64,000 nucleotides of DNA from a virus. Under the pieces are notes generated by a model. That model was not told where the DNA came from. It searched no databases and worked only from the letters and a program-made list of their open reading frames with translations. Both the position numbers and the translations under genes were made by a program. Positions 1 through 64,000 of this stretch are shown here, one piece after another; positions within the stretch are counted from its first letter, which is position 1, and each line of letters starts with the position of its first letter. Location: positions 1-64,000 of IMG/VR virus record IMGVR_UViG_3300036791_000797. One strand, written 5' to 3'.

Positions 1-2
1 CC

Positions 3-98
3 GTTCTGCAGCGGGACTTCCCCCAGCAACTGTGGACGGCCATGGGTACCGCCATCACCGAGAACGCCGTCGAACAGGTCGATGGTCGGGCGGGCTAA
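3..98 (+). CDS. 3' end of a gene entering from the left edge
   Basis: Open frame VLQRDFPQQLWTAMGTAITENAVEQVDGRAG* with GC3-rich codons, TAA at 96-98. Confidence 0.45.
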   Translation, partial: VLQRDFPQQLWTAMGTAITENAVEQVDGRAG

Positions 99-140
99 GG
101 CCTGGTCCACCAGGGTGGCGCAGCCGGGGCAGAGATCCCA

Positions 141-329
141 GTGGAGGGACTCCTCGACATAGCCGCTGTCCTGGGTGAAGCGCATGCTGACTCTCACCCA
201 GCCGGGAGGCATCAAGGCCCGCGGCTGGGTGCTGACGTATTCGGCCGGACAACGGTCGCAGAAGAACCGCGTGCCTCTGAGCAGCCGTCGAGCCATGTAC
301 AAGATCTTCCCAGAGCCCCGAAGGGTTGA
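141..329 (+). CDS. hypothetical protein
   Basis: 62-aa ORF in operon direction, no motif. Confidence 0.3.
   Translation: MEGLLDIAAVLGEAHADSHPAGRHQGPRLGADVFGRTTVAEEPRASEQPSSHVQDLPRAPKG
294..329 (+). promoter_or_regulatory. degenerate copy of putative phage-specific promoter motif
   Basis: CATGTA-N20-GAAGGGTTGA, same spacing as the copies at 42972, 45482 and 55431. Confidence 0.35.
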
Positions 330-347
330 AAGAGAGGATCAGCCCCG

Positions 348-638
348 ATGAAGATGCCTTCGTGGTGGCCCTGGAAACGCAAGCCTGCTCCCGAGACCCC
401 TGAGACCTCTGAGACTCCTGAGCCCATCCCTGAGCCCCTGCCCGCCCCGATAACCCCGCTGCCCCCCGAACCTCCTCTAGCCGAGCCTGAGAGCCCCCCA
501 GCGGCCGCTGTAGAGCCCGCGGTGCCTCCGGTGCCCCCGACCCCTCCGGCTGCCCCGCCGAAGCTCCAGAGGCCCCCTCCGCGGCCCCCGAGAGGCCCTC
601 AGGCTCCGCGAGGTGATCCACCCCCGGTGGCTAGTTGA
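348..638 (+). CDS. Pro/Glu-rich hypothetical protein
   Basis: GAGAGG SD upstream; MKMPSWWPWKRK then PET/PEP low-complexity repeats. Confidence 0.5.
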   Translation: MKMPSWWPWKRKPAPETPETSETPEPIPEPLPAPITPLPPEPPLAEPESPPAAAVEPAVPPVPPTPPAAPPKLQRPPPRPPRGPQAPRGDPPPVAS

Positions 639-793
639 GCTACGGGCATCAGGAGTTCGTGAAGTTCAGCCTCCGGGAGATCCTGGGGGAGATCCGAGTC
701 CACCTGGTCGAGACCGAGTCGCTGGTGAACAAGGCGACAGCCCTGCTGGAGATCGTGGACCAGCCCGAACCACCTGACGACGAGTCCAGCTAG
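635..793 (+). CDS. small hypothetical protein
   Basis: TTGA overlap with previous stop; GC3-rich frame ending TAG 791-793; alternative GTG start at 659 after AGGAG. Confidence 0.5.
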   Translation: MSYGHQEFVKFSLREILGEIRVHLVETESLVNKATALLEIVDQPEPPDDESS

Positions 794-810
794 CCTCTCT
801 CTAGGGGTAC

Positions 811-839
811 TTGCTAATGAGCCGGGAAATGGGTACTCT
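811..839 (+). promoter_or_regulatory. sigma70-type promoter, (near-)leaderless
   Basis: TTGCTA-N17-TACTCT, 9 nt before ATG 849; no SD; CTTAGAG word at 838-844. Confidence 0.55.
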
Positions 840-848
840 TAGAGCCAC

Positions 849-1577
849 ATGACTGATAATCCCGAATCCAAAGCCCTAGAGGCCGTCCCCCAAGAGGCCC
901 TCGACGGCATCAACAAGGGCTCCATCACCTGGGCCAACCTGGCCAAGTTGCTGGTGCGCGACCGGGCCACCGAAGTGGTCCCCAAGCCGGTCAAGCTGCC
1001 CATCCCGGCCCGCATCTCCGAAGACCAGATCCTGGCCATGAAGCGCCTGTTGGAGATCTTCGGCTCGGTGGTGCCCACCGTGCGCCGGGCACTGGAGCCC
1101 AAAGAGCGCGCCGCCCTCATGGACGAGCGTCAGGTCATCGACACCGTGGCCACCATGGCCGAGACCCGCAAGGACGGCATCCGCACCACCGTCCTGAACC
1201 ACAACGACGTGACCAAGGAGCATGCCAACGGGGGTAAGCCCCTCGATGCCGCGCCCATCGACAAGGATGGGCACTACCTGGCCGACGACAAGGACATCGT
1301 TAGCGTCCCCGACTCCGACAAGGTGTTCTCCTGGGAGACCAGTCGCTTCGAGCCCGAGATCAACCTGGCCAAGCTGAAGGCCCTGTCCGAGGATGACAGC
1401 GTCCCCGAGTTCACCCACGCCGACTGGCTGGCCATGACCGAGCAGACCAGGGTCTGGGACGAGCATAAGACCATGGCCCACCTGAAGCGCCACCCCGAGC
1501 TTCTGACCATCATCGCCCGCGCCGCCGAGCCCGCCAAGGCCCCTCGGGGAGCCCTCTACGTTAGGAAAGCCAAGTGA
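849..1577 (+). CDS. hypothetical phage protein
   Basis: 242-aa ORF with strong GC3 bias. Confidence 0.8.
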   Translation: MTDNPESKALEAVPQEALDGINKGSITWANLAKLLVRDRATEVVPKPVKLPIPARISEDQILAMKRLLEIFGSVVPTVRRALEPKERAALMDERQVIDTVATMAETRKDGIRTTVLNHNDVTKEHANGGKPLDAAPIDKDGHYLADDKDIVSVPDSDKVFSWETSRFEPEINLAKLKALSEDDSVPEFTHADWLAMTEQTRVWDEHKTMAHLKRHPELLTIIARAAEPAKAPRGALYVRKAK

Positions 1578-2098
1578 GTACCACCTTCATCCCCACCCTG
1601 GAGGCCCTGGAGGGCTCTGAGCCCGATCTACCGAGGGTCACCTCGGTGGAGATCGACCTGCCTCCCGACGAGTTCACCCCGCCGGTCCTGGCCATCGTGG
1701 ACTACGTCCTGGACACCTCCACCCCCATCTTCGAGCATATCGACGTGTCCGCCGAGCCCCACTACACCGTTTCCGAGGCGGCCATGTTCTTCTTCCGGCG
1801 CTCCTCGCACTGGATCCGCCTGCAGGAGAACCTGTGTATCAACTGCCGCCGCACCAATCGCCTGGAGGATCACAACCGTTGTCCTCTGGGCGGTAAGCAT
1901 GACGTGGGCCTGAACCGCCTGAACGGCCAGTTCGTGGCCGTTCACCGTACCGAGGGTGGGGCGCGCTACTACGACCTGGCCGACATCGAGGACCTGGCCA
2001 GGGCGCTCTACGAGCATGACGTGATCGATCAGAGCCAGCTTTCGTATGCCCTGGCTATCGCCAGGTTGCAGGGCAAGCTCTGGGATTATCTGACGTAG
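1574..2098 (+). CDS. MerR/Xis-like HTH DNA-binding protein
   Basis: HYTVSEAAMFFFRRSSHWIR ... RTEGGARYYDLADIE winged-helix pattern with a CxxC insert. Confidence 0.65.
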   Translation: MSTTFIPTLEALEGSEPDLPRVTSVEIDLPPDEFTPPVLAIVDYVLDTSTPIFEHIDVSAEPHYTVSEAAMFFFRRSSHWIRLQENLCINCRRTNRLEDHNRCPLGGKHDVGLNRLNGQFVAVHRTEGGARYYDLADIEDLARALYEHDVIDQSQLSYALAIARLQGKLWDYLT

Positions 2099-2350
2099 AT
2101 GGTCGATGTCGAGCCGTGCGAGAAGCATGAGATCATCAACTGCTCGATATGTCATCACTCCCCTGACTCATCCCGTCTCAAGGTCAGTGGAGGAGGGGGA
2201 AAGTTCAACCCCGGATTACGGGCGGATCATCACTGGATCAAAGCCAAGTATCCAGGTCATTGCTATGAGTGTCATACGCCTTTTGAAGAAGGTGATCTCA
2301 TCACTCGGTCACTGGACGACGAAGGCTGGATCTGTGAAGACTGTGCCTGA
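2099..2350 (+). CDS. small Zn-finger protein
   Basis: CSIC, CYEC and CEDC pairs; TGATG coupling to thyX. Confidence 0.65.
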   Translation: MVDVEPCEKHEIINCSICHHSPDSSRLKVSGGGGKFNPGLRADHHWIKAKYPGHCYECHTPFEEGDLITRSLDDEGWICEDCA

Positions 2351-3147
2351 TGCGACTCATCGACCGACCGACAGTCTTCCTCGTTGCCTACCCGGCCCTC
2401 GACTGGGGCGAAATAAGAAGGTACCTCAAAGAGGTTGACCCGGCCGCCCTGGCCTGGTCGGAGCGGGTGGCCCAGTCCGACCTGCCCGAAGGCGAGATCC
2501 TGGTGGAGTTCGGCGGGCGGCTGTGCTATCGGTCCTGGGTCGAGGGGCTCAACCCCAACGTCAGCCGGGTCCGCACCGACTCCGCTGACTACCTCGGCAA
2601 CATCGTCTCCAGCTACCACGGCTCGGTCCTCGAACACGCCAACTACAGCTTCGTCATGCACAACGTCAGTCGGGTGTTCACCCACGAACTGGTCCGCCAC
2701 CGGGCCGGAGCGGCCTACTCCCAGGAGTCCATGCGCTTCGTGCGCCTGGATGACCTGCCCTTCTGGTTCCCCATGTGGGCGCGCGATGACCCCGATGTCA
2801 TGGCCCGCTCCATCGACCTGCTGCAGCATATGGAGCGCCACCAGCACTGGATGGCTGATCACTTCGGTCTGGACGATCCGGCCGTGCCCTTCTCCGAGAA
2901 GAAGGCCAAGACCTCCTTCATGCGAAGGTTCGCTCCCGACGGGGTGGCCACGGGCGTGCTGGCCACCATGAACATCCGCACCCTGCGCCATGTCATCTAC
3001 ATGCGAACCGCCTTTGGGGCCGAGGAGGAGATCCGCCTGGTCTTCGATGAGGTGGCCCGTATCTGCATCGAGAAGTTCCCTGATCTCATGGCCGATTATT
3101 CTTCCACTGAGTACCAGGAGTGGATCCCCTCGTTTATAAAGGTTTGA
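2350..3147 (+). CDS. thyX: flavin-dependent thymidylate synthase
   Basis: HGSVLEH, SRVFTHELVRHRAGAAYSQESMRF (RHRx7-8S signature), AEEEIR. Confidence 0.95.
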   Translation: MRLIDRPTVFLVAYPALDWGEIRRYLKEVDPAALAWSERVAQSDLPEGEILVEFGGRLCYRSWVEGLNPNVSRVRTDSADYLGNIVSSYHGSVLEHANYSFVMHNVSRVFTHELVRHRAGAAYSQESMRFVRLDDLPFWFPMWARDDPDVMARSIDLLQHMERHQHWMADHFGLDDPAVPFSEKKAKTSFMRRFAPDGVATGVLATMNIRTLRHVIYMRTAFGAEEEIRLVFDEVARICIEKFPDLMADYSSTEYQEWIPSFIKV

Positions 3148-3148
3148 G

Positions 3149-3616
3149 ATGGTAGCTAGAGGAACGCGTATGTCCGAGGAGTCGCGAGAAAAGATGCGTC
3201 TGGCCAAGCTCGGGGGGAAGCAATCGTCGGAGCATGTGGCTGCCCGAGTGGCGGGTCGGGCTGGCTACCAGCATTCTTTGGAGACGCGTCAGCAGATGTC
3301 GGTCACCAAAGGTGGAGGCACTCTCGAAGTGAAGGGTGATTACCTCTATCGGACTGGAGTGATTGGTCATCCTCTGGCCGAGGAAGGTCGGGTGGCGGAG
3401 CATCGCCGGGTGTTGTATGACGCTATCGGTCCCGGCCCCCATCATTGTGAGGTCCGGCACAAGTGTGATGGTACCGAGCCTCTTGTTTGGGATGGTCACT
3501 TCGGGATCAACGTGGACCACATCGACCGGGACCCCTTCAACAACGATCGTGACAACCTCCGGGTGGCCTGCTGGTTTTGCAATCGGAATCGCGACAATCC
3601 CTTCCACCAGGTATAG
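3149..3616 (+). CDS. free-standing HNH homing endonuclease with NUMOD3-like repeats
   Basis: MSEESREKMRLAKLG / HSLETRQQMS repeats; VAEHR ... VDHIDRDPFNNDRDNL ... CWFCN; lower GC3 than flanks. Confidence 0.85.
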   Translation: MVARGTRMSEESREKMRLAKLGGKQSSEHVAARVAGRAGYQHSLETRQQMSVTKGGGTLEVKGDYLYRTGVIGHPLAEEGRVAEHRRVLYDAIGPGPHHCEVRHKCDGTEPLVWDGHFGINVDHIDRDPFNNDRDNLRVACWFCNRNRDNPFHQV

Positions 3617-3624
3617 GTGATCGA

Positions 3625-4209
3625 ATGAATCTGCCCACCATTGAAGTTACCGAGGAAGAAGCCACCGCCAAGCTGGCCGAGTACGAGAAGATGCTGGCCA
3701 CCGAGCGCACCGCCGAAGACGAGGCCATCGCCCAGGCCTACCGGGCCGCCCGGCGGGGCCTGCCGGTCATTCGCCTCACCGAGGCCATGAGGCTGGGCGA
3801 CTACTTCGATTCTGGCCTGCCCCGCATGGCCATCGCCGGGGCCACCTGGACCGAGTGCCATGTGACCTGGAGCAGCGACGACCTGCTCTTCAGTGAGCAA
3901 CACTGGCCCCGCAACCAGGGTGCCCTGGTGGGCCGCGCCACGGTGCGGGTGCCCATGCGGGAGGTGTCCATCCCCACCAATCGCAACTGGCGCACCGGCC
4001 AGGCCATGATCCCCCTGGTGCCACCCCGCCACCGGCCCAAGCTGAGCCGCTTGCGCCACTGCCACATCCTGTGGGAGGTGGACGCCTGGAACCTGCAGCC
4101 GCCCAAGGACCCCGCCCTGCTGCGCCACATCCGCGGTGATCTTTGGGCCGTGCTGGCGGTGTGGGATCTCACCGAGTTGGAGCGGGCCGTCCTGGCTCAG
4201 CGATCATGA
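3625..4209 (+). CDS. conserved hypothetical phage protein
   Basis: AGGTG SD; C-terminus DPALLRHIRGDLWAVLAVWDLTELERAVL. Confidence 0.75.
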   Translation: MNLPTIEVTEEEATAKLAEYEKMLATERTAEDEAIAQAYRAARRGLPVIRLTEAMRLGDYFDSGLPRMAIAGATWTECHVTWSSDDLLFSEQHWPRNQGALVGRATVRVPMREVSIPTNRNWRTGQAMIPLVPPRHRPKLSRLRHCHILWEVDAWNLQPPKDPALLRHIRGDLWAVLAVWDLTELERAVLAQRS

Positions 4210-4994
4210 CCGCCTGCGGTAAGTGGGTCACCGGCTACAACGCCCCCGATCGGGCCAATCCCGATCAGGAGCATCGGGTGGAGCTACGCACCAGCTATCC
4301 CTGCAGCGTCGAGCCAGAGGGCCACGAAGGCCCCTGTGCGGCCGTAGAGCAGCCCCAGACCATCTCGGCCCGTCAACGGTGGCTGGAGGCCCAGAGACGC
4401 CGTAGCGCCGATCTGAGGCAGATCCAGTCGGGCCTGGGGGAGCATCAGGGTCGTCCCCTGACCTTCGCGGAGAACCAGGGCACCGAGGCCAGGCCCCATC
4501 CCTCCCAGAACGTCCCCTGTCCCCTGTGCGGGTCCTCGTTCATGGCCAAGGACCTGACCGAGCATCTGCGTCAGAGCCACGGCTCCACGGCCAGCATGGC
4601 CGCGGTGGGTCGATCGTCTTCCCAACCCACGGCGGAGATGCTCACTCCCACCAGGGCCGATCGGGAGCATGACCAGAAGCTCCCCGAGGTCAACGAGCGC
4701 CCGGTCATGCACAACGTACTCACCGATCTCATCGCCAAGCGCCTGGCCATCGGCATCGAGCGCTACGGCACCGGCCTGCAGCCCATGAACGGCCGGGATG
4801 CCTACCGGGACCTGGTCGAGGAACTGGTGGACGCGGCCGTCTACACCTTGCAGATCCAGCACGAACGAGCCGAGATGTATGTCAATGCTATTGCTGTGCA
4901 GAAGGAGCTTAATAGAGTCAATAGTGATGACATTGTGATTTATCCTGTAGTTCTAGCTAGCATCGATGCAATAGTGAAATGGCTGGAGCAATGA
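4206..4994 (+). CDS. Zn-finger plus MazG-like nucleotide pyrophosphohydrolase-like domain
   Basis: CPLC-x12-H-x4-H finger; GIERYGTGLQPMNGRDAYRDLVEELVDAAVY (EExxD all-alpha NTP-PPase pattern). Confidence 0.6.
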   Translation: MTACGKWVTGYNAPDRANPDQEHRVELRTSYPCSVEPEGHEGPCAAVEQPQTISARQRWLEAQRRRSADLRQIQSGLGEHQGRPLTFAENQGTEARPHPSQNVPCPLCGSSFMAKDLTEHLRQSHGSTASMAAVGRSSSQPTAEMLTPTRADREHDQKLPEVNERPVMHNVLTDLIAKRLAIGIERYGTGLQPMNGRDAYRDLVEELVDAAVYTLQIQHERAEMYVNAIAVQKELNRVNSDDIVIYPVVLASIDAIVKWLEQ

Positions 4995-5209
4995 CAACCG
5001 AGCAGGATCTCCCGCTGGATTATAAGTGGATCGACTGGGATCATCTCTATCTCTATGTCGGCAGAGCCATGCTGCAGAATCATGTTCCGATGATGACCGA
5101 TAAGATCGCCAAGTACCTGGAGGATCAGGCTCGGGACATGCACCGGGCGGCCGACAAGTTGGTCATAGCCGCTAAAGCTCTGCGGACTACCAAGCAGCAG
5201 AATGCATGA
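4991..5209 (+). CDS. hypothetical protein
   Basis: ATGA overlaps at both ends. Confidence 0.6.
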   Translation: MTTEQDLPLDYKWIDWDHLYLYVGRAMLQNHVPMMTDKIAKYLEDQARDMHRAADKLVIAAKALRTTKQQNA

Positions 5210-6126
5210 CCACGCTCCTGGTGGACGGCCACAACATCGCCCTGCGATCACTGTTCGCCATGAGCAAGGCCAAGCCCCTCAGCACCGCCGACGGGGTGCC
5301 CACCGGAGCCCTGCACACCACCATCATCTCCTTGGCCAGCTACGTGCGGACCATCCGCCCGGATCGCATCATGGTGTGCTGGGACGGTGGCGGATCGTGG
5401 CGGCGCGATGTCTATCCTGAGTACAAGGCCGATCGGGTGGTGGGATCCGAGCCCACCGAGTTCATCGCCCAGGTAAAGCAGTTCCTGCTCCTGGCCGGGG
5501 TTCAACAGGTGGCCCGCTCCCGTGAAGAGGCCGATGACTTGATCGCGGGATACTGGACCGAAGCCGGGAATGACTTCGTCCACATCATCAGCGGTGATAA
5601 GGACTTCTACCAGTTACTCAATCCCCGTACTCAGATCCACCATCCGGGGGACAAAGAGGTATGGACGGTCGAGCGCTTTATTGAGGAGTTCGGTATTCAT
5701 CCCCAGCATATGAGACTGGTCATGGCCCTGACTGGGGACAAGATCGACGGCATTCCTGGCGTACCCCACGTTGGCATGAAGACGGCGGTGAAGATCGTCA
5801 ACAGCGTCCATGGTAACGCTCAGCAGTTGCTGCAGCTTGAGAGCTTCGGAAAGATCAAGATTCCACCGGGCATCGTAACCCGCAATCTTCGCCTGGTGGA
5901 CCTGACCAGAGTGTCCCTGCTGGCATTGCCGGTGCTGGGGTTCTTTAACCCCACGCGTCCCGCTGGACAGGGCTGGGACGACCTTGTAGCCTTCCTCGAT
6001 CGTTGGGAACTTAACGTCGTTAAAAGTCGGCTTTTGGCTGGTCGTTTGTGGGTTGACACAGCGTGGAGCCCTAAGCCAACGCGTCCTTCCGACCGTGAGA
6101 AAGGAGATCGCCTTTGGGCCTACTAA
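5206..6126 (+). CDS. 5'-3' exonuclease / flap endonuclease (Pol I N-terminal-like)
   Basis: LLVDGHN, YPEYKADR, EEADDLIA, SGDKDFYQL, LTGDKIDGIPGVPHVGMKTA. Confidence 0.93.
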   Translation: MTTLLVDGHNIALRSLFAMSKAKPLSTADGVPTGALHTTIISLASYVRTIRPDRIMVCWDGGGSWRRDVYPEYKADRVVGSEPTEFIAQVKQFLLLAGVQQVARSREEADDLIAGYWTEAGNDFVHIISGDKDFYQLLNPRTQIHHPGDKEVWTVERFIEEFGIHPQHMRLVMALTGDKIDGIPGVPHVGMKTAVKIVNSVHGNAQQLLQLESFGKIKIPPGIVTRNLRLVDLTRVSLLALPVLGFFNPTRPAGQGWDDLVAFLDRWELNVVKSRLLAGRLWVDTAWSPKPTRPSDREKGDRLWAY

Positions 6127-6215
6127 GAGACTGACATTCGCAACAACGTCAGTCTTGACCCCAAAACGCAAGGGGATCGTCCATGATCCTCCCCATGTGA
6201 GGAGCCAAGCTCAAC

Positions 6216-6932
6216 GTGAAAGTTACCCGTGGGGCGACTGCCAAGATCGCCCTCTCCGCCGCCTTCCTGGGCGGCCTGCTTTTTGCGGTACCCATGGCGG
6301 CTCAGGCCGCTTCCCTACCAGCGACAGGAGATGTGGCTCAGGCCCGTGGTTCATCCCCGAGCGTGATCCTCACGGCGGTGCAGACCCCGACTCTCGCACG
6401 CTACACGGTCGCTTCCGGCGACACGCTGTGGGGAATCGGGATCCGCACCCATCGGACGTGGCCAGCCCTGGCGAGCTATAACCACATTCCGAACCCTGAC
6501 CTGATCTACGTCGGGAACGTCCTCACCATTCCGCCCGCGACGTACATCGGTTCGGTCTCACTACCCGCTCCTGCCCCCACCTACACACCTCCTGTCAGGC
6601 AGCGCTATTCGGCTCCGGTCAGGACTTATACACCTCCTGCACCTCGACCGGTGGTCAGCACCTACAGCGGAGGTGGAGGAGGAGGAGGGGCCTTCACCGG
6701 AGTCTGGGCCTGCATCGCCCAGCATGAATCGGGCGGTAACCCGGCCGAGAACACCGGCAATGGGTACTACGGGGGACTCCAGTTCACGGCTCAGACGTGG
6801 GCTGCCTACGGTGGTTCCGGCAGTGCGGCTAATGCCTCCGCCTCGCAACAGGAGGCTGTGGCCAACCGCATCGTGGCGGCCCAGGGCGGCTACGGAGCCT
6901 GGCCGAACACCTCCCGCATGTGCGGGGTATAG
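6216..6932 (+). CDS. secreted LysM + resuscitation-promoting-factor (Rpf) lytic transglycosylase
   Basis: Signal peptide (AQAA), LysM YTVASGDTLWGI...NPDLIYVGNVLTIP, Rpf core HESGGNPAENTGNGYYGGLQF...TW...GAWP; GAGGAG SD. Confidence 0.9.
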   Translation: MKVTRGATAKIALSAAFLGGLLFAVPMAAQAASLPATGDVAQARGSSPSVILTAVQTPTLARYTVASGDTLWGIGIRTHRTWPALASYNHIPNPDLIYVGNVLTIPPATYIGSVSLPAPAPTYTPPVRQRYSAPVRTYTPPAPRPVVSTYSGGGGGGGAFTGVWACIAQHESGGNPAENTGNGYYGGLQFTAQTWAAYGGSGSAANASASQQEAVANRIVAAQGGYGAWPNTSRMCGV

Positions 6933-6971
6933 CCTGATCATCGCTACGCGAATGCTGTAGTCACAACCAGG

Positions 6972-7016
6972 AGCCCCCGGTCAGATACCTCTTCCGCCTT
7001 CTGACCGGGGGCTTTG
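6972..7016 (+). terminator. stem-loop / probable terminator after rpf
   Basis: Perfect 14-bp inverted repeat AGCCCCCGGTCAGA / TCTGACCGGGGGCT followed by a short T run. Confidence 0.6.
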
Positions 7017-7187
7017 CCCTTTCGGGCAGAGGTTGCCCGGCGATCGTTGCAGGTGGTAGCCTCCCCGCAGAGGTCATCCGGGCTGGATCCCTTTGAACTC
7101 AAGACGTGCATATTGGCCGTCCCACCTTCTGCTGGCCGGTGGATGGGGCGGCCAACTCTCTCCCCTCCGGGGGAATCGGGGTATCGG

Positions 7188-7535
7188 GTGGTCAAGAAGG
7201 CAAACGAGCCGAGTGGGTCATCTGTCTCAACGAAGCAGATGGCCTACACCGTCAAGGACGGTCGTATGGTCACTTTTCTCTTCGAGAACCTGCCGTCGGT
7301 ATCGGGCTATTTGGCCGGGATGGATGGGTATCACTGGCTGGTTATCACACCAGATCTCAGCATCTATCTCATCCACAAAGCATCAGCCTGCGTTAACCTT
7401 GGGAAGTTAGATCAAGAGTCTTCTCTGAAAGCGGAAGATCACCAGGATGAGATCGAGCGACTCGTCCTTCCTTTCCGCCAATACCTACGGGATAAAGAGA
7501 TCATTCCTCCAGGTAAAGTGAAGGGCGAAACCTAA
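7188..7535 (+). CDS. hypothetical protein (start uncertain)
   Basis: 3' part of ORF 7014..7535; TAATG coupling to next gene. Confidence 0.6.
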   Translation: MVKKANEPSGSSVSTKQMAYTVKDGRMVTFLFENLPSVSGYLAGMDGYHWLVITPDLSIYLIHKASACVNLGKLDQESSLKAEDHQDEIERLVLPFRQYLRDKEIIPPGKVKGET

Positions 7536-7978
7536 TGCTTATGGCCTTTGATTCGGAGTTGGACCAACTGGGCGTACAGAGTGTCCGGGTCCAACGCAAC
7601 GAACGGATAGCAGTTACTTCCAACCCCCAAGCCATCGACATAAGAGTCATCCACATTCTCCAGGGGGATGACCAGTGGGATTGGCGGGGCATTCGGGATT
7701 ACGTGCATGATCAGATCTGTCGCATCCATGGCGACTTCCCGCCCATGACGGCGGTCCAGGAGTCGGGGATCTTCAAGTCCTTCCTGGGCCGGTGGCCCAA
7801 TGACGACTTCCCCGTCATCGTGGCCTCGGCCATCGCCCGCTATGCCTTCGAGATCGAGGGCGGCTGGTGGTACGGAGCCCCCATCGGCTATGGCCGCTTC
7901 ACCAGGGCCTCAGACGGCTACTTCGCCGTGCCCATCGCCACCAAGCTGGCCACCGCCGCGCCCTACGCCACGCGCTAG
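7535..7978 (+). CDS. hypothetical protein upstream of the helicase loader
   Basis: 147-aa ORF abutting the DnaC-like gene. Confidence 0.7.
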   Translation: MLMAFDSELDQLGVQSVRVQRNERIAVTSNPQAIDIRVIHILQGDDQWDWRGIRDYVHDQICRIHGDFPPMTAVQESGIFKSFLGRWPNDDFPVIVASAIARYAFEIEGGWWYGAPIGYGRFTRASDGYFAVPIATKLATAAPYATR

Positions 7979-8899
7979 GTGTTCGAGCTTCCCGCCCTGC
8001 CGGGGGCCATCAGCACCCTCAAGAACGAGGACTCCGATCGACTCAAGCGGGAGTTCGGTGACGATCTGGCCGTCTCCCCTGAGGATTGCCGCACCTGCCG
8101 GGGCACCGGCACCTTCCTCTGGTATGCCCGTGCCGCCGCTGACGATCACGATCCCAATGAGATCGTGGAGTTCAAATGCCCGTGTGAAGACCAGTGGTTA
8201 CTCAACAGATTCCTGTTGAACTGTGGGATCAAAAACAAGTATCAACGCTTCGATTGGCATGATCTGGATACTCCCATACTTCCCCCTGAGATCATCGACT
8301 ACTTGGGCAATGCCAAGCACATCATCGATGCCGGACTGGGCCTGGTGCTGTACGGACCCGAAGGCACCGGCAAGACCCTCCTGGCCGTCCTGCTGCTCAA
8401 GACCCTTATCGCCCGTGGTCACAACGGCTACTTCACCACCTATGCCGACATGATCCAGCGCTTTCACGAAGGCCGCTTCGATCGAGAAGAGCGGGAGTGG
8501 TTTTTCCGTCGGGTCAAGCACGCCTCGGTGTTGGTCATCGATGACATTGGCCGGGAGCAGAAGCGTAAGAGACTGGAGTGGAATCGTGCTGATAGAGAGA
8601 CTGAAATGGGGAACGTTTTAGTTGATAATCAGGGTGGTGAAGTTCTTGATCTGAACACCACTGCCGAGTTTCTCTTCGAGGATGTCATCCGCCACCGGGT
8701 GGCCATGGTCTCGCCCACCTTTGTCACCTCCAACCTGCCCCTCTCGGGCCTGGCTACCAAGTACGGCAGCAACGTCATGAGCCTGCTCGATGAGCAGGCC
8801 ATCCCGGTGGAACTGTCCGGCCCCGATTGGCGCATCTCCAGCAAGGATCGGGCCACCGCCGAGGTCCACCAGGGCCTGCGCCGTCCGGTGGTGCTGTAG
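7979..8899 (+). CDS. DnaC/IstB-like AAA+ helicase loader
   Basis: CRTC...CPC Zn site, Walker A GPEGTGKT, Walker B VLVIDDIG, TSNL, GPDWR. Confidence 0.88.
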   Translation: MFELPALPGAISTLKNEDSDRLKREFGDDLAVSPEDCRTCRGTGTFLWYARAAADDHDPNEIVEFKCPCEDQWLLNRFLLNCGIKNKYQRFDWHDLDTPILPPEIIDYLGNAKHIIDAGLGLVLYGPEGTGKTLLAVLLLKTLIARGHNGYFTTYADMIQRFHEGRFDREEREWFFRRVKHASVLVIDDIGREQKRKRLEWNRADRETEMGNVLVDNQGGEVLDLNTTAEFLFEDVIRHRVAMVSPTFVTSNLPLSGLATKYGSNVMSLLDEQAIPVELSGPDWRISSKDRATAEVHQGLRRPVVL

Positions 8900-10219
8900 G
8901 TGTCCAAGCTCGGAGAGAAGCAACTGATCTGTCACCTCACCGACGACGACTCGCTGCACACCCTGGTCACCGAGGGCCTCAACCTGGCCATCGTCCCCAC
9001 CGCCTCCCTGCGGGACGTGGTGGCCTTCGCCCTGGACTACTACACGAACTCCAGCGGCAACCTGGCCCCCACCATCGAGGTGTTCGAGGCCCACGAACTG
9101 TCGGCCGGGCGTACTATCGCCAACCTCCTGGACGACCTGGAGATCCCCTGGCGGGACGGTTATGAGGTGTCCATCGAGTGGATCCTGACCGACCTGGTGG
9201 GCACCTACGTCACCTCCAAGTCCCAGACCCTCATGCGCGAGGGCGGCACCAAGCTGCTCGAAGCCGACACCGAGGACCGCCTGGAGGTCTTCTCCGACTT
9301 CGTCACCGAGGCCACCGAACTGGTCCTGTCCCTGCAGGAGCGGCGCACCAGGGTGGAGATGACCGCCGACATCGGGGAGCGGCTACTGGCCTACGAGGAC
9401 CGGGTGGCCAACAAGGACCTGCGCCGGGGCCTGACCATGGGCCTGGATCAGGTGGACGCCGTCACCTCCTTCATCCACCCCGGTGAACTGGCCATGCTGG
9501 CGGCCTTCGCCAAGCTGGGCAAGAGCTTCGCCTTGAACCGCATCGCCCTCATGGCCTGGCACTCGGGCATGCCGGTGGCACTGTTCACCCTGGAGAACGA
9601 CATCGACATGACGCTGGACCGCATGGCCTGCTTGGCCGCCGGGGTGGACCCGGCTCGTTGGCAACGCGGGGAGTGCCCCGACTTCGAGGTGGACCGGGTC
9701 CGGGACCGTTTGGACGAGATGGAGAAGTCCGACTGCCCCTTGCACATCCTCTCTCCCGATCCCGGTCAGCGCACCCCCCACGCCATGGTCCGCATGGCCC
9801 AGATCCTGGGGGCCGAGGCCATCATCATCGACCAACTCAGCCACATCGAGCATCCCGATCCGGGCCGCAAACGGGCCGACATCATCGAGACCGAGAAGCT
9901 GCGCTCGCTGCGCCTGCTGGTGGCCACCGGCCGTCACCGCATGTCCTGCCTGGTGGCTCACCAGATCAACCGGGAGGGCAAGAAGGCCGCCGATAAGCGG
10001 GGCTGGCATGAGATGTGGGACCTGGCTGAGACAGCCGGGGCCGAGCGGGAGACCGACCTGGTTTGTAGCATGTACCAGTCCAATGACATGGCCCAGGTAA
10101 AGCAAGTGCTATTCCAGATACTTGCCTCCCGGAGAACCGCCATCAAATGGTGGGAGATCAAGTGGCAGATGGAACAGGGTGACGCCAGAGTTCTGGGTGA
10201 GAAGCGGCCGTATGGCTAG
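8900..10219 (+). CDS. dnaB: DnaB-like replicative helicase
   Basis: PGELAMLAAFAKLGKS, FTLEN, IIIDQLSHI, AHQINR, ERETDLV. Confidence 0.9.
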   Translation: MSKLGEKQLICHLTDDDSLHTLVTEGLNLAIVPTASLRDVVAFALDYYTNSSGNLAPTIEVFEAHELSAGRTIANLLDDLEIPWRDGYEVSIEWILTDLVGTYVTSKSQTLMREGGTKLLEADTEDRLEVFSDFVTEATELVLSLQERRTRVEMTADIGERLLAYEDRVANKDLRRGLTMGLDQVDAVTSFIHPGELAMLAAFAKLGKSFALNRIALMAWHSGMPVALFTLENDIDMTLDRMACLAAGVDPARWQRGECPDFEVDRVRDRLDEMEKSDCPLHILSPDPGQRTPHAMVRMAQILGAEAIIIDQLSHIEHPDPGRKRADIIETEKLRSLRLLVATGRHRMSCLVAHQINREGKKAADKRGWHEMWDLAETAGAERETDLVCSMYQSNDMAQVKQVLFQILASRRTAIKWWEIKWQMEQGDARVLGEKRPYG

Positions 10220-11306
10220 GTTTCGCACCGGGGTAACAGGAGCTAAGGAGCGGTCCAGTGACTTCCTGGTCTACTCACTGCTATCCGACACCGAGAAGGA
10301 GCGGCTGGCCCGCTCCCTGCTAGCCGAGTTCGGGGTCACCCACGTCGCCAACGTCACCAATCGGGGCGAGATGATCCACTCCTGTTGCCTGCCCCTGGGC
10401 GGGCACCGCAACGGGGACGCCAATCCCTCGGCCTCCTTCAACTTCCAGAAGCTGACCTACAACTGCTACGGCTGCGGTAATAGCGGCGGCCTGCTGTGGT
10501 TCATCGCCACCTGCCGCGGCACCTCAGCCACCGAAGCCCGGACCTGGTTGGGCTCCCAGACCGGCATCGGGGAGGAGCAGGACCTGGCCGCCTTCTTGGC
10601 CTTCTTCGACGCCCTGTGGTCACCCCAGCGGGTCGAGCATCCGCCTCTGCCAAAGTACGACCCCAGTGTCCTCGATCCCTGGCGGCTCATTCACCCCTGG
10701 CTCACCGACGGCCGTCACATTCCGGTGGAGACCCTCATCGCCTTCGACGTGGGTTACGACCCCGAGTACCGGGTGCCCCTTCATGAGGGCGAGTCCCTGC
10801 GCTGGATCACCTCGGAGCGCATCATCATCCCGCACTGGTGGCGAGGCGACCTGGTTGGTTGGCAATCCCGCCGCCTCAATGCCGACGGCACGGCCAAGTA
10901 CCTCAACAGCGGGGATTTTCCACGGGAGTTTTCTCTCTACCATTACGATCCGAAACGACCGGCGTTAGTGGTGGAATCCCCTATGAGCGTGCTGTCCAAG
11001 TATGCCATGTGTTCTGACATCGAGGCTACCTTTGGGGCTTCGGTCACCGATTACCAGGTCCAGCTATTGGCCAATCATCCTAGGGTCACGCTGTTCTTCG
11101 ACAACGATGAGCCGGGCTGGCATGCCACCGAGGAAGTTGGCAAGACTTTGATGGACTATACCGACGTGCTGGTCATCGACAATCCTTACAATGCTGACGC
11201 CGCTGATCTCACCGAGGATCTCTTCAGCGATCTGATAGCCAATCCCATCCCGTTTGCCATGTGGAAACCACCCAAGACGTTGGCGGAGTTACCCCATGCA
11301 AGTTGA
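10212..11306 (+). CDS. dnaG: DnaG-like DNA primase
   Basis: CHC2-type Zn domain (C...H...NPSAS...CYGC), ERIIIPH...GWQSR...KYLNS, TOPRIM VVES / FDND / DAAD. Confidence 0.88.
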   Translation: MARFRTGVTGAKERSSDFLVYSLLSDTEKERLARSLLAEFGVTHVANVTNRGEMIHSCCLPLGGHRNGDANPSASFNFQKLTYNCYGCGNSGGLLWFIATCRGTSATEARTWLGSQTGIGEEQDLAAFLAFFDALWSPQRVEHPPLPKYDPSVLDPWRLIHPWLTDGRHIPVETLIAFDVGYDPEYRVPLHEGESLRWITSERIIIPHWWRGDLVGWQSRRLNADGTAKYLNSGDFPREFSLYHYDPKRPALVVESPMSVLSKYAMCSDIEATFGASVTDYQVQLLANHPRVTLFFDNDEPGWHATEEVGKTLMDYTDVLVIDNPYNADAADLTEDLFSDLIANPIPFAMWKPPKTLAELPHAS

Positions 11307-11523
11307 GTTTCATGTGGCCATCTTCGATGAGGACCAGGCTCAGCGCGAAAATAAGCGGGCCGAGATAGGATTCTCTTTCACTGGCATGACCGAAGTGCAA
11401 CGAGGACTGTTGATCTATATCCTGCGTCGAACCGCGGACAAGCTGGAAGAGCATGCACCCAACGAACAGGAGGCTATGGCCGATGTCTTTGCGGAAAACA
11501 GGGTCAGGGAAGATCCTCAATGA
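11296..11523 (+). CDS. hypothetical protein
   Basis: GGAG SD, overlaps primase end. Confidence 0.55.
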   Translation: MQVEFHVAIFDEDQAQRENKRAEIGFSFTGMTEVQRGLLIYILRRTADKLEEHAPNEQEAMADVFAENRVREDPQ

Positions 11524-11659
11524 GCAAGACGAGGACCTGACCAAGACCGGCCCAGAGCGTCTGGCCTCCTACGAGGCCCTGGCCACCGAGATGACCGAGG
11601 AAGAGCGCCGGGCTGCCATGAGTGAAGACATACGTCGAGCGCAGGGGAATGCCCAATAA
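11483..11659 (+). CDS. small hypothetical protein (start uncertain)
   Basis: GC3-rich 3' half of ORF 11453..11659. Confidence 0.4.
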   Translation: MSLRKTGSGKILNEQDEDLTKTGPERLASYEALATEMTEEERRAAMSEDIRRAQGNAQ

Positions 11660-12572
11660 TCCACCCACCCGGCCGCCCTGGGAACGCCAGCGCCCGGACA
11701 ATCCCAAGCCACCCCGGCTCAACCGCCAGGCCGGTCCCGGTGACGGGGCCTTCGCGGATGACATCTGGGTCGGTGATCCCGAGACCTGGGTGGCCGAACG
11801 CAGCCCGGCCTTCGTGGCGGCTCAGGATCGGCCCAAACCCCGAGCCGTGGAGGCCGGACCCATGGAGTTCTCCACCTCGGTAGGCCTGGAGCCCTGGCCC
11901 CTGGTCGTATGGGATGTCAATGCGTACTATGCCGAACTGGGCCTGTCCTTCCGCGCCACCCGGCGAGAGATCAGGGAGGCCTACCAGCGCCTGGCCGGGG
12001 ACGCCTCCGAGCGATTGACCTACATCGTCAAGCAACTCCTCGATCCCAGCATCCGCTCCACCTACGACGCCTGTCAGCCCGGCAGCGTCTTCTTCGATCG
12101 CTATATCGCGGAGTATGTCAAGGGCCAGATGCTGTCCGATCAGATGGCCGAGCATGGTCGTATCCTGACCTTCGATGACCAGATCGCTCAGGATCTGCAC
12201 TCCATCGACCTGAGCCAGTACATGGATCGACCGTTTGACATGGTCCCACCCATGAGCCACAATGGGCCATCTCGATGGCGCTGGGGGTTCTACCTCTGGG
12301 CCAGCGACGACTACAACACCGACAAGCTGCGCCAGTGGCAGGGACTTCTGGTAAGCGCTCTTGCTCGAAAGGGGGTCGTACTCAATCTCAGCGTCGGCCT
12401 GGTCGGCGGCTCCCTGGAGCCAATGAGGGTCGAGGCGGTTGGCTACCGAGTGGTCGCATTCCTGGACGACACTGAATCGCCAACTCTGGAGCTAGCCCAG
12501 GCTGCTGCAGACCGAGTGGTCGAGACCGTAATCATCATGCAATCCGAAAGGGTTCCCCGCCATGCCATCTAA
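11649..12572 (+). CDS. DnaJ J-domain-like protein lacking HPD
   Basis: YYAELGLSFRATRREIREAYQRLA ... LLDPSIRSTYDA. Confidence 0.7.
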   Translation: MPNNPPTRPPWERQRPDNPKPPRLNRQAGPGDGAFADDIWVGDPETWVAERSPAFVAAQDRPKPRAVEAGPMEFSTSVGLEPWPLVVWDVNAYYAELGLSFRATRREIREAYQRLAGDASERLTYIVKQLLDPSIRSTYDACQPGSVFFDRYIAEYVKGQMLSDQMAEHGRILTFDDQIAQDLHSIDLSQYMDRPFDMVPPMSHNGPSRWRWGFYLWASDDYNTDKLRQWQGLLVSALARKGVVLNLSVGLVGGSLEPMRVEAVGYRVVAFLDDTESPTLELAQAAADRVVETVIIMQSERVPRHAI

Positions 12573-13761
12573 GTTTCGTACCGGAGCGGAGGAAGCTGCC
12601 AAGTCGCAGATGGCCTCCTTCAACCGGGTGGACTTCTTCTCCGTTCCCGATGGGAAGTCTGTTGTCGTCCGCTTTCTCATGGACTATGACGAGTGGCCTT
12701 CTGTAGAGGTTCACACCATGGTTCCCGTGCAGAAGAAGCAGCCGGAGGGTCGCCGTAGCTGGCCCAAGACCGTCCCGGCCATCTGCCGTCGCACCAAGCT
12801 GCCGGATGCTACCCCACTGGACGTGCAGCAGACCATGCCGCATTTCCCCTATCTGTACCCGGACTGCTACATCTGCGATTCCATCCGTAAGGCCGACGGC
12901 AAGGCCATCGGTCGTTCCTCCCGCTCTTTCACTCTGGTTGTCATCCGCGAGGAGGTCCGCGGTGACGGTAGCGATGCTCTGGGTGGCGAGGCCAACAAGG
13001 GCAAGCTGCTCGGTTACAAGGACCGCATGAAGGAAGTGGCGGTCACTGATGCCGCGGGCAAGCCCACCGGGGATGTCGAGAAGGTCCGCGACATCCAGAT
13101 CGTGCAGCAGGCCTACAGCAACTTCTTTATCCACCTGGAGGGCATGGCCGGAGTCCATGGCACCCTGCTCGACCGCGACTACTTCATCAAGCGCAAGGGC
13201 GAGTCCACCGACACCGAGTACCAGATCGTCCACCTCGACCCCCAGTACGTCAACGGGGCCAACGGGCCGGTCATCTTCGACCTGCGTGACGCCGAGTTTG
13301 CCAAGCGCTACGGCATCGAGGTCACCAGCCAGGGCCGCATCTACCCCGAGGAACTGGACCTCGACGCCCACATCGAGCGCCAGATGGGGGACCGCTACTA
13401 CGGGCTCTACATCGACCCCCGTATTCCCCAGCCTGTGGAGGGCAAGTCGGATAACTCCTCCGATGGCCAAGCCACCGCCACCCCGGTGGCCAAGCCGGAG
13501 ACCGAGGGTAGCGCCGATCAGATGGCCGCCCTACGCGATCGCGTGGTGGGCTACTCCAAGGGAGCCAACGGCCCCGCAGAGGCCCCTGCCGCCCCGGCTG
13601 TGGCTCAGGAGGCCCCGGCGGTCACGTTGCCCCCTGGAGCCACCCTGGAGCCCCCTGTGGTCCCCGCAGCGGCTCCTGCGCCCCCTCAGACCCCGGTCAC
13701 CGTCCCTGACGACATGCCGGTAGCTCCAGGCCAGCCCGTGGTGGTGCCGGACTTCGGCTGA
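12562..13761 (+). CDS. single-stranded DNA-binding protein (gp32-like, putative)
   Basis: VVVRFL, C...CYIC Zn ligands, LLDRDYFIKRKGESTDTEYQI, Pro/Ala tail ending DFG; lies between primase and polymerase. Confidence 0.65.
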   Translation: MPSKFRTGAEEAAKSQMASFNRVDFFSVPDGKSVVVRFLMDYDEWPSVEVHTMVPVQKKQPEGRRSWPKTVPAICRRTKLPDATPLDVQQTMPHFPYLYPDCYICDSIRKADGKAIGRSSRSFTLVVIREEVRGDGSDALGGEANKGKLLGYKDRMKEVAVTDAAGKPTGDVEKVRDIQIVQQAYSNFFIHLEGMAGVHGTLLDRDYFIKRKGESTDTEYQIVHLDPQYVNGANGPVIFDLRDAEFAKRYGIEVTSQGRIYPEELDLDAHIERQMGDRYYGLYIDPRIPQPVEGKSDNSSDGQATATPVAKPETEGSADQMAALRDRVVGYSKGANGPAEAPAAPAVAQEAPAVTLPPGATLEPPVVPAAAPAPPQTPVTVPDDMPVAPGQPVVVPDFG

Positions 13762-13776
13762 CAAGATGTCCTAGAC

Positions 13777-13824
13777 GGTGGGTGGTCCGGCCTTGGGGAA
13801 GTGACCGGTCCACCCGCCTTCTCT
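13777..13824 (+). terminator. stem-loop after ssb
   Basis: GGTGGGTGG-T-CCGG ... CCGG-T-CCACCCGCC followed by TTCTCT. Confidence 0.5.
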
Positions 13825-13847
13825 CCTCTCAGGCTGGAAGGAGAAAG

Positions 13848-14003
13848 ATGACGGCTGGCACCGCGATAGACATCGCGGCCCTCTTCTTCAGTGGCGTGGC
13901 CCTGTGCTTCTGCGCGCTGACGGCCAGGAACCTGCGCCGGATCAAGCAGGCCAACCAGCGGACCCAGCAGGCCTGTCAGCGCATCGAGGCGGCCAGAAGG
14001 TGA
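13848..14003 (+). CDS. small membrane protein
   Basis: AAGGAG SD; one hydrophobic helix then basic tail. Confidence 0.6.
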   Translation: MTAGTAIDIAALFFSGVALCFCALTARNLRRIKQANQRTQQACQRIEAARR

Positions 14004-14347
14004 CCTGGCCCTGCCCGGCGGGCACGGTGGTACGGGCCGTACACCCCGACCTGGAGATCCCCATCCGCACGGCCTGCCGGGGCCACCTGTTTCAGACCAT
14101 GAACTCCGCCGTCCCGGTGGAGGCGACCTACTCCGAGTGCCGCTACGTGCAGGTCGTCACCTGTCTGGTGTGTGGCTACATCACCGCCCAACTGGATGCC
14201 GATTGGTTCCATGAAGCCACCGACGATGACATCACTGATTGCATCTACTACGTGGGTCAGATCATCGAGCATCTGCAGGAACGGCGCGAGAACCTGATCA
14301 AGCTATCCAGCAAAGCCCCGGCCTTCCTGTTACCGGCGGACATATGA
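14000..14347 (+). CDS. Cys-rich hypothetical protein
   Basis: GTGA / ATGA overlaps; CRGH...CLVC. Confidence 0.6.
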   Translation: MTWPCPAGTVVRAVHPDLEIPIRTACRGHLFQTMNSAVPVEATYSECRYVQVVTCLVCGYITAQLDADWFHEATDDDITDCIYYVGQIIEHLQERRENLIKLSSKAPAFLLPADI

Positions 14348-17300
14348 GACTCTTCACCCTCGAAGCCAATCTGCCCGGCAACGACCGAGCCATCATCAAC
14401 TTCGAAGGGGAGACCCAGGCCGCTCCCTGCGTGATGCGCGACTCCGATGACTTCCTGCATCTGATCGTGGTCACTCCCTACGTCTACAACAACACCTGGG
14501 AGCAGGCTTATCCCCTGGGGATCTCAGTGATAACTCACTACGACGGGCGAAGCTGGAACCATCTGATGGCTGATGCTTTCGTAGAGCAACGTCAAGTAGA
14601 GCCGGGTCGCTATTTCATCGGTATCGGGGCTCGCAGCCTTGATCATCCAACTCCATTCCGGCAGCTTGTTTTTGAACATGAGAAGCTCGATCAAATGGAG
14701 CGGGCCAAAGGTGGCTTCGTCAATGTCCACACCCATACCGAGTTCTCCGCCCTGGATGGCCTGTCCAAGGTTGAGGAGATCGTCAAGCTGGCCAAGGACA
14801 TGGACCAACCGGCCCTGGCCGTCACCGACCACGGCATCTGCGCCGCCCATCCTCACCTCCAGATCAAGGCTCGCGAAGCCGGGATCAAGCCTGTCTTCGG
14901 ACTGGAGGCGTACTTCGTCAACGACCGGCTGTGGCGGCCCAACGTCGAGATCCCCACTGTTACTGGCAAGGAAGCGAAGATCGACCAGGAGATGCAGGCG
15001 AAGCTGGAGGAAGCCAAGGCTGAGAGGGCACGCCAGCAGGACATCGGCAAGAACGGCTACTACCACCTGATCCTGTGGGCCATGACCACCGAGGGCCTGC
15101 ACAACCTGTGGGCCATGTCCACCGCCGCCCATCGGGAGGGCTTCTACTACCGGGCCAGGATGGACTGGGAGGTCCTGGAGCGCCTCAACACCGGCATCAT
15201 GGCCTCCACCGCCTGCCTGCGCGGCCCGCTGTCGGTGCCCCTGCTGGCCGACGACGAAGAGCTAGCCGTCCGCAACCTGGCCCGGCTGCAGAACGTCTTC
15301 GGGGACCGGCTCTACATCGAGCTTCACGCCAACCAGATCCCCGAGCAGGTCAAGGTCAACCACGGGCTCATCACCCTGGCCCAGCGCTTCAGCATCCCGC
15401 TCGTTGCTGCCGTCGATTCGCATTATCCCTGCCGGGAGGATCGCCCCACCCACCAGACCTGGCTGGCCCTGCAGACCAAGGACGACATCCAGGACGAGAA
15501 CGACCTCTTCGCCCGCAGCCAGGAGTACCACCTCATGGACCGGGCCGAGGTGTGCAACGCCCTGGAGGCCCACTATCCCAGGGGCCTGGTGTCGGCCGCC
15601 TTGGACCAGACGGTGGCCCTGGCGGAGCGTTGTGATGCCGAGGTGGTCTCCTCGTCGCGTCCGCCTATCTTCTCCAAGCCCACCCCGGCCATGCGGTACC
15701 TGACCGAGGAGGAGGTCACCCAGACCCTCCTGCAGGCCGATGTCACCCGGCTCATGGATATCTGTCTGGCCAACTGGGATCGTAAGGTCATAGGAAAGAC
15801 CAATCCAGAATCGGTGTATAGGGAGCGTTTCGAGAAAGAAATGCTCATGTATATCGACAAGAAGTTCTGTGGGTACTTCGACATTGTCAGTGACTACACC
15901 CGGTGGTCCAAGGAGCAGGGCTGGATCATGGGACCCTCCCGTGGCTCGGGTGGGGCCTGCCTGGTGGCCTATCTGGCCGACATCATCGAGATCGACCCCA
16001 TCGAGGCTGACCTGCCCCTGGCCCGGTTCATGACCCCCGGCCGGGTGGATCCCCCCGACTTCGACCTGGACTGGCCCACCACGGTGCGAACCCCGCTGCA
16101 GACCTACGTGGCCGAGCGGTGGGGTGAGGGCCATGTGGTGCGCGTCGGCACCCACACCCGGCTGAAGAACAAGGGCGTCTTCCGCTCCCTGGCCATGATC
16201 TACAAGTCCGACCCGGATCGCCAGGTGGACTTCCGGGACCTGGAGGCCATCATCGAGATCATCCGGGCCGAGGAGGCTGACTCCGCCGGGCTGGGCAAGC
16301 CCTGGGACGTGGTCTACCTGGCCAACGAGGATGTCTTCGCCCCCTACGTGGTCAAGTACCCGTGGCTGTTCGACCTGGCCGACAAGCTGGTGGGACGGCT
16401 CAAGAGCTACGGTCGTCACGCCGCGGGGATGGTCATCTCCACCGAAAACACCCTGACCGACTGGCTGCCTATGCGAATGGGCGAAGACGGTCACATGATC
16501 TCCGACTTCGACATGGAGGCCCTGGAGAAGCTCCACCTTCTCAAGTTCGATTTACTCACCTTACGCACGCTCGATACGTTGCAGGAATGCATTGATCTGA
16601 TCCACAAGCGCCGTCCCGATGCGCGTGTGGACATCTACTCCTGGGCCAAGGAGATGTACCAGGATCCCCTGGTCTGGGAGGGCATCCGGGATGGCTACAC
16701 CATGGGCCTGTTTCAGGTGGAGACCCCGGCGGTGACCGGGTTGATCCGCCGTATCCAGCCCAACAACCTCGATGAACTGGCTGACGTGATCACCCTGGTG
16801 CGGCCCGGTCCTACCAACTCCGGCCTGACCAATACCTACATACGTCGCAAGTTCGATCAGGAGCCCATCTCAGTCCCAGATCCCCGGCTGGTCGATGTCC
16901 TCTCCAAGACCTACGGCTGCATCGTCTACCAGGAGGACATCATCAACGTCTGTCGCATCCTGGCCGGGTACGACGAAGAAGAAGCAGACGCAGTTCGCAA
17001 GGTGCTTGGTAAAAAGAAGATCGAACAGGTCACTACCATGGGGCAAAAGTTCATCCCCGCCTGCGTCGAAAGAGGGATGGATAAAGAGGCCGCCGAATCC
17101 CTGTGGCATCAAATGGCGGAGTTTTCCAAGTACAGCTTCAACCGTGCCCACGCCTATGCCTACGCTGTTCTTTGCTATTGGACGGCCTGGTTCAAGTTCC
17201 ATTACACCCCGGAGTTTCTCACCTCGGTGCTGTCCACTGCCGACAAGGTCCGTATCCCGGACTTCGTCAACGAGGCCCGGCGCATGCACTTCAAGGTGCT

Positions 17301-18147
17301 GCCGCCCGACATCAATGAGTCCGGGAAGGGGTTCACCGCCTATGACACCTCGGTGCGCTACGCCCTGGACGGCATCAAGGGCGTGGGGGACGCGGTGGTC
17401 GAGGCCCTGGTCTCCGGCCAGCCCTATGCCAGCTTCGAGGACTTCCTGGAGCGCAAGGGAAAGGCTTGCAACGACGGTCACGTCCGGCTGCTAGCGGAGG
17501 TGGGGGTCTTCGACAGCGTCTACCCCCATCGCCATGAGCTAGAAGTTCATCTGAACTATCAGGCCACCCCGGAGTCCACCCAGTGCGTCCACCTGGACCG
17601 TACCAGCACGGTGCCCAATGGTTTGCCCTGCGGCTTCGATTGGTCCTCCGAGCCGGTGGAGTTCTCCAAGACCGGCAAGCCCAAGAAGGCCAAGCCGTTG
17701 CCCACCAAGTGCTTCAAGGGCTGCCGCCGCTACACCGCCCCGCCGCCCTGGACCCCCGAGGTGGATCCTTACACCCCCTCTGACATCCAGGACAAGGAGA
17801 TGGAACACCTGGGCGTCTGGCTGTCCTCGACCCCCTTCGACCGTATCCCGCCCAAGGACCTGGAGATGTGCCACACTGCAGACTCCGTAGTGCGCGGTCC
17901 CCTCGGGCCATACCTTGTCGCCGCTATCATCGAGAAGGTAAACCGCCGTCGGGATCGTTATGACAACGAGTATGCCTGGGTCAAGCTCTTTGCCCAGACA
18001 GGCTCATTCGATACGGTGTGCTGGAGCAAGACATTCGATGAACTGAAGAACATGCTCCGGGAGGACATCCTGGTGATCGCCTACGTGAACAAGAAGATAA
18101 GTCGAGAGCGTGAAACCTATGAACTCACAGCCGTGATGCCTGTGTAG
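14344..18147 (+). CDS. dnaE: DNA polymerase III alpha subunit (DnaE) with N-terminal extension
   Basis: PHP VHTHTEFSALDG, AVTDHG, DSHY; RGSGGACLVAY, PPDFDLD, HAAG, KFDLL, YSFNRAHA, LPPDINES. Confidence 0.96.
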   Translation: MRLFTLEANLPGNDRAIINFEGETQAAPCVMRDSDDFLHLIVVTPYVYNNTWEQAYPLGISVITHYDGRSWNHLMADAFVEQRQVEPGRYFIGIGARSLDHPTPFRQLVFEHEKLDQMERAKGGFVNVHTHTEFSALDGLSKVEEIVKLAKDMDQPALAVTDHGICAAHPHLQIKAREAGIKPVFGLEAYFVNDRLWRPNVEIPTVTGKEAKIDQEMQAKLEEAKAERARQQDIGKNGYYHLILWAMTTEGLHNLWAMSTAAHREGFYYRARMDWEVLERLNTGIMASTACLRGPLSVPLLADDEELAVRNLARLQNVFGDRLYIELHANQIPEQVKVNHGLITLAQRFSIPLVAAVDSHYPCREDRPTHQTWLALQTKDDIQDENDLFARSQEYHLMDRAEVCNALEAHYPRGLVSAALDQTVALAERCDAEVVSSSRPPIFSKPTPAMRYLTEEEVTQTLLQADVTRLMDICLANWDRKVIGKTNPESVYRERFEKEMLMYIDKKFCGYFDIVSDYTRWSKEQGWIMGPSRGSGGACLVAYLADIIEIDPIEADLPLARFMTPGRVDPPDFDLDWPTTVRTPLQTYVAERWGEGHVVRVGTHTRLKNKGVFRSLAMIYKSDPDRQVDFRDLEAIIEIIRAEEADSAGLGKPWDVVYLANEDVFAPYVVKYPWLFDLADKLVGRLKSYGRHAAGMVISTENTLTDWLPMRMGEDGHMISDFDMEALEKLHLLKFDLLTLRTLDTLQECIDLIHKRRPDARVDIYSWAKEMYQDPLVWEGIRDGYTMGLFQVETPAVTGLIRRIQPNNLDELADVITLVRPGPTNSGLTNTYIRRKFDQEPISVPDPRLVDVLSKTYGCIVYQEDIINVCRILAGYDEEEADAVRKVLGKKKIEQVTTMGQKFIPACVERGMDKEAAESLWHQMAEFSKYSFNRAHAYAYAVLCYWTAWFKFHYTPEFLTSVLSTADKVRIPDFVNEARRMHFKVLPPDINESGKGFTAYDTSVRYALDGIKGVGDAVVEALVSGQPYASFEDFLERKGKACNDGHVRLLAEVGVFDSVYPHRHELEVHLNYQATPESTQCVHLDRTSTVPNGLPCGFDWSSEPVEFSKTGKPKKAKPLPTKCFKGCRRYTAPPPWTPEVDPYTPSDIQDKEMEHLGVWLSSTPFDRIPPKDLEMCHTADSVVRGPLGPYLVAAIIEKVNRRRDRYDNEYAWVKLFAQTGSFDTVCWSKTFDELKNMLREDILVIAYVNKKISRERETYELTAVMPV

Positions 18148-18160
18148 GGAAAGGAAGTAT

Positions 18161-19330
18161 ATGGCTGGAAAAGCTGCACTCAAGGGCATCGAGGCTTTCA
18201 AGCAACGCTTCGATGCCAGCTATGGGGAAGGAGCCTTACGCACCGGCACCGAATCCCTGGGCACCTACCAGGTCATCCCCACCGGCTCCCTGGGGCTCGA
18301 CTATGCCCTGGGCACCGGGGGCCTGGTGGAGGGCCGCCTCTCCGAGTGGTATGGCTGGGACGACGTGGGCAAGACCACCCTGGCCCTCATCACCGCGGCC
18401 CAGGCCCAGCGCAAGTACCCCGACCGCTACGTGGCCTACGTGGACATGGAGAACAAGCTGGACCTGGACTGGGCCACCGCCCACGGGGTGGACCTGGACC
18501 GGTTCTGGCCCTACTGGCCCAAGACGGCCGAGGACGTGGCCGACGCCGTCACCGACTTCCTGCGGGAGAACTTCGTGTCCATGTTGGTGGTCGATTCCAT
18601 CGGGGCCATGATCAGCCGGGTGGAGATGGAGAAGCAGGCCGACGAGGCCACCGTGGCGGTGGTGGCCCGCATCGTCACCCGCATGGTCAAGGCCGCCACC
18701 TCCCAGGCCCGCACCCACAAGCCGGTGGTGGTGCTGATCAACCAGCTTCGCTCCGAGATCCGCACCGCCGGGCGAGGCGGCAACGGCACCACCCGGCCAG
18801 GCGGGAACGCCCTGCGCTTCCAGACCACCACCCGGCTGAGGCTGGCCTATACGGCCGAGCCTGCTATGACGGTCAAGATGGGGGCCGACGACATCGAGGT
18901 GGCGCGCGAGATCGGCGTCCAGGTGGAGCGCAACAAGTGCGGACTCAAGGGCCGGGTGGCTAAGGTCAAGCTGGTCTCGGTACCCTCCGAGGCCCACGGC
19001 GAGATGGGCATCGATGTCTATGACGAGACGGCTCGCCTGGGCGACATCCTCGGCCTCATCCCCAAGGCCGGAAGCTGGTACACGCTGCCTGGCCATGAGA
19101 AGCCCCTGCAGGGCGTCAGGACGGTCGCAAACTGGCTTAGAGCCCACCAGGAGGAGGCTGACGCCCTGCGGGCTCAGATCCTGGCTACACGGGCCGCCGA
19201 GATCACCGACGACCTGGGTAGCCCGCTGGCCGGTGAGGGGGAACTGGAGGCCGTGGAGGGCGCTCCAGTCTTCCTGCCCGATGAGATCGATGGGGACAAG
19301 ATCCTCCGTTCGAAGTTCCATAGGGGGTAA
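18161..19330 (+). CDS. recA: RecA-like recombinase
   Basis: IPTGSLGLDYALG, Walker A GWDDVGKTT, VVDSI, LINQLR, PGGNAL, KAGSWY. Confidence 0.95.
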   Translation: MAGKAALKGIEAFKQRFDASYGEGALRTGTESLGTYQVIPTGSLGLDYALGTGGLVEGRLSEWYGWDDVGKTTLALITAAQAQRKYPDRYVAYVDMENKLDLDWATAHGVDLDRFWPYWPKTAEDVADAVTDFLRENFVSMLVVDSIGAMISRVEMEKQADEATVAVVARIVTRMVKAATSQARTHKPVVVLINQLRSEIRTAGRGGNGTTRPGGNALRFQTTTRLRLAYTAEPAMTVKMGADDIEVAREIGVQVERNKCGLKGRVAKVKLVSVPSEAHGEMGIDVYDETARLGDILGLIPKAGSWYTLPGHEKPLQGVRTVANWLRAHQEEADALRAQILATRAAEITDDLGSPLAGEGELEAVEGAPVFLPDEIDGDKILRSKFHRG

Positions 19331-19333
19331 GTC

Positions 19334-19846
19334 ATGACTGTTACACCCAGATTGGCCCAACAACTGAACGAAGAAGCCATAGCCGTAATCATGAGAAGTG
19401 GGCTTTCGCGGGTGCAGGCTGAGAGCCTCTTGTTCGATCTTCGTGTCACCAATCTTGATTTCTGTTGTGTCTGTCATTACAAGAGGAAGCGAAAGACCGG
19501 TGATCCACTTCCAGAAGGTCGTGGTGAACTGGAAGACCTGATGAGGATCATTGAGCTTCCCCAGCGAGATGGTGACTCAGGGGATCTCGATATCCGTTGG
19601 TCTCATGCTAGGACAATCTTATGGGCTTTGTACTGGGCTCCTGAGGGATTTACTGATTGGGCTCTCCACGAAGTCACTGAGATTTATTTGGACTCATGTA
19701 AGGGAATGAGAGCCAACCTGATGAAGCACGGTTGGATCGTCGCTACGGGACGTAAGCTCCCCTCCTCCCAGAACCGACCTATGGAGGTCTGGGTACTCTC
19801 ATCAGAAGCGCGCCGAGACATGGAGGAGTATCTCGGTGGCATTTAA
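19334..19846 (+). CDS. hypothetical protein, possible C-terminal winged helix
   Basis: 170-aa ORF with lower GC3; GWIVATGRK...VWVL wing. Confidence 0.55.
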   Translation: MTVTPRLAQQLNEEAIAVIMRSGLSRVQAESLLFDLRVTNLDFCCVCHYKRKRKTGDPLPEGRGELEDLMRIIELPQRDGDSGDLDIRWSHARTILWALYWAPEGFTDWALHEVTEIYLDSCKGMRANLMKHGWIVATGRKLPSSQNRPMEVWVLSSEARRDMEEYLGGI

Positions 19847-20334
19847 TGAGATTCGCGAGATGGTATGAGCGCTGGGTGATGGGCAAGGACCTCAACCATC
19901 GCATGGCCGAACTGCATGAGGCCTGGTTCGCCAAGCTGTTCGCCGGGATCATCCACCCCGGCTCCGGCAATCACCTGGCCAACCAGGCTGACGGGCGGCG
20001 CAGCTACTACCGCTTCGGCATGGGCTGGGTATGGGACTGCAAGTCCACCCTGGCCCGGTCCATCAGCGTCACCATGGAGACCTGGGACAAGCTGACCGAG
20101 CAGGTGGGCCTGGACCATCCTCTGTTGCCGCTGAGGTTCTACCTGAATAACCGTCTCACCGAGTATGTAGACCTGGTGGTCATGAAGCCCGAAGACCTCA
20201 TTGAGGTGCTGGAGCTACTCGAAGAAGCCGAGCGCAGGCTCGACAACGTGCGTGAGAAGATGATCAACTGCCTGCCGAAATACCAAGATCATCCGATGGT
20301 GCAAGCCGCCTTGCAAGCGGCGGATGGAGAGTGA
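19846..20334 (+). CDS. PD-(D/E)xK nuclease, Hjc-like Holliday junction resolvase
   Basis: HEAWFAKLF...PGSGN...DG...WDCKST; start may be 19879. Confidence 0.7.
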   Translation: MRFARWYERWVMGKDLNHRMAELHEAWFAKLFAGIIHPGSGNHLANQADGRRSYYRFGMGWVWDCKSTLARSISVTMETWDKLTEQVGLDHPLLPLRFYLNNRLTEYVDLVVMKPEDLIEVLELLEEAERRLDNVREKMINCLPKYQDHPMVQAALQAADGE

Positions 20335-21161
20335 TGTCGAAGTTCGGCACCATCCTCAAGGGAGTGCTGGAGAAAGAGATCATCATCCCCCGGCTGAACA
20401 CCTACCTCTACGACCCCAAGTTCCCCGGCTTCGAGGTGCCCATGGCGGGCTTCGAGAAGCGTTTGCCCGACGGGTGGTTCCATCCCAGCACCCATCCTCT
20501 CTGGCCCGAGCGCCTGCTGTACTGGTACGCCCGCGACCCCAGGTCCATGGTCACCGAGCCCATGGACCCCATCGGTACCCAGGCCGTCACCCAGGGCAAC
20601 TTCTGGCATGCCTTCTTCCAGACCATCGGGGTGGCCGACGGCTGGCTCAAGATCATGACCCCCAAGGCCAGGACGCCCCATGACATGGCCGAGTACTGGG
20701 TGGAGGACGCCTCACTCGGGACGGGTGGCTCCCTGGACGGGGTGCTGGAGCCTGACAACCTGCCCATCGAGGTGGAGGAGGGTTTCGAGATCAAGACCAT
20801 GGTCAACGCCAAGCTGCGGAAGTGCCCCAAGGCTCCGCCCATGTCCAATGAGAAGGTCGAATGGTATCGAGATAGCTGCCCGGAGTACTATGCCCAGGTC
20901 ATGGAGTATCTCAGGATGTCGGGTTACCAGCGTCATAGGATCCTGATCACCTCGGTGGAATACCCGTATCCGAAGGCGGAGTTATGCATTCCCTTCGACC
21001 GTGGTTACTCGTCTGCCATAGTCGAGAAGTACCGGCGGGTACGCCAGGCCGTAGCCGAGGATCATCTCCCTGATCCCTGCTGTGGCTACTTCGACACCAA
21101 GGTCCAGCAGATGTGCCCGGCTCGCACCGTCTGCCCCATCGCCCTGCGGATTGCCCGATGA
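20331..21161 (+). CDS. Cas4/RecB-like exonuclease
   Basis: HPST, GNFWH, GSLDG, FEIKT, YYAQVMEY, C-terminal C...CPARTVC. Confidence 0.8.
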   Translation: MMSKFGTILKGVLEKEIIIPRLNTYLYDPKFPGFEVPMAGFEKRLPDGWFHPSTHPLWPERLLYWYARDPRSMVTEPMDPIGTQAVTQGNFWHAFFQTIGVADGWLKIMTPKARTPHDMAEYWVEDASLGTGGSLDGVLEPDNLPIEVEEGFEIKTMVNAKLRKCPKAPPMSNEKVEWYRDSCPEYYAQVMEYLRMSGYQRHRILITSVEYPYPKAELCIPFDRGYSSAIVEKYRRVRQAVAEDHLPDPCCGYFDTKVQQMCPARTVCPIALRIAR

Positions 21162-21487
21162 GATGGCGAGTCACGCTACGCGGTGAGGACGTGGAGCTAC
21201 GCGGCTACGTCGATTGCTCGTTGCCAGAACTGGAACTGATGTCCGAGCAGGTGAAGCCGCTGGGTCTGTTGATCGCCTCGCCTGCTGATGCCGATTACAA
21301 CCCGTTCGGTCCAGATCCGATGACCAGGCAGGAGATCCTAGAACGGATGGCTCTCCTGGTGGCCGGTCGTATGGCTTTGCATTGGCCGTTTCAATGCCCC
21401 ATGTGCCCAGACCGGGCGCACATGGCTCTCGACATCGCGGAGTCGATTATGGCTGATCCAGTTCTGGCCCCGGTTTCGCATGACTGA
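21158..21487 (+). CDS. hypothetical protein
   Basis: ATGA overlap; CPMC. Confidence 0.55.
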   Translation: MRWRVTLRGEDVELRGYVDCSLPELELMSEQVKPLGLLIASPADADYNPFGPDPMTRQEILERMALLVAGRMALHWPFQCPMCPDRAHMALDIAESIMADPVLAPVSHD

Positions 21488-22097
21488 CCTGTCCAAGTTC
21501 CGTATTGGGGAGCCTGATGGCTCACCGATGGTCCCGCTCAAGTTCCTGGATATCCGCTACTGGGGCAAGATCATCGCCTTCGACCAGAGCCTGTCCAAGA
21601 CCGGCTACGTGGTGCTTTCCAACCGGGGTAACACCTTCTCCACGCCGGAGTTCTGCTTTGAGACTACCGGTATGCTAACGGCCAAGGATGATCTTAAGGG
21701 CCATGAGAAGGCCCTTGATAGGGGCATGGACCTGTTCTGGGAGATCCAGGATGTCTGCCGGGCGCACCGGCCTGACAGCGTCATCTTCGAGACCCCACCG
21801 GTCGGGGGCAAGATGTCCCGGCCCGAGTCCTCCTTGCTGGCGGCCCTGACCATCCGCCTGGCCGCCATCATCGAGAATCCCTTCGTCAAGCTGATCATGA
21901 TGAGCCGCCAGAAGGCCGCCAAGCGCTGGACCGGCAATGCCAACGCCGACAAGAAGGTGGTACGAGCCGCCTTGGAAGCACTGATGGAGGCCCATAAGAT
22001 CGAGCGGCCCACCGGCTACTGGAACGAGCATGTCTGTGACGCGCTCAGCCTGGGCCTGTTGTTCATGGAAGGAAGCAACGATGGCGAATCAGGGTAA
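21480..22097 (+). CDS. ruvC: RuvC-like resolvase
   Basis: IIAFDQSLSKTGY, VIFE, TGNANADK, EHVCDALSLG. Confidence 0.85.
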   Translation: MTDLSKFRIGEPDGSPMVPLKFLDIRYWGKIIAFDQSLSKTGYVVLSNRGNTFSTPEFCFETTGMLTAKDDLKGHEKALDRGMDLFWEIQDVCRAHRPDSVIFETPPVGGKMSRPESSLLAALTIRLAAIIENPFVKLIMMSRQKAAKRWTGNANADKKVVRAALEALMEAHKIERPTGYWNEHVCDALSLGLLFMEGSNDGESG

Positions 22098-22761
22098 GCC
22101 TCGTCAGAGCGGGCTCACCGCCGCCCAGGAGACCGCCATCGAGGCGGGCAAGGACGCTGACACCCCGCTGGACTCCGACATCGAACACACCCGCAAGTTC
22201 CGCACGCCGGGCTTCGCCCGCATGCGAACCGACTGGCGGCCCGAGGATGCCATCATCCTGACCAAGGCCAAGCTGGCCGCCGAGGATCGCCTGGTGTTGG
22301 AGTTCGCGGACGCCTATCGGGTCCTGGCCCACATCTACGACATCGTCCGCACCCCGCTCACGGTGGATGACCAGGTCCAGAAGGACCGCCACGGCTGGAC
22401 CATGTGGGCCAAGGACGAGTACGGCAGCTTCATCGAGGACTGGTCCCTGCTCACCACCGACAAGCGCGACACCATCCTGTTCACCCTGGCCACCCGGCTC
22501 TATGACTGGGAGCAGAAGGCCGCCGACGCCTGGGGTGAGGCCATGTTCGCCAAGGGCCAGTGGGAGGAGCGCTTCAGCATTGGCTTCGACGCCCCCATGT
22601 CCGGTACCGTGCAGGATCGGGAGGCCACCGGGCGCATCTGGAGCGCCGACGAGCGTTACTTCGCCATCCAGATGACCTTCTACTCCCGGAAGGCTGATGC
22701 CCTGGTACGGACCATGACTCGTCTGGCCGATCGCCTGAAGGACAGCCTGTTGCATCGCTAG
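22081..22761 (+). CDS. hypothetical helical protein
   Basis: GGAAGGA SD, strong GC3 bias. Confidence 0.75.
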   Translation: MANQGKPRQSGLTAAQETAIEAGKDADTPLDSDIEHTRKFRTPGFARMRTDWRPEDAIILTKAKLAAEDRLVLEFADAYRVLAHIYDIVRTPLTVDDQVQKDRHGWTMWAKDEYGSFIEDWSLLTTDKRDTILFTLATRLYDWEQKAADAWGEAMFAKGQWEERFSIGFDAPMSGTVQDREATGRIWSADERYFAIQMTFYSRKADALVRTMTRLADRLKDSLLHR

Positions 22762-22908
22762 GCCTCATGGTCATCTCGACAGTGTGATTTCTTGCGCGGG
22801 TCGTTTGAATCTGCAAGGTTAGAGGCGACGGTGTTTTGGGACGCCGTGTCTCCGACTACAGGGGACCCCGATCGGATGGGCCAGAGAAGGGCAGTTCAGT
22901 GATCTGAG

Positions 22909-23289
22909 TTGGGTTCCCATGATGGTGAGGAACTGGATGGCTGGTCTGTCTCGACCCTGCGAGAGCTATTCCGCAACTTGCAAGCCTTCCGATCCTTTGT
23001 CGAGTCCGGTGGGGCAGAAGATCTCATCTGGCATGGCCATGAGTTCAACTACTGGGATCTCGAACGAATCTACAGATACTCACAGATAGCCCTGCCCAGA
23101 CGACAATATCAGGCCATCTTTCTCTGTCTCTATGAGAATGTCCTGGAGAAGGATGCTGCTGAGATGATGGGCGTATCGCCCACTAACCCTGTTGCCATGT
23201 ATGCGACTAAGGGACTTGAGAAGCTCCTGGATCACCTCCGTACCGGGAGGATTCCAAACGTCCGTATCGACTTTTATAATGCTGGATAA
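22909..23289 (+). CDS. sigma-70 region-4-like HTH protein
   Basis: LPRRQYQAIFLCLYENVLEKDAAEMMGVS...GLEKL. Confidence 0.7.
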   Translation: MGSHDGEELDGWSVSTLRELFRNLQAFRSFVESGGAEDLIWHGHEFNYWDLERIYRYSQIALPRRQYQAIFLCLYENVLEKDAAEMMGVSPTNPVAMYATKGLEKLLDHLRTGRIPNVRIDFYNAG

Positions 23290-23301
23290 GAGGTATGAGT
23301 A

Positions 23302-23622
23302 ATGTCCATGCATCATGGCACCAACCGCATATTGGAAGACGAGGCCGATCGCATCATCAAAGAGTCGTTGAAGGGGGTGACCCGCTATAGCGACAAGGCG
23401 GACATCCTCACCCCCTGGAAGCAGAAGAGCCGGGCCAAGCGGGAGATCCTCACCTCCTCGGGGTTCCCTGAGTCCTCCCTGCGCCAGGGCATGTTCAACC
23501 GGCGGCACAACGCGGCGCGGCCGGACCTAAACTCCAGGGATGGCATCGCTCAGGCCCGAGGTCGGGGCCTGGAGCGGCTGCAGACCTTCGTGCAGGAGTA
23601 CGGGGCATCACTAGACGAATGA
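23302..23622 (+). CDS. hypothetical protein
   Basis: GAGGT SD, ATGA overlap with next gene. Confidence 0.65.
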   Translation: MSMHHGTNRILEDEADRIIKESLKGVTRYSDKADILTPWKQKSRAKREILTSSGFPESSLRQGMFNRRHNAARPDLNSRDGIAQARGRGLERLQTFVQEYGASLDE

Positions 23623-24353
23623 CCGGCCCTCCTCCTCCGCAGACCTCGGTGATCTACCGGATCGGCGGCACCAACTACCCCATGCGGGTGGTTCGCAACT
23701 GCGACACCTGCCGCTCGATCCACCGTGCCGAGATCGAGAACCTCATCATCATGGGCTACTCCTGGGGCACCATCGCGGACCACCTGCCCACCGACGCCGG
23801 GCTGTCCAAGGACCAGATCCGCCGCCACTTCGAGACCGGGCACATGCCCCTGCCGGAGTCTCTACGCCGGGCCGTCATCGAGCGCCGGGCCAAGATGCTG
23901 CGCTTGTCCACCGCCGACAACGCCGCTCCCCTGGTCGATCAGTGGGTGGTGGTGCAGTCCATCATGCAGCGGGGCTTCGAGCGCATCGCCACCGGCCTGG
24001 CCGAGCCGGACGTGAAGGACACCCTGGCCGCGGCCAAGGAGCTATCCGCCATCGAGGCCCGTGCCCAGGGGGAGCAGGCCCTGGACGAGGACGCGGTGAT
24101 GGCTATCATCGAGGGCGCTCGCTCCTACATGAGCCAGGAAGACTGGATCAAGTTCATGTGGGATTTGCGCGAGAACCCAGCCATGGGCATGTATGGGACC
24201 GTAGAAGAGGTCCAGGAGAGCCGGGTCCCATTGGAGCGATCCGGTCACACTGGCTTGCCGCCGGTCGATGCCAAGGCTGATTACAATCAGACGCACATGG
24301 GCTCATCAACCGATGAGATCCCCCCGATATCTGACCATGCCGAGTCTCTGTAA
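23619..24353 (+). CDS. CxxC + HTH protein, candidate terminase small subunit
   Basis: CDTCRS...GYSWGTIADHL...LSKDQIRRH then helical region; upstream of terL. Confidence 0.5.
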   Translation: MTGPPPPQTSVIYRIGGTNYPMRVVRNCDTCRSIHRAEIENLIIMGYSWGTIADHLPTDAGLSKDQIRRHFETGHMPLPESLRRAVIERRAKMLRLSTADNAAPLVDQWVVVQSIMQRGFERIATGLAEPDVKDTLAAAKELSAIEARAQGEQALDEDAVMAIIEGARSYMSQEDWIKFMWDLRENPAMGMYGTVEEVQESRVPLERSGHTGLPPVDAKADYNQTHMGSSTDEIPPISDHAESL

Positions 24354-24376
24354 CACCTCACTGAGAGGAAAGTCCT

Positions 24377-25387
24377 ATGTTTGGTGTCCGTACATTGTCA
24401 GGGATAACCCTGGAGGAGATCGCTAGCCAGGTCGCTCCCCCCGATTCCAAACTCGTTTGCACCACCGATGACATCAGGGTCAACTTCGGGGGTGCGGAAC
24501 CTTCGGTGAGAATACGTGTAGGCCCGGAAGATCATCTGACCATTTCGGCCCTGGGGGCACGCAACGTCTTCTCCCAGTTCCTGAACATCCCCTATTCGTT
24601 CCTGGATCGTGTCAACGATTCCATGGCTGATTACATCGTCAATGGACTGCTGGGTGAGGTCCATAACGAAGTCCGGGTCCGCCATTCAGAGCATGGCATC
24701 CATGACATCCTGGAGGCCCGTCTGGATCCCATCGAGCCGCTCTCGGTGATCGAGATCGCAGAGCGCATCGTGGGTGAGGAGGCTCAGATCCTGGAGTGGT
24801 GGATCAACCTCACCGACTTCCGCCTGGACGTGGTCTCCCCGGAGACGGGCCTGACCGGCGGCGATCGCAAGCTGGGTGACATCTGCCATGGTGGCCTGCG
24901 TTACAGCCAGGATCTCCGCAAGCACATGATGCCCCAGGTGCAGAAGCTGGTCTATCGGCTGGTTTGCACCAACGGCATGGAGATCGCGGACGCGGCGGCC
25001 AAGATGGACGGCCGGGGAGCCTCGCACTCGGAGTTCCTGGACTCCTTCGAGATCATCTCCCGACGGCTCTACTCCGAGGTGGAGGCGGACATCCACCACT
25101 TCTACCAGCTACGCCAGGAGCCCCTCGGAGACGCCTCTCAGGCCGTCCTGCGGGTGGCCCAGGAGCAGAAGCTGCCCGAGCGGGTGGCCACCCACCTGGT
25201 CCGCCTGGTGCCGGACATGATCCCGGACGAGAACGCCTCTCAGTTCGACCTGGTCAACTTGTTCACCAATGCCGCCCTGGAACCCGGTGTACCGGCCGGG
25301 ACCCGCCGTCGGCTGGAGTCCATCGGTGGCCATATCGTCATCGAGCAGAGCGCCCGTTGCACCAAGTGCGCGGCCAAGGTGGGTTGA
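24377..25387 (+). CDS. DUF932-like protein
   Basis: RLVCTNGM motif, FDLVNLFT, terminal CTKC. Confidence 0.7.
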   Translation: MFGVRTLSGITLEEIASQVAPPDSKLVCTTDDIRVNFGGAEPSVRIRVGPEDHLTISALGARNVFSQFLNIPYSFLDRVNDSMADYIVNGLLGEVHNEVRVRHSEHGIHDILEARLDPIEPLSVIEIAERIVGEEAQILEWWINLTDFRLDVVSPETGLTGGDRKLGDICHGGLRYSQDLRKHMMPQVQKLVYRLVCTNGMEIADAAAKMDGRGASHSEFLDSFEIISRRLYSEVEADIHHFYQLRQEPLGDASQAVLRVAQEQKLPERVATHLVRLVPDMIPDENASQFDLVNLFTNAALEPGVPAGTRRRLESIGGHIVIEQSARCTKCAAKVG

Positions 25388-25388
25388 C

Positions 25389-25745
25389 GTGCCTAATGAA
25401 GTTCTGCCGCAGATCGACCTGTACGACTCGGAGATAATCCAGGTCGAGAAGGTCCTCGAAAAGCTCAATGCGAAGCAGGGCAGTTATGTCCCGGTGGAGG
25501 CATTCCGCAAGGAGGCCATCGAACGTTTTGAGGAAATAGGGCTGGTCGTCAATGTCCAGGTGTACTCCTGCATGGATGAAGGAGGGAAGCCACTGGACGA
25601 TGTCTATGCCTTCGATATCACCATCTCTGATCGCTGCGAACGGAAGCCCTTCGATTTCGATCGACAGCGTTTTGAGGTGATCAACGATGTCGCCGGTATC
25701 GAGCCCGACATGAAAGGTGTCACCTTTCCCGTACCGGATGCCTAA
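25389..25745 (+). CDS. hypothetical protein
   Basis: GTG one nt after previous stop; TAATG coupling to terL. Confidence 0.65.
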   Translation: MPNEVLPQIDLYDSEIIQVEKVLEKLNAKQGSYVPVEAFRKEAIERFEEIGLVVNVQVYSCMDEGGKPLDDVYAFDITISDRCERKPFDFDRQRFEVINDVAGIEPDMKGVTFPVPDA

Positions 25746-27793
25746 TGGCCAACGTTCTGTCGGCCCGGATGGCGCAACTGACCGAGGACGAGACGGGACT
25801 GTGGATCCCCGACATCATCGAGTTCACCCTCTCAGACGCCTTCCTGCATCGAAACCTGTATCCCCGCCAGGCCACCATGCTCAAGGTGGCCTTCCTGCAG
25901 GACGAGCTTTTCACCGACTACGACCTGGAGGTTATCGACGGCTGGACCCGCTCCTTCCGCGAGACCGAGGAGAACGGCATCCAGCCCGACATCTTCGAGC
26001 GCATCCAGATCTGCAAGGCCGAGGGTCGCCCCTGGTTCCGAGAATGGCTCAACATCATCGGCCGCCGGGGCTCCAAGGGCTACCTGGGCGGTATCGGGGC
26101 CGCCTACGTGCTGTGGCACTACCTGTGCAAAGGAGATCCCCAGGAGTACTACGGCATTGATCGCGACCGGCGGTTGTCCATGCTGGTTTTCGCCGGGAAG
26201 AAGGAGCAGGCCACCGTCAACCAGTGGCGCGATGTCACTGACATCATCAAAGGCGGCAAGTGCTTTGCCCCCTATTTCTCCCGATCCCTGGGCGAGAGCC
26301 TGACCCTGCGCGCTCCCCATGACAACAAGCGCATCAACGCCCGCGAGGACCTCGGTATCTACGAGGACGGGGACATGGCCACGTTTATCATCCTGCCCAA
26401 GGAGTCCACGGCCATGGCCGCCCGAGGCCCGGCCGTGTTCGCCCTGCTCTTCGATGAGATGGCCCACGTCGTCCGCCAGGTGGCCAAGTCCGACGCCGCC
26501 GAGGTGTACCAGTCGGCCTCCCCGGCCCTCGACACCTTCGGAGTTGATGCCTGGATGTACGAGGCCTCCAGCCCCTGGGCCAAGACCGGCCAGTTCTACG
26601 ACAACGCCGTGCAGGCCCTGGCCGTCTCCGATGGCACCGACGGGCTGGAGCCGGGCGAGATCGTCCGACCGGAGATGCTGCTGATCCAGTTGACCTCCTG
26701 GGATCCCTACATCGACTGGGAGCGCTCCGACCACATCCCCACCATGGGCCGGGCTGAGTTCGAGCATCCCCGTCGTCGTCCCTCGGCTGGTCCTCCCCAC
26801 TCCCGCGGCCATGGCTATTGCCTGCCTCAGCAGCGGCGCGCCCAGCAGGTCTACGACAAGCAGCTACAGCGCATCGAGGCCGCCAATCCCGAGACCTTCG
26901 CGGTGGAGCGGCGCAGCCATTGGGCCGCCGTCCTCGATGCGTACCTCAACGAGGATCGTGTGAAGGCCATCTGGCTGCCATGGCCAGAACAGAACCCCCT
27001 CAACCTGCACATGCGTGAAGAGGGCAAGCTGGCCGTCCTCTACAAGGCTCATGGGGACCCCTCGAAGTCGGGGGCGAACTTCGGCTTCGCAGTGGCCCAT
27101 GTGGTCCGCTACGGCGAGGATGACTTTCCGCACGTCGTCTTCGATTACATCACCCACTGGGAGCCAGCCAACTTCCCGGAGAACGAATACCAGATCGATT
27201 ACGATTATATCGAGAAATCCATCCAGGGCTACATCGACGCTTTCATGCCTACTGAGGTCACCTTCGACCAGGGTTATTCGAACTGGATGATATCCAGGTT
27301 GATGAAGTGGGTGAGAACCAGGAACTTCGCCAAGCGGGTCCAGGTCTTTGAGCGCACCGCCACCGCGCCCATGAACTGGACCATAGCCGAGACCTTCAAG
27401 ACGGCTATAGGGCTGAGTCTGGTCCATGCTCCGTACTATCAGCAGGCCGAGGATGAGCTTGTCTTCCTGCAGAAAGTAGGCGAGAACAAAGTCGATCATC
27501 CGACGGCTGGTCCGGTGCAAACCAAGGACGTGGCCGACTGCATGATGATCCTGGTGCATGCCCTGATTGGAAATGAGATTTCCGCCTTCGTGGGCGAGGC
27601 CTTTTCGTCCTTGCGGATGCGAGGGGGCGCGCAAGGTGGGCTGCCTACCCCGGCCGAACAGGCCGCGGAGGTATCAGCCGGTGACCCCATCAACGCCCTT
27701 CGCAACTGGGGTGGCCGCAACCGTCCCATGGGCAGTGGCTATTCGCCTGCTCGGGGTCGATTCAGCGGCACGGGGCGGCGCAGTAGAAGATGA
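25745..27793 (+). CDS. terL: terminase large subunit
   Basis: LYPRQ, Walker A IGRRGSKG, Walker B LLFDEMAH, ASSP..KTGQFY, nuclease HGDPS / TFDQ / DHP...KDVAD. Confidence 0.88.
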   Translation: MANVLSARMAQLTEDETGLWIPDIIEFTLSDAFLHRNLYPRQATMLKVAFLQDELFTDYDLEVIDGWTRSFRETEENGIQPDIFERIQICKAEGRPWFREWLNIIGRRGSKGYLGGIGAAYVLWHYLCKGDPQEYYGIDRDRRLSMLVFAGKKEQATVNQWRDVTDIIKGGKCFAPYFSRSLGESLTLRAPHDNKRINAREDLGIYEDGDMATFIILPKESTAMAARGPAVFALLFDEMAHVVRQVAKSDAAEVYQSASPALDTFGVDAWMYEASSPWAKTGQFYDNAVQALAVSDGTDGLEPGEIVRPEMLLIQLTSWDPYIDWERSDHIPTMGRAEFEHPRRRPSAGPPHSRGHGYCLPQQRRAQQVYDKQLQRIEAANPETFAVERRSHWAAVLDAYLNEDRVKAIWLPWPEQNPLNLHMREEGKLAVLYKAHGDPSKSGANFGFAVAHVVRYGEDDFPHVVFDYITHWEPANFPENEYQIDYDYIEKSIQGYIDAFMPTEVTFDQGYSNWMISRLMKWVRTRNFAKRVQVFERTATAPMNWTIAETFKTAIGLSLVHAPYYQQAEDELVFLQKVGENKVDHPTAGPVQTKDVADCMMILVHALIGNEISAFVGEAFSSLRMRGGAQGGLPTPAEQAAEVSAGDPINALRNWGGRNRPMGSGYSPARGRFSGTGRRSRR

Positions 27794-27917
27794 TGTGGTC
27801 AGTGGGACGGTTGGTGGGTATGATCTAGCCAATCCTGGTCACCATTTCTGCAGTTTGATCTCAAGATCTTCAAAAGGCTGTGGGAACACAGGATGCGTGG
27901 TGGTCCTTGTGGGCCTT

Positions 27918-27955
27918 GTCGATCCCCCACCGATCCAGCCCGGTGGGGGCTCGAC
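27918..27955. terminator. stem-loop downstream of terL
   Basis: GTCGA-T-CCCCCACCG ... CGGTGGGGG-C-TCGAC. Confidence 0.5.
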
Positions 27956-27969
27956 CGCGACTGAGCGGA

Positions 27970-27998
27970 TTGGTCTAGCAAGCACACCTGGGTATGCT
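27970..27998 (+). promoter_or_regulatory. sigma70-type leaderless promoter
   Basis: TTGGTC-N17-TATGCT, 6 nt before ATG 28005. Confidence 0.6.
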
Positions 27999-28004
27999 GA
28001 CCCC

Positions 28005-28517
28005 ATGTCCTCAGTCGAGGCACCCTCGGAGAACTCCAGTCGCGAGCCTGTAGTTCAGAAGAAGTGTGCGTCCTGCCATCATCCCCTGAGCTTTCATGGC
28101 AACGGAGCGACCGGATGCAAGGCCATGGGCTGCCGGTGTGGGACCTGGAGCGAGGAGGACCCCTTCGGGGCGCGGGACCACTATGCCGCGGTAGTGACCT
28201 TGCTGAGAGCCTTAGAGGTGCCCTCCCGGCTGATGCAGCAGGGGGAGCGACCCCTGATCTACGTTGGGGGTTACGTCGAGCCCGATCTCTATGACCTGGC
28301 CGAGGCCGGTAGTGAAGCCCCAGGATTGCCCGGAGGCTGGCAGCCGCCCTTCGCCATCTGGGCCAACTACGACGGCCCCTGGAGCTATTCGGTGGTGGAT
28401 CAAGAGGGTATGGTGACTGAGGCGGGCACCGATGTCATGCCCCATGACACGGGGGCCGAGGAGGTGGCTCGCATCGTGGCCACCTGGACCTACCCCAACG
28501 AGGCCATGGAGTCTTGA
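28005..28517 (+). CDS. hypothetical protein with Cys/His knuckle
   Basis: CASCHH...H...C...CRC; start chosen from promoter geometry. Confidence 0.65.
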   Translation: MSSVEAPSENSSREPVVQKKCASCHHPLSFHGNGATGCKAMGCRCGTWSEEDPFGARDHYAAVVTLLRALEVPSRLMQQGERPLIYVGGYVEPDLYDLAEAGSEAPGLPGGWQPPFAIWANYDGPWSYSVVDQEGMVTEAGTDVMPHDTGAEEVARIVATWTYPNEAMES

Positions 28518-28825
28518 TGACCAGCACCCCTGAGTATCCCGAAGCCACCGGAGCGGCCGAGCCCGTCCTCAACTGCATGGTCCCCGGTTGCACCCGCCCG
28601 GCCAGCACCCAGATGATCGTGGTGGCCGCCCCCGACGAGCATCAGCTACCGGTCTGCGACCTCCATCACCTGGAGCTATCCCAGCCGGGTCACCTGAAGG
28701 ACCTACGGGAACTGGCCGGGATCAGCGAGCAGGTCCACCAGCCGGGTGACCAGTTCATCGCCCAGGCTCAGCCTGCTCAGCCGGGCACATCGACCGAGCC
28801 CGGCCCGGAGGTCGTCAAGCCCTAG
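28514..28825 (+). CDS. hypothetical protein (C-x4-C...C-x2-H)
   Basis: GGAG SD, TTGA overlap. Confidence 0.6.
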   Translation: MMTSTPEYPEATGAAEPVLNCMVPGCTRPASTQMIVVAAPDEHQLPVCDLHHLELSQPGHLKDLRELAGISEQVHQPGDQFIAQAQPAQPGTSTEPGPEVVKP

Positions 28826-28839
28826 CATTATAGGGATGC

Positions 28840-28868
28840 TTGACAATCGATAGGCGGCTCGCTAGGGT
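28840..28868 (+). promoter_or_regulatory. sigma70-type leaderless promoter
   Basis: TTGACA-N17-TAGGGT, 6 nt before ATG 28875; same hexamers as the promoter at 42910-42938. Confidence 0.75.
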
Positions 28869-28874
28869 GGCACC

Positions 28875-29111
28875 ATGGTGGGTGTCCTGCCGCTGGGTAA
28901 CTCTGTGTGGCTGCTGGTGATCATTGGCGTCTTGATAGTCCTGGCTATGATCGTCATCGTTATGGCGACGACTTATCACATGCAAACACCGGTCCAAGCT
29001 GATGATAACTACGATGGCTACGATGATTGTGTGGATGGGGAATGGCATCAGCATGTGCGTGTCCTATCTCCTCCTGCCCCTTCCTTCTATGATTGGGAGA
29101 ACGACGCTTGA
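28875..29111 (+). CDS. small membrane protein
   Basis: N-terminal hydrophobic helix, acidic tail. Confidence 0.65.
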   Translation: MVGVLPLGNSVWLLVIIGVLIVLAMIVIVMATTYHMQTPVQADDNYDGYDDCVDGEWHQHVRVLSPPAPSFYDWENDA

Positions 29112-29668
29112 TCCTGGTGGACCGGGACATCAAACAGGCCCTGCTAACCGGTGAGATCGAGATCGAGCCCTACAACGAGGACCACCTTCAGGCGGCCTCC
29201 TACGACATCCGGCTGAACCCGACCATCCGCCGCCTGGACCCCCGCATGGAGGCCCTGGACCCCGCCATCGAGCAGCCCTACACCTACCCTGAGACCGTCC
29301 CTCATCCCTTCGTGCTGCACCCCGGCGAGTTCATCCTGGCCTCCTCGGTGGAGCGCATCAAGCTCAACGGGCGCATGGTGGCTCAGCTATCGGGCAAGTC
29401 CTCCCTGGCCCGCCTGGGCCTGCAGATCGAGGCGGCCGGGTACTTCGACCCCGGCTGGAATGGCCAGGCCACCCTGGAACTGGCCAACATGACCCAGCGC
29501 CCCATTCGCCTCTACCCCTACATGAAGATCGCCCAGATGGTCTTCATCATGGGCTCGGGCATGGCTGACCGGCCCTACGGCAGCCCCGAGCTTGGTTCCA
29601 AATACCAGAACCAAACAGGTCCCACGCCGTCGGCCATGTGGCGCGAGGAGCCCCCGAATGGATCATGA
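29108..29668 (+). CDS. dcd: dCTP deaminase
   Basis: ILVDRDI, QAASYDIRL, LHPGEFIL, GKSSLARLGL, DPGWNG..TLE, IAQM, KYQNQ. Confidence 0.93.
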   Translation: MILVDRDIKQALLTGEIEIEPYNEDHLQAASYDIRLNPTIRRLDPRMEALDPAIEQPYTYPETVPHPFVLHPGEFILASSVERIKLNGRMVAQLSGKSSLARLGLQIEAAGYFDPGWNGQATLELANMTQRPIRLYPYMKIAQMVFIMGSGMADRPYGSPELGSKYQNQTGPTPSAMWREEPPNGS

Positions 29669-29822
29669 CCTCGACTACTACGAGGCGGTGACCATCTACT
29701 GCCATAGCTGCGGTCAGGAGTGGCCCACCTCCTGGGATGAACTGACCGAGACCCAGGACGCCCTCAAGGTCAGCCATGACTGCCCTGGCCCGCCTCCCCA
29801 CCAGATCGTCACACCCTCCTGA
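29658..29822 (+). CDS. small hypothetical protein
   Basis: GAGGAG SD; CHSC...HDC. Confidence 0.55.
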   Translation: MDHDLDYYEAVTIYCHSCGQEWPTSWDELTETQDALKVSHDCPGPPPHQIVTPS

Positions 29823-29834
29823 GATGATCCCGCC

Positions 29835-30251
29835 ATGGCCCTGTACCTGATCCACTTCGCCCAGCCCTACCAACACGCCAACCACTACCTGGGCTTCGTG
29901 GACACCGACCGACATCCCCTCCAGACCGCCCTGGAGTCCCGCATGGCCTACCACCGCGCCGGGCGGGGATCGAGGTTCCTGCGGGCCGTCAACGCCGCCG
30001 GGATCGACTGGGAGGTGGTCAGGGTCTGGGAGGAAGGCACCCGCACCGACGAGCGCCGTCTCAAGAGTCATAGCTCCACCCGGCTGTGCCCCACCTGCAA
30101 TCACCTGGGATGGCAAGCCTACGGCCGGTTGACTAACGTGATCTTGCCCTCTCAGGCTGGAGAGGCAGAAGGGCTGGAACCTGATGGAACTGTCCTCGAA
30201 CGCGCGCCAGATCATGGATCTGCGTTACTCGCGCAAAGACGAGCAGGGTAA
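29835..30251 (+). CDS. GIY-YIG-like endonuclease
   Basis: LYLIHF...HYLGF...RMAYHRAG...ERRLK...CPTC. Confidence 0.7.
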   Translation: MALYLIHFAQPYQHANHYLGFVDTDRHPLQTALESRMAYHRAGRGSRFLRAVNAAGIDWEVVRVWEEGTRTDERRLKSHSSTRLCPTCNHLGWQAYGRLTNVILPSQAGEAEGLEPDGTVLERAPDHGSALLAQRRAG

Positions 30252-32721
30252 CCCGACCGAGACCCCCGAGCAGGTAGTGGCCCGCGTGGCGGCCACCGTG
30301 GCCAAGGTCACCCACCTGTACGAGAAGGGCCACAGCCCGCCGGGCCAGTACTCCACCGCCGCCCCGGCCTCCGCCGAGCAGGAGGTCTACAAGGCCTACC
30401 GGGACCTGCTCGATGACCGGCTCATGTTCCCCAACAGCCCGACCTGGACCGGGGCCGGGACCCCGCTGGGCCAGCTATCGGCCTGCTTCGTGCTGCCCAT
30501 CGATGACGACCTGGGTCGGGAGCGGGCCGGGATCTACTCCACCCTGCGGGACGCGGTGCTGATCCAGCAGACCGGCGGCGGCAACGGTTTTGACTTCTCC
30601 CGCCTGCGCCCAGCCAACGCCGTGGTGTCGCGATCCATGGGCCGGGCCTCGGGGCCGGTGGGCTTCCTGGGCAGCTATGACGCCGTGTTCGGCACCATCG
30701 CCCAGGGTGGCTCGCGCCGGGGGGCCAACATGGCCGTGCTGCGTTGCGACCATCCCGACGTGACTCGCTTCATCCGGGCCAAGATCGAAGAGGGCAAGAT
30801 CTCCAACTTCAATATCTCGGTGGCCGTCACCGAGGACTTCATGACCGCGGTGCAGGAGGAGGCCGAGTTCGACCTGGTCTATAAGGGCCGGGTCTATGAG
30901 ACCATCAAGGCCGGTGATCTCTTCGCGGAGATCGCAGAGGACGCCTGGAAGTTCGGGGACCCCGGCCTGTTGTTCATCGATCGAGCCGAGCGTGATAACC
31001 CTTGTCCACTGCATTACCACTATGAGGCCACCAACCCCTGTGGTGAGCAATGGCTACCGCCGTATGGCTCCTGCAATCTGGGATCCATAGCCTTGCAACG
31101 CTTCGTGAGAAACGGCCAGAACTCCGGCGAGGCATTCCTGTATTGGGAGGGCCTGGCCCAGGCCATCCACACCTCGGTCAACTTCCTCGATGACGCCATC
31201 GATGCCAACCACTACGTGGAGTCGGTGCCCGAGCTAGCCGAGATGGCCTTGAACGAGCGCCGCATCGGTCTCGGCTACATGGGCGTGGCCGACGCCATGG
31301 CCCTGCTCGGCATCCGCTACGGCTCTCCTGATGGGGAGGACTTCGTCTCCCAGGTCACCGAGTTCTTGCGCTTCCACGCCATGTCCGCCTCCATCCTGCG
31401 CGCCCAGGCTCGCGGGGCCTTCCCTTGGATCGAGGGCTCCATCTACGACCCCAAGCTCATCTCCGGTCGGGGCTGGGGCACCGAGATTCAGCCCGGCCTA
31501 TTCACCTGGTCACCGCCGGTTGGCAGCGTGGAGCATGTCCGGGGCTGGGGTCGTCCGGTGCTGGACTGGCACATCATCCAGGAGGGCATCGAGTCCTACG
31601 GCATCCGCAACGCCTGCCTGCTGACCTACGCCCCCACCGGCACCATCTCCAACGTGGCCGACTGCGAGGGCTCGGGCATCGAGTGCTTCTTCGCCCTGAC
31701 CTTCGAGCGCAAGGTCATGCAGGAGGGCCAGAACATCAGCCTGCACTATGCCTCGGCGCTCTTCGAGCAGGCTCTGACCGGCCTGGGCTACGACCAGTCC
31801 CGTCGCCGGGCCATCGTGGACCAGGTGGCGGCCGAGGGGGGCTCCTGTCAGGCCGTGGGCGACCTGCCCCAGACGGTCCGCGACGCCTTCGTGGTGGCCG
31901 GGGACCTGAGCTACCAGGAACACATCCGCATGCAGGCGGCGGCCCAGGCCTGGGTGGACAACTCCATCTCCAAGACCATCAACCTGCCCCATGAGGCCAC
32001 CGTGGGCGAGGTGGAGCATGCCTACCGGCTGGCCCACCAACTGGGCTGCAAGGGCATCACCATCTACCGCCAGGGCAGCCGTTCCCTGGAGGTCCTGTCG
32101 GCCCCGTCCGCCGAGGTCGAGACCATCCCCGAGCCAGTCAGCTTCGAGGCCCACGCCAACGGCTGGAAGACCATCACCCCCATGCCCATCCCGGTCAGCG
32201 CGGCCACCGAGGGCCTGCCTACCCGGACCTTCCCGGTCAAGACCGGCTTCGGCACCCTGCAGGTCTACGTCACCGAGCATCCCGACCACCCCGGCCGCCC
32301 CTTCGACTGCCGCATCTCGGTGGGCAAGCACGGCTCGGACAAGAACGCCGACGTGGAGGCCCTGGCCCGCATGATCTCCATCGCCTTGCGCTCGGGGGTG
32401 TCGGTGGCGGCCATCACCGACCAACTCAAGGGCATCGGCGGGCGGACCATGGACGGCTTCGGGCCGGGCAAGGTCCTCAGTGTCGCTGACGGCGTCGGCA
32501 AGCTCCTGGAGCGCATCTACCAGCCCGATCCCTCTCAAGCGCTCTTAGAGGCTCCTGGAGGCCTCTCCGGGCCTCCTGGACTCCTGGAGGCTGGCCCCAT
32601 GGCTCTGGACCGGGGTCAGACCTGCCCGCGCTGTGGGGTGGCCTCCCTGGTCTACGAGGCCGGGTGCCTGCACTGCGATGTCCGCTACGGGGGTTGCGGG
32701 GATTTTACACGGTGTGATTGA
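30184..32721 (+). CDS. nrdJ: class II (B12-dependent) ribonucleotide reductase with TSCPD/Zn-ribbon tail
   Basis: PNSPT, LSACFV, RRGANM, TNPCGEQ, SCNLGS, APTGT, SKTINLP, KGITIYRQGSR (no YY pair), CPRC...C; no nrdB nearby. Confidence 0.92.
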   Translation: MELSSNARQIMDLRYSRKDEQGNPTETPEQVVARVAATVAKVTHLYEKGHSPPGQYSTAAPASAEQEVYKAYRDLLDDRLMFPNSPTWTGAGTPLGQLSACFVLPIDDDLGRERAGIYSTLRDAVLIQQTGGGNGFDFSRLRPANAVVSRSMGRASGPVGFLGSYDAVFGTIAQGGSRRGANMAVLRCDHPDVTRFIRAKIEEGKISNFNISVAVTEDFMTAVQEEAEFDLVYKGRVYETIKAGDLFAEIAEDAWKFGDPGLLFIDRAERDNPCPLHYHYEATNPCGEQWLPPYGSCNLGSIALQRFVRNGQNSGEAFLYWEGLAQAIHTSVNFLDDAIDANHYVESVPELAEMALNERRIGLGYMGVADAMALLGIRYGSPDGEDFVSQVTEFLRFHAMSASILRAQARGAFPWIEGSIYDPKLISGRGWGTEIQPGLFTWSPPVGSVEHVRGWGRPVLDWHIIQEGIESYGIRNACLLTYAPTGTISNVADCEGSGIECFFALTFERKVMQEGQNISLHYASALFEQALTGLGYDQSRRRAIVDQVAAEGGSCQAVGDLPQTVRDAFVVAGDLSYQEHIRMQAAAQAWVDNSISKTINLPHEATVGEVEHAYRLAHQLGCKGITIYRQGSRSLEVLSAPSAEVETIPEPVSFEAHANGWKTITPMPIPVSAATEGLPTRTFPVKTGFGTLQVYVTEHPDHPGRPFDCRISVGKHGSDKNADVEALARMISIALRSGVSVAAITDQLKGIGGRTMDGFGPGKVLSVADGVGKLLERIYQPDPSQALLEAPGGLSGPPGLLEAGPMALDRGQTCPRCGVASLVYEAGCLHCDVRYGGCGDFTRCD

Positions 32722-32881
32722 GGTCTTGGCTTTCCTGGCTCTGTCCCCCACTCTCTGAGCATGGCGTCGCGTTCTGCGGTTGATCGTCGGCATCCCCTGC
32801 TCCTCGATCCTCTTCAGCAAGTCCCTCAAGTCGTCCGCCGTGCAGCCGTGGGGGGTTATCGTCTTCGCTTCCTGATACTCC

Positions 32882-33610
32882 ATGACTGGTAGATACGTCG
32901 AACCACAGCTTGTTGTCCGGGAGCATCCGGCTACCTGGTCCGCCCCCATCCTGGAGGTCATCGCGGCTCGATTGCCCAAAGGGGCAATCGTTCTGGACCC
33001 CTTCGCCGGTACGGGTGGACTCAGTGACATTGGTCACATCCGCCCGGTCATGATCGAGATCGAGCCCGAGTGGGCCACCCAGGTCGTCGGCAATGCTCTG
33101 AGCTTGCCCTTTCGGGCAGGCACCTTCCTGTGGGTGGCCACCTCGCCCTGCTTCGGCAACCGCATGGCGGACCACCATGACAACCGGGACCCCTGCAAGC
33201 CCTGCAGAGGCACCGGCCTCCAGGGCGACCTGAGAGACCCCTGCAGGGCCTGTGGGGGCTCGGGGCTGTCACGCCGCCACACCTACAAGCACTACCTGGG
33301 CCGGGACCCCCACCCGGCCTCCAGCGCCATCCTGCAATGGGGCGAGGAGTACCGGTCCTTCCACACCGCCGCCTGGGCCGAGACGACCCGCGTCTGCGGA
33401 AGATGGGCGCACCTGCTCCTGGACATCTCCGACCACATCCGCGGTGGCGCGATCATGCCGGTTACCGATTGGCACCAGAGCGCCCTGGAGGGCCTGGGCT
33501 GGCTGTGCCTGGACCGCACCCCGGTGGATGTCCGCCGCCAGCGCCACGGCCAGAACGGGGACCTCAGGGTCATCTGCGAGTGGGTCCTGGAGTTCGTCCG
33601 GGTGGGCTAG
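32882..33610 (+). CDS. SAM-dependent (DNA amino-) methyltransferase-like protein with Zn-finger insert
   Basis: VLDPFAGTG, IEIEPEW, TSPCF in the SPPY position, CKPCRGTG...CRACGGSG. Confidence 0.7.
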   Translation: MTGRYVEPQLVVREHPATWSAPILEVIAARLPKGAIVLDPFAGTGGLSDIGHIRPVMIEIEPEWATQVVGNALSLPFRAGTFLWVATSPCFGNRMADHHDNRDPCKPCRGTGLQGDLRDPCRACGGSGLSRRHTYKHYLGRDPHPASSAILQWGEEYRSFHTAAWAETTRVCGRWAHLLLDISDHIRGGAIMPVTDWHQSALEGLGWLCLDRTPVDVRRQRHGQNGDLRVICEWVLEFVRVG

Positions 33611-33882
33611 CTCCGACCCTCCTCCTGGGCAGGCTGGTCCGAGCCCTTCTGGTCATCCTCCTCCAGCCGGGCCACCAGGTCCTCCTTCTTGCCGGACTTC
33701 GGCAGGTCCCGCTCGGCTAGCTCGTCCTTCAACTCCGCCACCGTGGACTCGGAGTAGGAGGATCCCTCCTGGGTCTCTGCTTCCGGAGTCAGGCCCTGCA
33801 TCTCGGCACGGGCGCGCTCTTCGTCCTCGCGTTGTTTGGTAGCCATCTGCTGGGCCACCTCTTGGCTCGTATCGTGGGTCAT
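33607..33882 (-). CDS. SAP-domain protein
   Basis: YSESTVAELKDELAERDLPKSGKKEDLVARLEE. Confidence 0.8.
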   Translation of the reverse strand: MTHDTSQEVAQQMATKQREDEERARAEMQGLTPEAETQEGSSYSESTVAELKDELAERDLPKSGKKEDLVARLEEDDQKGSDQPAQEEGRS

Positions 33883-33906
33883 AGTCGTAGTGATACCCTC
33901 CGACCC

Positions 33907-34098
33907 ATGACCGACACCGCTCCTACCCCGCCTGATCCCGCCGCCTCTGACAGCCCGGTAGCCGACGATGTGGCCGCCGTGGTGGACTCCCTCAAGCAGC
34001 TAATAGCCACTGTCCAGCAGGAGTTCGACGCCCTGCGGGTGACGGTGCAGACCAAGATCGATGAGGTCCAGACCAAGCTGGCCAACATCCGCCAGTAA
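33907..34098 (+). CDS. small coiled-coil protein
   Basis: GC3-rich, heptad pattern. Confidence 0.55.
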   Translation: MTDTAPTPPDPAASDSPVADDVAAVVDSLKQLIATVQQEFDALRVTVQTKIDEVQTKLANIRQ

Positions 34099-34169
34099 GA
34101 GACCACTTGAAACGGTCTTAGCATCACCCTTTGTGTGGCGAGCCCGTGGTCCTGGGTAAAACCCCCGGC

Positions 34170-34343
34170 ATGGCACTTGGAATCGCTCTGATCATCATCG
34201 GCTTCATTTTTCTGGCCTTCCTGATCTTCCCCTTCCACGTCCTGCTGGGGGTGCTGGCGATAGCCCTGGGCATCCTGGACCTGTTCTGGGCGGGCCGGAC
34301 CTGGCGAGGGGGCTACACCGGTCCCCGCCGGTACTACTACTAG
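34170..34343 (+). CDS. small two-helix membrane protein
   Basis: Hydrophobic hairpin ending GPRRYYY. Confidence 0.65.
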   Translation: MALGIALIIIGFIFLAFLIFPFHVLLGVLAIALGILDLFWAGRTWRGGYTGPRRYYY

Positions 34344-34350
34344 GAGGACC

Positions 34351-34605
34351 ATGCCTGCCCAGCGTTGTCCCGGCTGTAGCGCTCCTCTGCCCGAGGAGCG
34401 TCACCGGGAGGAGACCATCCGCACCGAGAGCGGCTACCAGATCCCCGTCATCGTCTGCCCCAACCATCCCCGCGGCACCCTGACCATCGGCCCGCCCGAA
34501 GGGTTCCGCTTGATGGAGGACGACCTCCAGGCCCCCGGCGCGTCCGAGCCCCCTCCGGTGATAGAGGGGGCTCGGGTGGCTCAGGGCCGGGTCAGCGACG
34601 TTTAG
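34351..34605 (+). CDS. small Zn-ribbon protein
   Basis: GGAGG SD; CPGC...CPNH. Confidence 0.6.
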   Translation: MPAQRCPGCSAPLPEERHREETIRTESGYQIPVIVCPNHPRGTLTIGPPEGFRLMEDDLQAPGASEPPPVIEGARVAQGRVSDV

Positions 34606-35693
34606 ACCAGGCTGGCCACCTCCTCGGCGGCCTCTGCGGGGCTCTCAGGGGCCTCAGCATCGTCCTTGGCGTACTTGATGCCCTGGATGTAGTCGGCGGC
34701 CTCGGAGGCCTTGGTGGCGGCCTGGAGGAGCCATTTGGGCTCGTCGGCCAGCTTGCGGAGCCAGCCCTGCAGGTAGGCGGCCGAGTTGTCCACCGTCTCG
34801 TTGTCGATCCCGGCGATCCCGCACAGCATGGCGGCGGTCATCTCGGCCACAAGCTCCTCCTTGGAGTAGCTGGTGTCCCCGAAGTGGTGCATCTCCATGA
34901 GGTCCTTGCGGGCCAGGCGGCTGGCGTGGCCGGTGGAGTGGCCCATCTCATGGAACAGCGTCGAGTAGTACTCCTCGGCCCCGTCGAACTGGTGGCGCTC
35001 GGGCATGCCGATGTAGTCGGCCGAGGGGCTGTAGTAGGCCCGGTTGCCGCCGTGGCGGACATCCACCTCGGTGTAGCCGGAGGCGATGGCCTCGGCCGCC
35101 TCGATGGGATCGAACTCCTCGGGGGCCTCGCCGGGGGCCGCGGGCAGGAGCTTCTCGGGCAACGTCTCGGCGGCCACCTGGTCCTGGTTCCAGACGTGGT
35201 AGGTCTTGAGGAGGGGGATGCGTTTGCGGCTCTTCTTGCCGGTGGCCTCATCGATCTCGGTGATGTAGATCTGGATCCACAGGGTGATCTCGGTGCCCTT
35301 CTCGCCCTTGCGGACACCGCGAGGGGTGGGATCGACACTGCCGTCTTCGAGGACCGGCGAGAAGTACTTGACGATGTCGCGGCCCTTGGCGTTCTGGCCG
35401 ACGACGGTGCGGACCATGCCGCCCTGGCGCGCCCACTCGTTGTAGGTGCCCCAGCGGTTGGACTTGTAGCCCTTGTCCAGGGCCTCGGCCAGGAGGATCC
35501 AGGGGTTGATGCCCCGGTAGTTCCGGCCTGTCGAGAGGGAGATCGGGAACATGGACACGCCGTCCACGTTCTTCCAGGACCGGTGCCAGGTCAGACGGCC
35601 CTCGGCCACGATCTGGGCGATGAGCTTGTCGGAGATGTCGCCGTACACGTCCCGGCGAGGCTTGGCGGACTTGGACTTCTTGGTGGTGGTCAT
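34602..35693 (-). CDS. ardC: ArdC-like antirestriction ssDNA-binding protein with zincin-like domain
   Basis: TGRNYRGIN, WGTYNEW, VRKGEKG, AYYSPSADYIGMP, YYSTLFHEMGHSTGH, YSKEELVAE, SAAYLQGW. Confidence 0.92.
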   Translation of the reverse strand: MTTTKKSKSAKPRRDVYGDISDKLIAQIVAEGRLTWHRSWKNVDGVSMFPISLSTGRNYRGINPWILLAEALDKGYKSNRWGTYNEWARQGGMVRTVVGQNAKGRDIVKYFSPVLEDGSVDPTPRGVRKGEKGTEITLWIQIYITEIDEATGKKSRKRIPLLKTYHVWNQDQVAAETLPEKLLPAAPGEAPEEFDPIEAAEAIASGYTEVDVRHGGNRAYYSPSADYIGMPERHQFDGAEEYYSTLFHEMGHSTGHASRLARKDLMEMHHFGDTSYSKEELVAEMTAAMLCGIAGIDNETVDNSAAYLQGWLRKLADEPKWLLQAATKASEAADYIQGIKYAKDDAEAPESPAEAAEEVASLV

Positions 35694-35700
35694 GGCAGGT

Positions 35701-35729
35701 ACGTTAGCAAGGATCCTTAGAGAAGTCAA
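35701..35729 (-). promoter_or_regulatory. repeated leaderless promoter, copy 1
   Basis: TTGACT-TCTCTAAGGATCCTTGC-TAACGT-N7-ATG(35693). Confidence 0.85.
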
Positions 35730-35888
35730 GTCGGCCCGGCAACGGCTAGGCTCAGGCCAGCGCGGTAGTTAGCCCGTCTGGTCCTAGGCCCCCAGGCCCC
35801 GACTAAGTCCCCCATCGGGCATCGGGAGCGGCGAGTCTCGAAATCCGCGACAGGACCGGTCAAACGTGGGACGGTCCACCTACGAGAA

Positions 35889-35910
35889 GAGCCGCCCCGG
35901 AGGGCGGCTC
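35889..35910 (-). terminator. intrinsic terminator-like hairpin
   Basis: GAGCCGCCC-N4-GGGCGGCTC followed by TTCT on the - strand. Confidence 0.6.
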
Positions 35911-35930
35911 AAGTGGGAGATAGTGGGGGA

Positions 35931-36323
35931 TCAGGACTGCTCGGCCCCGCATTGGTTGCAGTAGGTGGTCCAGCGCCAGCCGTCGCCGCTGTCGTCAGGG
36001 ACGGCGTAGCCCTCCAGGTCGAAGAACCCGCTGAACAGGTTGTCCGAGTAGCAGGTGGCGCAGGGGGCGTGCGTGGGGCGGGTGACGGTCAGGATGGTGT
36101 CATGGCGCTCGATGGCGTAGCCCAGTCCCTTCAGGGCGTCAGCCAGGTCGTCGGCCAGGCGAGAGGCCTCACCGGAGTGATCCAGATCGGCGCTGACGGT
36201 GACGGCCCCAGCGAAGCCTTTGCGAACCCGCACGCCCTCGCGGCGGCGGTCGAAGGAGGGCACGAAGCCAGCCTTACGAAGCTGACGGCTCACGCCCTGG
36301 GCGGAGATCTTGGTGGTGGTCAT
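35931..36323 (-). CDS. hypothetical early protein
   Basis: Leaderless ATGACCACC start; CATC...CNQC. Confidence 0.7.
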   Translation of the reverse strand: MTTTKISAQGVSRQLRKAGFVPSFDRRREGVRVRKGFAGAVTVSADLDHSGEASRLADDLADALKGLGYAIERHDTILTVTRPTHAPCATCYSDNLFSGFFDLEGYAVPDDSGDGWRWTTYCNQCGAEQS

Positions 36324-36330
36324 GGCAGTC

Positions 36331-36359
36331 ACATTAGCAGGTTTCCTTAGAGGAGTCCA
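36331..36359 (-). promoter_or_regulatory. repeated leaderless promoter, copy 2
   Basis: TGGACT-CCTCTAAGGAAACCTGC-TAATGT-N7-ATG(36323). Confidence 0.85.
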
Positions 36360-36501
36360 GTCGCTCCTGCTCAGCTTGAGTCCGGCCGGTGAGGGCGTTG
36401 CGGACTTCTCCACAGCGGGTGCAGGTGGTGGTGGATTGCCGCCAGTCCGCCCGGTTGGGCGGATCAGGGGCGGAGTCATGGGTGAAGGGCTCGCAGGGCA
36501 T
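36334..36501 (-). CDS. 55-aa protein below the ORF-track cut-off
   Basis: TGATG coupling; MPCEPFTH...CTRC...SSKETC*; its stop is the TAA of the -10 box. Confidence 0.5.
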   Translation of the reverse strand: MPCEPFTHDSAPDPPNRADWRQSTTTCTRCGEVRNALTGRTQAEQERLDSSKETC

Positions 36502-36830
36502 CAGACCGTCACCTCGGAAAGCTCACGGGGCAGGCCGTGCCATTCGCGCAGTGCCCGCTTGTGGGGCTGGCCAAGCTCCTCAGCCAACCGGACGAAGGCG
36601 GCGTCGATGTGGCGCTGGGACCTGGTCATGGCCTCGTCGCGGGTGACGTAGGCCAGACCCCTGATCTGCTGGGTCTGGGACAGGCCGACGCTGGGGTTGC
36701 CCTCGGCATCGACCAGCTTGATGACCGGCACGTAGGGGAACTTGGGGTTACGGCCCCGCTTGGCGGCCGAGGCGATCCCGAAGAAGTTGCGGGCCTGGAG
36801 CCCCTCGATGGTTTTCTGGATGGTGGTCAC
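36501..36830 (-). CDS. hypothetical early protein
   Basis: Leaderless GTGACCACC start. Confidence 0.7.
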   Translation of the reverse strand: MTTIQKTIEGLQARNFFGIASAAKRGRNPKFPYVPVIKLVDAEGNPSVGLSQTQQIRGLAYVTRDEAMTRSQRHIDAAFVRLAEELGQPHKRALREWHGLPRELSEVTV

Positions 36831-36838
36831 GGGAAGAC

Positions 36839-36867
36839 ACGTTAGCAGGAATCCTTAGAGGAGTCCA
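36839..36867 (-). promoter_or_regulatory. repeated leaderless promoter, copy 3
   Basis: TGGACT-CCTCTAAGGATTCCTGC-TAACGT-N8-GTG(36830). Confidence 0.85.
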
Positions 36868-36868
36868 G

Positions 36869-37876
36869 TCAGTCGTCAGGATCAGTGTCCTCGGGCCAGG
36901 TCATGTCGGCCACGGCCTCGGCAATGGCCTGCGGCAGGGCCTGGCGCTCACTGAGCCATTCCCCCTTCACCTGGCGGCGGATGTCGGCATCGAGGTGCTG
37001 GCGGAACCATCGCCGGAGCAGGGCGTCCAACTCCGGGACCGGGATACCGTCGGCCTCGGCCTTGCCGTGATCGTCCAGGAGATCCCAGTCCCGAGCCTGC
37101 TGCACGGTCAGGGCCAGGCGCTTCCAGTCCAGCCACCCGCCCGGCCGGGAGGGGATCCCCTGGGGCAGCCAGCCGTCCGGCTTGGCCAGCCCGAACCACT
37201 TCTCCACCCAGGCCACCGTGTCGCGCACCAGGGGCCGGTAGATGTTCCTCTCCCCGGCGTCGTCGCGGTCCCCGATGTGACCGATGATGGTGGGGATGCC
37301 GCGGGAGGCGGCCTCTCGGGCGATGCGGGTCTTGATCTTCAGCCCGTCCGAGCCCCCGCCTGAGAACACGTTCACGCCATAGGGGGTCGAGATCTGGGTG
37401 ATCCGGGGCATCAGATCGGCGGCCTCACACCACAGCACCAGGTACACGTCCTGGTCCTTCTGAAGGTTGGGCTGGAACTCCTGGGCTCGGGCCATGGTCT
37501 CGCTGGCGAAGTCCTGGGCATCGTCGTAGCTGGGGATGATGAGAGGGTCCGGCGCATGGGCGTCGGCCACCCAGGACTCGGGGATGATCAGCGCCCGGCG
37601 CAGCATGAGCAGGAGGTCCGCGACGTGGGTCTCATGAGCCTCCATGTCCCCGAACTCCTGGGGCTCGGTGTTCTTCTTGCGGTAGGTCAGGCCGTGGCCC
37701 ATGCCGGTCGGGCGCAGGTCGTAGAAGATCCCTCGACCACCACGGGGCAGGGTGCCCTCCCGCTCATGCTGCTGGTAGCGGGCGATGATGTCTTGGGCCA
37801 GAGCCTTCTGGCGGTCGCTGCGCTGGTCTCCATCGGGATCCCAGTCGAGTTGAGGCCCCTTCGGGCGCTCCCCCAT
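36869..37876 (-). CDS. Topo VI-A/Spo11-like TOPRIM protein
   Basis: RGIFYDL winged-helix Tyr, LWCEAADL, VFSGGG, IGDRDDAG (DxD), RLALT..Q, EADG. Confidence 0.65.
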   Translation of the reverse strand: MGERPKGPQLDWDPDGDQRSDRQKALAQDIIARYQQHEREGTLPRGGRGIFYDLRPTGMGHGLTYRKKNTEPQEFGDMEAHETHVADLLLMLRRALIIPESWVADAHAPDPLIIPSYDDAQDFASETMARAQEFQPNLQKDQDVYLVLWCEAADLMPRITQISTPYGVNVFSGGGSDGLKIKTRIAREAASRGIPTIIGHIGDRDDAGERNIYRPLVRDTVAWVEKWFGLAKPDGWLPQGIPSRPGGWLDWKRLALTVQQARDWDLLDDHGKAEADGIPVPELDALLRRWFRQHLDADIRRQVKGEWLSERQALPQAIAEAVADMTWPEDTDPDD

Positions 37877-38079
37877 CAGCCCTCCAGCCAGCGCTTGACC
37901 GAGTCAGCGAAGCGCTCGATGTCCTGCTTCATCTTCATGCCGGTCTCGGTGCGGTAGTACACCGTGCCCGTGGCCACGCGGGTGACGGTGCAGATGTCGG
38001 GTCGGGCCGTCCCCGCCTTGGGGGAGCCCTGGATGTAGCGGGCATGCTCGAAACGCGCCCCGGCCTTGAGGTGGGTCAT
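37876..38079 (-). CDS. small hypothetical protein
   Basis: Coupled overlaps on both sides. Confidence 0.6.
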   Translation of the reverse strand: MTHLKAGARFEHARYIQGSPKAGTARPDICTVTRVATGTVYYRTETGMKMKQDIERFADSVKRWLEG

Positions 38080-38282
38080 GACCGCCCCCGCTCAACGTCC
38101 TTGAGGGTGTAACGGCGGAACTCCCGAGCCGCCGTGCGGTACTCGTCGGCCCTGAACTGCATGCGCCGCACAAGCTCGCGCTTGGCCGGGGCGAAGGTCT
38201 TGAACACGTCGTCGCCATTGGGCTCTTCGTCGCTCTCGCGGATGCCGCCGAAGATGCCGTCGGTGTAGATCTGGTAGCTCAT
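38076..38282 (-). CDS. small hypothetical protein
   Basis: ATGA overlaps on both sides. Confidence 0.6.
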   Translation of the reverse strand: MSYQIYTDGIFGGIRESDEEPNGDDVFKTFAPAKRELVRRMQFRADEYRTAAREFRRYTLKDVERGRS

Positions 38283-38557
38283 GGCCGTCCGCGCTCGATC
38301 ACGTCGAGGCCGGTGTACCAGCCTGCTGGACGCTCATTGGAGCCCCGGTTGATCCCGGCGTGCAAGTGGTTGGGGGTCTGGCGGTGGTGGGCCTCGGCAT
38401 GGGCCTGGGCCAGTTGGCCTGCGGTCCAGCTAGCCCGCATGGTGAGGCTCTGGTGGCGCTCGGCCAGGTGGGAGGCCAGGTCAGCCCGTTTCCCGGCTTT
38501 GGCGGCCCAGGCGGCCCGTACAGCGGCCTTACGGCGGTCGGTGGCGCGCTGGCTCAT
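38279..38557 (-). CDS. His/Arg-rich hypothetical protein
   Basis: MSQRATDRRKAA..., ATGA overlaps. Confidence 0.6.
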   Translation of the reverse strand: MSQRATDRRKAAVRAAWAAKAGKRADLASHLAERHQSLTMRASWTAGQLAQAHAEAHHRQTPNHLHAGINRGSNERPAGWYTGLDVIERGRP

Positions 38558-38713
38558 GATTGACCCCACACTTCCGGCCATTGATCGGCCCGGAACTCGT
38601 CCAGGTTCAGATCGGTGTCGCTGACCTGGTACTCCAGGTCGGTGCATTCCCGGCAGGGGCAGTTCCACAGGTCCACCGAGGGATCGTGGACAGGATTGGG
38701 GGGTGGTGGTCAT
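38554..38713 (-). pseudogene. small gene interrupted by a +1 frameshift in a C6 run (or recoded)
   Basis: ATG ACC ACC ACC CCC C; the +1 frame NPVHDPSVDLWNCPCREC...WGQS* is GC3-rich and ends in an ATGA overlap. Confidence 0.55.
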
Positions 38714-38720
38714 GGCAGTC

Positions 38721-38749
38721 ACATTAGCAGGTTTTCTTAGAGAAGTCCA
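38721..38749 (-). promoter_or_regulatory. repeated leaderless promoter, copy 4
   Basis: TGGACT-TCTCTAAGAAAACCTGC-TAATGT-N7-ATG(38713). Confidence 0.85.
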
Positions 38750-38765
38750 GTCGCCCTGGGAAAGG

Positions 38766-38796
38766 GGAGAGCCCCCGTTGTAGGCGGGGGCTCTCC
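38766..38796 (-). terminator. intrinsic terminator-like hairpin
   Basis: 12-bp stem GGAGAGCCCCCG / CGGGGGCTCTCC then CCTTT on the - strand. Confidence 0.65.
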
Positions 38797-39049
38797 AGTC
38801 CAGGTGTACTGCGGCACTACGGTCCTGCCTGATCTCGTACCCGGAGCTTGGTCGCATCGCAGCCTGGCGGGCTCGGGAGCCCTCCCACTCTCTCCGGCAG
38901 GGCTGGCATCCCTGCGTACTCTGTGGTTTTGGTTGTCAGAGGTCAGTTTCCGGGCTCAAGCCGTTCGCGCCGGGGCTCGCATGGACTCGACTACCGCCAC
39001 CAGGGGCCTCCCAGCCCCCGGCGCAGACGGTGCCATGCGTCGGTGAGAT
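38797..39049 (-). ncRNA. candidate structured non-coding RNA / long 3' UTR
   Basis: About 250 nt with no credible ORF; nested stems CGCATGG/CCATGCG, GCAGGG/CCCTGC, CCGGAG/CTCCGG. Confidence 0.35.
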
Positions 39050-39190
39050 CTAATCCTGGACCACCCGGCCCCGGCAGGCCCGCTTGGAGGCGACCCGCTT
39101 CTTCGAGGGGATGGTGCTGGCCCGCAAGGTGACCAGGGGGTTCATGGCTCGCTTGGCGCGAGCCGCCTGAGGTTTGCGGGTGGTGGCCAT
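39050..39190 (-). CDS. 46-aa highly basic peptide
   Basis: Leaderless start; MATTRKPQAARAKRAMNPLVTLRASTIPSKKRVASKRACRGRVVQD. Confidence 0.65.
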   Translation of the reverse strand: MATTRKPQAARAKRAMNPLVTLRASTIPSKKRVASKRACRGRVVQD

Positions 39191-39197
39191 GACAGGT

Positions 39198-39226
39198 ACA
39201 TTAGCAGGAATCCTTAGAGGAGGCAA
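39198..39226 (-). promoter_or_regulatory. repeated leaderless promoter, copy 5
   Basis: TTGCCT-CCTCTAAGGATTCCTGC-TAATGT-N7-ATG(39190). Confidence 0.85.
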
Positions 39227-39638
39227 GTCGCCTCTGGTGAGGTCGGTACTGACCCAGGGAGTTGGTGGGCACCACCTGGCTACAGGCCGGGCAGTAGGCC
39301 TCACCCTGGCCCGGCCGGGACACGCCGATGTAGGCCAGTGATCCTTCGCAACGCGTCGTCTTGGCGGTGGCCTTCTGACAGCGCTGGCACTGGGGGATCT
39401 CATCGGCCTCGTCCTCGCTCAGGTCCCACTCGCTGGGGTCGGTGACATCGATTGGGTAGACCCGGATCTCGAACCAGGACAGCCCCCGAGGGCGCTGGTA
39501 GCCAGGACGGGCCTGCTTGGGCACCAGGATCCCGCACAGGGTCTTCTCAGCCCCCTCGGGCAGCAGGTGGACACTGGTGGGCGGGGTGGTGGTGTAGAGG
39601 CTCTGAGAGCGGCTCCAGGCCACTGGGGTGAGGCTCAT
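39201..39638 (-). CDS. Cys-rich hypothetical protein
   Basis: H...TLCG...CQRC; CEGS...CPAC...H; stop is the TAA of the -10 box. Confidence 0.65.
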   Translation of the reverse strand: MSLTPVAWSRSQSLYTTTPPTSVHLLPEGAEKTLCGILVPKQARPGYQRPRGLSWFEIRVYPIDVTDPSEWDLSEDEADEIPQCQRCQKATAKTTRCEGSLAYIGVSRPGQGEAYCPACSQVVPTNSLGQYRPHQRRLASSKDSC

Positions 39639-40351
39639 GACTCAAGCGCCTTGATCAGCATGTTCATAGTGCCCCTCTTTGACCGAGGCATCTGGAAGAC
39701 CGGCTCGGGTGTATGCCCGGCCGAGCCACAGTGGCGACAACGCCAGCCGTCTCGGCGCAGTACCGTTTGGCGGACCTGGTGCCAGTAGGGTGAGGACACG
39801 AACTGGGTGTAGTAGCCCTCGTAAGGCTTGGGTGCATGTAACCAGGGATCGGCGGTGTGAGCGGCCTTGTGACAGGGATCGCACACGGTGATAAGATCGC
39901 CCAGATGAGCATGCTCCTGGGTGTGGTGATCATAGGTGAGATGGTGAATGATCAGCCGTTCCGAGGTCCGTTGCAGAGCTTGCTCTTGGGCTTGGGCATT
40001 GATGTGCGGATTGGTGCCTCGTAGTACCATCTGGGCCTTGAGCCAGCCTGGATCGCCGGGTTGCTTCGACTGCCAGTAGCCGTCAGGGTCAACTTGGCGG
40101 AGATGCCGTTGATGGGCTATCCCGGCCTGGGCCTGTTGCTGTCGTTCGACTAGCTCGGGGTGTAGGGCCAGGTATTGAGCCTTGGTGTCCTCGTCCTGAC
40201 GCCACCAGACGCTTTCCTGTTGCCGAGGCTCCAGATCCCAGAACGAGACCGGAGCCGGGGGTGGGTAGTAGACGGGCTCCGGCCGCGATGGCCTAGAAGG
40301 AGCGGACGCGGGCGTGGTCAGCCACTGCTTCAGTCGCTGCCAGAAGGTCAT
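39635..40351 (-). CDS. HNH endonuclease-like protein with permuted motif order
   Basis: IHHLTY...DLITVCDPCHKAAH precedes SPYWHQVRQTVLRRDGWRCRHCG. Confidence 0.7.
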   Translation of the reverse strand: MTFWQRLKQWLTTPASAPSRPSRPEPVYYPPPAPVSFWDLEPRQQESVWWRQDEDTKAQYLALHPELVERQQQAQAGIAHQRHLRQVDPDGYWQSKQPGDPGWLKAQMVLRGTNPHINAQAQEQALQRTSERLIIHHLTYDHHTQEHAHLGDLITVCDPCHKAAHTADPWLHAPKPYEGYYTQFVSSPYWHQVRQTVLRRDGWRCRHCGSAGHTPEPVFQMPRSKRGTMNMLIKALES

Positions 40352-40530
40352 GATTGACCCCTCTTGGCCTTGAGGACGGGCTGACGGTTGCCACAGCGAG
40401 CCACATAGCCGTCGGCGTTGGCCGGGGCGTTGTGGGAGGCCAGGTAGGCCCGGTCCTGCCAGGGCTGCTGGCGTACCGGCACCTCGGTCTGGCCGCACTT
40501 GGGGCAGGTGGCCGTCATGACCTTAGCCAT
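40348..40530 (-). CDS. small Zn-ribbon protein
   Basis: CPKC...H...C. Confidence 0.6.
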   Translation of the reverse strand: MAKVMTATCPKCGQTEVPVRQQPWQDRAYLASHNAPANADGYVARCGNRQPVLKAKRGQS

Positions 40531-40774
40531 GGTCGATCCCTGCGGCACTGTAGCCAGTGGATGTCGCTCGCCGTAGACAACGACGGCAGATGATCGGGTG
40601 AACCTGCGCCCAGGACATGCCACCACGAACCGAGATGCGCTTTGCGTCGTCAAGGATTACTGGCGTTCCACAGACTGCCGTGCCAGTTACGAGCCAGCGG
40701 GCATGCCACTTACCTCGGTCATCGACGGGGGCGAAAAACTCGGCGTGACGTGCCGTCAAGCGAGGCTGGTTCAT
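40523..40774 (-). CDS. small Cys/His protein
   Basis: WH...CG...CRRC. Confidence 0.55.
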   Translation of the reverse strand: MNQPRLTARHAEFFAPVDDRGKWHARWLVTGTAVCGTPVILDDAKRISVRGGMSWAQVHPIICRRCLRRATSTGYSAAGIDHG

Positions 40775-41337
40775 GACCACACCACCTCCTTGCCGTGCGC
40801 CCTGGCGAACTCCGCCACCTCACGCAGTTGCGCCAGGCGGTCCTCGGTGTAGCCCTCGGGACGGCCGCAGGAGATGAACGTGGCGCAGCCCTCCTCGATG
40901 AAGGTCTCGGTCTCGGTGCCGGGATCGCCTACCGACATGACCTCGGCGGCCAGCACCCGGCCCAGGAACTCCTCGGCGTCCATGCAGCCGTAGGGGTCCT
41001 CGGGCAGGGGGCCGAAGGGGCCGTCAACGACGCGGGGCCGCAGGCCCAGGGCGGACAGGATCAGGATGGCGTTGCTGTTGGAGATGTTGAGTTCGGGGCC
41101 GCGCTCGGGGTACACGGCCGTGATGAAGCAGTGGCCCAGGTCGCAGAAGCCCTCCCGCCCGAGGTAGTCGCAGCCCACCAGGACCTCGGGGATGGCCCGG
41201 TTCAGGAGATCGTGCTTGACGTAGAACGCCTCGGCGTCGGCGTAGGTACCGAACACCGGGCCACGGTTGGACTCGCAGGAGCAGCCCACCCGGAAGCCGG
41301 TGGGGGTGCCAAGTTCGGAGTGGAAGGTAACGCTCAT
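40771..41337 (-). CDS. hypothetical early protein
   Basis: Leaderless start; ELNISNSNAILILSALG...GYTEDRLAQLREVAE. Confidence 0.75.
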   Translation of the reverse strand: MSVTFHSELGTPTGFRVGCSCESNRGPVFGTYADAEAFYVKHDLLNRAIPEVLVGCDYLGREGFCDLGHCFITAVYPERGPELNISNSNAILILSALGLRPRVVDGPFGPLPEDPYGCMDAEEFLGRVLAAEVMSVGDPGTETETFIEEGCATFISCGRPEGYTEDRLAQLREVAEFARAHGKEVVWS

Positions 41338-41344
41338 GGAACCC

Positions 41345-41373
41345 ACGTTAGCAGGTTTCCTTAGAGGAGTCCA
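41345..41373 (-). promoter_or_regulatory. repeated leaderless promoter, copy 6
   Basis: TGGACT-CCTCTAAGGAAACCTGC-TAACGT-N7-ATG(41337). Confidence 0.85.
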
Positions 41374-41378
41374 GTCGG

Positions 41379-41708
41379 CTAGTCGTCCCCGTTGTAGGTC
41401 TGGACCAGCAGGCTGCGGCCGATCATCTCGGTCCACAGGGCGTCGTTGGTCAGCCTCCTGGTCTTGGGGTAGTTGACCGGGTTGCGGTAGTACCGGCCGA
41501 TGCGCTTACCGAGGACGCTGAGGTAGTCATAGCGCTCCCGGCGGCACCGCTTGCAGCGCAGGCAGACGATGACATGGGCCATGCGGGCCACCTGGCCGTC
41601 GATGTGCTTGGGCGAGGGGTTCTTGCTCCAGTCATGAGCCCACAGCGCCTTGCAGGTGAGGATGTCGTCACCAAGCTCGGTGATGTCGGTGTACTCAAGA
41701 ACGGCCAC
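41379..41708 (-). CDS. hypothetical protein (C...H...CxxC)
   Basis: GAGGG SD, GC3-rich. Confidence 0.65.
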   Translation of the reverse strand: MAVLEYTDITELGDDILTCKALWAHDWSKNPSPKHIDGQVARMAHVIVCLRCKRCRRERYDYLSVLGKRIGRYYRNPVNYPKTRRLTNDALWTEMIGRSLLVQTYNGDD

Positions 41709-42063
41709 GGGGTGCCCTCACTTGCTCGCAGATCCACATCGACCCGTCCTCGCCCAGTCCCACCTTGATGTTCTCCGGGAAGTGGAGCCCTTCGATGGGG
41801 GGCGGCAGCACCTCGTTCGGGCGCGCCACCACCGCAGGCAGCAAGGCCTGGGTCGATGCTTTGCGGGTGGCGTTGGGCCGACGCCCCCGGTGGTTGTACC
41901 GGGGGTCGTTACGGACCCGACCGCTGCGCCCACCCCAGATGTTGTGGACCTTGCGAAGATGGTTGTAGATGTTCTGGCCCTTGTATGTCCCTCCACACTC
42001 CGGGCACTGATTCAGGCCCTTCTCATGGAAGTTCTCAACGGCTCCGTTGTGTTGGTTTGTCAT
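41695..42063 (-). CDS. C2H2 Zn-finger protein
   Basis: CPECGGTYKGQNIYNHLRKVH. Confidence 0.65.
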   Translation of the reverse strand: MTNQHNGAVENFHEKGLNQCPECGGTYKGQNIYNHLRKVHNIWGGRSGRVRNDPRYNHRGRRPNATRKASTQALLPAVVARPNEVLPPPIEGLHFPENIKVGLGEDGSMWICEQVRAPRGRS

Positions 42064-42068
42064 AGGAT

Positions 42069-42875
42069 TTATACCGGGCACTCGTCAACGATCGAGCAGG
42101 CGCTCTCGACCTCTGAACGCCACTCGTCCATCTGGTCCGAGGTGGGCTCGTCGGGGGTGAATCGGCCGCTGCCGTCGCAGGTATCGCAGGCGATCTCCTC
42201 CTCCTCATCCTCGGAGCCCTCGACCCAGTCCGGGTTGGCGATCGAGCCGGAGCCTTCGCACTCCTCGCATTCGTCCTCCTCGACCTCGGGCAGGTCGGGG
42301 ACATCGACGTTCTCGATCTCGTCGGCCCAGGAGTTCAGTTGCTCGGCCACGTCGGTCAGTTCCTCCGACATGGACGTGGAGTGGCCGAAGCCCTCCTCCA
42401 CGTTGTTGGCCGACTCTTCCTTCTCCGAGGCGATCTCGCGTACTGCCTCGGCGGCCTCGTTCAGGGCCTCGGTGATCTCGTCGGGGGTGTCGGCGTTCGA
42501 GATGGCCACGCTGAAGTTGTGGCTGATCTCGGCCGTGCGCGCTGACAGCGAGGAGGAGTACTCCCACACATTCCAGGAGGGGCACTCGGCGCAGCGGTAC
42601 AGGGTCCGGCCGCCGTAGGGGCCGGAGCGAGGGGAGATGTGCTTGTAGGGGTCCCCGACCTTGATCTCGTTGCCGCACTTGCCGCACTTGCGGTTGGGCA
42701 GGGGCTTGGACTTGTCGTTCGTGGTCACGCTCAGGAAGATGGGCTTGCCCTTCTTGGTGACCCGCTGCTTGCCGTTCTTCATGACCGGCGTGCGCTTGGG
42801 CTGGCCGTCCTCATCGAGGACGGGGACCTGCTCGTAGCGCTGCTGGGCAGCCTTGACGTAGGTGGTGCGGGCCAT
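42069..42875 (-). CDS. acidic helical protein with Zn fingers
   Basis: AAGGAG SD; CGKC...CAEC and CEECEGSG...CDTCDGSG. Confidence 0.75.
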   Translation of the reverse strand: MARTTYVKAAQQRYEQVPVLDEDGQPKRTPVMKNGKQRVTKKGKPIFLSVTTNDKSKPLPNRKCGKCGNEIKVGDPYKHISPRSGPYGGRTLYRCAECPSWNVWEYSSSLSARTAEISHNFSVAISNADTPDEITEALNEAAEAVREIASEKEESANNVEEGFGHSTSMSEELTDVAEQLNSWADEIENVDVPDLPEVEEDECEECEGSGSIANPDWVEGSEDEEEEIACDTCDGSGRFTPDEPTSDQMDEWRSEVESACSIVDECPV

Positions 42876-42909
42876 CGGAGGAAACTCCTTGTTCGTGGTG
42901 GTCTCGCCC

Positions 42910-42938
42910 ACCCTAGAGGAGAATCGAGTCATTGTCAA
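42910..42938 (-). promoter_or_regulatory. sigma70-type promoter heading the leftward block
   Basis: TTGACA-N17-TAGGGT; CTCTAAG word just upstream (42944-42950). Confidence 0.75.
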
Positions 42939-42971
42939 GTCATCTTAGAGGACCCAGGCTCCGGGGAGGCC

Positions 42972-43007
42972 CCTGTCCAGGTACACCTCAGGACCCTGAA
43001 GGGGTGA
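42972..43007 (+). promoter_or_regulatory. putative phage-specific (late) promoter
   Basis: CCTGTC-N20-GAAGGGGTGA-G-ATG. Confidence 0.65.
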
Positions 43008-43008
43008 G

Positions 43009-43038
43009 ATGGGCACGTCAGCGAACCAGGGCGAATGA
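43009..43038 (+). CDS. 9-codon leader ORF (MGTSANQGE) coupled to the nucleotidyltransferase
   Basis: ATG 1 nt after the motif; its TGA forms ATGA with start 43035. Confidence 0.4.
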   Translation: MGTSANQGE

Positions 43039-44294
43039 GTCATCTCCAGGCCCAGTGGCGACAGGTCCAGGCCTGGCGACTGCCGACGGAGATCCGGGGC
43101 TATCCCCTGCCTATCGGCGGCCAGTTCGCCCACACTCAGGACACCCTGGACCCCGACCTCTTCGATCCCTCCGAGAAGATGTGGCCCTGGATCAGAGGAT
43201 CCCTCCTGGCCATCCTGGAGGCCTTCTGGCGGCCTCGCTACGGCGACTGGCGGCCCTGGACCCGGATCTACCTGGCGGGCTCCCTGGCCAGCTACTGGCA
43301 CGCCACCCTGGACTTCGACACCCTGGTGGGCGTAGACACCCACCGCCTGGTGCGTGATCACCCCGAGTTCGGGGGCATGTCCGACGCCGAGGTCTGCCAG
43401 GCCCTGACCCATGAGTTCATCACCGAGCTTGACCCCCTGCTCATTGACTGGAGCTTCCCGCCCGAGCCCAACCTGCACCGGGTCATGCACGCCCTGGGCG
43501 GGCCGGATGTGACCGACGTGTACAAGTCGGTGCCAATGACGGTGGTAACCGGGCTCGGACCCATGGAGATGACCTGGTACGTCAATCCGGCTGCCTACGA
43601 CATTCGCACCATCAGGCCCTACGCCGCTTACGACGTGACCAACGATCGCTGGGCTGTGCATCCCGACAAGATGGCCAAGACGTGGGGAGCCCAGGCTCTG
43701 GGCCATGACTTCTGGGAGCGCATGGCTGATGTAGCCGATGGCATCAAGGCCGCCCTAAAACTTCCAGAACCGGCGCGCACTTCTGAGAGCTTGCGGATAT
43801 ATGACCGCATACACACTGATCGAGGCCAGGCCTTTGGCCCGGCTGGGCGGGGGGTGACCGACCCCCGCTCCCTGCAGTGGATCGTCCTGAACCGCTGGGG
43901 TCTGCTTGGCCCCCTGGAGGTGGCCGCCCATCCCGGCCGGGAGATGGCCCACATCCCTCCGGCCATCGCCTCCTCCTGGCGGGCCATCGACCCCGGCTTC
44001 GAGTCCGGGGGCCACGGGTCCTGGCGTAACCATCCGGCCGTGGTCATCCCCGAGGGTGGGGCGGCCGGGCGCAAGCGCTACACCCTGCACGTCAACGGTG
44101 AGCCCAAGGCCAGCCGGTCCACCCTGCGCGAGGCCAAGGAGGCCCTGGAGAGCGAGTGGGGGCCGCAGGAGTGGAAGCGAGCCCGGCCCCCGAAGCAGTC
44201 GGCCACCCACTACCACTTCGGCCCCACTACCGAGTTCTCCGATCCGGCGGAATATCATTACGTCGAGAATCTGGAGCGCAATCATGAGCAGTGA
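43035..44294 (+). CDS. Pol-beta-superfamily nucleotidyltransferase with C-terminal add-on domain
   Basis: IYLAGSLASY...LDFDTLV (GS..DxD), EMTWYVNP, RPYAAYDV. Confidence 0.75.
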   Translation: MSHLQAQWRQVQAWRLPTEIRGYPLPIGGQFAHTQDTLDPDLFDPSEKMWPWIRGSLLAILEAFWRPRYGDWRPWTRIYLAGSLASYWHATLDFDTLVGVDTHRLVRDHPEFGGMSDAEVCQALTHEFITELDPLLIDWSFPPEPNLHRVMHALGGPDVTDVYKSVPMTVVTGLGPMEMTWYVNPAAYDIRTIRPYAAYDVTNDRWAVHPDKMAKTWGAQALGHDFWERMADVADGIKAALKLPEPARTSESLRIYDRIHTDRGQAFGPAGRGVTDPRSLQWIVLNRWGLLGPLEVAAHPGREMAHIPPAIASSWRAIDPGFESGGHGSWRNHPAVVIPEGGAAGRKRYTLHVNGEPKASRSTLREAKEALESEWGPQEWKRARPPKQSATHYHFGPTTEFSDPAEYHYVENLERNHEQ

Positions 44295-44577
44295 GGTCCT
44301 GTCCAAGGAACTGTCCATGCAGAAGAAGGTGCGATGGGTGTTCCCACAGGATCTAGAAGAGGGTCAAAAGGCGGCTATTCATGTGGTAGGAATAGCCATA
44401 GCTCCGTTCTTTGACTTCTATGGTGACAGGTTTCAGAACTTCGGTTCGTTCTTTGAAGGAACAGTTGAGCGTATCCTCGATGAGGATGGGGAACTCGTAG
44501 CCGTGCAGATTGGGTTCTACCTGATCCCCGACGATCTTCTCGATCATCCCAGGGTGACGGCGGTGATCGAGACATGA
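44284..44577 (+). CDS. hypothetical protein
   Basis: GGAG SD. Confidence 0.55.
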   Translation: MSSEVLSKELSMQKKVRWVFPQDLEEGQKAAIHVVGIAIAPFFDFYGDRFQNFGSFFEGTVERILDEDGELVAVQIGFYLIPDDLLDHPRVTAVIET

Positions 44578-44596
44578 GCAAGGCTGGAGGGATGCA

Positions 44597-44884
44597 ATGC
44601 CCAAGGGAGTCTGTTTCGTAACCGAGAAGCACAAGGCCGGGTTTCTGTGGGTGATCGGCAACCCGCCCCGGCCCGATGACGCCGTGCTGTACGCCGAGAC
44701 CGAGCGGGAGATCCAGTACGTGGACTGGCAGACCCAGGTCATGCACGTCAGCACCCACGGCGGGGACCTGGTCACCGCGGCTCATCGGCTAGTGGAGCGC
44801 TTCGGGGGCAAGGCCGTGAACTACTCGGTAGTCTTAGATCCGGCCGAGGCCGAGGACCTGGTTTCTCAAGCTCTCTTACATTAG
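44597..44884 (+). CDS. hypothetical protein
   Basis: GGAGG SD, GC3-rich. Confidence 0.65.
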   Translation: MPKGVCFVTEKHKAGFLWVIGNPPRPDDAVLYAETEREIQYVDWQTQVMHVSTHGGDLVTAAHRLVERFGGKAVNYSVVLDPAEAEDLVSQALLH

Positions 44885-44893
44885 GCTTGCCTC

Positions 44894-45481
44894 ATGCCTG
44901 TCTGTGGAGCCCCAGATCCTCGCAAGCGGGGAGTCAGTTGCATCCTACCGCCTGATCATGAGGATGATGAGCATAAGGATGCCTTTGGGGTCTTTGCAGA
45001 TCCTTGGCCGGTCGAAGGGCGCGATCCGCCTACGATTCCGCCCAGGACCCAGCGAGAGCAGCAGTTACATCTGCTGGAGATGTCCCGACGTGGTTCTCAA
45101 CCAAGTCATGCTCTTGAGCCTGATCTACCCAATATGGATGTTCCAGGTAGATATCGAGCGAGACGAACAGATCCTAGTACTTCAAAATCCGCTGCTAGAG
45201 GTAACTACTTATCTCATAGTATTCGCCTTCTCATTGCCTTTTCAAAGGCCGTAGATGATGGATTGAATCGTGATGAAGCAGCATCAATAGCTGGATTAAC
45301 CCCTTATCAGGCATCTAAACGAGAATCCGATCTTCACATTCATCATGGTTGGATTGAACTTGTAGTGCAGGATGGACGAGAAGTGCTTCGCAGAGGGTCT
45401 TCGGGGGAAGATCAGCAAGTTTGGCGAATCACGTTTGCTGGACTGCAGGAGCTTGTCGAGAGAGGAATCTCCGACAGCTAG
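44894..45481 (+). CDS. winged-HTH protein
   Basis: ARRTDPSTSKSAA, GLNRDEAA...KRESDL...GWIE...VWRIT; AT-richer than flanks. Confidence 0.6.
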   Translation: MPVCGAPDPRKRGVSCILPPDHEDDEHKDAFGVFADPWPVEGRDPPTIPPRTQREQQLHLLEMSRRGSQPSHALEPDLPNMDVPGRYRARRTDPSTSKSAARGNYLSHSIRLLIAFSKAVDDGLNRDEAASIAGLTPYQASKRESDLHIHHGWIELVVQDGREVLRRGSSGEDQQVWRITFAGLQELVERGISDS

Positions 45482-45517
45482 CCTGTCTCTTCCGAGATCA
45501 GCCCCACGAAGGAGTGA
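45482..45517 (+). promoter_or_regulatory. putative phage-specific (late) promoter
   Basis: CCTGTC-N20-GAAGGAGTGA; separate GAGGGAG SD before ATG 45545. Confidence 0.7.
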
Positions 45518-45544
45518 AGTTCACCTTCGTGAGGGAGTCCTTGC

Positions 45545-48214
45545 ATGACCCTGATGGGCTTTGAGGTTCGAGCGGCCAAGGCCAAGGGCGAGCGCAGTTC
45601 AGATGAAGAACAGCCGGATCGTCAGCCCATCCGCCCGGCCGAGGTCTCCCCGGCCCAGCGGCGCAACCTGACCAACGAGGAGCGCACCGTCAAGCGGCGG
45701 CGGCGGCGCGTCAACGCGGCCTTCACTCAGCCGGGCTACTACCTGGTGGACAAGGACGCCGCCCCGCAGTCCGAGCGCTTCGACACCATGAGCGAGGCCG
45801 AGGCCCAGCTACAGCCGGAGTCCGGGCAACTGATCCAGTACCTGGACCAGGCCCCCAACTCCTCCCACATCGCAGAGCCCTTCCCGCCCAACCTCAACCA
45901 AGTCAACGGGAGCCTGTCCATGTCTGCCCACCTCGATGACGAGTTCCTCTTCGTAGCTGGCATGGGTGGTGAAGAGGCCGACGCCGACGAGGACGAGGGG
46001 GCGCAGAACGCCAAGGACGAGGATCTCATCGCCCAGGGGGCCTACACCCCCGAAGAAGAGCGCGAGAACGAGGAGATCCGCCGGGCCAACGAGGAGCGCC
46101 GTCAGCCCGCCCCTTATGAGATCGCAAGCTGGCAGAAGAAGGAATCCCTGCAGGTACGGGAGGCCCGACTCCTGGCTGCCATGGCCAAATCCTCGGGCGA
46201 CGAGCAGCGCCAGATCATGGGGGAGCTTGAGGGCCTACGCCGGGAGGCCCGACGCCAGGTGGTAGCCGATCGGGAGATCGACCTGACCGACGCCTACATC
46301 CATGACTCCTTGACCCCGGTGCGGGTCCATGAGCATCACACTGCCGCCACCGACTGGATCGAAGAGGTAGCCGAGCCCGCCTACGACGCCAGCACCGTCC
46401 ACCGGGCCATGGTGGTCGAGGCCCGGCGCTGGATGGCCGGAGTCTCCCCGGCGGTCAAGGAGGACCGGGACGAGTACCTGGAGCAGGCCCGTGGCGTGGC
46501 CCGCATCAATGCCTCGGCCATGGGGCCGCACCGGGATCTGGCCTTCCAGACCTTCATGCGGACTGCGGCCGACGGCGAGAGCGGAGCCCTGCCCTGGAGC
46601 GCACCACCCATGGAGTTGCCCCCCACGGGTGGCGGTAACGCCCCCTTCGGCGTCCCCCAGGGCGGGGCTCCCCTCAACGGCCAGAACTTCAATCCCATGG
46701 CCACAGAGGTCTATCCCGGCTCCCAGCCCCTGCCCCTCGACAACGGGGCCTCAGCCTGGCCTCCGGCCGACAACCTCGAAGGCGAAGAGCCCCTACCGCC
46801 GGTCGCTCCCGACAACTACAACGCGGTCGGGGCCGACACCCATATGTCGGCCCTGCAGCGAGAGGCCGACGCCAAGGAGTACTCGCCCCGCTCAGGCATG
46901 GGCGGCCAGGAGCAGACCAAGCCCTGGAAGGCCACCCACACCTACAACCCCATCGGCTGGGACGCCTTCGACGCCCGTCCCCACCCCGGCTCCAAGGCCA
47001 TCACCCCTGGCGTGCCCATCCAGAACCACGGCTACATGAGCCCCCGCGGCCCCGGTGGCATGCGCCTGGTCCATGTCTCCGACGAGGCCGGGAACCACCA
47101 GACCATCGACAGCCGCTCCCTGGCCGCTTACGACGGCCCCAATCCCGATCGACCCAACGTCTTCGAGAGTCGCCGTCGCCAGGCCTCCGAGGCCTTCAAT
47201 GGCCCCAAGCAGACCTACGCCGAGTACCAGGCCCGGCTGTCCGAGGGATCTGAGCCCATGGACGAGGAGCATTGGGCCGGGTCCATGAGCGCGGTCAGCC
47301 CGGCTGCCACCAACACCGTCACCCCGGTCACGGCCATGTTCCGCTGGGCCGAGCGGGGCACCGACCCCGACCCCCAGGGCAACGACCTGGCCGGAAATCC
47401 CATGGCCGGGTACCCCGAGGGCGGCGACTGGGACAAGGACGAGGCCCATGCCCAGTCCGGCGAGGCCCAGTCCAACCTGCCGCTGGCCCCCGAAGGCCCC
47501 ACCGTCACCCAGCACCTGGACTTCATCACCGACTTCCCCGACACCGGCCCCACCGAGGTGCCCTCTGATCGAGCCTTCAACATCTCGGCCAACGGCAGTC
47601 ATACCGGAGCCACCGTCAATGCCCCCTATGCCTGGGACCCCGGCTACGCCGACGAGGACATCGCTGACGACTACGCCAACCATCAGTACATGAGCGAGAT
47701 CCCCCACGATTTCGAGCCCCAAGGCAACTCCCAGTACTGCCGTACCTGCGGGGAATCCCGCCGTCATCCCATGCACGTCTACGCCCGTCGAATGGCAGCC
47801 AAGCCACCCCCTGACGTGGGTGAGGACGAGAGCCAGGGCACGTCCGGGTGGAAGCCCCGTGAGGATTACGCCACTACCCCCGGTGGCCAGGCCGCCTCCA
47901 CCGAGCAGTACGAGCAGGCCTACTCCTCCGGGCGGAATATCGACTACACCGAAACAGGCATCGGGCAGTTGGGCACCGTGCCAGTCCAGGGCTATGGGGC
48001 CAATCCCAACGGGGAGATGTTCACCTGGGAGATGGCCCCCGGTGGAGTACCGGTGGGAGCCGCCAACGTGGCCGATGTGCCGCCCCCAGGGGCCGGACAG
48101 GTCGGGGCGGCACAACCCACCGACCTGAACAACCCGGAGTCCCCTGAGGGCAGGGAGGCGGCTCTGCGAGTCGTCCGGGATCGAGTCCGCTACAACCTGG
48201 GAGCCCGGCGATGA
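45545..48214 (+). CDS. large acidic mosaic protein, putative head/internal polyprotein
   Basis: 889 aa; HEHHTAATDW block; linkers ending MRTAA, LQREA, RRQAS, MFRWA. Confidence 0.75.
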   Translation: MTLMGFEVRAAKAKGERSSDEEQPDRQPIRPAEVSPAQRRNLTNEERTVKRRRRRVNAAFTQPGYYLVDKDAAPQSERFDTMSEAEAQLQPESGQLIQYLDQAPNSSHIAEPFPPNLNQVNGSLSMSAHLDDEFLFVAGMGGEEADADEDEGAQNAKDEDLIAQGAYTPEEERENEEIRRANEERRQPAPYEIASWQKKESLQVREARLLAAMAKSSGDEQRQIMGELEGLRREARRQVVADREIDLTDAYIHDSLTPVRVHEHHTAATDWIEEVAEPAYDASTVHRAMVVEARRWMAGVSPAVKEDRDEYLEQARGVARINASAMGPHRDLAFQTFMRTAADGESGALPWSAPPMELPPTGGGNAPFGVPQGGAPLNGQNFNPMATEVYPGSQPLPLDNGASAWPPADNLEGEEPLPPVAPDNYNAVGADTHMSALQREADAKEYSPRSGMGGQEQTKPWKATHTYNPIGWDAFDARPHPGSKAITPGVPIQNHGYMSPRGPGGMRLVHVSDEAGNHQTIDSRSLAAYDGPNPDRPNVFESRRRQASEAFNGPKQTYAEYQARLSEGSEPMDEEHWAGSMSAVSPAATNTVTPVTAMFRWAERGTDPDPQGNDLAGNPMAGYPEGGDWDKDEAHAQSGEAQSNLPLAPEGPTVTQHLDFITDFPDTGPTEVPSDRAFNISANGSHTGATVNAPYAWDPGYADEDIADDYANHQYMSEIPHDFEPQGNSQYCRTCGESRRHPMHVYARRMAAKPPPDVGEDESQGTSGWKPREDYATTPGGQAASTEQYEQAYSSGRNIDYTETGIGQLGTVPVQGYGANPNGEMFTWEMAPGGVPVGAANVADVPPPGAGQVGAAQPTDLNNPESPEGREAALRVVRDRVRYNLGARR

Positions 48215-51200
48215 CTGACCTGTGGATGATGGCCGGTGAGGAGGCCGAGCGCGACGCCTCCGATCACCTGCTGGCCCTGGCCCGAGTGGCCTGCGCCTGC
48301 TACTGGCCGGTGGTGGCCTCGGTGACCACCAAGGAGGGCCTGGACCACGCCAAGGCCCTGATCTCCGATGGGGTCACCACCTCGGTGACCGGCATCGCCA
48401 CCTCCCCGGCTGAGACCGCGGTGCTGGCCTCACGGGTCCTGGACAGCTTCTCCGAGGACTGGGAGGCCCATATCGCGGCCAAGCAGGCCGTGGTTGAGAA
48501 CGCCCCGGCCTACGCCGAGCAGATGGGCTTCGGGTTCCCGGCCGAGCCCCTGCCCAACGAGGCTCCCGCCCTGGAGGGTGAGATCGCGGCCTGGGAGGGT
48601 GCTGACCAGCAGAGCCGGGTCAATATGGGCAACGGCCTGGGGGTCTCTGACGACTCCTCCGGCCCCAATGTGGCCGGGCCGGGAGCCAACCCCGGCGAGA
48701 CGCCCCTCCTGCATGCCAGCGCCCTGGACATCGAGGCCGGTCTGGAGCCCGGCGATTATCGCCTGGATGCTTTCGGGGCGCTCATCCGGGTGGAGGCCAC
48801 GCCTTGGAGTCATCTGAAGGAGATGAATCCAGGCGAGATGAGTGACCAGGAGCTAGAGAACCATCTCATGCTCCACCACAATCAGATGTCAGTCTCTGAT
48901 TATGCTCCATTGAATGCTGATAAGCATATGGAGATCCATGGCAATCCCGGTCAGTATGGATCTGCCCGTCACGGTCATGGTGCTTATTCCGGTGAAGAGT
49001 GGGATGAAAGTGGTCGTCTCTCCCATCTCGTCTTAGCTGACAAGGCTCCGTATTACATCCGGGAGGAAGGCGGCAAGTTCAAGGTCGTCAACCGCGAAGG
49101 TGAGGTAAAGGGCACCTTCGACAGCAAGGACGCCGCCCGCCAACAGCAGAAGGCCCTCTACGTCAACATCCCCGACGCTCCAGGGAAGGCCGAGAAGGCC
49201 CACGGCCACACCCCTGAGGCCGTCTCCGACGTGGGCAAGAAGGCCAGCCGTCGCACCGCCAGTATCCGGCTGACCGCCCTGCAGCAACAGGCCGTCCGGG
49301 CAGCCCGTGCCCTGGTCGATCAGATGCCCACCGAGGCCCAGCATCACGCCGTGGCCAAGGCCATGCTGATGCGAGCCCGTGGCTTCGAACTGAGCCCCAT
49401 AGAGACCGACCTGGTCATCACCGCGGCGCTCCAGCGCGTCACCGAGCGGCAGGCCGGAGGGGGCCTGGATTTTACCCGGCAGGCCGCTGACGATCGCAGC
49501 CATTGGCCGCGCTGGGCCGCCAGGGTCCATACCTTCGATGACTCGGGGCATGCCTACAACCGCAGTCAGACCGATGATGAGATCAAGAACGGCGATGTCT
49601 TCCACATCCCCGAAGAGGGCATCACCGGCTACATGCACAAAGCGTGGCCCACGGCCGTCACCCAGAACAAGGGCGCGTTCCATGGGCTAGAAGAGCCTGC
49701 CTCTTATGCCGGTCCTCGGGGTGAAGGCCACAAGATCTGTCAGACCTGCGATGGCAATGGCCAGGCGAAGCCCGGAGCCAATGCTCCCTACCGTGAGCCC
49801 GGCGACACCAAGTGCTGGGGATGCGGTGGCAAGGGTCACTACGAGGGTGACTCACTGGAGACGGTGCAAGCCTTGCACAATGGTTGGCGGCAAGCCCGAG
49901 AGCTTGCTACCCAGCATGGCTATCCCGTCGATGGCATGGGTACTACTGCTGCTAAGCACTCTGCTGCTAAGCACTCTGCTGAATGGCACCAAGGGTTTGA
50001 GCATGGTGTATCAGGTCAAGCTGAGCAATATCCTGATGAGTTCAGTCCAGAACAAGTTGATGATTACAGCGATGGACATGAAGAGGGACGCCGGTCACGC
50101 GGTCGTAGTGATGATGATCGGCGTTTTCTAAGCTCGATCCACACCGCCGACGGCGTACCTGAGTCCAAGCGAGATCGGGCTGAGAAGGCCGGTGACACCC
50201 TGCCCGGCACCGACAAGTTCCCTATCGAGAACGCCCGTGACCTGGAGAAGGCCAAGCACGACATCGGGCGTACCAATGAGCCTCATGATAAGGTCGTCAA
50301 CTACATCGATCGTAAGGCCGAGGAGTTAGGTGAGCCTGGAGTCGGTGAGGATGATGAGGGGAAGAAGGCAGCCCTGCAAAAGGGTGCCCCTTTCGCCGGT
50401 TACAAGGACTTCCATGACTGCGTGAGGAAGAATCAGGACAAGGATGATCCTGAGGCCTACTGCGGTCAGATCAAGCATCAGGTGGAGGGATCCAGACAGG
50501 GTCGGATGGGACGGTTGTGGGACCGACTCATGGGCCGTACCGCCCAGGGCATGGGCATGGCCAACCCCATGGACCCCTCCTCGGTGGCCAACCCCTTCTC
50601 CCCGGCCCAGGATGTCAACGCGGCCATGACCGACACCAATCCCACCATGGGCGGGGGTGCGGCCGGAGCAGGTGGGACCATGGATCCCTCCACCACCCCG
50701 CCCGACGAGATCCCCGGCCAGACCGTGCCCGGCTCGGCTACGGCGGCCTCCTCTAAGCCCCGTACTAAGCCCTCCAGCAACCCCAACGCCCCCAACCAGC
50801 CATCTCCCTCCCAGCTTGGCGGGATGCCTCAGCCGGGGATGATGGGTGGCACACCCATGGGTGGTCCGATGCTCACCAGCATGCCCATGATGGCCGGTCG
50901 TGCCCAGGTCCTGGTGGCCTCGTCCATCCTCAACGACAACCCGGAGATGTCCGACGACGAGGCCCTGCACCTGGCCTCCAGGACCATCGAGCGCTACCCA
51001 CACCTGGTCCATCAGGCTTACGGAGGATTCGACTTCCCTTTTGGCGAGGAGGACACACCGGGTAGCTACACGGTCTGTCCGCAATGCAACGCCAATACCT
51101 TTGACGGTCGTAGCGGGCATTGCCACAACTGTGGATACCTCGGTGGTACCGGCTCTCCAGGCTTCGATCCCCTGGTAGGTCCAACCACCATAAGACCGGG

Positions 51201-51372
51201 ACAGTTCGACATGCGGAATCCAGGTCTTACCGCTGCTTCTTACAGTGTGAGAAAGTGTAGATCTTGCGGAAATCAAGTCAGGGTTCAACTTGGCCAGGAT
51301 TTCCCCGAGGATCATGCTGATTACTGTCCAGAGCAGGCAGATTTTCCTGGCAGAAAAAACAGGGAACAGTAG
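48211..51372 (+). CDS. large mosaic protein, putative head/internal polyprotein
   Basis: 1053 aa of short modules (PYYIREEGGKFKVV..., DnaJ-type Zn finger, KFPIENARDL..., PFAGYKDFHDCV..., Zn ribbons). Confidence 0.75.
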   Translation: MTDLWMMAGEEAERDASDHLLALARVACACYWPVVASVTTKEGLDHAKALISDGVTTSVTGIATSPAETAVLASRVLDSFSEDWEAHIAAKQAVVENAPAYAEQMGFGFPAEPLPNEAPALEGEIAAWEGADQQSRVNMGNGLGVSDDSSGPNVAGPGANPGETPLLHASALDIEAGLEPGDYRLDAFGALIRVEATPWSHLKEMNPGEMSDQELENHLMLHHNQMSVSDYAPLNADKHMEIHGNPGQYGSARHGHGAYSGEEWDESGRLSHLVLADKAPYYIREEGGKFKVVNREGEVKGTFDSKDAARQQQKALYVNIPDAPGKAEKAHGHTPEAVSDVGKKASRRTASIRLTALQQQAVRAARALVDQMPTEAQHHAVAKAMLMRARGFELSPIETDLVITAALQRVTERQAGGGLDFTRQAADDRSHWPRWAARVHTFDDSGHAYNRSQTDDEIKNGDVFHIPEEGITGYMHKAWPTAVTQNKGAFHGLEEPASYAGPRGEGHKICQTCDGNGQAKPGANAPYREPGDTKCWGCGGKGHYEGDSLETVQALHNGWRQARELATQHGYPVDGMGTTAAKHSAAKHSAEWHQGFEHGVSGQAEQYPDEFSPEQVDDYSDGHEEGRRSRGRSDDDRRFLSSIHTADGVPESKRDRAEKAGDTLPGTDKFPIENARDLEKAKHDIGRTNEPHDKVVNYIDRKAEELGEPGVGEDDEGKKAALQKGAPFAGYKDFHDCVRKNQDKDDPEAYCGQIKHQVEGSRQGRMGRLWDRLMGRTAQGMGMANPMDPSSVANPFSPAQDVNAAMTDTNPTMGGGAAGAGGTMDPSTTPPDEIPGQTVPGSATAASSKPRTKPSSNPNAPNQPSPSQLGGMPQPGMMGGTPMGGPMLTSMPMMAGRAQVLVASSILNDNPEMSDDEALHLASRTIERYPHLVHQAYGGFDFPFGEEDTPGSYTVCPQCNANTFDGRSGHCHNCGYLGGTGSPGFDPLVGPTTIRPGQFDMRNPGLTAASYSVRKCRSCGNQVRVQLGQDFPEDHADYCPEQADFPGRKNREQ
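49946..49981 (+). repeat. 15-bp tandem duplication
   Basis: CTGCTGCTAAGCACT x2 plus partial copy, encoding AAKHS-AAKHS-A. Confidence 0.85.
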
Positions 51373-51864
51373 ATGCAAAAGACCTCCGTACCCGAGGGCG
51401 CACGGGTCGCCTATGCCGGTCTTCCGCATCACGATGTCGATATCGGTGACGAGGGTAAGGTCCTGCAGACCAGCGGTCGTATGTGCCACGTCATCATGAG
51501 GACGGGGGCCAACGTGGGTCAGGTGGTCCTGGTGGACCAGGGAGACCTGACCGTCCTGGCCTCACCGCGCCACGCCATCGATGACTCCCTCCTGGATGGC
51601 TCTCTGGACGAGCCCACCCTGGTCACCACCGCAGTGCGGAGCGTCTATGAGCGTCAGGGGGAGAAGGGCCTCATCACCGCCCTGGCCAACCGGGGGGAGC
51701 TACCGGATTTCTTCGAGGTGGCCGAGCAGGCCGTCCAGCAGGTGATCGCCACCGTGCGCCAGGATCCGATCATGATCAGGGTGCTGGCTGAGCTTGATGA
51801 CGAGGAGGGTGAGAACTTCATTCAATCATTGGCCTTGTCGGCCATTGACGAGGTCATTGGATGA
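51373..51864 (+). CDS. hypothetical protein (SH3-like N-terminus)
   Basis: AGGGA SD, GC3-rich. Confidence 0.7.
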   Translation: MQKTSVPEGARVAYAGLPHHDVDIGDEGKVLQTSGRMCHVIMRTGANVGQVVLVDQGDLTVLASPRHAIDDSLLDGSLDEPTLVTTAVRSVYERQGEKGLITALANRGELPDFFEVAEQAVQQVIATVRQDPIMIRVLAELDDEEGENFIQSLALSAIDEVIG

Positions 51865-52958
51865 GCGAAACGGCTACCGATAGGGATCGGACTGGTGACA
51901 CTCCGATGTATTGCACCAAATGTAAGAAGATGGTGCAACGGCAGAGTGATTGTCCTAAGGGTGGGAACCATCATCTGCTCTCTATCTCTGACAAGGGTGT
52001 GCAAGGTCAGGGCCATGGGGATGGACCGGAAAGCACCAGGAACTCTGAGGAGTCCGATCCGCACAAGGTATCCCGCAAGCTGGTCATTGCCGGAGTAGAC
52101 CCCGACTGGAATGGTAAGCACAAGTTGCAATGGATGGGTCGAGGACGAGATGCACGGGGACAATGCTCCTGTGGGATGTGGGCGGAGCTTGGAACCTATG
52201 TCATGCCAAGTAAGAAGGTGCAGAACGTGAAGGACAAGTTCGCTCAGCACTTACAGCATGCCACCGATCATCCTGAGTACTATCAAAAGGAAGCCTCGGT
52301 AGCGCATCCCAACGATCGCATTCGAGCCTATGCCATGCAGTATCTGGCTCATGATTCCGGTGATGGTCAGACCGTCTACCACTGTCCCTTCTGCGGTGGT
52401 GGCAACGTCATCGGCCGTTCTGACGGCACCATCGAGTGCGGGTTCTGTAACACCCATTTCACCGTGCAGGTCCAGCCCGAGTTCGCGGGCATGCCCCAGA
52501 CCGTCGATGGTCAGCCCTATGACGTGCCCGGCATGCCGGGTGGTGTCGATCCTATGACCGGCCTGCCGCCCGACCAGGGTGAGGACGAGGGGATGGGTGA
52601 CGAGGAGGAGATGCCACCGGGCGGGGCCGAGATGGGCAGCCCTGAGGACGAGGAGGCTCAGGGCAAGAACGGCTCCTCGGTGCCTTGGGAGCATCAGTCG
52701 GCCAAGAAGACCTGGACGGCTGTGTGCAAGGACTGCGATTGGCAGTCCACCGAGTCGCGTCAACGTGATGCCTACAACCGGGCTGTGGGGCATGAGCGTG
52801 AGACTCGGCCAGCCCAGTTCAAGAGTGGTCATCGCGTTCAGCTAAGAGATGATTCCAAGCAGGCCAAGCGTTACATCTCACCTCTAGGAGCTATGACCGA
52901 GCGACAATACATGGCGCATCTCGCTCTCCTTCACAGTGTGGTGGTAAAGAACGGATGA
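51861..52958 (+). CDS. multi-Zn-ribbon mosaic protein
   Basis: HCPFCGGGNVIGRSDGTIECGFC plus further CxxC/H modules. Confidence 0.7.
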   Translation: MSETATDRDRTGDTPMYCTKCKKMVQRQSDCPKGGNHHLLSISDKGVQGQGHGDGPESTRNSEESDPHKVSRKLVIAGVDPDWNGKHKLQWMGRGRDARGQCSCGMWAELGTYVMPSKKVQNVKDKFAQHLQHATDHPEYYQKEASVAHPNDRIRAYAMQYLAHDSGDGQTVYHCPFCGGGNVIGRSDGTIECGFCNTHFTVQVQPEFAGMPQTVDGQPYDVPGMPGGVDPMTGLPPDQGEDEGMGDEEEMPPGGAEMGSPEDEEAQGKNGSSVPWEHQSAKKTWTAVCKDCDWQSTESRQRDAYNRAVGHERETRPAQFKSGHRVQLRDDSKQAKRYISPLGAMTERQYMAHLALLHSVVVKNG

Positions 52959-52961
52959 CGT

Positions 52962-53342
52962 ATGCCTGTGCCCCCTCTGATCCAGCAGGCCATTGTCAAT
53001 ATCTATCCGAACAATGGGTCTATTTATTCATCGGAACATGAGTGTGAAGGTGCGAAGTTTCATTCCCCCAATCCCCTCATCGTCCATGAGACCAACCTCG
53101 TTCCCTGGGATCCACATCCGCCAGTACACATCGTCTGGCTCTGTGGTACGTGCCGAGGCAATCTCTGGGTATATCAGCGTCTCCTGCAGGAGCGAGGAGG
53201 AGATATCCCCTGGGCTATCCAGCGCTCTTTCGGCAATGCCATCCGAGCCTTGGCTAAACAAGGATGGGAGATCTATCAAGCCGATGATAATCGACATTCC
53301 CATCCTCCGAGTAGTTGGTCTTTGAGGAGCAATCATCTCTAG
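52962..53342 (+). CDS. hypothetical protein
   Basis: CEG..FH...WLCGTC. Confidence 0.6.
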   Translation: MPVPPLIQQAIVNIYPNNGSIYSSEHECEGAKFHSPNPLIVHETNLVPWDPHPPVHIVWLCGTCRGNLWVYQRLLQERGGDIPWAIQRSFGNAIRALAKQGWEIYQADDNRHSHPPSSWSLRSNHL

Positions 53343-55458
53343 TATCTGGACTCCGACCGGGGAGCATCCCATAGGCGAGCGGGACTCCGATGTCCTGGCC
53401 AAGCTGGCCACGGCCTCGCTACGGCGCGGCATCTCGGAGGGTCCAGGCGAGGAATCCCCCGAAGTTCAGGAGATGCGGAAGAACCGTCGCATCAACCGCA
53501 AGCTCAACGGGGTCAGCCATCAAGCCGATCTCCTCAGTGGGGCCGGGGCCAGCAGCCTGTCGTTTGCCACCGGGCGTCCTCAGGACCCCATGTTCTACTG
53601 GAAGCAAGCGAATCTCCCTTACGATATCTGGAAGGAAGAAGAGCTTGTTGTTATCCGCCACTACTGCAGGCTTCTTTATCTTACTCATCCACTGTTGGCC
53701 TCAGCCATCGATATCTTCAGCAAATACCCCATGCAAGGCATGGAGTTGAACTGCAAGGACAACGAGCTTGTTGACTTCTATGGAACACACTTCCTCGATG
53801 ACCTGAACTACCCCGAGTATCTCACCGATGTCCTGCATGAGCGCTGGCTGGTAGGAGAGGCGTGGCCCCTCGGGCAGTGGAACGACACCCTGGGCATCTG
53901 GGAGGACGACGAACTCATCAACCCCGATGACGTGGATGTCATCAAGAGCCCGTTCATCAAAGAGCCCCGCTTCGAGATGCGTCTGCCCGAGACGTTGCGC
54001 TCCATCCTCAAGGAGCGCCAGCCCGAGTGGGAGTACAAGAAGCTGGTCAACGCCTACCCCGAGCTTCTGGCCTTCCTGGCCGAAGACTCCCGCATGCCGG
54101 TGTCCAACATCCTGCTCAAGCAGATCAAGTTCAAGGCCGACACCTTCCACCCCCGCGGCATCCCCATCCTGATGCGAGGCTTTAGGGCCATCTTCCAGGA
54201 GGAGATGCTCAACGCCGCCCAGGACGCCATCGCCTCTCGGCTCTACACCCCGCTCATCCTGGCCAAGATCGGAGCCTCGGCCACCGACCTGGGCACCCAG
54301 TATCCCTTCATCCCCACCGCCGCGGACCTAGCTGACTTCGAGGAGGCCCTGGACGAGGCCCTGGCTGCTGACTTCCGGGTCCTGACCCACCACTTCGCCC
54401 TGACCATGGAGTCGGTATTCGGTCGGGAGGTCATGCCCGACCTCAGCGGCGACTTCGAGCGCCTGGCCGAGCGCCAGCTACAGGTCTTCGGCATCTCCAA
54501 GACCATGCTCTCCGGCGCGGGTGATGGTGAGACCTACGCCGCCGACGCCCTGAACCTGGACATCATGAGCCAGCTACTGGGTGGGGCGCAGCGGCTCATC
54601 AAGAGGTTCTTCAAGGATCGGGCTCTGGTGGTGGCTGAAGCCCAGCAGCACTGGGACTATGAGATGCGGGGTGGCAAGAAGTTCCCGGTCATGGAAGAGG
54701 TCCTCGAAGTCGATGAGGAGACCGGTGAGAAGCGCATCATCGAGCAGCCCAAGCTGCTGGTGCCGGACCTGGTCATGAAGTCCATGGACATGAAGAACGA
54801 CACGCTGCGACGGCAACTGCTCGAAGAGCTACGCAGCACGGGGGTGCCCATCTCCATGAAGACTCGCCTGACCAACATCGAGATCGACCTGGACGACGAG
54901 ATCGAGGCCACCCGTGACGAGCAGATCAAGATCGCGGTGGCCACCCAGGAGACCCGTCGGGACACCTTCTCGGCCCTGGCCGCCCAGGGCCTGCCCATCC
55001 CCGACGACCTGGAGCAGGACTTTCGGGCGGTGGCCCTCGACGCCGAGCCGGGTGGACCGGCAGCCGAGCAACTACCTCTACCCAACATGGCCATGGACCC
55101 GGCTGGAGGTCCGGCCACGGCCCTGACTCCTGGACCTGAGGACTATGCCGCCGCCGACGAGGCCGAACAGGAAGGCGAGGCTCCCGGCGACGTAGGAGCC
55201 TCCAATGCCTCTCCTCCACCGCAGATGCAATCCAATATGGCGGCGATAATACCGTTGCCTCGTCAGCGTATGCGCCCTCCAGAGTCTGATGAACGACGCG
55301 GTGAGATGCCGAAGAAATCCAGCTTGCAAAGCGATGATGGTGAGGAACTTGAAGAGGGATCCTACCGACTGCTCAGCGGCCCGGCCCATATTGGCCAGCG
55401 CCGCTACGTGTACCTCGACCCCACCGAGCCCCTGCCCGATCCTGACTCAGAACGATGA
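53335..55458 (+). CDS. portal protein (possible ATC start at 53335; first ATG at 53473)
   Basis: THPLLASAIDIFSKYP, RGIPILMRGFR...AQDAIASRLYTPLILAKIG resemble big-actinophage portals; size and context fit. Confidence 0.72.
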   Translation: MSSIWTPTGEHPIGERDSDVLAKLATASLRRGISEGPGEESPEVQEMRKNRRINRKLNGVSHQADLLSGAGASSLSFATGRPQDPMFYWKQANLPYDIWKEEELVVIRHYCRLLYLTHPLLASAIDIFSKYPMQGMELNCKDNELVDFYGTHFLDDLNYPEYLTDVLHERWLVGEAWPLGQWNDTLGIWEDDELINPDDVDVIKSPFIKEPRFEMRLPETLRSILKERQPEWEYKKLVNAYPELLAFLAEDSRMPVSNILLKQIKFKADTFHPRGIPILMRGFRAIFQEEMLNAAQDAIASRLYTPLILAKIGASATDLGTQYPFIPTAADLADFEEALDEALAADFRVLTHHFALTMESVFGREVMPDLSGDFERLAERQLQVFGISKTMLSGAGDGETYAADALNLDIMSQLLGGAQRLIKRFFKDRALVVAEAQQHWDYEMRGGKKFPVMEEVLEVDEETGEKRIIEQPKLLVPDLVMKSMDMKNDTLRRQLLEELRSTGVPISMKTRLTNIEIDLDDEIEATRDEQIKIAVATQETRRDTFSALAAQGLPIPDDLEQDFRAVALDAEPGGPAAEQLPLPNMAMDPAGGPATALTPGPEDYAAADEAEQEGEAPGDVGASNASPPPQMQSNMAAIIPLPRQRMRPPESDERRGEMPKKSSLQSDDGEELEEGSYRLLSGPAHIGQRRYVYLDPTEPLPDPDSER

Positions 55459-55466
55459 AGGAGTGA
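55431..55466 (+). promoter_or_regulatory. putative phage-specific (late) promoter
   Basis: CCTGCC-N20-GAAGGAGTGA-G-ATG(55468). Confidence 0.65.
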
Positions 55467-55467
55467 G

Positions 55468-58400
55468 ATGCCCTTCTCGTCGTTCACTGCCATCTTCAGG
55501 ACCAGGTTAAATGGGCCAGTTGGTGCCGTCCAGGATGAAGGCAATGGCTCGGCGGCTGACACCGAACTCCTCCGCAAGGCGGGTCTTCTCTCCTCGGATC
55601 CCAGTCGATCGGGCGCGGATATCCAGGACTTGAGCGGCCGTGAGCTTCTCCCCTCGACCGATTACGAATCCTCTGCGGGTGGGTGGGTGGACCGCCCTGC
55701 CCTTGGCCAGTTTGTCTCGCATGTTGTCGAGGTTGGTGCCGAGCCAGAGGTGATCGAGGGTGACACACAGCGGCACATCGCAGGTGTGCAGTACATGCAG
55801 TTCACCGGGATTAGCGATGAAGTGGGTGTAGGCCCAGCGATGGGCTGGGATCATGCGATTGCCATCCCGGAAGTAGCCGTACCCTCTGCGTTGGGCAGCC
55901 GTCCACAGCCAGCAAGGACCGCTTCGATCGACCTTGGCCCAGAAGCGCTCCTCGATGGTGGGCACGTTGGCAATCTAGCTTCAGATTCCTACCCGGAGCT
56001 TTCTGAGGTCCTACTCCAGAGACCCCCGCCCAACTCCCACCAGGCGGCCGTGGATGGCCTGTGCGCCCTCTGTGAGGCCGAGCCTGCCACCCAGGAGATC
56101 TCTGGCACCACCGTAGGGGATCGCTGCGCTGAGCATCTCATGGGCGTCCCTGGGGCCGGTACAGCCCCTCCTGAGTTCGGTCAGGCCGTCTACGGGATGG
56201 CCCACACTGCCTCCTGGGAGTCCGAGGATCGAGAGCGCTACAAGACGATCCTCAAAGACCAGCCCGAGGAGCCCTGCGGCAACTGTGGGCAGCCCATCAA
56301 GTTCGATGACGAGACCGAGACCTACGTGGCCAAGGACGGCTCCCAATGCCCGAGCGAGGATGGCCATGATCCTCTGGGCAGCACCAGCCATGAGGCCGGG
56401 ATCCTGGACTGGCTGGACCGCAAGCTGGCCCCTACCGGCCTGGTGCCCGAGCAGGGTGGTCGCTGGAGCTTCGACTGGTGCCGGTACCGTCACAACTCCC
56501 ACTGCTTCTACCCCGCCGGGCTTGACGCCGGAGCCTCCTCCCAGGCGGGCTACGCGGTGTGGACCCCGCAGGACCGGGGTAGCTGCCCCCGCTTCACCTG
56601 GGAGTCCCAGCAGCAGTGCCCCATCGGCGCGCCCGGCCCTCATGCTGGGGGCACCCCCGACGCCTATACCCAGCAGCAACCGGTCCAGCCCCGAGGGTTG
56701 TTGCAACGACTCCTGGGTTCCAAAGATGCTAAGGATGAGGATTTCCACTGGCATTTCTGCGCTAAATGGGCAGATGTAAGAGCCAAGGCAGCCCGGATCA
56801 GACGTGAGGGTGGCGTGCGTATCATCAGCGCCCCTGATGCTCGCAATCCCTATATCACTGCCGAGGTCAAGGGTGATAACCACACCTATCAGACCACCAT
56901 CCTTCGCTCCATCGGAGGAAAGTCGGTAGCCGGATGGGAATGCACCTGTGCCTGGGCGCACTACGCCTGGGGCCGGTCTGGTAGATGGAAGAAGTTCGAG
57001 GGCCGACAGTGCAGTCACGCCCTGGCCACCATCTACCAGGCCCAGGCCGACGAGATGTTCGGCGGCCGGGTCAAGGAGATCTCCCGCCAACCGGCCACCT
57101 TCGACCAGCCCGGCGACGAGGGCCAGTTCAAGAAGGTCTGGCAGTACGACCCCGACGACGAGAAGCGCAAGGAGTACGTCGAGCGGGACTGGCGCAAGGA
57201 TCCCACCAAACGCTCCGGTAAGGCCCCCGAGTGGGTCAAGCAATACGAGGGCAGCTTAAGGGTCATCGCCCAAGAGACCGAACAGGTCAAGGTCGGTGAT
57301 GTGCAGCCGGGTGATCGGGTGCTTCTCACCGGATATGAGAAAGAAGGTCCGCATACTGTCAAGAGTGTTCGCGATGGAACACCAGCTAAGAGGATCGAGC
57401 CTTACGAGGATAAAAAAGAACGTACTCTGCGGGGGATCATAGAGCATGATGACCCAGATCATTATCCGCCGAAGGACTATGGGACTATTCCCATTCGGCA
57501 TTTCGATCTAGCGGGAACATTCGATCACATCGCTCTTCCACATCATGCACCGATCAAGCGCCTGACGGCTTCCTTGAGCTTCTCCGAGGAGCGGCCTATC
57601 GCCATGGAGGCTGAGGCCCGTCTGGAGGCCGGTGAGAGCCCCCAGGCCGTCCTGAGCTACCTGCGGGCGGCCGATGCTCCTTGGCCCGAGTACATCCTCA
57701 CTGAGGCCCTGCACAAGCCTTTCGTGGCCCGCGACCCGGCCGATGAGCTACACACCATCGTCAGCCTCGAAGGGGAGCATGCGGTCACCGACAACGGGGA
57801 TCTCATCCCGGCCGAGCATCTGACGCATCCCGACTTCGACTGGCACAGCGGGCTGTCGTTCCAGGGACAAGCTCAGACCAACTCGGCGGAAGTCCAGCAG
57901 GACCCCGTCGAACACGTCAACGCGGATGGGTCCCCGCACAACGGGGTCATGGTGGCCCTGGTACCGCCCGAGAAGGTGCGTGAGGGGCTGGCCGTCCAGG
58001 ACGGCGAAGCCCCGGAAGACATGCATGTAACCGTCGGTTACCTGGGCAAGAAGGACAGCGTCGATCCTGAGGCTTTGCACCGGGCCGTGTCCTCCTTCGC
58101 CCAGCAGGTACCACCGCTGAAGGGCAAGATCAGTGGGTTCGGTAACTTTGAGGTTGATCCTGAGCGTAACGATGGCTTTTCCCATGCCCATGTTGGGCTG
58201 GTGGACATCCCCGGTATCTCCGACTTCCAGGCCAAGCTCGATGAGCATCTTGGGCGCGAGGGCCTGAAGGTCAACAACGAACATGGTCTGCAGCCCCATC
58301 TCACTGTCGCCTACGGGCATGAGCCCGCTGAGTACGACAGCATGCCCGATACCACCGACCATTTCGACCTCCCTCACATCACCGTAGCCCACGGTGGGAC

Positions 58401-61173
58401 CTGGACCCACTATCCCCTCCAGGGCAGCCCGGAGGCCCAGAAGACCGGCATGCTGCGCTGGGCCAGAGGTCCGGTCCATGGACCCATCCTGAATCCCCAC
58501 TGGCAATCCCCCGAGGCCCCCAAGGGTCGCTCGAAGGGCCGGGCCGATGATCCCAACGCCACCAAGTTCTCCACCTACGAGCCCAAGTTCCAGGAGAAGA
58601 TCGCCAACCAGTTCCACAGCAACGTCCCCTCAGAACTCGGCATCAACACCCATCGAGACATGGTCGAGAACATCAAGGGGATGTACCGGGAGGCCAAGGC
58701 CACCAATCCCAAGGCCATCAGAGAGGGCAAGAAGTGGTATTCGGATGCCCACAACTTCGCCAAGGGATTAGCTCAGAAGCATCCTGGTGGGAAGCTGCGT
58801 ACAGCGCTGGGTATGACGGCGGCCCTCTCGCCCCAGAATCACTGGGAGGAGAACAAGACCCAGGCCGAGTATATCCACCATCATCTGAGTGCTGATCCCG
58901 ACTCCGAAGACGGTCGCTTCAACATCTCGCATGAGGATGCTCAGGCGGCCATGAAGAAGCAGTCCAAGCAAGCCAGCGTGAAGAAGGGTTATCGCCAGGT
59001 ACAGCAGTTGACGCCCGGCAAGCGCTTTGCCGACATGGAGCCCGAGGAGGCGGCCCACTCCCTCAAGGCCCAGGCCCAGTACACCCACAAGCTGAAGGTG
59101 CCGGGGCGGATCAAGAACGACGGCGATCCTTGGAAGGCCACCTTCGCCAACGGCACCGGCTCGATCGCCAAGGCCGTGCGGATTCATCGGGGTGAGGATC
59201 CCGATGATGTTTTGCAGGGTCATAAGGTCCGCTCTTTCTTCAACAATATGGCGGATCACACCAACAAGCAGAAGCGTGATGATGTCACTATTGACACGCA
59301 TGCTGTCTCGTTGGCGGCTGGGGCCAAGTTCGGAGCTAGCGCTCCTGAGCTAAAGAAGATGTTCGCCAATGGTGCCAACAAGAATCAGAACGTCACCGGC
59401 ACTTACGGCTATGTCGCGGATGCCTATCGCCAGGCTCATAAGGAGCTACAGGACTCCGGGGAGATGTCCAAGACCTCGGCTCCCCATCACCTGCAGGCCA
59501 CCACCTGGTTGCACTGGCGGGACATCAACGACGAGCCCGGCAAGCTGAAAGAGGCCAACAAGGGTCGCTTCAAGGACTACTCCGGCGAGAACGCTGCCCG
59601 CAACAAGCGCAACAAGGAACTCTACGGCGAGGACTACGAGGGCGACGAAGACGAGGACGAGGGCATGTCCGCGGCGGCCAGCCTGCATGTGGCCCAGGGG
59701 CATGACATCGGAGAGGCGGGCAAGCTCCTCGACCCCTCCAACTACGACGAGAACGCCGCCGATCCCGACTTCGACCCCGATCTGGCCGAGGATGCCCTGG
59801 ACGCCGAATGGGATGCCGAGCCCGCCGAGATGGAGCAGCGCTGGCAGGACTCCCAGGCCAAGCAGCCTCGCACCTCCATGCTGCGCTGGGGCGCGGTCCA
59901 GGGTGACGACATGGACACCGATGACGTGGATTCTGACACTTCAGATGAAATGGCGGATGCCTCGGCGGTGCAGAAGCAGTACGCCGATCAGGCCGACGAC
60001 GCTCAAGACGACTTCTACTTCAACTACCCCACCGACAGCCAGAGCCCCTTCCCCAACGACCCCAACAAGGTGCCGCCCTACATGAGCGCCACGCCCCACG
60101 GGGCTATGCTCCACTGGGCTCGCCCCCGGCCCGATCGCCTCTTTGATGTCAGTGATATCCCCACTAAGAAGGGGCCGTATCAGGAGCCTCGATCAAACCC
60201 GAACTTCGAGCATCCTTACGAAGGTCCCATAGGGAAGTATCTGTATCATCACAGTCCGCCTGAGAATCGCAGTTCCATCATGGAGCATGGTCTGCAGCCC
60301 CGTGATCCTCAGGAAAGCTCAGCTAAGGGATCTGATATTCCTTCTGAACGGACACCCGAAGGTGTCTACTTAGGACCATACGATCACATCGGTCCTCACC
60401 AGCGTGGATCTGATGTATGGGCGGTGGATACCAACAAGGTAAGGCTCCATCAAGATCCTGATGATGACGAGAACTACTGGGGATTCCACTACTCGGAGGA
60501 CCCCGTGCCGCCGGAGGCCATGAAGCTGGTGCATCGGCATCCCAGCGTGGCCATGCTGCACTGGTCAGCCGAGGCGGCCGAGGAGATGCTCAGGGATGAG
60601 CCCGAGGGCGCGCTCCCATCTACGGATGGTGGAGCCCCCTCAGAGCTTTGGGAGAGCCAGCACTCCACCACTGCCCCCGATCCCATCAGCGCCGGTCCTG
60701 CGGGCTTCGGCAGTCCCCTGGACCCCGGCAGCGAGCATGAGGACATGGGCTACCCCGAAGCCGACGAAGCGGTCCTGCGCCCCTCCGGTGGTCCGGGCGC
60801 GGGGTCGTTCATGAACGAGATGGAAAACAAGATGTATGGCCTTGACTACGCCTCCTCCCTCCATGCGGGGACCGTAGGTCAACAGAGCCGGGCATGGCTG
60901 CTACAGGCGGATCCTCATCGAAGTGCAGGTGGTGACCAGGGCATTCGGGATTCCGACATAGCAGCCATGGCTCGGCAGTTTCTGCAGACCGGGGAGGTGC
61001 CGGGTCAGTCCAAGGTGGCGGCCAAGGTGTTCAGCCCGGCCGAGCAGGTCGAGTTGATCCAGGAGGGCTCGGCCGACGGCACCCGCGCCTCGAACCTGGA
61101 CCGCCTGCAACTGGAGGGCACCCACTACCTGGCTGACGAAGATGACGAGGATCTCGATGGGTTGTTCGGCTGA
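55468..61173 (+). CDS. 1901-aa polyvalent protein: SWIM finger, 2H phosphoesterase, glycosylase-like and ADP-ribosyltransferase-like domains
   Basis: ECTC...CSH (~56935-57027); HVTV (58024) and HLTV (58297); WY...AALSPQNHWEEN...KVRSFF...TIDTHA...QATTW (~58730-59520); YHHS..N..SIMEHGL...GVYL...VPPEAM (~60235-60530). Confidence 0.85.
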   Translation: MPFSSFTAIFRTRLNGPVGAVQDEGNGSAADTELLRKAGLLSSDPSRSGADIQDLSGRELLPSTDYESSAGGWVDRPALGQFVSHVVEVGAEPEVIEGDTQRHIAGVQYMQFTGISDEVGVGPAMGWDHAIAIPEVAVPSALGSRPQPARTASIDLGPEALLDGGHVGNLASDSYPELSEVLLQRPPPNSHQAAVDGLCALCEAEPATQEISGTTVGDRCAEHLMGVPGAGTAPPEFGQAVYGMAHTASWESEDRERYKTILKDQPEEPCGNCGQPIKFDDETETYVAKDGSQCPSEDGHDPLGSTSHEAGILDWLDRKLAPTGLVPEQGGRWSFDWCRYRHNSHCFYPAGLDAGASSQAGYAVWTPQDRGSCPRFTWESQQQCPIGAPGPHAGGTPDAYTQQQPVQPRGLLQRLLGSKDAKDEDFHWHFCAKWADVRAKAARIRREGGVRIISAPDARNPYITAEVKGDNHTYQTTILRSIGGKSVAGWECTCAWAHYAWGRSGRWKKFEGRQCSHALATIYQAQADEMFGGRVKEISRQPATFDQPGDEGQFKKVWQYDPDDEKRKEYVERDWRKDPTKRSGKAPEWVKQYEGSLRVIAQETEQVKVGDVQPGDRVLLTGYEKEGPHTVKSVRDGTPAKRIEPYEDKKERTLRGIIEHDDPDHYPPKDYGTIPIRHFDLAGTFDHIALPHHAPIKRLTASLSFSEERPIAMEAEARLEAGESPQAVLSYLRAADAPWPEYILTEALHKPFVARDPADELHTIVSLEGEHAVTDNGDLIPAEHLTHPDFDWHSGLSFQGQAQTNSAEVQQDPVEHVNADGSPHNGVMVALVPPEKVREGLAVQDGEAPEDMHVTVGYLGKKDSVDPEALHRAVSSFAQQVPPLKGKISGFGNFEVDPERNDGFSHAHVGLVDIPGISDFQAKLDEHLGREGLKVNNEHGLQPHLTVAYGHEPAEYDSMPDTTDHFDLPHITVAHGGTWTHYPLQGSPEAQKTGMLRWARGPVHGPILNPHWQSPEAPKGRSKGRADDPNATKFSTYEPKFQEKIANQFHSNVPSELGINTHRDMVENIKGMYREAKATNPKAIREGKKWYSDAHNFAKGLAQKHPGGKLRTALGMTAALSPQNHWEENKTQAEYIHHHLSADPDSEDGRFNISHEDAQAAMKKQSKQASVKKGYRQVQQLTPGKRFADMEPEEAAHSLKAQAQYTHKLKVPGRIKNDGDPWKATFANGTGSIAKAVRIHRGEDPDDVLQGHKVRSFFNNMADHTNKQKRDDVTIDTHAVSLAAGAKFGASAPELKKMFANGANKNQNVTGTYGYVADAYRQAHKELQDSGEMSKTSAPHHLQATTWLHWRDINDEPGKLKEANKGRFKDYSGENAARNKRNKELYGEDYEGDEDEDEGMSAAASLHVAQGHDIGEAGKLLDPSNYDENAADPDFDPDLAEDALDAEWDAEPAEMEQRWQDSQAKQPRTSMLRWGAVQGDDMDTDDVDSDTSDEMADASAVQKQYADQADDAQDDFYFNYPTDSQSPFPNDPNKVPPYMSATPHGAMLHWARPRPDRLFDVSDIPTKKGPYQEPRSNPNFEHPYEGPIGKYLYHHSPPENRSSIMEHGLQPRDPQESSAKGSDIPSERTPEGVYLGPYDHIGPHQRGSDVWAVDTNKVRLHQDPDDDENYWGFHYSEDPVPPEAMKLVHRHPSVAMLHWSAEAAEEMLRDEPEGALPSTDGGAPSELWESQHSTTAPDPISAGPAGFGSPLDPGSEHEDMGYPEADEAVLRPSGGPGAGSFMNEMENKMYGLDYASSLHAGTVGQQSRAWLLQADPHRSAGGDQGIRDSDIAAMARQFLQTGEVPGQSKVAAKVFSPAEQVELIQEGSADGTRASNLDRLQLEGTHYLADEDDEDLDGLFG
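55507..55965 (-). mobile_element. HNH homing endonuclease gene, antisense and nested in the 1901-aa ORF
   Basis: ERFWAKVDRSGPCWLW...GYG...AHRWAY...VLHTCDVPLCV..DHLWLGTNLDNMRD + KLT...HTH tail; TAGATT -10 box 6 nt before the GTG. Confidence 0.9.
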
Positions 61174-61529
61174 TGGCTGACCTGGAGCGCTACCCCGACG
61201 GCGACGTGGAGGAGAACGGCCTCCTGGCCTATCGCCTGTTCCGCCCGGTGCTGCCGCATGTGCTGGTCGAGGAGCTAGAGGCTGAGGCGGGCACCGAAGC
61301 TCTGCATCTGACCTTCGAGGGTGACATCAGCGCGGCCTCAGAAGAGGACCCGGTCATCATCTACGTGCCCGAGACGGTCAACACCAAGCACATCACCCGT
61401 GTCCTGGCCTCCCATGATCACCGTGCTGCCCCTCATGCCATGGATGCCATCAGGATGAAGCTAGACCATGATGAGCAGCTAACCATGGAGGAAGTCTCTC
61501 AGGCGCTCAAGTTCTTGCTGGGGGCGTAG
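61173..61529 (+). CDS. hypothetical protein
   Basis: TGATG and TAGTG coupling. Confidence 0.7.
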   Translation: MADLERYPDGDVEENGLLAYRLFRPVLPHVLVEELEAEAGTEALHLTFEGDISAASEEDPVIIYVPETVNTKHITRVLASHDHRAAPHAMDAIRMKLDHDEQLTMEEVSQALKFLLGA

Positions 61530-62521
61530 TGGCTACTCCCATCTCCGCCCGCAACTTTTCGAATACGACTCTTCCTACTCAACTGAGCGCCAACATCGAC
61601 AACCAGTTGACCACCACCAATATCCCCGTCCAATCCACGGCCAACTATCCGCCGGTTCCCTTCACCGGGTGTTTCGAGCGCAATACCATCAACCAGGAGT
61701 TTTGTCTGGTCACTACCATCCCTGATGCCAATCACTTCACCGTAGTACGAGGTTATGACGGTACTCCGCCTGTGCAGCACTTGGCTCCGGCAGTCTTCGA
61801 GCATTGTGTCGGTGCCATCGACTATCGCGAGGCCAACTGGCATAACACCGACACCACCCGCGATGACCATCTGCAGTATGCCTTGACCAACGGGTCCCGT
61901 CCCATCACGGGTTTGCAGACCTTTCAGGCCGGTCTCAGCACCCCCTTCGTAGCCGTGGCCGGTAACTTCGGCTCCAATATCGCCACCCGCTACATGGGGG
62001 GAACTGGACCTGGTGTTGGTCCTCCAGGTGGAGGCACCTTCCAGGTCGGGGATTGGATCATCGATGTTCTGGGCCATCGCTGGACCTGCATCACGGCGGG
62101 CACTCCTGGTACCTGGACGGTGGAGGCTGGGAGAATGGTGGGTCATTATCAGAACACCGGTGCTTTGCCTGATGCCGCCAACAACACCGTCACCGTGACT
62201 ACCGCCTCATTCACGGCGGTCAAGGGTGTCTCTTACGTCATTGATGCCAGTTATCAAGGGACGATCATCACTGCTCTTCCCAACTATGTGAATGCGGTGT
62301 TGTATACCAGTCCCAATATCTTCGCTTACAATAGCTACATTTTTACCCTAGATAGTGCTGGCTTTATCTTGGGTAATGTCATTCAAGGATGTACGGTGTC
62401 AGGGACGAACGTCATAGCCACCACTCAGACCGTCAATGTAATGGTGAACATTCAGTCTTCCGGTGCTGGTGGATTACGGAGTGCGGTGGGCGGCTTAGAA
62501 GTGATCGTGAGGACGGCCTGA
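61529..62521 (+). CDS. fibre/minor structural protein, paralogue 1
   Basis: TVVRGYDGT anchor, DDHLQY knuckle, TFQVGDW...CITAGTPGTW, beta-rich C-terminal domain. Confidence 0.7.
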   Translation: MATPISARNFSNTTLPTQLSANIDNQLTTTNIPVQSTANYPPVPFTGCFERNTINQEFCLVTTIPDANHFTVVRGYDGTPPVQHLAPAVFEHCVGAIDYREANWHNTDTTRDDHLQYALTNGSRPITGLQTFQAGLSTPFVAVAGNFGSNIATRYMGGTGPGVGPPGGGTFQVGDWIIDVLGHRWTCITAGTPGTWTVEAGRMVGHYQNTGALPDAANNTVTVTTASFTAVKGVSYVIDASYQGTIITALPNYVNAVLYTSPNIFAYNSYIFTLDSAGFILGNVIQGCTVSGTNVIATTQTVNVMVNIQSSGAGGLRSAVGGLEVIVRTA

Positions 62522-62522
62522 T

Positions 62523-63512
62523 ATGGCACCTATCACTGTACGCAACTACTCCAACACCACCCCACCCACCAACCTCACCGCCAACATCGACAATGCGCTG
62601 ACCACCACCAACATCCCGGTGGCCTCCACCGCTGGTTATCCCGTCGTTCCCTTCACCGGCTGCTTCGAGCGCAACACCAACAACCAGGAGTTCGTGCTTT
62701 GCACCAACATCGTTGATGCCAACCACTTCTCGGTAGTACGAGCTTATGACGGCACCCCGGCGGTCCAGCATCTCGCCCCCGCCACCTTCGAGCATTGCAC
62801 CGGGGCCATTGACTTCCGCGAGGCCAACCAGCATCACACCGACACCACCAGGGACGACCATCTCCAGTACGTCCTGGCCAATGGGTCGCGGGCCATCACC
62901 GGGCTACAGACCTTCAGCAGTGGTCTCAGCGCTCAGACCGTGGCCATCAGCGGATTTCCTAGCTACTCCTATATGCCCACCCGCTACGTCGGTGGCACGG
63001 CGGGTCCTGGCCCTCCAGGAGGCGGAACCTTCCAGGTAGGCGATTGGGTCCTTGACACCGTCAACTGCCGCTGGATGTGCATCACCGCCGGTACACCCGG
63101 CGTCTGGACGCCAGAGCCTGGGCATGTCTACGCCCGTGTGTACGGCCCTCCTGCCGGTCAGGACATCATCAATCGCCAAGTTCAGGTCCTCAGCTACAGC
63201 TTCACTGCTGTGAAGGGCATGACCTACGAGGTCGATGTCCGCTTCCAGGGTCTCATCATCACCGCCATTCCGGCCTGGGTGAACTCGGTCTTGACCTGTA
63301 CCGGAGGGATGCTTCCGTCCACCGTCTACGTCATGACCATCGGTGGAGCCGCCTTCGTGACGGGCAACGTGGTGTCGGGCTCCTGCACCGTGTCGCTCAC
63401 CCCGGTGACGGTCACCGGAACCCAGACGCTGCGGCTCTATGCCACCTCGGCGGGTCGAGGAGCCATGCGGATGACCGGCTACAACGCCGAGTTGATCATG
63501 CGAAAGGGATGA
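62523..63512 (+). CDS. fibre/minor structural protein, paralogue 2
   Basis: N-terminal ~195 aa closely similar to paralogue 1; C-terminal domain diverged. Confidence 0.7.
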   Translation: MAPITVRNYSNTTPPTNLTANIDNALTTTNIPVASTAGYPVVPFTGCFERNTNNQEFVLCTNIVDANHFSVVRAYDGTPAVQHLAPATFEHCTGAIDFREANQHHTDTTRDDHLQYVLANGSRAITGLQTFSSGLSAQTVAISGFPSYSYMPTRYVGGTAGPGPPGGGTFQVGDWVLDTVNCRWMCITAGTPGVWTPEPGHVYARVYGPPAGQDIINRQVQVLSYSFTAVKGMTYEVDVRFQGLIITAIPAWVNSVLTCTGGMLPSTVYVMTIGGAAFVTGNVVSGSCTVSLTPVTVTGTQTLRLYATSAGRGAMRMTGYNAELIMRKG

Positions 63513-63513
63513 G

Positions 63514-64000
63514 ATGGCCACTCCCATCCTGGCTCGCAACTACTCGAACACCACTCTTCCCACTCAACTGACCGCCAATATCGATAACCAGTTATCCACC
63601 ACAAACATCCCGGTGGCATCTACGGCGAGCTATCCACTGGCTCCTTTCACTGGTTGCTTCGAGCGTAATACTCCTAATCAGGAGTTCGTTCTGGTCACCG
63701 CCATCCCTGATCTCAATCACTTCACGGTGGTGCGAGGCTATGACGGCACTCCACCGTCCCAGCACTTTGCTCCGGCCACCTTTGAGCATGCGGTGGGCTC
63801 CATCGACTATCGCGACGCCAACTGGCATCACACCGACACCAGCCGCGACGATCACCTGCAGTACGCCCTGACCAATGGCACCCGAGCCTTCACCGGGCCG
63901 CTGACCGCACCGGCCTACGCCGCCAGCTTGACCGGAGCCAGCGGGCGATTCATCGGCATGACCAATGGGCCTCCTGCGGCCGGGGCTTATCTGATCAACG
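63514..64000 (+). CDS. fibre/minor structural protein, paralogue 3 (runs off the window)
   Basis: MATPILARNYSNTTLPTQLTANIDNQL...DDHLQYALTNG, open to the window edge. Confidence 0.7.
   Translation, partial: MATPILARNYSNTTLPTQLTANIDNQLSTTNIPVASTASYPLAPFTGCFERNTPNQEFVLVTAIPDLNHFTVVRGYDGTPPSQHFAPATFEHAVGSIDYRDANWHHTDTSRDDHLQYALTNGTRAFTGPLTAPAYAASLTGASGRFIGMTNGPPAAGAYLIN

Follow-up and report, generated by a model that had tools for sequence, protein, structure and literature searches.

Giant genes around the portal gene

The window, i.e. the whole 64,000-nucleotide stretch of DNA that was analysed, corresponds to positions 1–64,000 of an 84.6-kb contig (G000, 58% complete) from an uncultured actinobacterial phage, in which three giant ORFs (A, B and C) flank the portal gene:

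45545–48214, + strand: giant ORF A (P0001), 889 aa, mosaic head-region protein (ORF list and translation)
48211–51372, + strand: giant ORF B (P0002), 1053 aa, mosaic head-region protein (ORF list)
53473–55458, + strand: portal protein (P0004), 661 aa; phrog_2833 'portal protein', E=5.7e-133
55468–61173, + strand: giant ORF C (P0003), 1901 aa, multi-module (polyvalent-type) protein

At ~36–38% identity, the portal protein resembles those of Rhodococcus phage E3, Gordonia phages and cluster C mycobacteriophages. The order of the genes is as in E3 and Alice, in which the counterparts are placed among the portal, protease and capsid genes. The first-pass annotation had described the giant proteins as portal-flanking and built of modules, which is borne out: they are mosaic and multi-module. 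ORF C was studied in an alignment of eight sequences (P0003 and seven homologues), with domain limits set by profile matches and indels, and it contains or overlaps the following features:

55507–55965, − strand: HNH endonuclease gene (Pfam HNH_3, E=5.7e-6, 26.3 bits, cut-off 24.8)
56197–56400, + strand: Zn-ribbon cassette with flanks MAHTAS (56197) and SHEAG (56386)
56761–57048, + strand: module common to E3 gp76 and cluster C 'LysM-like' proteins (tblastn; phrog_30974, residues 432–527)
58006–58341, + strand: 2H phosphoesterase (LigT-like), residues 847–958 (Pfam PF13563, E=6e-9; PF02834, E=9e-6)
58450–58464, + strand: MLRWA delimiter, residue 995, between 2H and DUF7178
58648–59265, + strand: DUF7178 module (Pfam PF23802, E=9.4e-29, residues 1061–1173; phrog_3842 and phrog_2878, residues 1061–1266)
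59680–59697, + strand: SLHVAQ hybrid delimiter (alignment of ORF C homologues)
59878–59892, + strand: MLRWG(A) delimiter, residue 1471, followed by a conserved acidic segment
60106–60567, + strand: ART/Tpt1-like cassette with its two delimiters, MLHWA (60106) and MLHWS(A) (60553), residues 1547 and 1696
60949–61128, + strand: conserved C-terminal tail, FSPAEQ..LI.EG...ASNLD.L.LEGTHY

The N-terminal MPFSSF of ORF C is common to 7/7 homologues; the database gene call for this ORF begins only at residue 244. The HNH gene lies opposite ORF C, within a phage-specific insertion (residues ~13–168 in the + frame) that is absent in 7/7 homologues and in which no Rfam intron was found. The Zn-ribbon cassette is present in three of the eight proteins (P0003, P0007 and P0013), each time with two H-[TE]-A flanks, and where it is missing (5/8) a single HTAG stands in four proteins and KTGG in P0010. 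The module at 56761–57048 matches residues 217–309 of E3 gp76 (tblastn, E=1.9e-16), as well as proteins of Myrna, Phabba, Skog, Finch and others; it is named by no library, and is Cys/His-rich by eye, in a pattern which we take to be SWIM-zinc-finger-like. The 2H region is additionally matched by a PHROG 'RNA ligase' family (residues 817–984) and weakly by TIGR02258. The MLRWA copy at 58450 had been said to separate the 2H domain from a glycosylase-like one, and its position agrees with this (2H ends at 958–984, the next module starts at 1061), but the second name does not: Pfam gives DUF7178, for which no PDB relative was found by sequence or profile, leaving 'glycosylase-like' unsupported. 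The C-terminal tail matches the C-terminus of E3 gp76 and is the most widely shared piece of ORF C (search of 1.84 billion representatives), standing near the C-terminus in the rows examined (e.g. P0046, P0049, P0051, P0057, P0065 and P0092); the sequence ahead of it is K-[TVEQ]-A-A in this phage, RTAG in E3 and Alice.

The cassette between 60106 and 60553 had been read as an ART-like domain bracketed by two motif copies. The bracketing holds, with stand-alone homologues of 115–163 aa, themselves devoid of the motif, aligning to residues ~1555–1690, whereas the identity as ART is weakly supported: a family profile of the cassette (60121–60552, 15 sequences) searched against the PDB gave RNA 2'-phosphotransferase (Tpt1) as the best match (E=0.0076) and PARP1 at E=1.4, the match to Pfam PARP is weak (E=0.26), and no match was found to the Arr-ms module of a relative. 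The family alignment has invariant Y-H, G-L and D-x-W. This cassette is found in two of the eight ORF C proteins, the remaining ones carrying one motif against the two seen here, and a counterpart of 60105–60567 is missing from a collinear relative. It also occurs in P0016 (the 3122-aa protease polyprotein of a relative; 71% identity over 153 aa), where it is flanked by a different linker, GL-x-x-F-x-A.

ORF C therefore joins several unrelated domains in one polypeptide, as polyvalent proteins do. The proposal that the modules are effectors finds candidates in this ORF (2H, DUF7178, the 'LysM-like'-homologous region and, weakly, the ART/Tpt1-like cassette) but not in ORFs A and B, which have no family match in Pfam, PHROG or NCBIfam.

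A repeated motif at cassette boundaries

When the 64-kb window was scanned in all six frames for M[LF][RH]W[AGS], five matches came up, every one on the + strand and inside two giant ORFs (45545–48214 and 55468–61173), reproducing exactly the coordinates in the first-pass annotation (47336, 58450, 59878, 60106 and 60553). For the three giant ORFs (3843 aa) the shuffled mean is 0.03 and 0/300 shuffles reach five; the 88 other called ORFs (19192 aa) have one match. The repeated motif is real and non-random. Its copies are coded with synonymous variation (CTG/CTC, CGC/CGT and CAC/CAT, with GCC/GCT/GGC/TCA for the last residue), and the repeat at the DNA level is only 13–15 nt long; what is conserved is the peptide, with 33 copies in the eight aligned ORF C homologues and presence in 16/16 ORF A homologues. 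The motif sits in polar linkers, as a hydrophobic island: order-promoting residues make up 0.198 of its flanks, against a background of 0.24 (0/5000 random sets are as low).

The relevant sites in ORFs A and B are:

46556–47188, + strand: ORF A looser sites MRTAA (46556), LQREA (46853) and RRQAS (47174), at conserved/variable junctions
47336–47350, + strand: MFRWA copy, ORF A residue 598 (six-frame scan and alignment)
within 49249–50388, + strand: ORF B looser sites RRTAS (49249), TRQAA (49474) and KHSA (49954 and 49969)
within 49249–50388, + strand: ORF B looser sites SSIHTAD (50131) and LQKGA (50374)

At 58450, M, L and W are identical in 8/8 ORF C sequences and R and A in 7/8; at 59878, which has P-R-T-S upstream, M is identical in 7/8 and W in 8/8 (alignment columns, gaps counted). 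Thirty homologues of ORF A were found besides the query, 15 of which were aligned together with it (16 sequences, 51–91% identity); M and W of the 47336 site are invariant in 16/16, with the pattern M-[FIMLV]-[RH]-W-[AGS], and no indel occurs at this site. The earlier claim that the copies sit at module edges stands for 58450, 60106 and 60553, but finds no support at the ORF A copy, which lies in a conserved stretch without indel.

Looser [RKH]-x-A sites had also been proposed to close modules. Ten of the eleven lie at junctions of conserved and variable blocks (alignments read by eye), the exception being KHSA, found in this phage only. Plain [RKH].A has no discriminating power (72 occurrences against 56.5 expected here, 107 against 105 in a relative), whereas [RKH][TEQ]A[AGSD] is enriched (14 against 3.5, 0/300 shuffles; fourfold over other ORFs, Fisher p=2e-4). 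Among ORF A relatives, a hypervariable block precedes [RH]x[AGS]S, and P0166 has 127 aa inserted after FM.TA. In the ORF B alignment (17 sequences), a looser-site counterpart is followed by a Zn-ribbon cassette in six relatives (the counterpart being R-H-[TI]-A five times and LQTTA once), LQKGA forms the left edge of a cassette found in 8/17, and [LR]HTAD is followed by a conserved module which is placed elsewhere in the protein of a relative.

A unified form, [MS][LIAVMF][RH][WTVEYL][AGS], occurs eight times in the three ORFs against 0.67 expected (0/500 shuffles), and at about background in the other ORFs (6 against 4.5). More distant relatives, among them the cultured phages Alice and E3, use [HKR]-T-A, which is enriched in Alice (gp90, 6 against 1.48; gp81, 4 against 0.89; gp75, 3 against 0.42), in E3 gp77 (4 against 0.75) and in distant homologues (e.g. 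11 against 2.35 and 14 against 2.71). The position orthologous to SLHVAQ has SIHWAA in P0010, SLRYVAA in P0009 and SLHV in P0007 and P0008, and this variation connects the H-T-A and M-x-x-W forms. MLRWA is a strong, local version of a wider delimiter, [MS]-hydrophobic-[RH]-[WTVE]-[AGS].

Indel boundaries lying at most 8 aa from a delimiter were counted and compared with random sets:

Family C, all delimiters: 26/97 boundaries near, 11.3 expected, reached by 1/1000 random sets
Family C, MxxW only: 17/97 boundaries near, 4.1 expected, reached by 0/1000 random sets
Family A, all delimiters: 47/190 boundaries near, 28.4 expected, reached by 0/1000 random sets
Family B, all delimiters: 51/157 boundaries near, 17.5 expected, reached by 0/1000 random sets

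Delimiters are thus commoner at cassette boundaries than expected in all three ORF families, with a near-delimiter share of only about 1/4 to 1/3 and boundaries that are not mutually independent. The insertion of new modules between motifs, which had been suggested, is seen at exactly that position for the ART-like cassette, the Zn-ribbon cassette and several others in relatives. Delimiters coincide with cassette boundaries, and cassettes swap between copies.

The candidate protease and the reading of the delimiters

A prohead protease was expected elsewhere in the genome; no match was found in the 84.6 kb of this 58% complete contig. A complete collinear relative has one at 98,031–98,660, ~13 kb beyond the point matching the contig end, as the N-terminal domain of a separate 3116-aa ORF (phrog_18299, E=3.7e-24, ending near residue 209), which supports the presence of a head-maturation protease in the lineage. 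The residues following the protease domain are ...AQKTAH in this relative, NNKTAG in Alice and KRKQAY in E3, and a scaffold-like ORF adjoining the capsid gene has ASLHTAD; the occurrence of [HKR]-T-A in these two places supports a link between delimiters and protease. The MxxW form, on the other hand, has no match in the protease polyproteins of two relatives (3116 aa and 3122 aa) or, in a six-frame scan of the complete relative, in the scaffold-like and capsid ORFs. The linker of the relatives' protease polyproteins is GL-x-[AG]-F-[VIL]-A, and ART, NUDIX, GNAT and ParB-like domains are found in the relatives' chains. A literature search for cut ends in virions of this phage group (mass spectrometry, N-terminal sequencing) returned none.

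The reading that we favour, at a confidence somewhat short of even, is that these are polyvalent head chains joined by delimiters, which would most likely be cut by the phage head-maturation serine protease. The phage would be an actinobacterial myovirus of ~155 kb, a relative of the Bxz1/Alice, Myrna and E3 group, and the three ORFs would be polyvalent proteins associated with its head, each chain consisting of exchangeable cassettes on polar linkers, with a five-residue delimiter, [M/S]-hydrophobic-[R/H]-[W/T/V/E]-[A/G/S], per linker; MLRWA would be the strong form of this clade and [H/K/R]-T-A the older, wider form. The protease recognising and cutting them would be the domain at the N-terminus of the 3100-aa polyprotein of complete relatives, the chains being loaded into the procapsid, possibly with the conserved C-terminal tail as a loading tag, and then cut into separate pieces inside. 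Since each cassette would need delimiters on both sides, cassettes would be gained, lost and moved as delimiter-to-delimiter units. Cutting, the protease responsible, packaging and delivery into the host are all steps that we infer. Known prohead proteases of the T4/phiKZ type have one site each, and two findings speak against a single-protease picture, namely the lack of MxxW in protease polyproteins, scaffold-like and capsid proteins (the classic substrates) and the coexistence of three delimiter forms in one genome. A further, rather doubtful reading is a 'punctuation code' for capsid cargo, in which plug-and-play enzyme cassettes would take the delimiter peptide of each giant chain (M-x-[RH]-W-small in portal-side chains, GL-x-x-F-x-A in the protease chain, with H-T-A older), the delimiters deciding on the protease used, the order of the cuts or the place of release, and also serving as exchange joints; as each chain would have its own delimiter, the same cassette would change delimiter on moving between chains.

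The mutual exclusion of MxxW and GL-x-x-F-x-A between chains of the same genomes, together with an ART-like cassette bearing whichever delimiter its host chain uses, also fits cutting by a different enzyme, either a small SprT-like zincin candidate 5 kb downstream (G000 66502–67173) or a host protease after injection, the prohead protease then serving only GL-x-x-F-x-A or [HKR]-T-A sites. The late-region zincin ORF has a VILHEIAHCL signature, P0016 has two HE..H strings (HETAH and a HETAH-like HETAHIL) that look zincin-like by eye, and zincin MPTase domains have been proposed as processors of polyvalent proteins (PMC5512222). We nevertheless consider this unlikely: the SprT-like match (E=0.0027) falls under the Pfam cut-off (18 against 25.6 bits), P0001–P0003 have no HExxH, SIHWAA, SLHVAQ and SLRYVAA at one orthologous position join MxxW to H-T-A, and the scaffold-like protein has the H-T-A form, as does the stretch beside the protease domain.

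That the usual protease substrates lack MxxW, and that the ORF A copy is invariant without any cassette boundary there, would also be expected if the motif were left uncut and acted as a docking peptide, a Met-x-x-Trp knob binding the capsid interior, scaffold, portal or a host protein, with multivalent anchoring through flexible linkers, in the manner of T4 capsid-targeting sequences or encapsulin cargo-loading peptides. Its occurrence as a hydrophobic island in polar linkers of two unrelated head-module proteins agrees with this, but docking fails to explain delimiters on both sides of every cassette, the same cassette has a different delimiter in another chain, and transitions lead from the motif to [HKR]-T-A-[small residue], a protease-site-like form placed directly after the protease domain, so that we regard it as quite improbable. 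Very improbable, in our judgement, is that the motifs are mainly recombination joints, spread by microhomology shuffling and within-gene homogenisation, with a peptide devoid of function. Cassettes do lie between direct repeats of the 13–15 nt motif-coding core, and chain-specific forms are what within-gene concerted evolution would yield; yet such a length is very short for homologous exchange, the peptide stays constant despite synonymous codon differences, and the invariant M and W of ORF A stand at a site without cassette turnover.

Polyvalent phage proteins are commonly regarded as counter-defence arsenals that are injected, and the way in which such chains are split into functional parts has been a matter of conjecture. 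A defined, conserved junction peptide gives exact, testable predictions for cut points and mature products. Natural experiments are on offer, because the same cassette has different delimiters and cassettes are present or absent between duplicated ones, and, with the [HKR]-T-A form in the cultured phages Alice, Myrna and E3, the idea is testable at the bench now. If true, cargo modules could be parsed automatically by means of the motif across hundreds of actinophage genomes, and the motif would reveal how phages recruit new enzymes to the capsid.

Comparison with known systems

The general idea of polyvalent proteins, in phages and conjugative elements, is already published (Iyer, Burroughs, Anand, de Souza and Aravind 2017, PMC5512222). 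Like those proteins, the present ones are very large chains of unrelated domains among virion genes, and 2H is named there as a domain of phage-type members; the chains of that study are predicted to accompany the DNA and to undergo processing into units, the same picture as proposed here. Processing is assigned there mainly to zincin MPTase domains, with assemblin-like peptidases at C-termini, although a peptidase in the same chain is not presented there as universal. In contrast, our three ORFs have no peptidase domain, and the serine protease of the lineage is N-terminal in a chain of its own. The word 'linker' does not appear in the text of PMC5512222, which names neither a junction peptide nor a cleavage peptide; unlike in polyvalent proteins as described in it, the junctions here have a conserved peptide of defined form.

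In SPN3US, gp245 processes head and ejection proteins by cutting after A-x-E, at 14 sites in nine substrates including itself (PMC10052503), and this type of capsid-maturation protease, acting on many head proteins and on itself at a short motif, resembles our proposal. Substrates of prohead proteases are packaged with the DNA, as the chains here would be; the known sites end in Glu and mostly remove N-terminal propeptides, whereas the putative P1 here is small (Ala, Gly or Ser). Unlike those of prohead-protease systems, the putative sites here stand between modules along the whole chain, in at least three motif forms. T4 gp21 and phiKZ gp175 are further prohead proteases which process internal head proteins at short motifs, and L/I-x-E is another site known for this type of protease.

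Herpesvirus assemblin, which shares its fold class with the phage prohead serine proteases, cuts at (V/L/I)-x-Ala↓Ser. The likeness is Ala at P1 (compare R-R-T-A↓S, H-T-A↓S and R-W-A here), a resemblance seen by eye; assemblin cuts only itself and the scaffold, and multi-cassette cargo is absent. Finally, the MuF polymorphic toxins of temperate phages are head proteins encoded next to the portal, whose C-terminal enzymatic or toxin modules vary. The three ORFs gave no match to MuF (Pfam, PHROGs, NCBIfam), and the likeness lies in the portal-adjacent position and the variable modules, which in the chains described here are internal and multiple.

Genomic setting and the repeated peptide

The source record has 84,645 bases (the window being its initial 64 kb) and an IMG/VR completeness rating of 58%; GC content is about 60-67%. 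The record is collinear, between 0.8 and 80.4 kb, with a complete relative of 156,983 bases (IMGVR_UViG_3300021478_000015, hereafter G001), at 68-84% nucleotide identity. No cultured phage with a match at the DNA level was found, the protein-level matches being to single modules only, and the portal protein is about 36-38% identical to those of Rhodococcus phage E3, Gordonia phages and cluster C mycobacteriophages (Alice and Myrna among them). The giant ORFs under study flank the portal gene:

45545-48214: ORF A, 889 aa
48211-51372: ORF B, 1053 aa
53473-55458: portal protein (phrog_2833, E=5.7e-133)
55468-61173: ORF C, 1901 aa

At 61529-63512 and on to position 64515 of the full contig there is a tandem array of three paralogous ORFs (329-333 aa) with a common N-terminal region of ~120 residues. 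Over this region all three match phrog_38058 ('tail fiber protein'), and one of them also matches phrog_23837 ('virion structural protein'). Another ORF, of 375 aa and on the minus strand (34602-35729), bears the zincin signature YYSTLFHEMGHSTGH, is conserved in the relative and looks ArdC-like (anti-restriction).

The first-pass annotation had reported five copies of the peptide M-[LF]-[RH]-W-[AGS] (here MxxW) in two of the giant ORFs, and a six-frame scan with this pattern returns those five and no other (47336, 58450, 59878, 60106 and 60553). The three giant proteins thus hold 5 copies against a shuffled mean of 0.03, with none of 300 shuffles reaching 5, which rules out chance or composition as the source of the motif; the other 88 called ORFs contain one match. 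A repeat or site at the DNA level was also discarded, since only the 13-15 nt coding for the motif recur, with codons that vary synonymously from copy to copy, and both observations argue that selection acts on the peptide. Internal translation starts at the conserved Met were likewise ruled out: the upstream codons differ between copies, no purine-rich ribosome-binding stretch is seen upstream by eye, and Ser replaces Met in orthologous copies.

A search of 5.8 billion proteins yielded seven near-full-length homologues of ORF C (34-84% identity), plus more distant ones. The pattern M.[RHVK]W[AGSV] occurs 33 times across eight C-type proteins (3-7 copies in each), and at the site after the 2H domain the M, L and W are identical in all eight; in ORF A, the M and W of the motif are invariant in 16 aligned homologues (51-91% identity). 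The form M.[RHV]W[AGS] is restricted to the close clade, with 32 copies in 8 proteins and none in the 13 other large proteins examined. Order-promoting residues make up 0.198 of the ±15-residue flanks, versus 0.24 in the rest of the proteins (none of 5000 random sets was as low), and the motif reads as a small hydrophobic island within polar linkers.

Cassette boundaries and exchanges

Domain limits were drawn from profile matches, stand-alone homologues and indels. The copy at 58450 (residue 995 of ORF C) does lie at a module edge, as first proposed, between the 2H domain (Pfam 847-958, PHROG 817-984) and DUF7178 (from 1061); the description of the following domain as glycosylase-like found no support in Pfam, PHROGs, NCBIfam or the PDB (single sequence or profile). 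The copies at 60106 and 60553 (residues 1547 and 1696), put forward as brackets, indeed enclose a cassette of 149 residues, weakly ART/Tpt1-like, and positions 60105-60567 have no counterpart in G001: there, ...PHGAS-MVRWG-AEAAEE... takes the place of the window's ...PHGA-MLHWA-(cassette)-MLHWS-AEAAEE.... The same cassette is found in two of eight homologues; P0009, P0013 and the fragment P0025 have different inserts at this spot, each closed by an M-x-x-W copy, and in P0012 and P0013 two to four extra cassettes, all of them terminated by M-x-[RH]-W-[AG], follow DUF7178 and precede the acidic segment. A reading in which the motif belongs to the ART-like domain was rejected, since six stand-alone homologues of the cassette core (115-163 aa) do not have it. 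A copy of the cassette, 71% identical over 153 residues (DRLFDV to LVHR), also sits in P0016, a 3122-aa protease polyprotein from another relative of ~156 kb, where ...GLNGFIAV... and ...GLWAFAAD... replace MLHWA and MLHWS; the form of the delimiter thus goes with the host chain and not with the cassette.

ORF C also contains an antisense HNH endonuclease gene (55507-55965, minus strand; Pfam HNH_3, E=5.7e-6, above the cut-off), in an insertion that is missing from all seven homologues; the HNH gene falls within the initial 170 codons of ORF C (55468-55980). The plus-strand frame stays open across the insertion and the conserved N-terminal MPFSSF is retained; the public gene call begins only at residue 244. 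A group I intron around the HNH gene was rejected, there being no Rfam match except a chance snoRNA (E=0.078).

The looser sites of the first-pass annotation share their register with MxxW in the alignments. Three of the eight C-type proteins have a Zn-ribbon cassette, edged in the window by G-M-A-H-T-A-S and T-S-H-E-A-G, and the five without it have a single H-T-A-G (four) or KTGG (P0010); one orthologous site reads SLHVAQ in the window, SIHWAA in P0010 and SLRYVAA in P0009. A unified pattern, [MS][LIAVMF][RH][WTVEYL][AGS], occurs 8 times in the three ORFs versus 0.67 expected (0/500 shuffles) and at background in the other ORFs (6 versus 4.5), and [RKH][TEQ]A[AGSD] occurs 14 times versus 3.5 (0/300 shuffles), fourfold over the other ORFs. 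The plain form [RKH]-x-A, as originally worded, is uninformative (72 versus 56.5 expected here, 107 versus 105 in G001).

In ORF A, the proposed sites MRTAA, LQREA and RRQAS all fall at junctions of conserved and variable blocks in a 16-sequence alignment; within this family, P0166 has a 127-residue Zn-ribbon insert after FM.TA, and a hypervariable block immediately precedes [RH]-x-[AGS]-S. For ORF B (17 aligned sequences), six relatives have a Zn-ribbon cassette at the position of RRTAS, after R-H-[TI]-A (five) or LQTTA (one), and the ...GR|TAQG conserved in most of the 17 is split by a 150-residue cassette in four relatives and by a different insert in P0197. The ORF B site [LR]HTAD precedes a conserved module that is placed differently in the proteins of the window and of the relative, and a cassette found in 8 of the 17 has LQKGA at its left edge; KHSA, present in this phage only, is unsupported as a delimiter.

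Compared with randomly placed delimiters, the actual ones have more indel boundaries close by (within 8 aa). In C, these are 26 of 97 boundaries for all delimiters (expected 11.3, reached by 1 of 1000 random sets) and 17 of 97 for MxxW only (expected 4.1, 0/1000), in A 47 of 190 (all delimiters; expected 28.4, 0/1000) and in B 51 of 157 (all delimiters; expected 17.5, 0/1000). The random-set counts are indications and not probabilities, since indel events are common to related sequences and alignment edges are fuzzy. The majority of the boundaries lie away from any delimiter.

The protease chain of the relative and a shared C-terminal tail

The 'prohead protease' of phage E3 (gp77) has no match on the window's contig. 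In G001, it matches 98,121-98,663, the N-terminus of one long ORF:

G001 98,031-107,381 (L009:3032-12379): 3116-aa protease ORF

Residues 55-206 of this chain match phrog_18299 'head maturation protease' (E=3.7e-24), and collinearity with G001 places the protease about 13 kb past the end of the window's contig. Directly after the protease domain stand ...AQKTAH (G001), NNKTAG (Alice) and KRKQAY (E3), and a scaffold-like ORF of 743 aa, upstream of the cement and capsid genes, contains ASLHTAD. The rest of the chain comprises NUDIX, Arr-type ART, ParB-like, GNAT and other modules, the make-up of a classic polyvalent protein. Between these modules stands a second junction peptide, GL-x-[AG]-F-[VIL]-A, with 6 strict copies in the chain versus 0.01 expected and 9 matches for a regex allowing conservative changes; when the first position is relaxed slightly, the six-frame scan of G001 gives 9 matches, 8 of them in this ORF. 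The copies at 1158, 1281 and 1406 bracket Pfam NUDIX (1014-1135) and Arr-ms (1292-1395). MxxW is found neither in this chain nor in P0016. By hhalign, the ART-like cassette shows no relation to the Arr-ms module. The N-termini of the E3 and Alice capsid proteins (GSGLGRFAKAS) resemble the second junction peptide by eye.

The third delimiter form, [HKR]-T-A, is well above its shuffled mean in most of the distant proteins carrying the C-terminal tail of ORF C.

Copies of [HKR]-T-A in distant tail-carrying proteins
Protein	Observed	Expected
P0017	11	2.35
P0057	14	2.71
P0019	6	1.08
P0065	6	1.36
P0018	5	1.24
P0096	5	1.18

The excess is weaker in P0014 (4 versus 1.50), P0092 (6 versus 2.03) and P0015 (2 versus 0.76), and two unrelated DUF7178 proteins have none. 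Copies also number 6 versus 1.48 in Alice gp90, 4 versus 0.89 in gp81, 3 versus 0.42 in gp75, and 4 versus 0.75 in E3 gp77. The tail itself (60949-61128, ~50 residues, FSPAEQ..LI.EG...ASNLD.L.LEGTHY) is the most widely shared piece of ORF C among 1.84 billion representatives. It lies near the C-terminus in the rows examined (P0046, P0049, P0051, P0057, P0065, P0092), in proteins of up to 3189 residues. The residues before it are K-[TVEQ]-A-A here and RTAG in E3 and Alice; the tail may possibly serve as a capsid-loading tag. The distant homologues P0014 (precomputed Pfam Hint_2 and Intein_splicing), P0057, P0092 and P0096 (by eye) seem to carry inteins, which interrupt a conserved Cys/His-rich motif that ORF C also has, and a WSFDWCRFR..HC motif.

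Putative processing, its alternatives and known systems

These facts fit a model in which ORFs A-C would be capsid-cargo polyproteins, the delimiters would be processing sites, and cassette exchange would run from one delimiter to the next. As candidate processor the prohead serine protease is the most economical: H/K-T-A occurs at the boundary of its own domain and in the scaffold-like protein, and hybrid sites link this form to MxxW. Weak points of this model are the absence of MxxW from the classic substrates and the coexistence of three delimiter forms in one genome. A second enzyme could lie behind this pattern, for which the late region offers a possible candidate, 2.5 kb beyond the window end:

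Full contig 66502-67173 (L003:5503-6174): weak SprT-like zincin, 223 aa

This ORF has the zincin signature VILHEIAHCL and is conserved in the relative (G001 75578-76204), its SprT-like match (E=0.0027) being below the cut-off; P0016, in turn, has two HE..H strings, read as zincin-like. The three forms could also reflect cutting in cis versus in trans, a kinetic hierarchy, or, given a tolerant protease, linkers that evolve in concert inside each gene. Alternatively, the delimiter may be a docking peptide that is left uncut, a possible reading especially of the MxxW copy of ORF A, which lies at none of the 190 indel boundaries (0/190).

For putative processing at the delimiters, T4 gp21 and phiKZ gp175, which process head proteins, are functional analogues. 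So is SPN3US gp245, described in PMC10052503 as cutting head proteins after A-x-E. The general class for ORFs A-C is that of the polyvalent proteins (Iyer et al. 2017); that text (PMC5512222) mentions neither linkers nor junction peptides and sees zincin domains as the main processors, and proteins like these may figure in its supplementary architecture lists. Literature searches covering main texts turned up no work on motifs at junctions or cleavage sites for these actinophages (cluster C, E3-type), and the Myrna capsid paper (PMC7150772) has no occurrence of 'cleavage' or 'protease'. To these systems the window adds the M-x-[RH]-W-small delimiter form, clean before/after cases of a cassette inserted between duplicated delimiters, and a cassette whose delimiter changes with the host chain.
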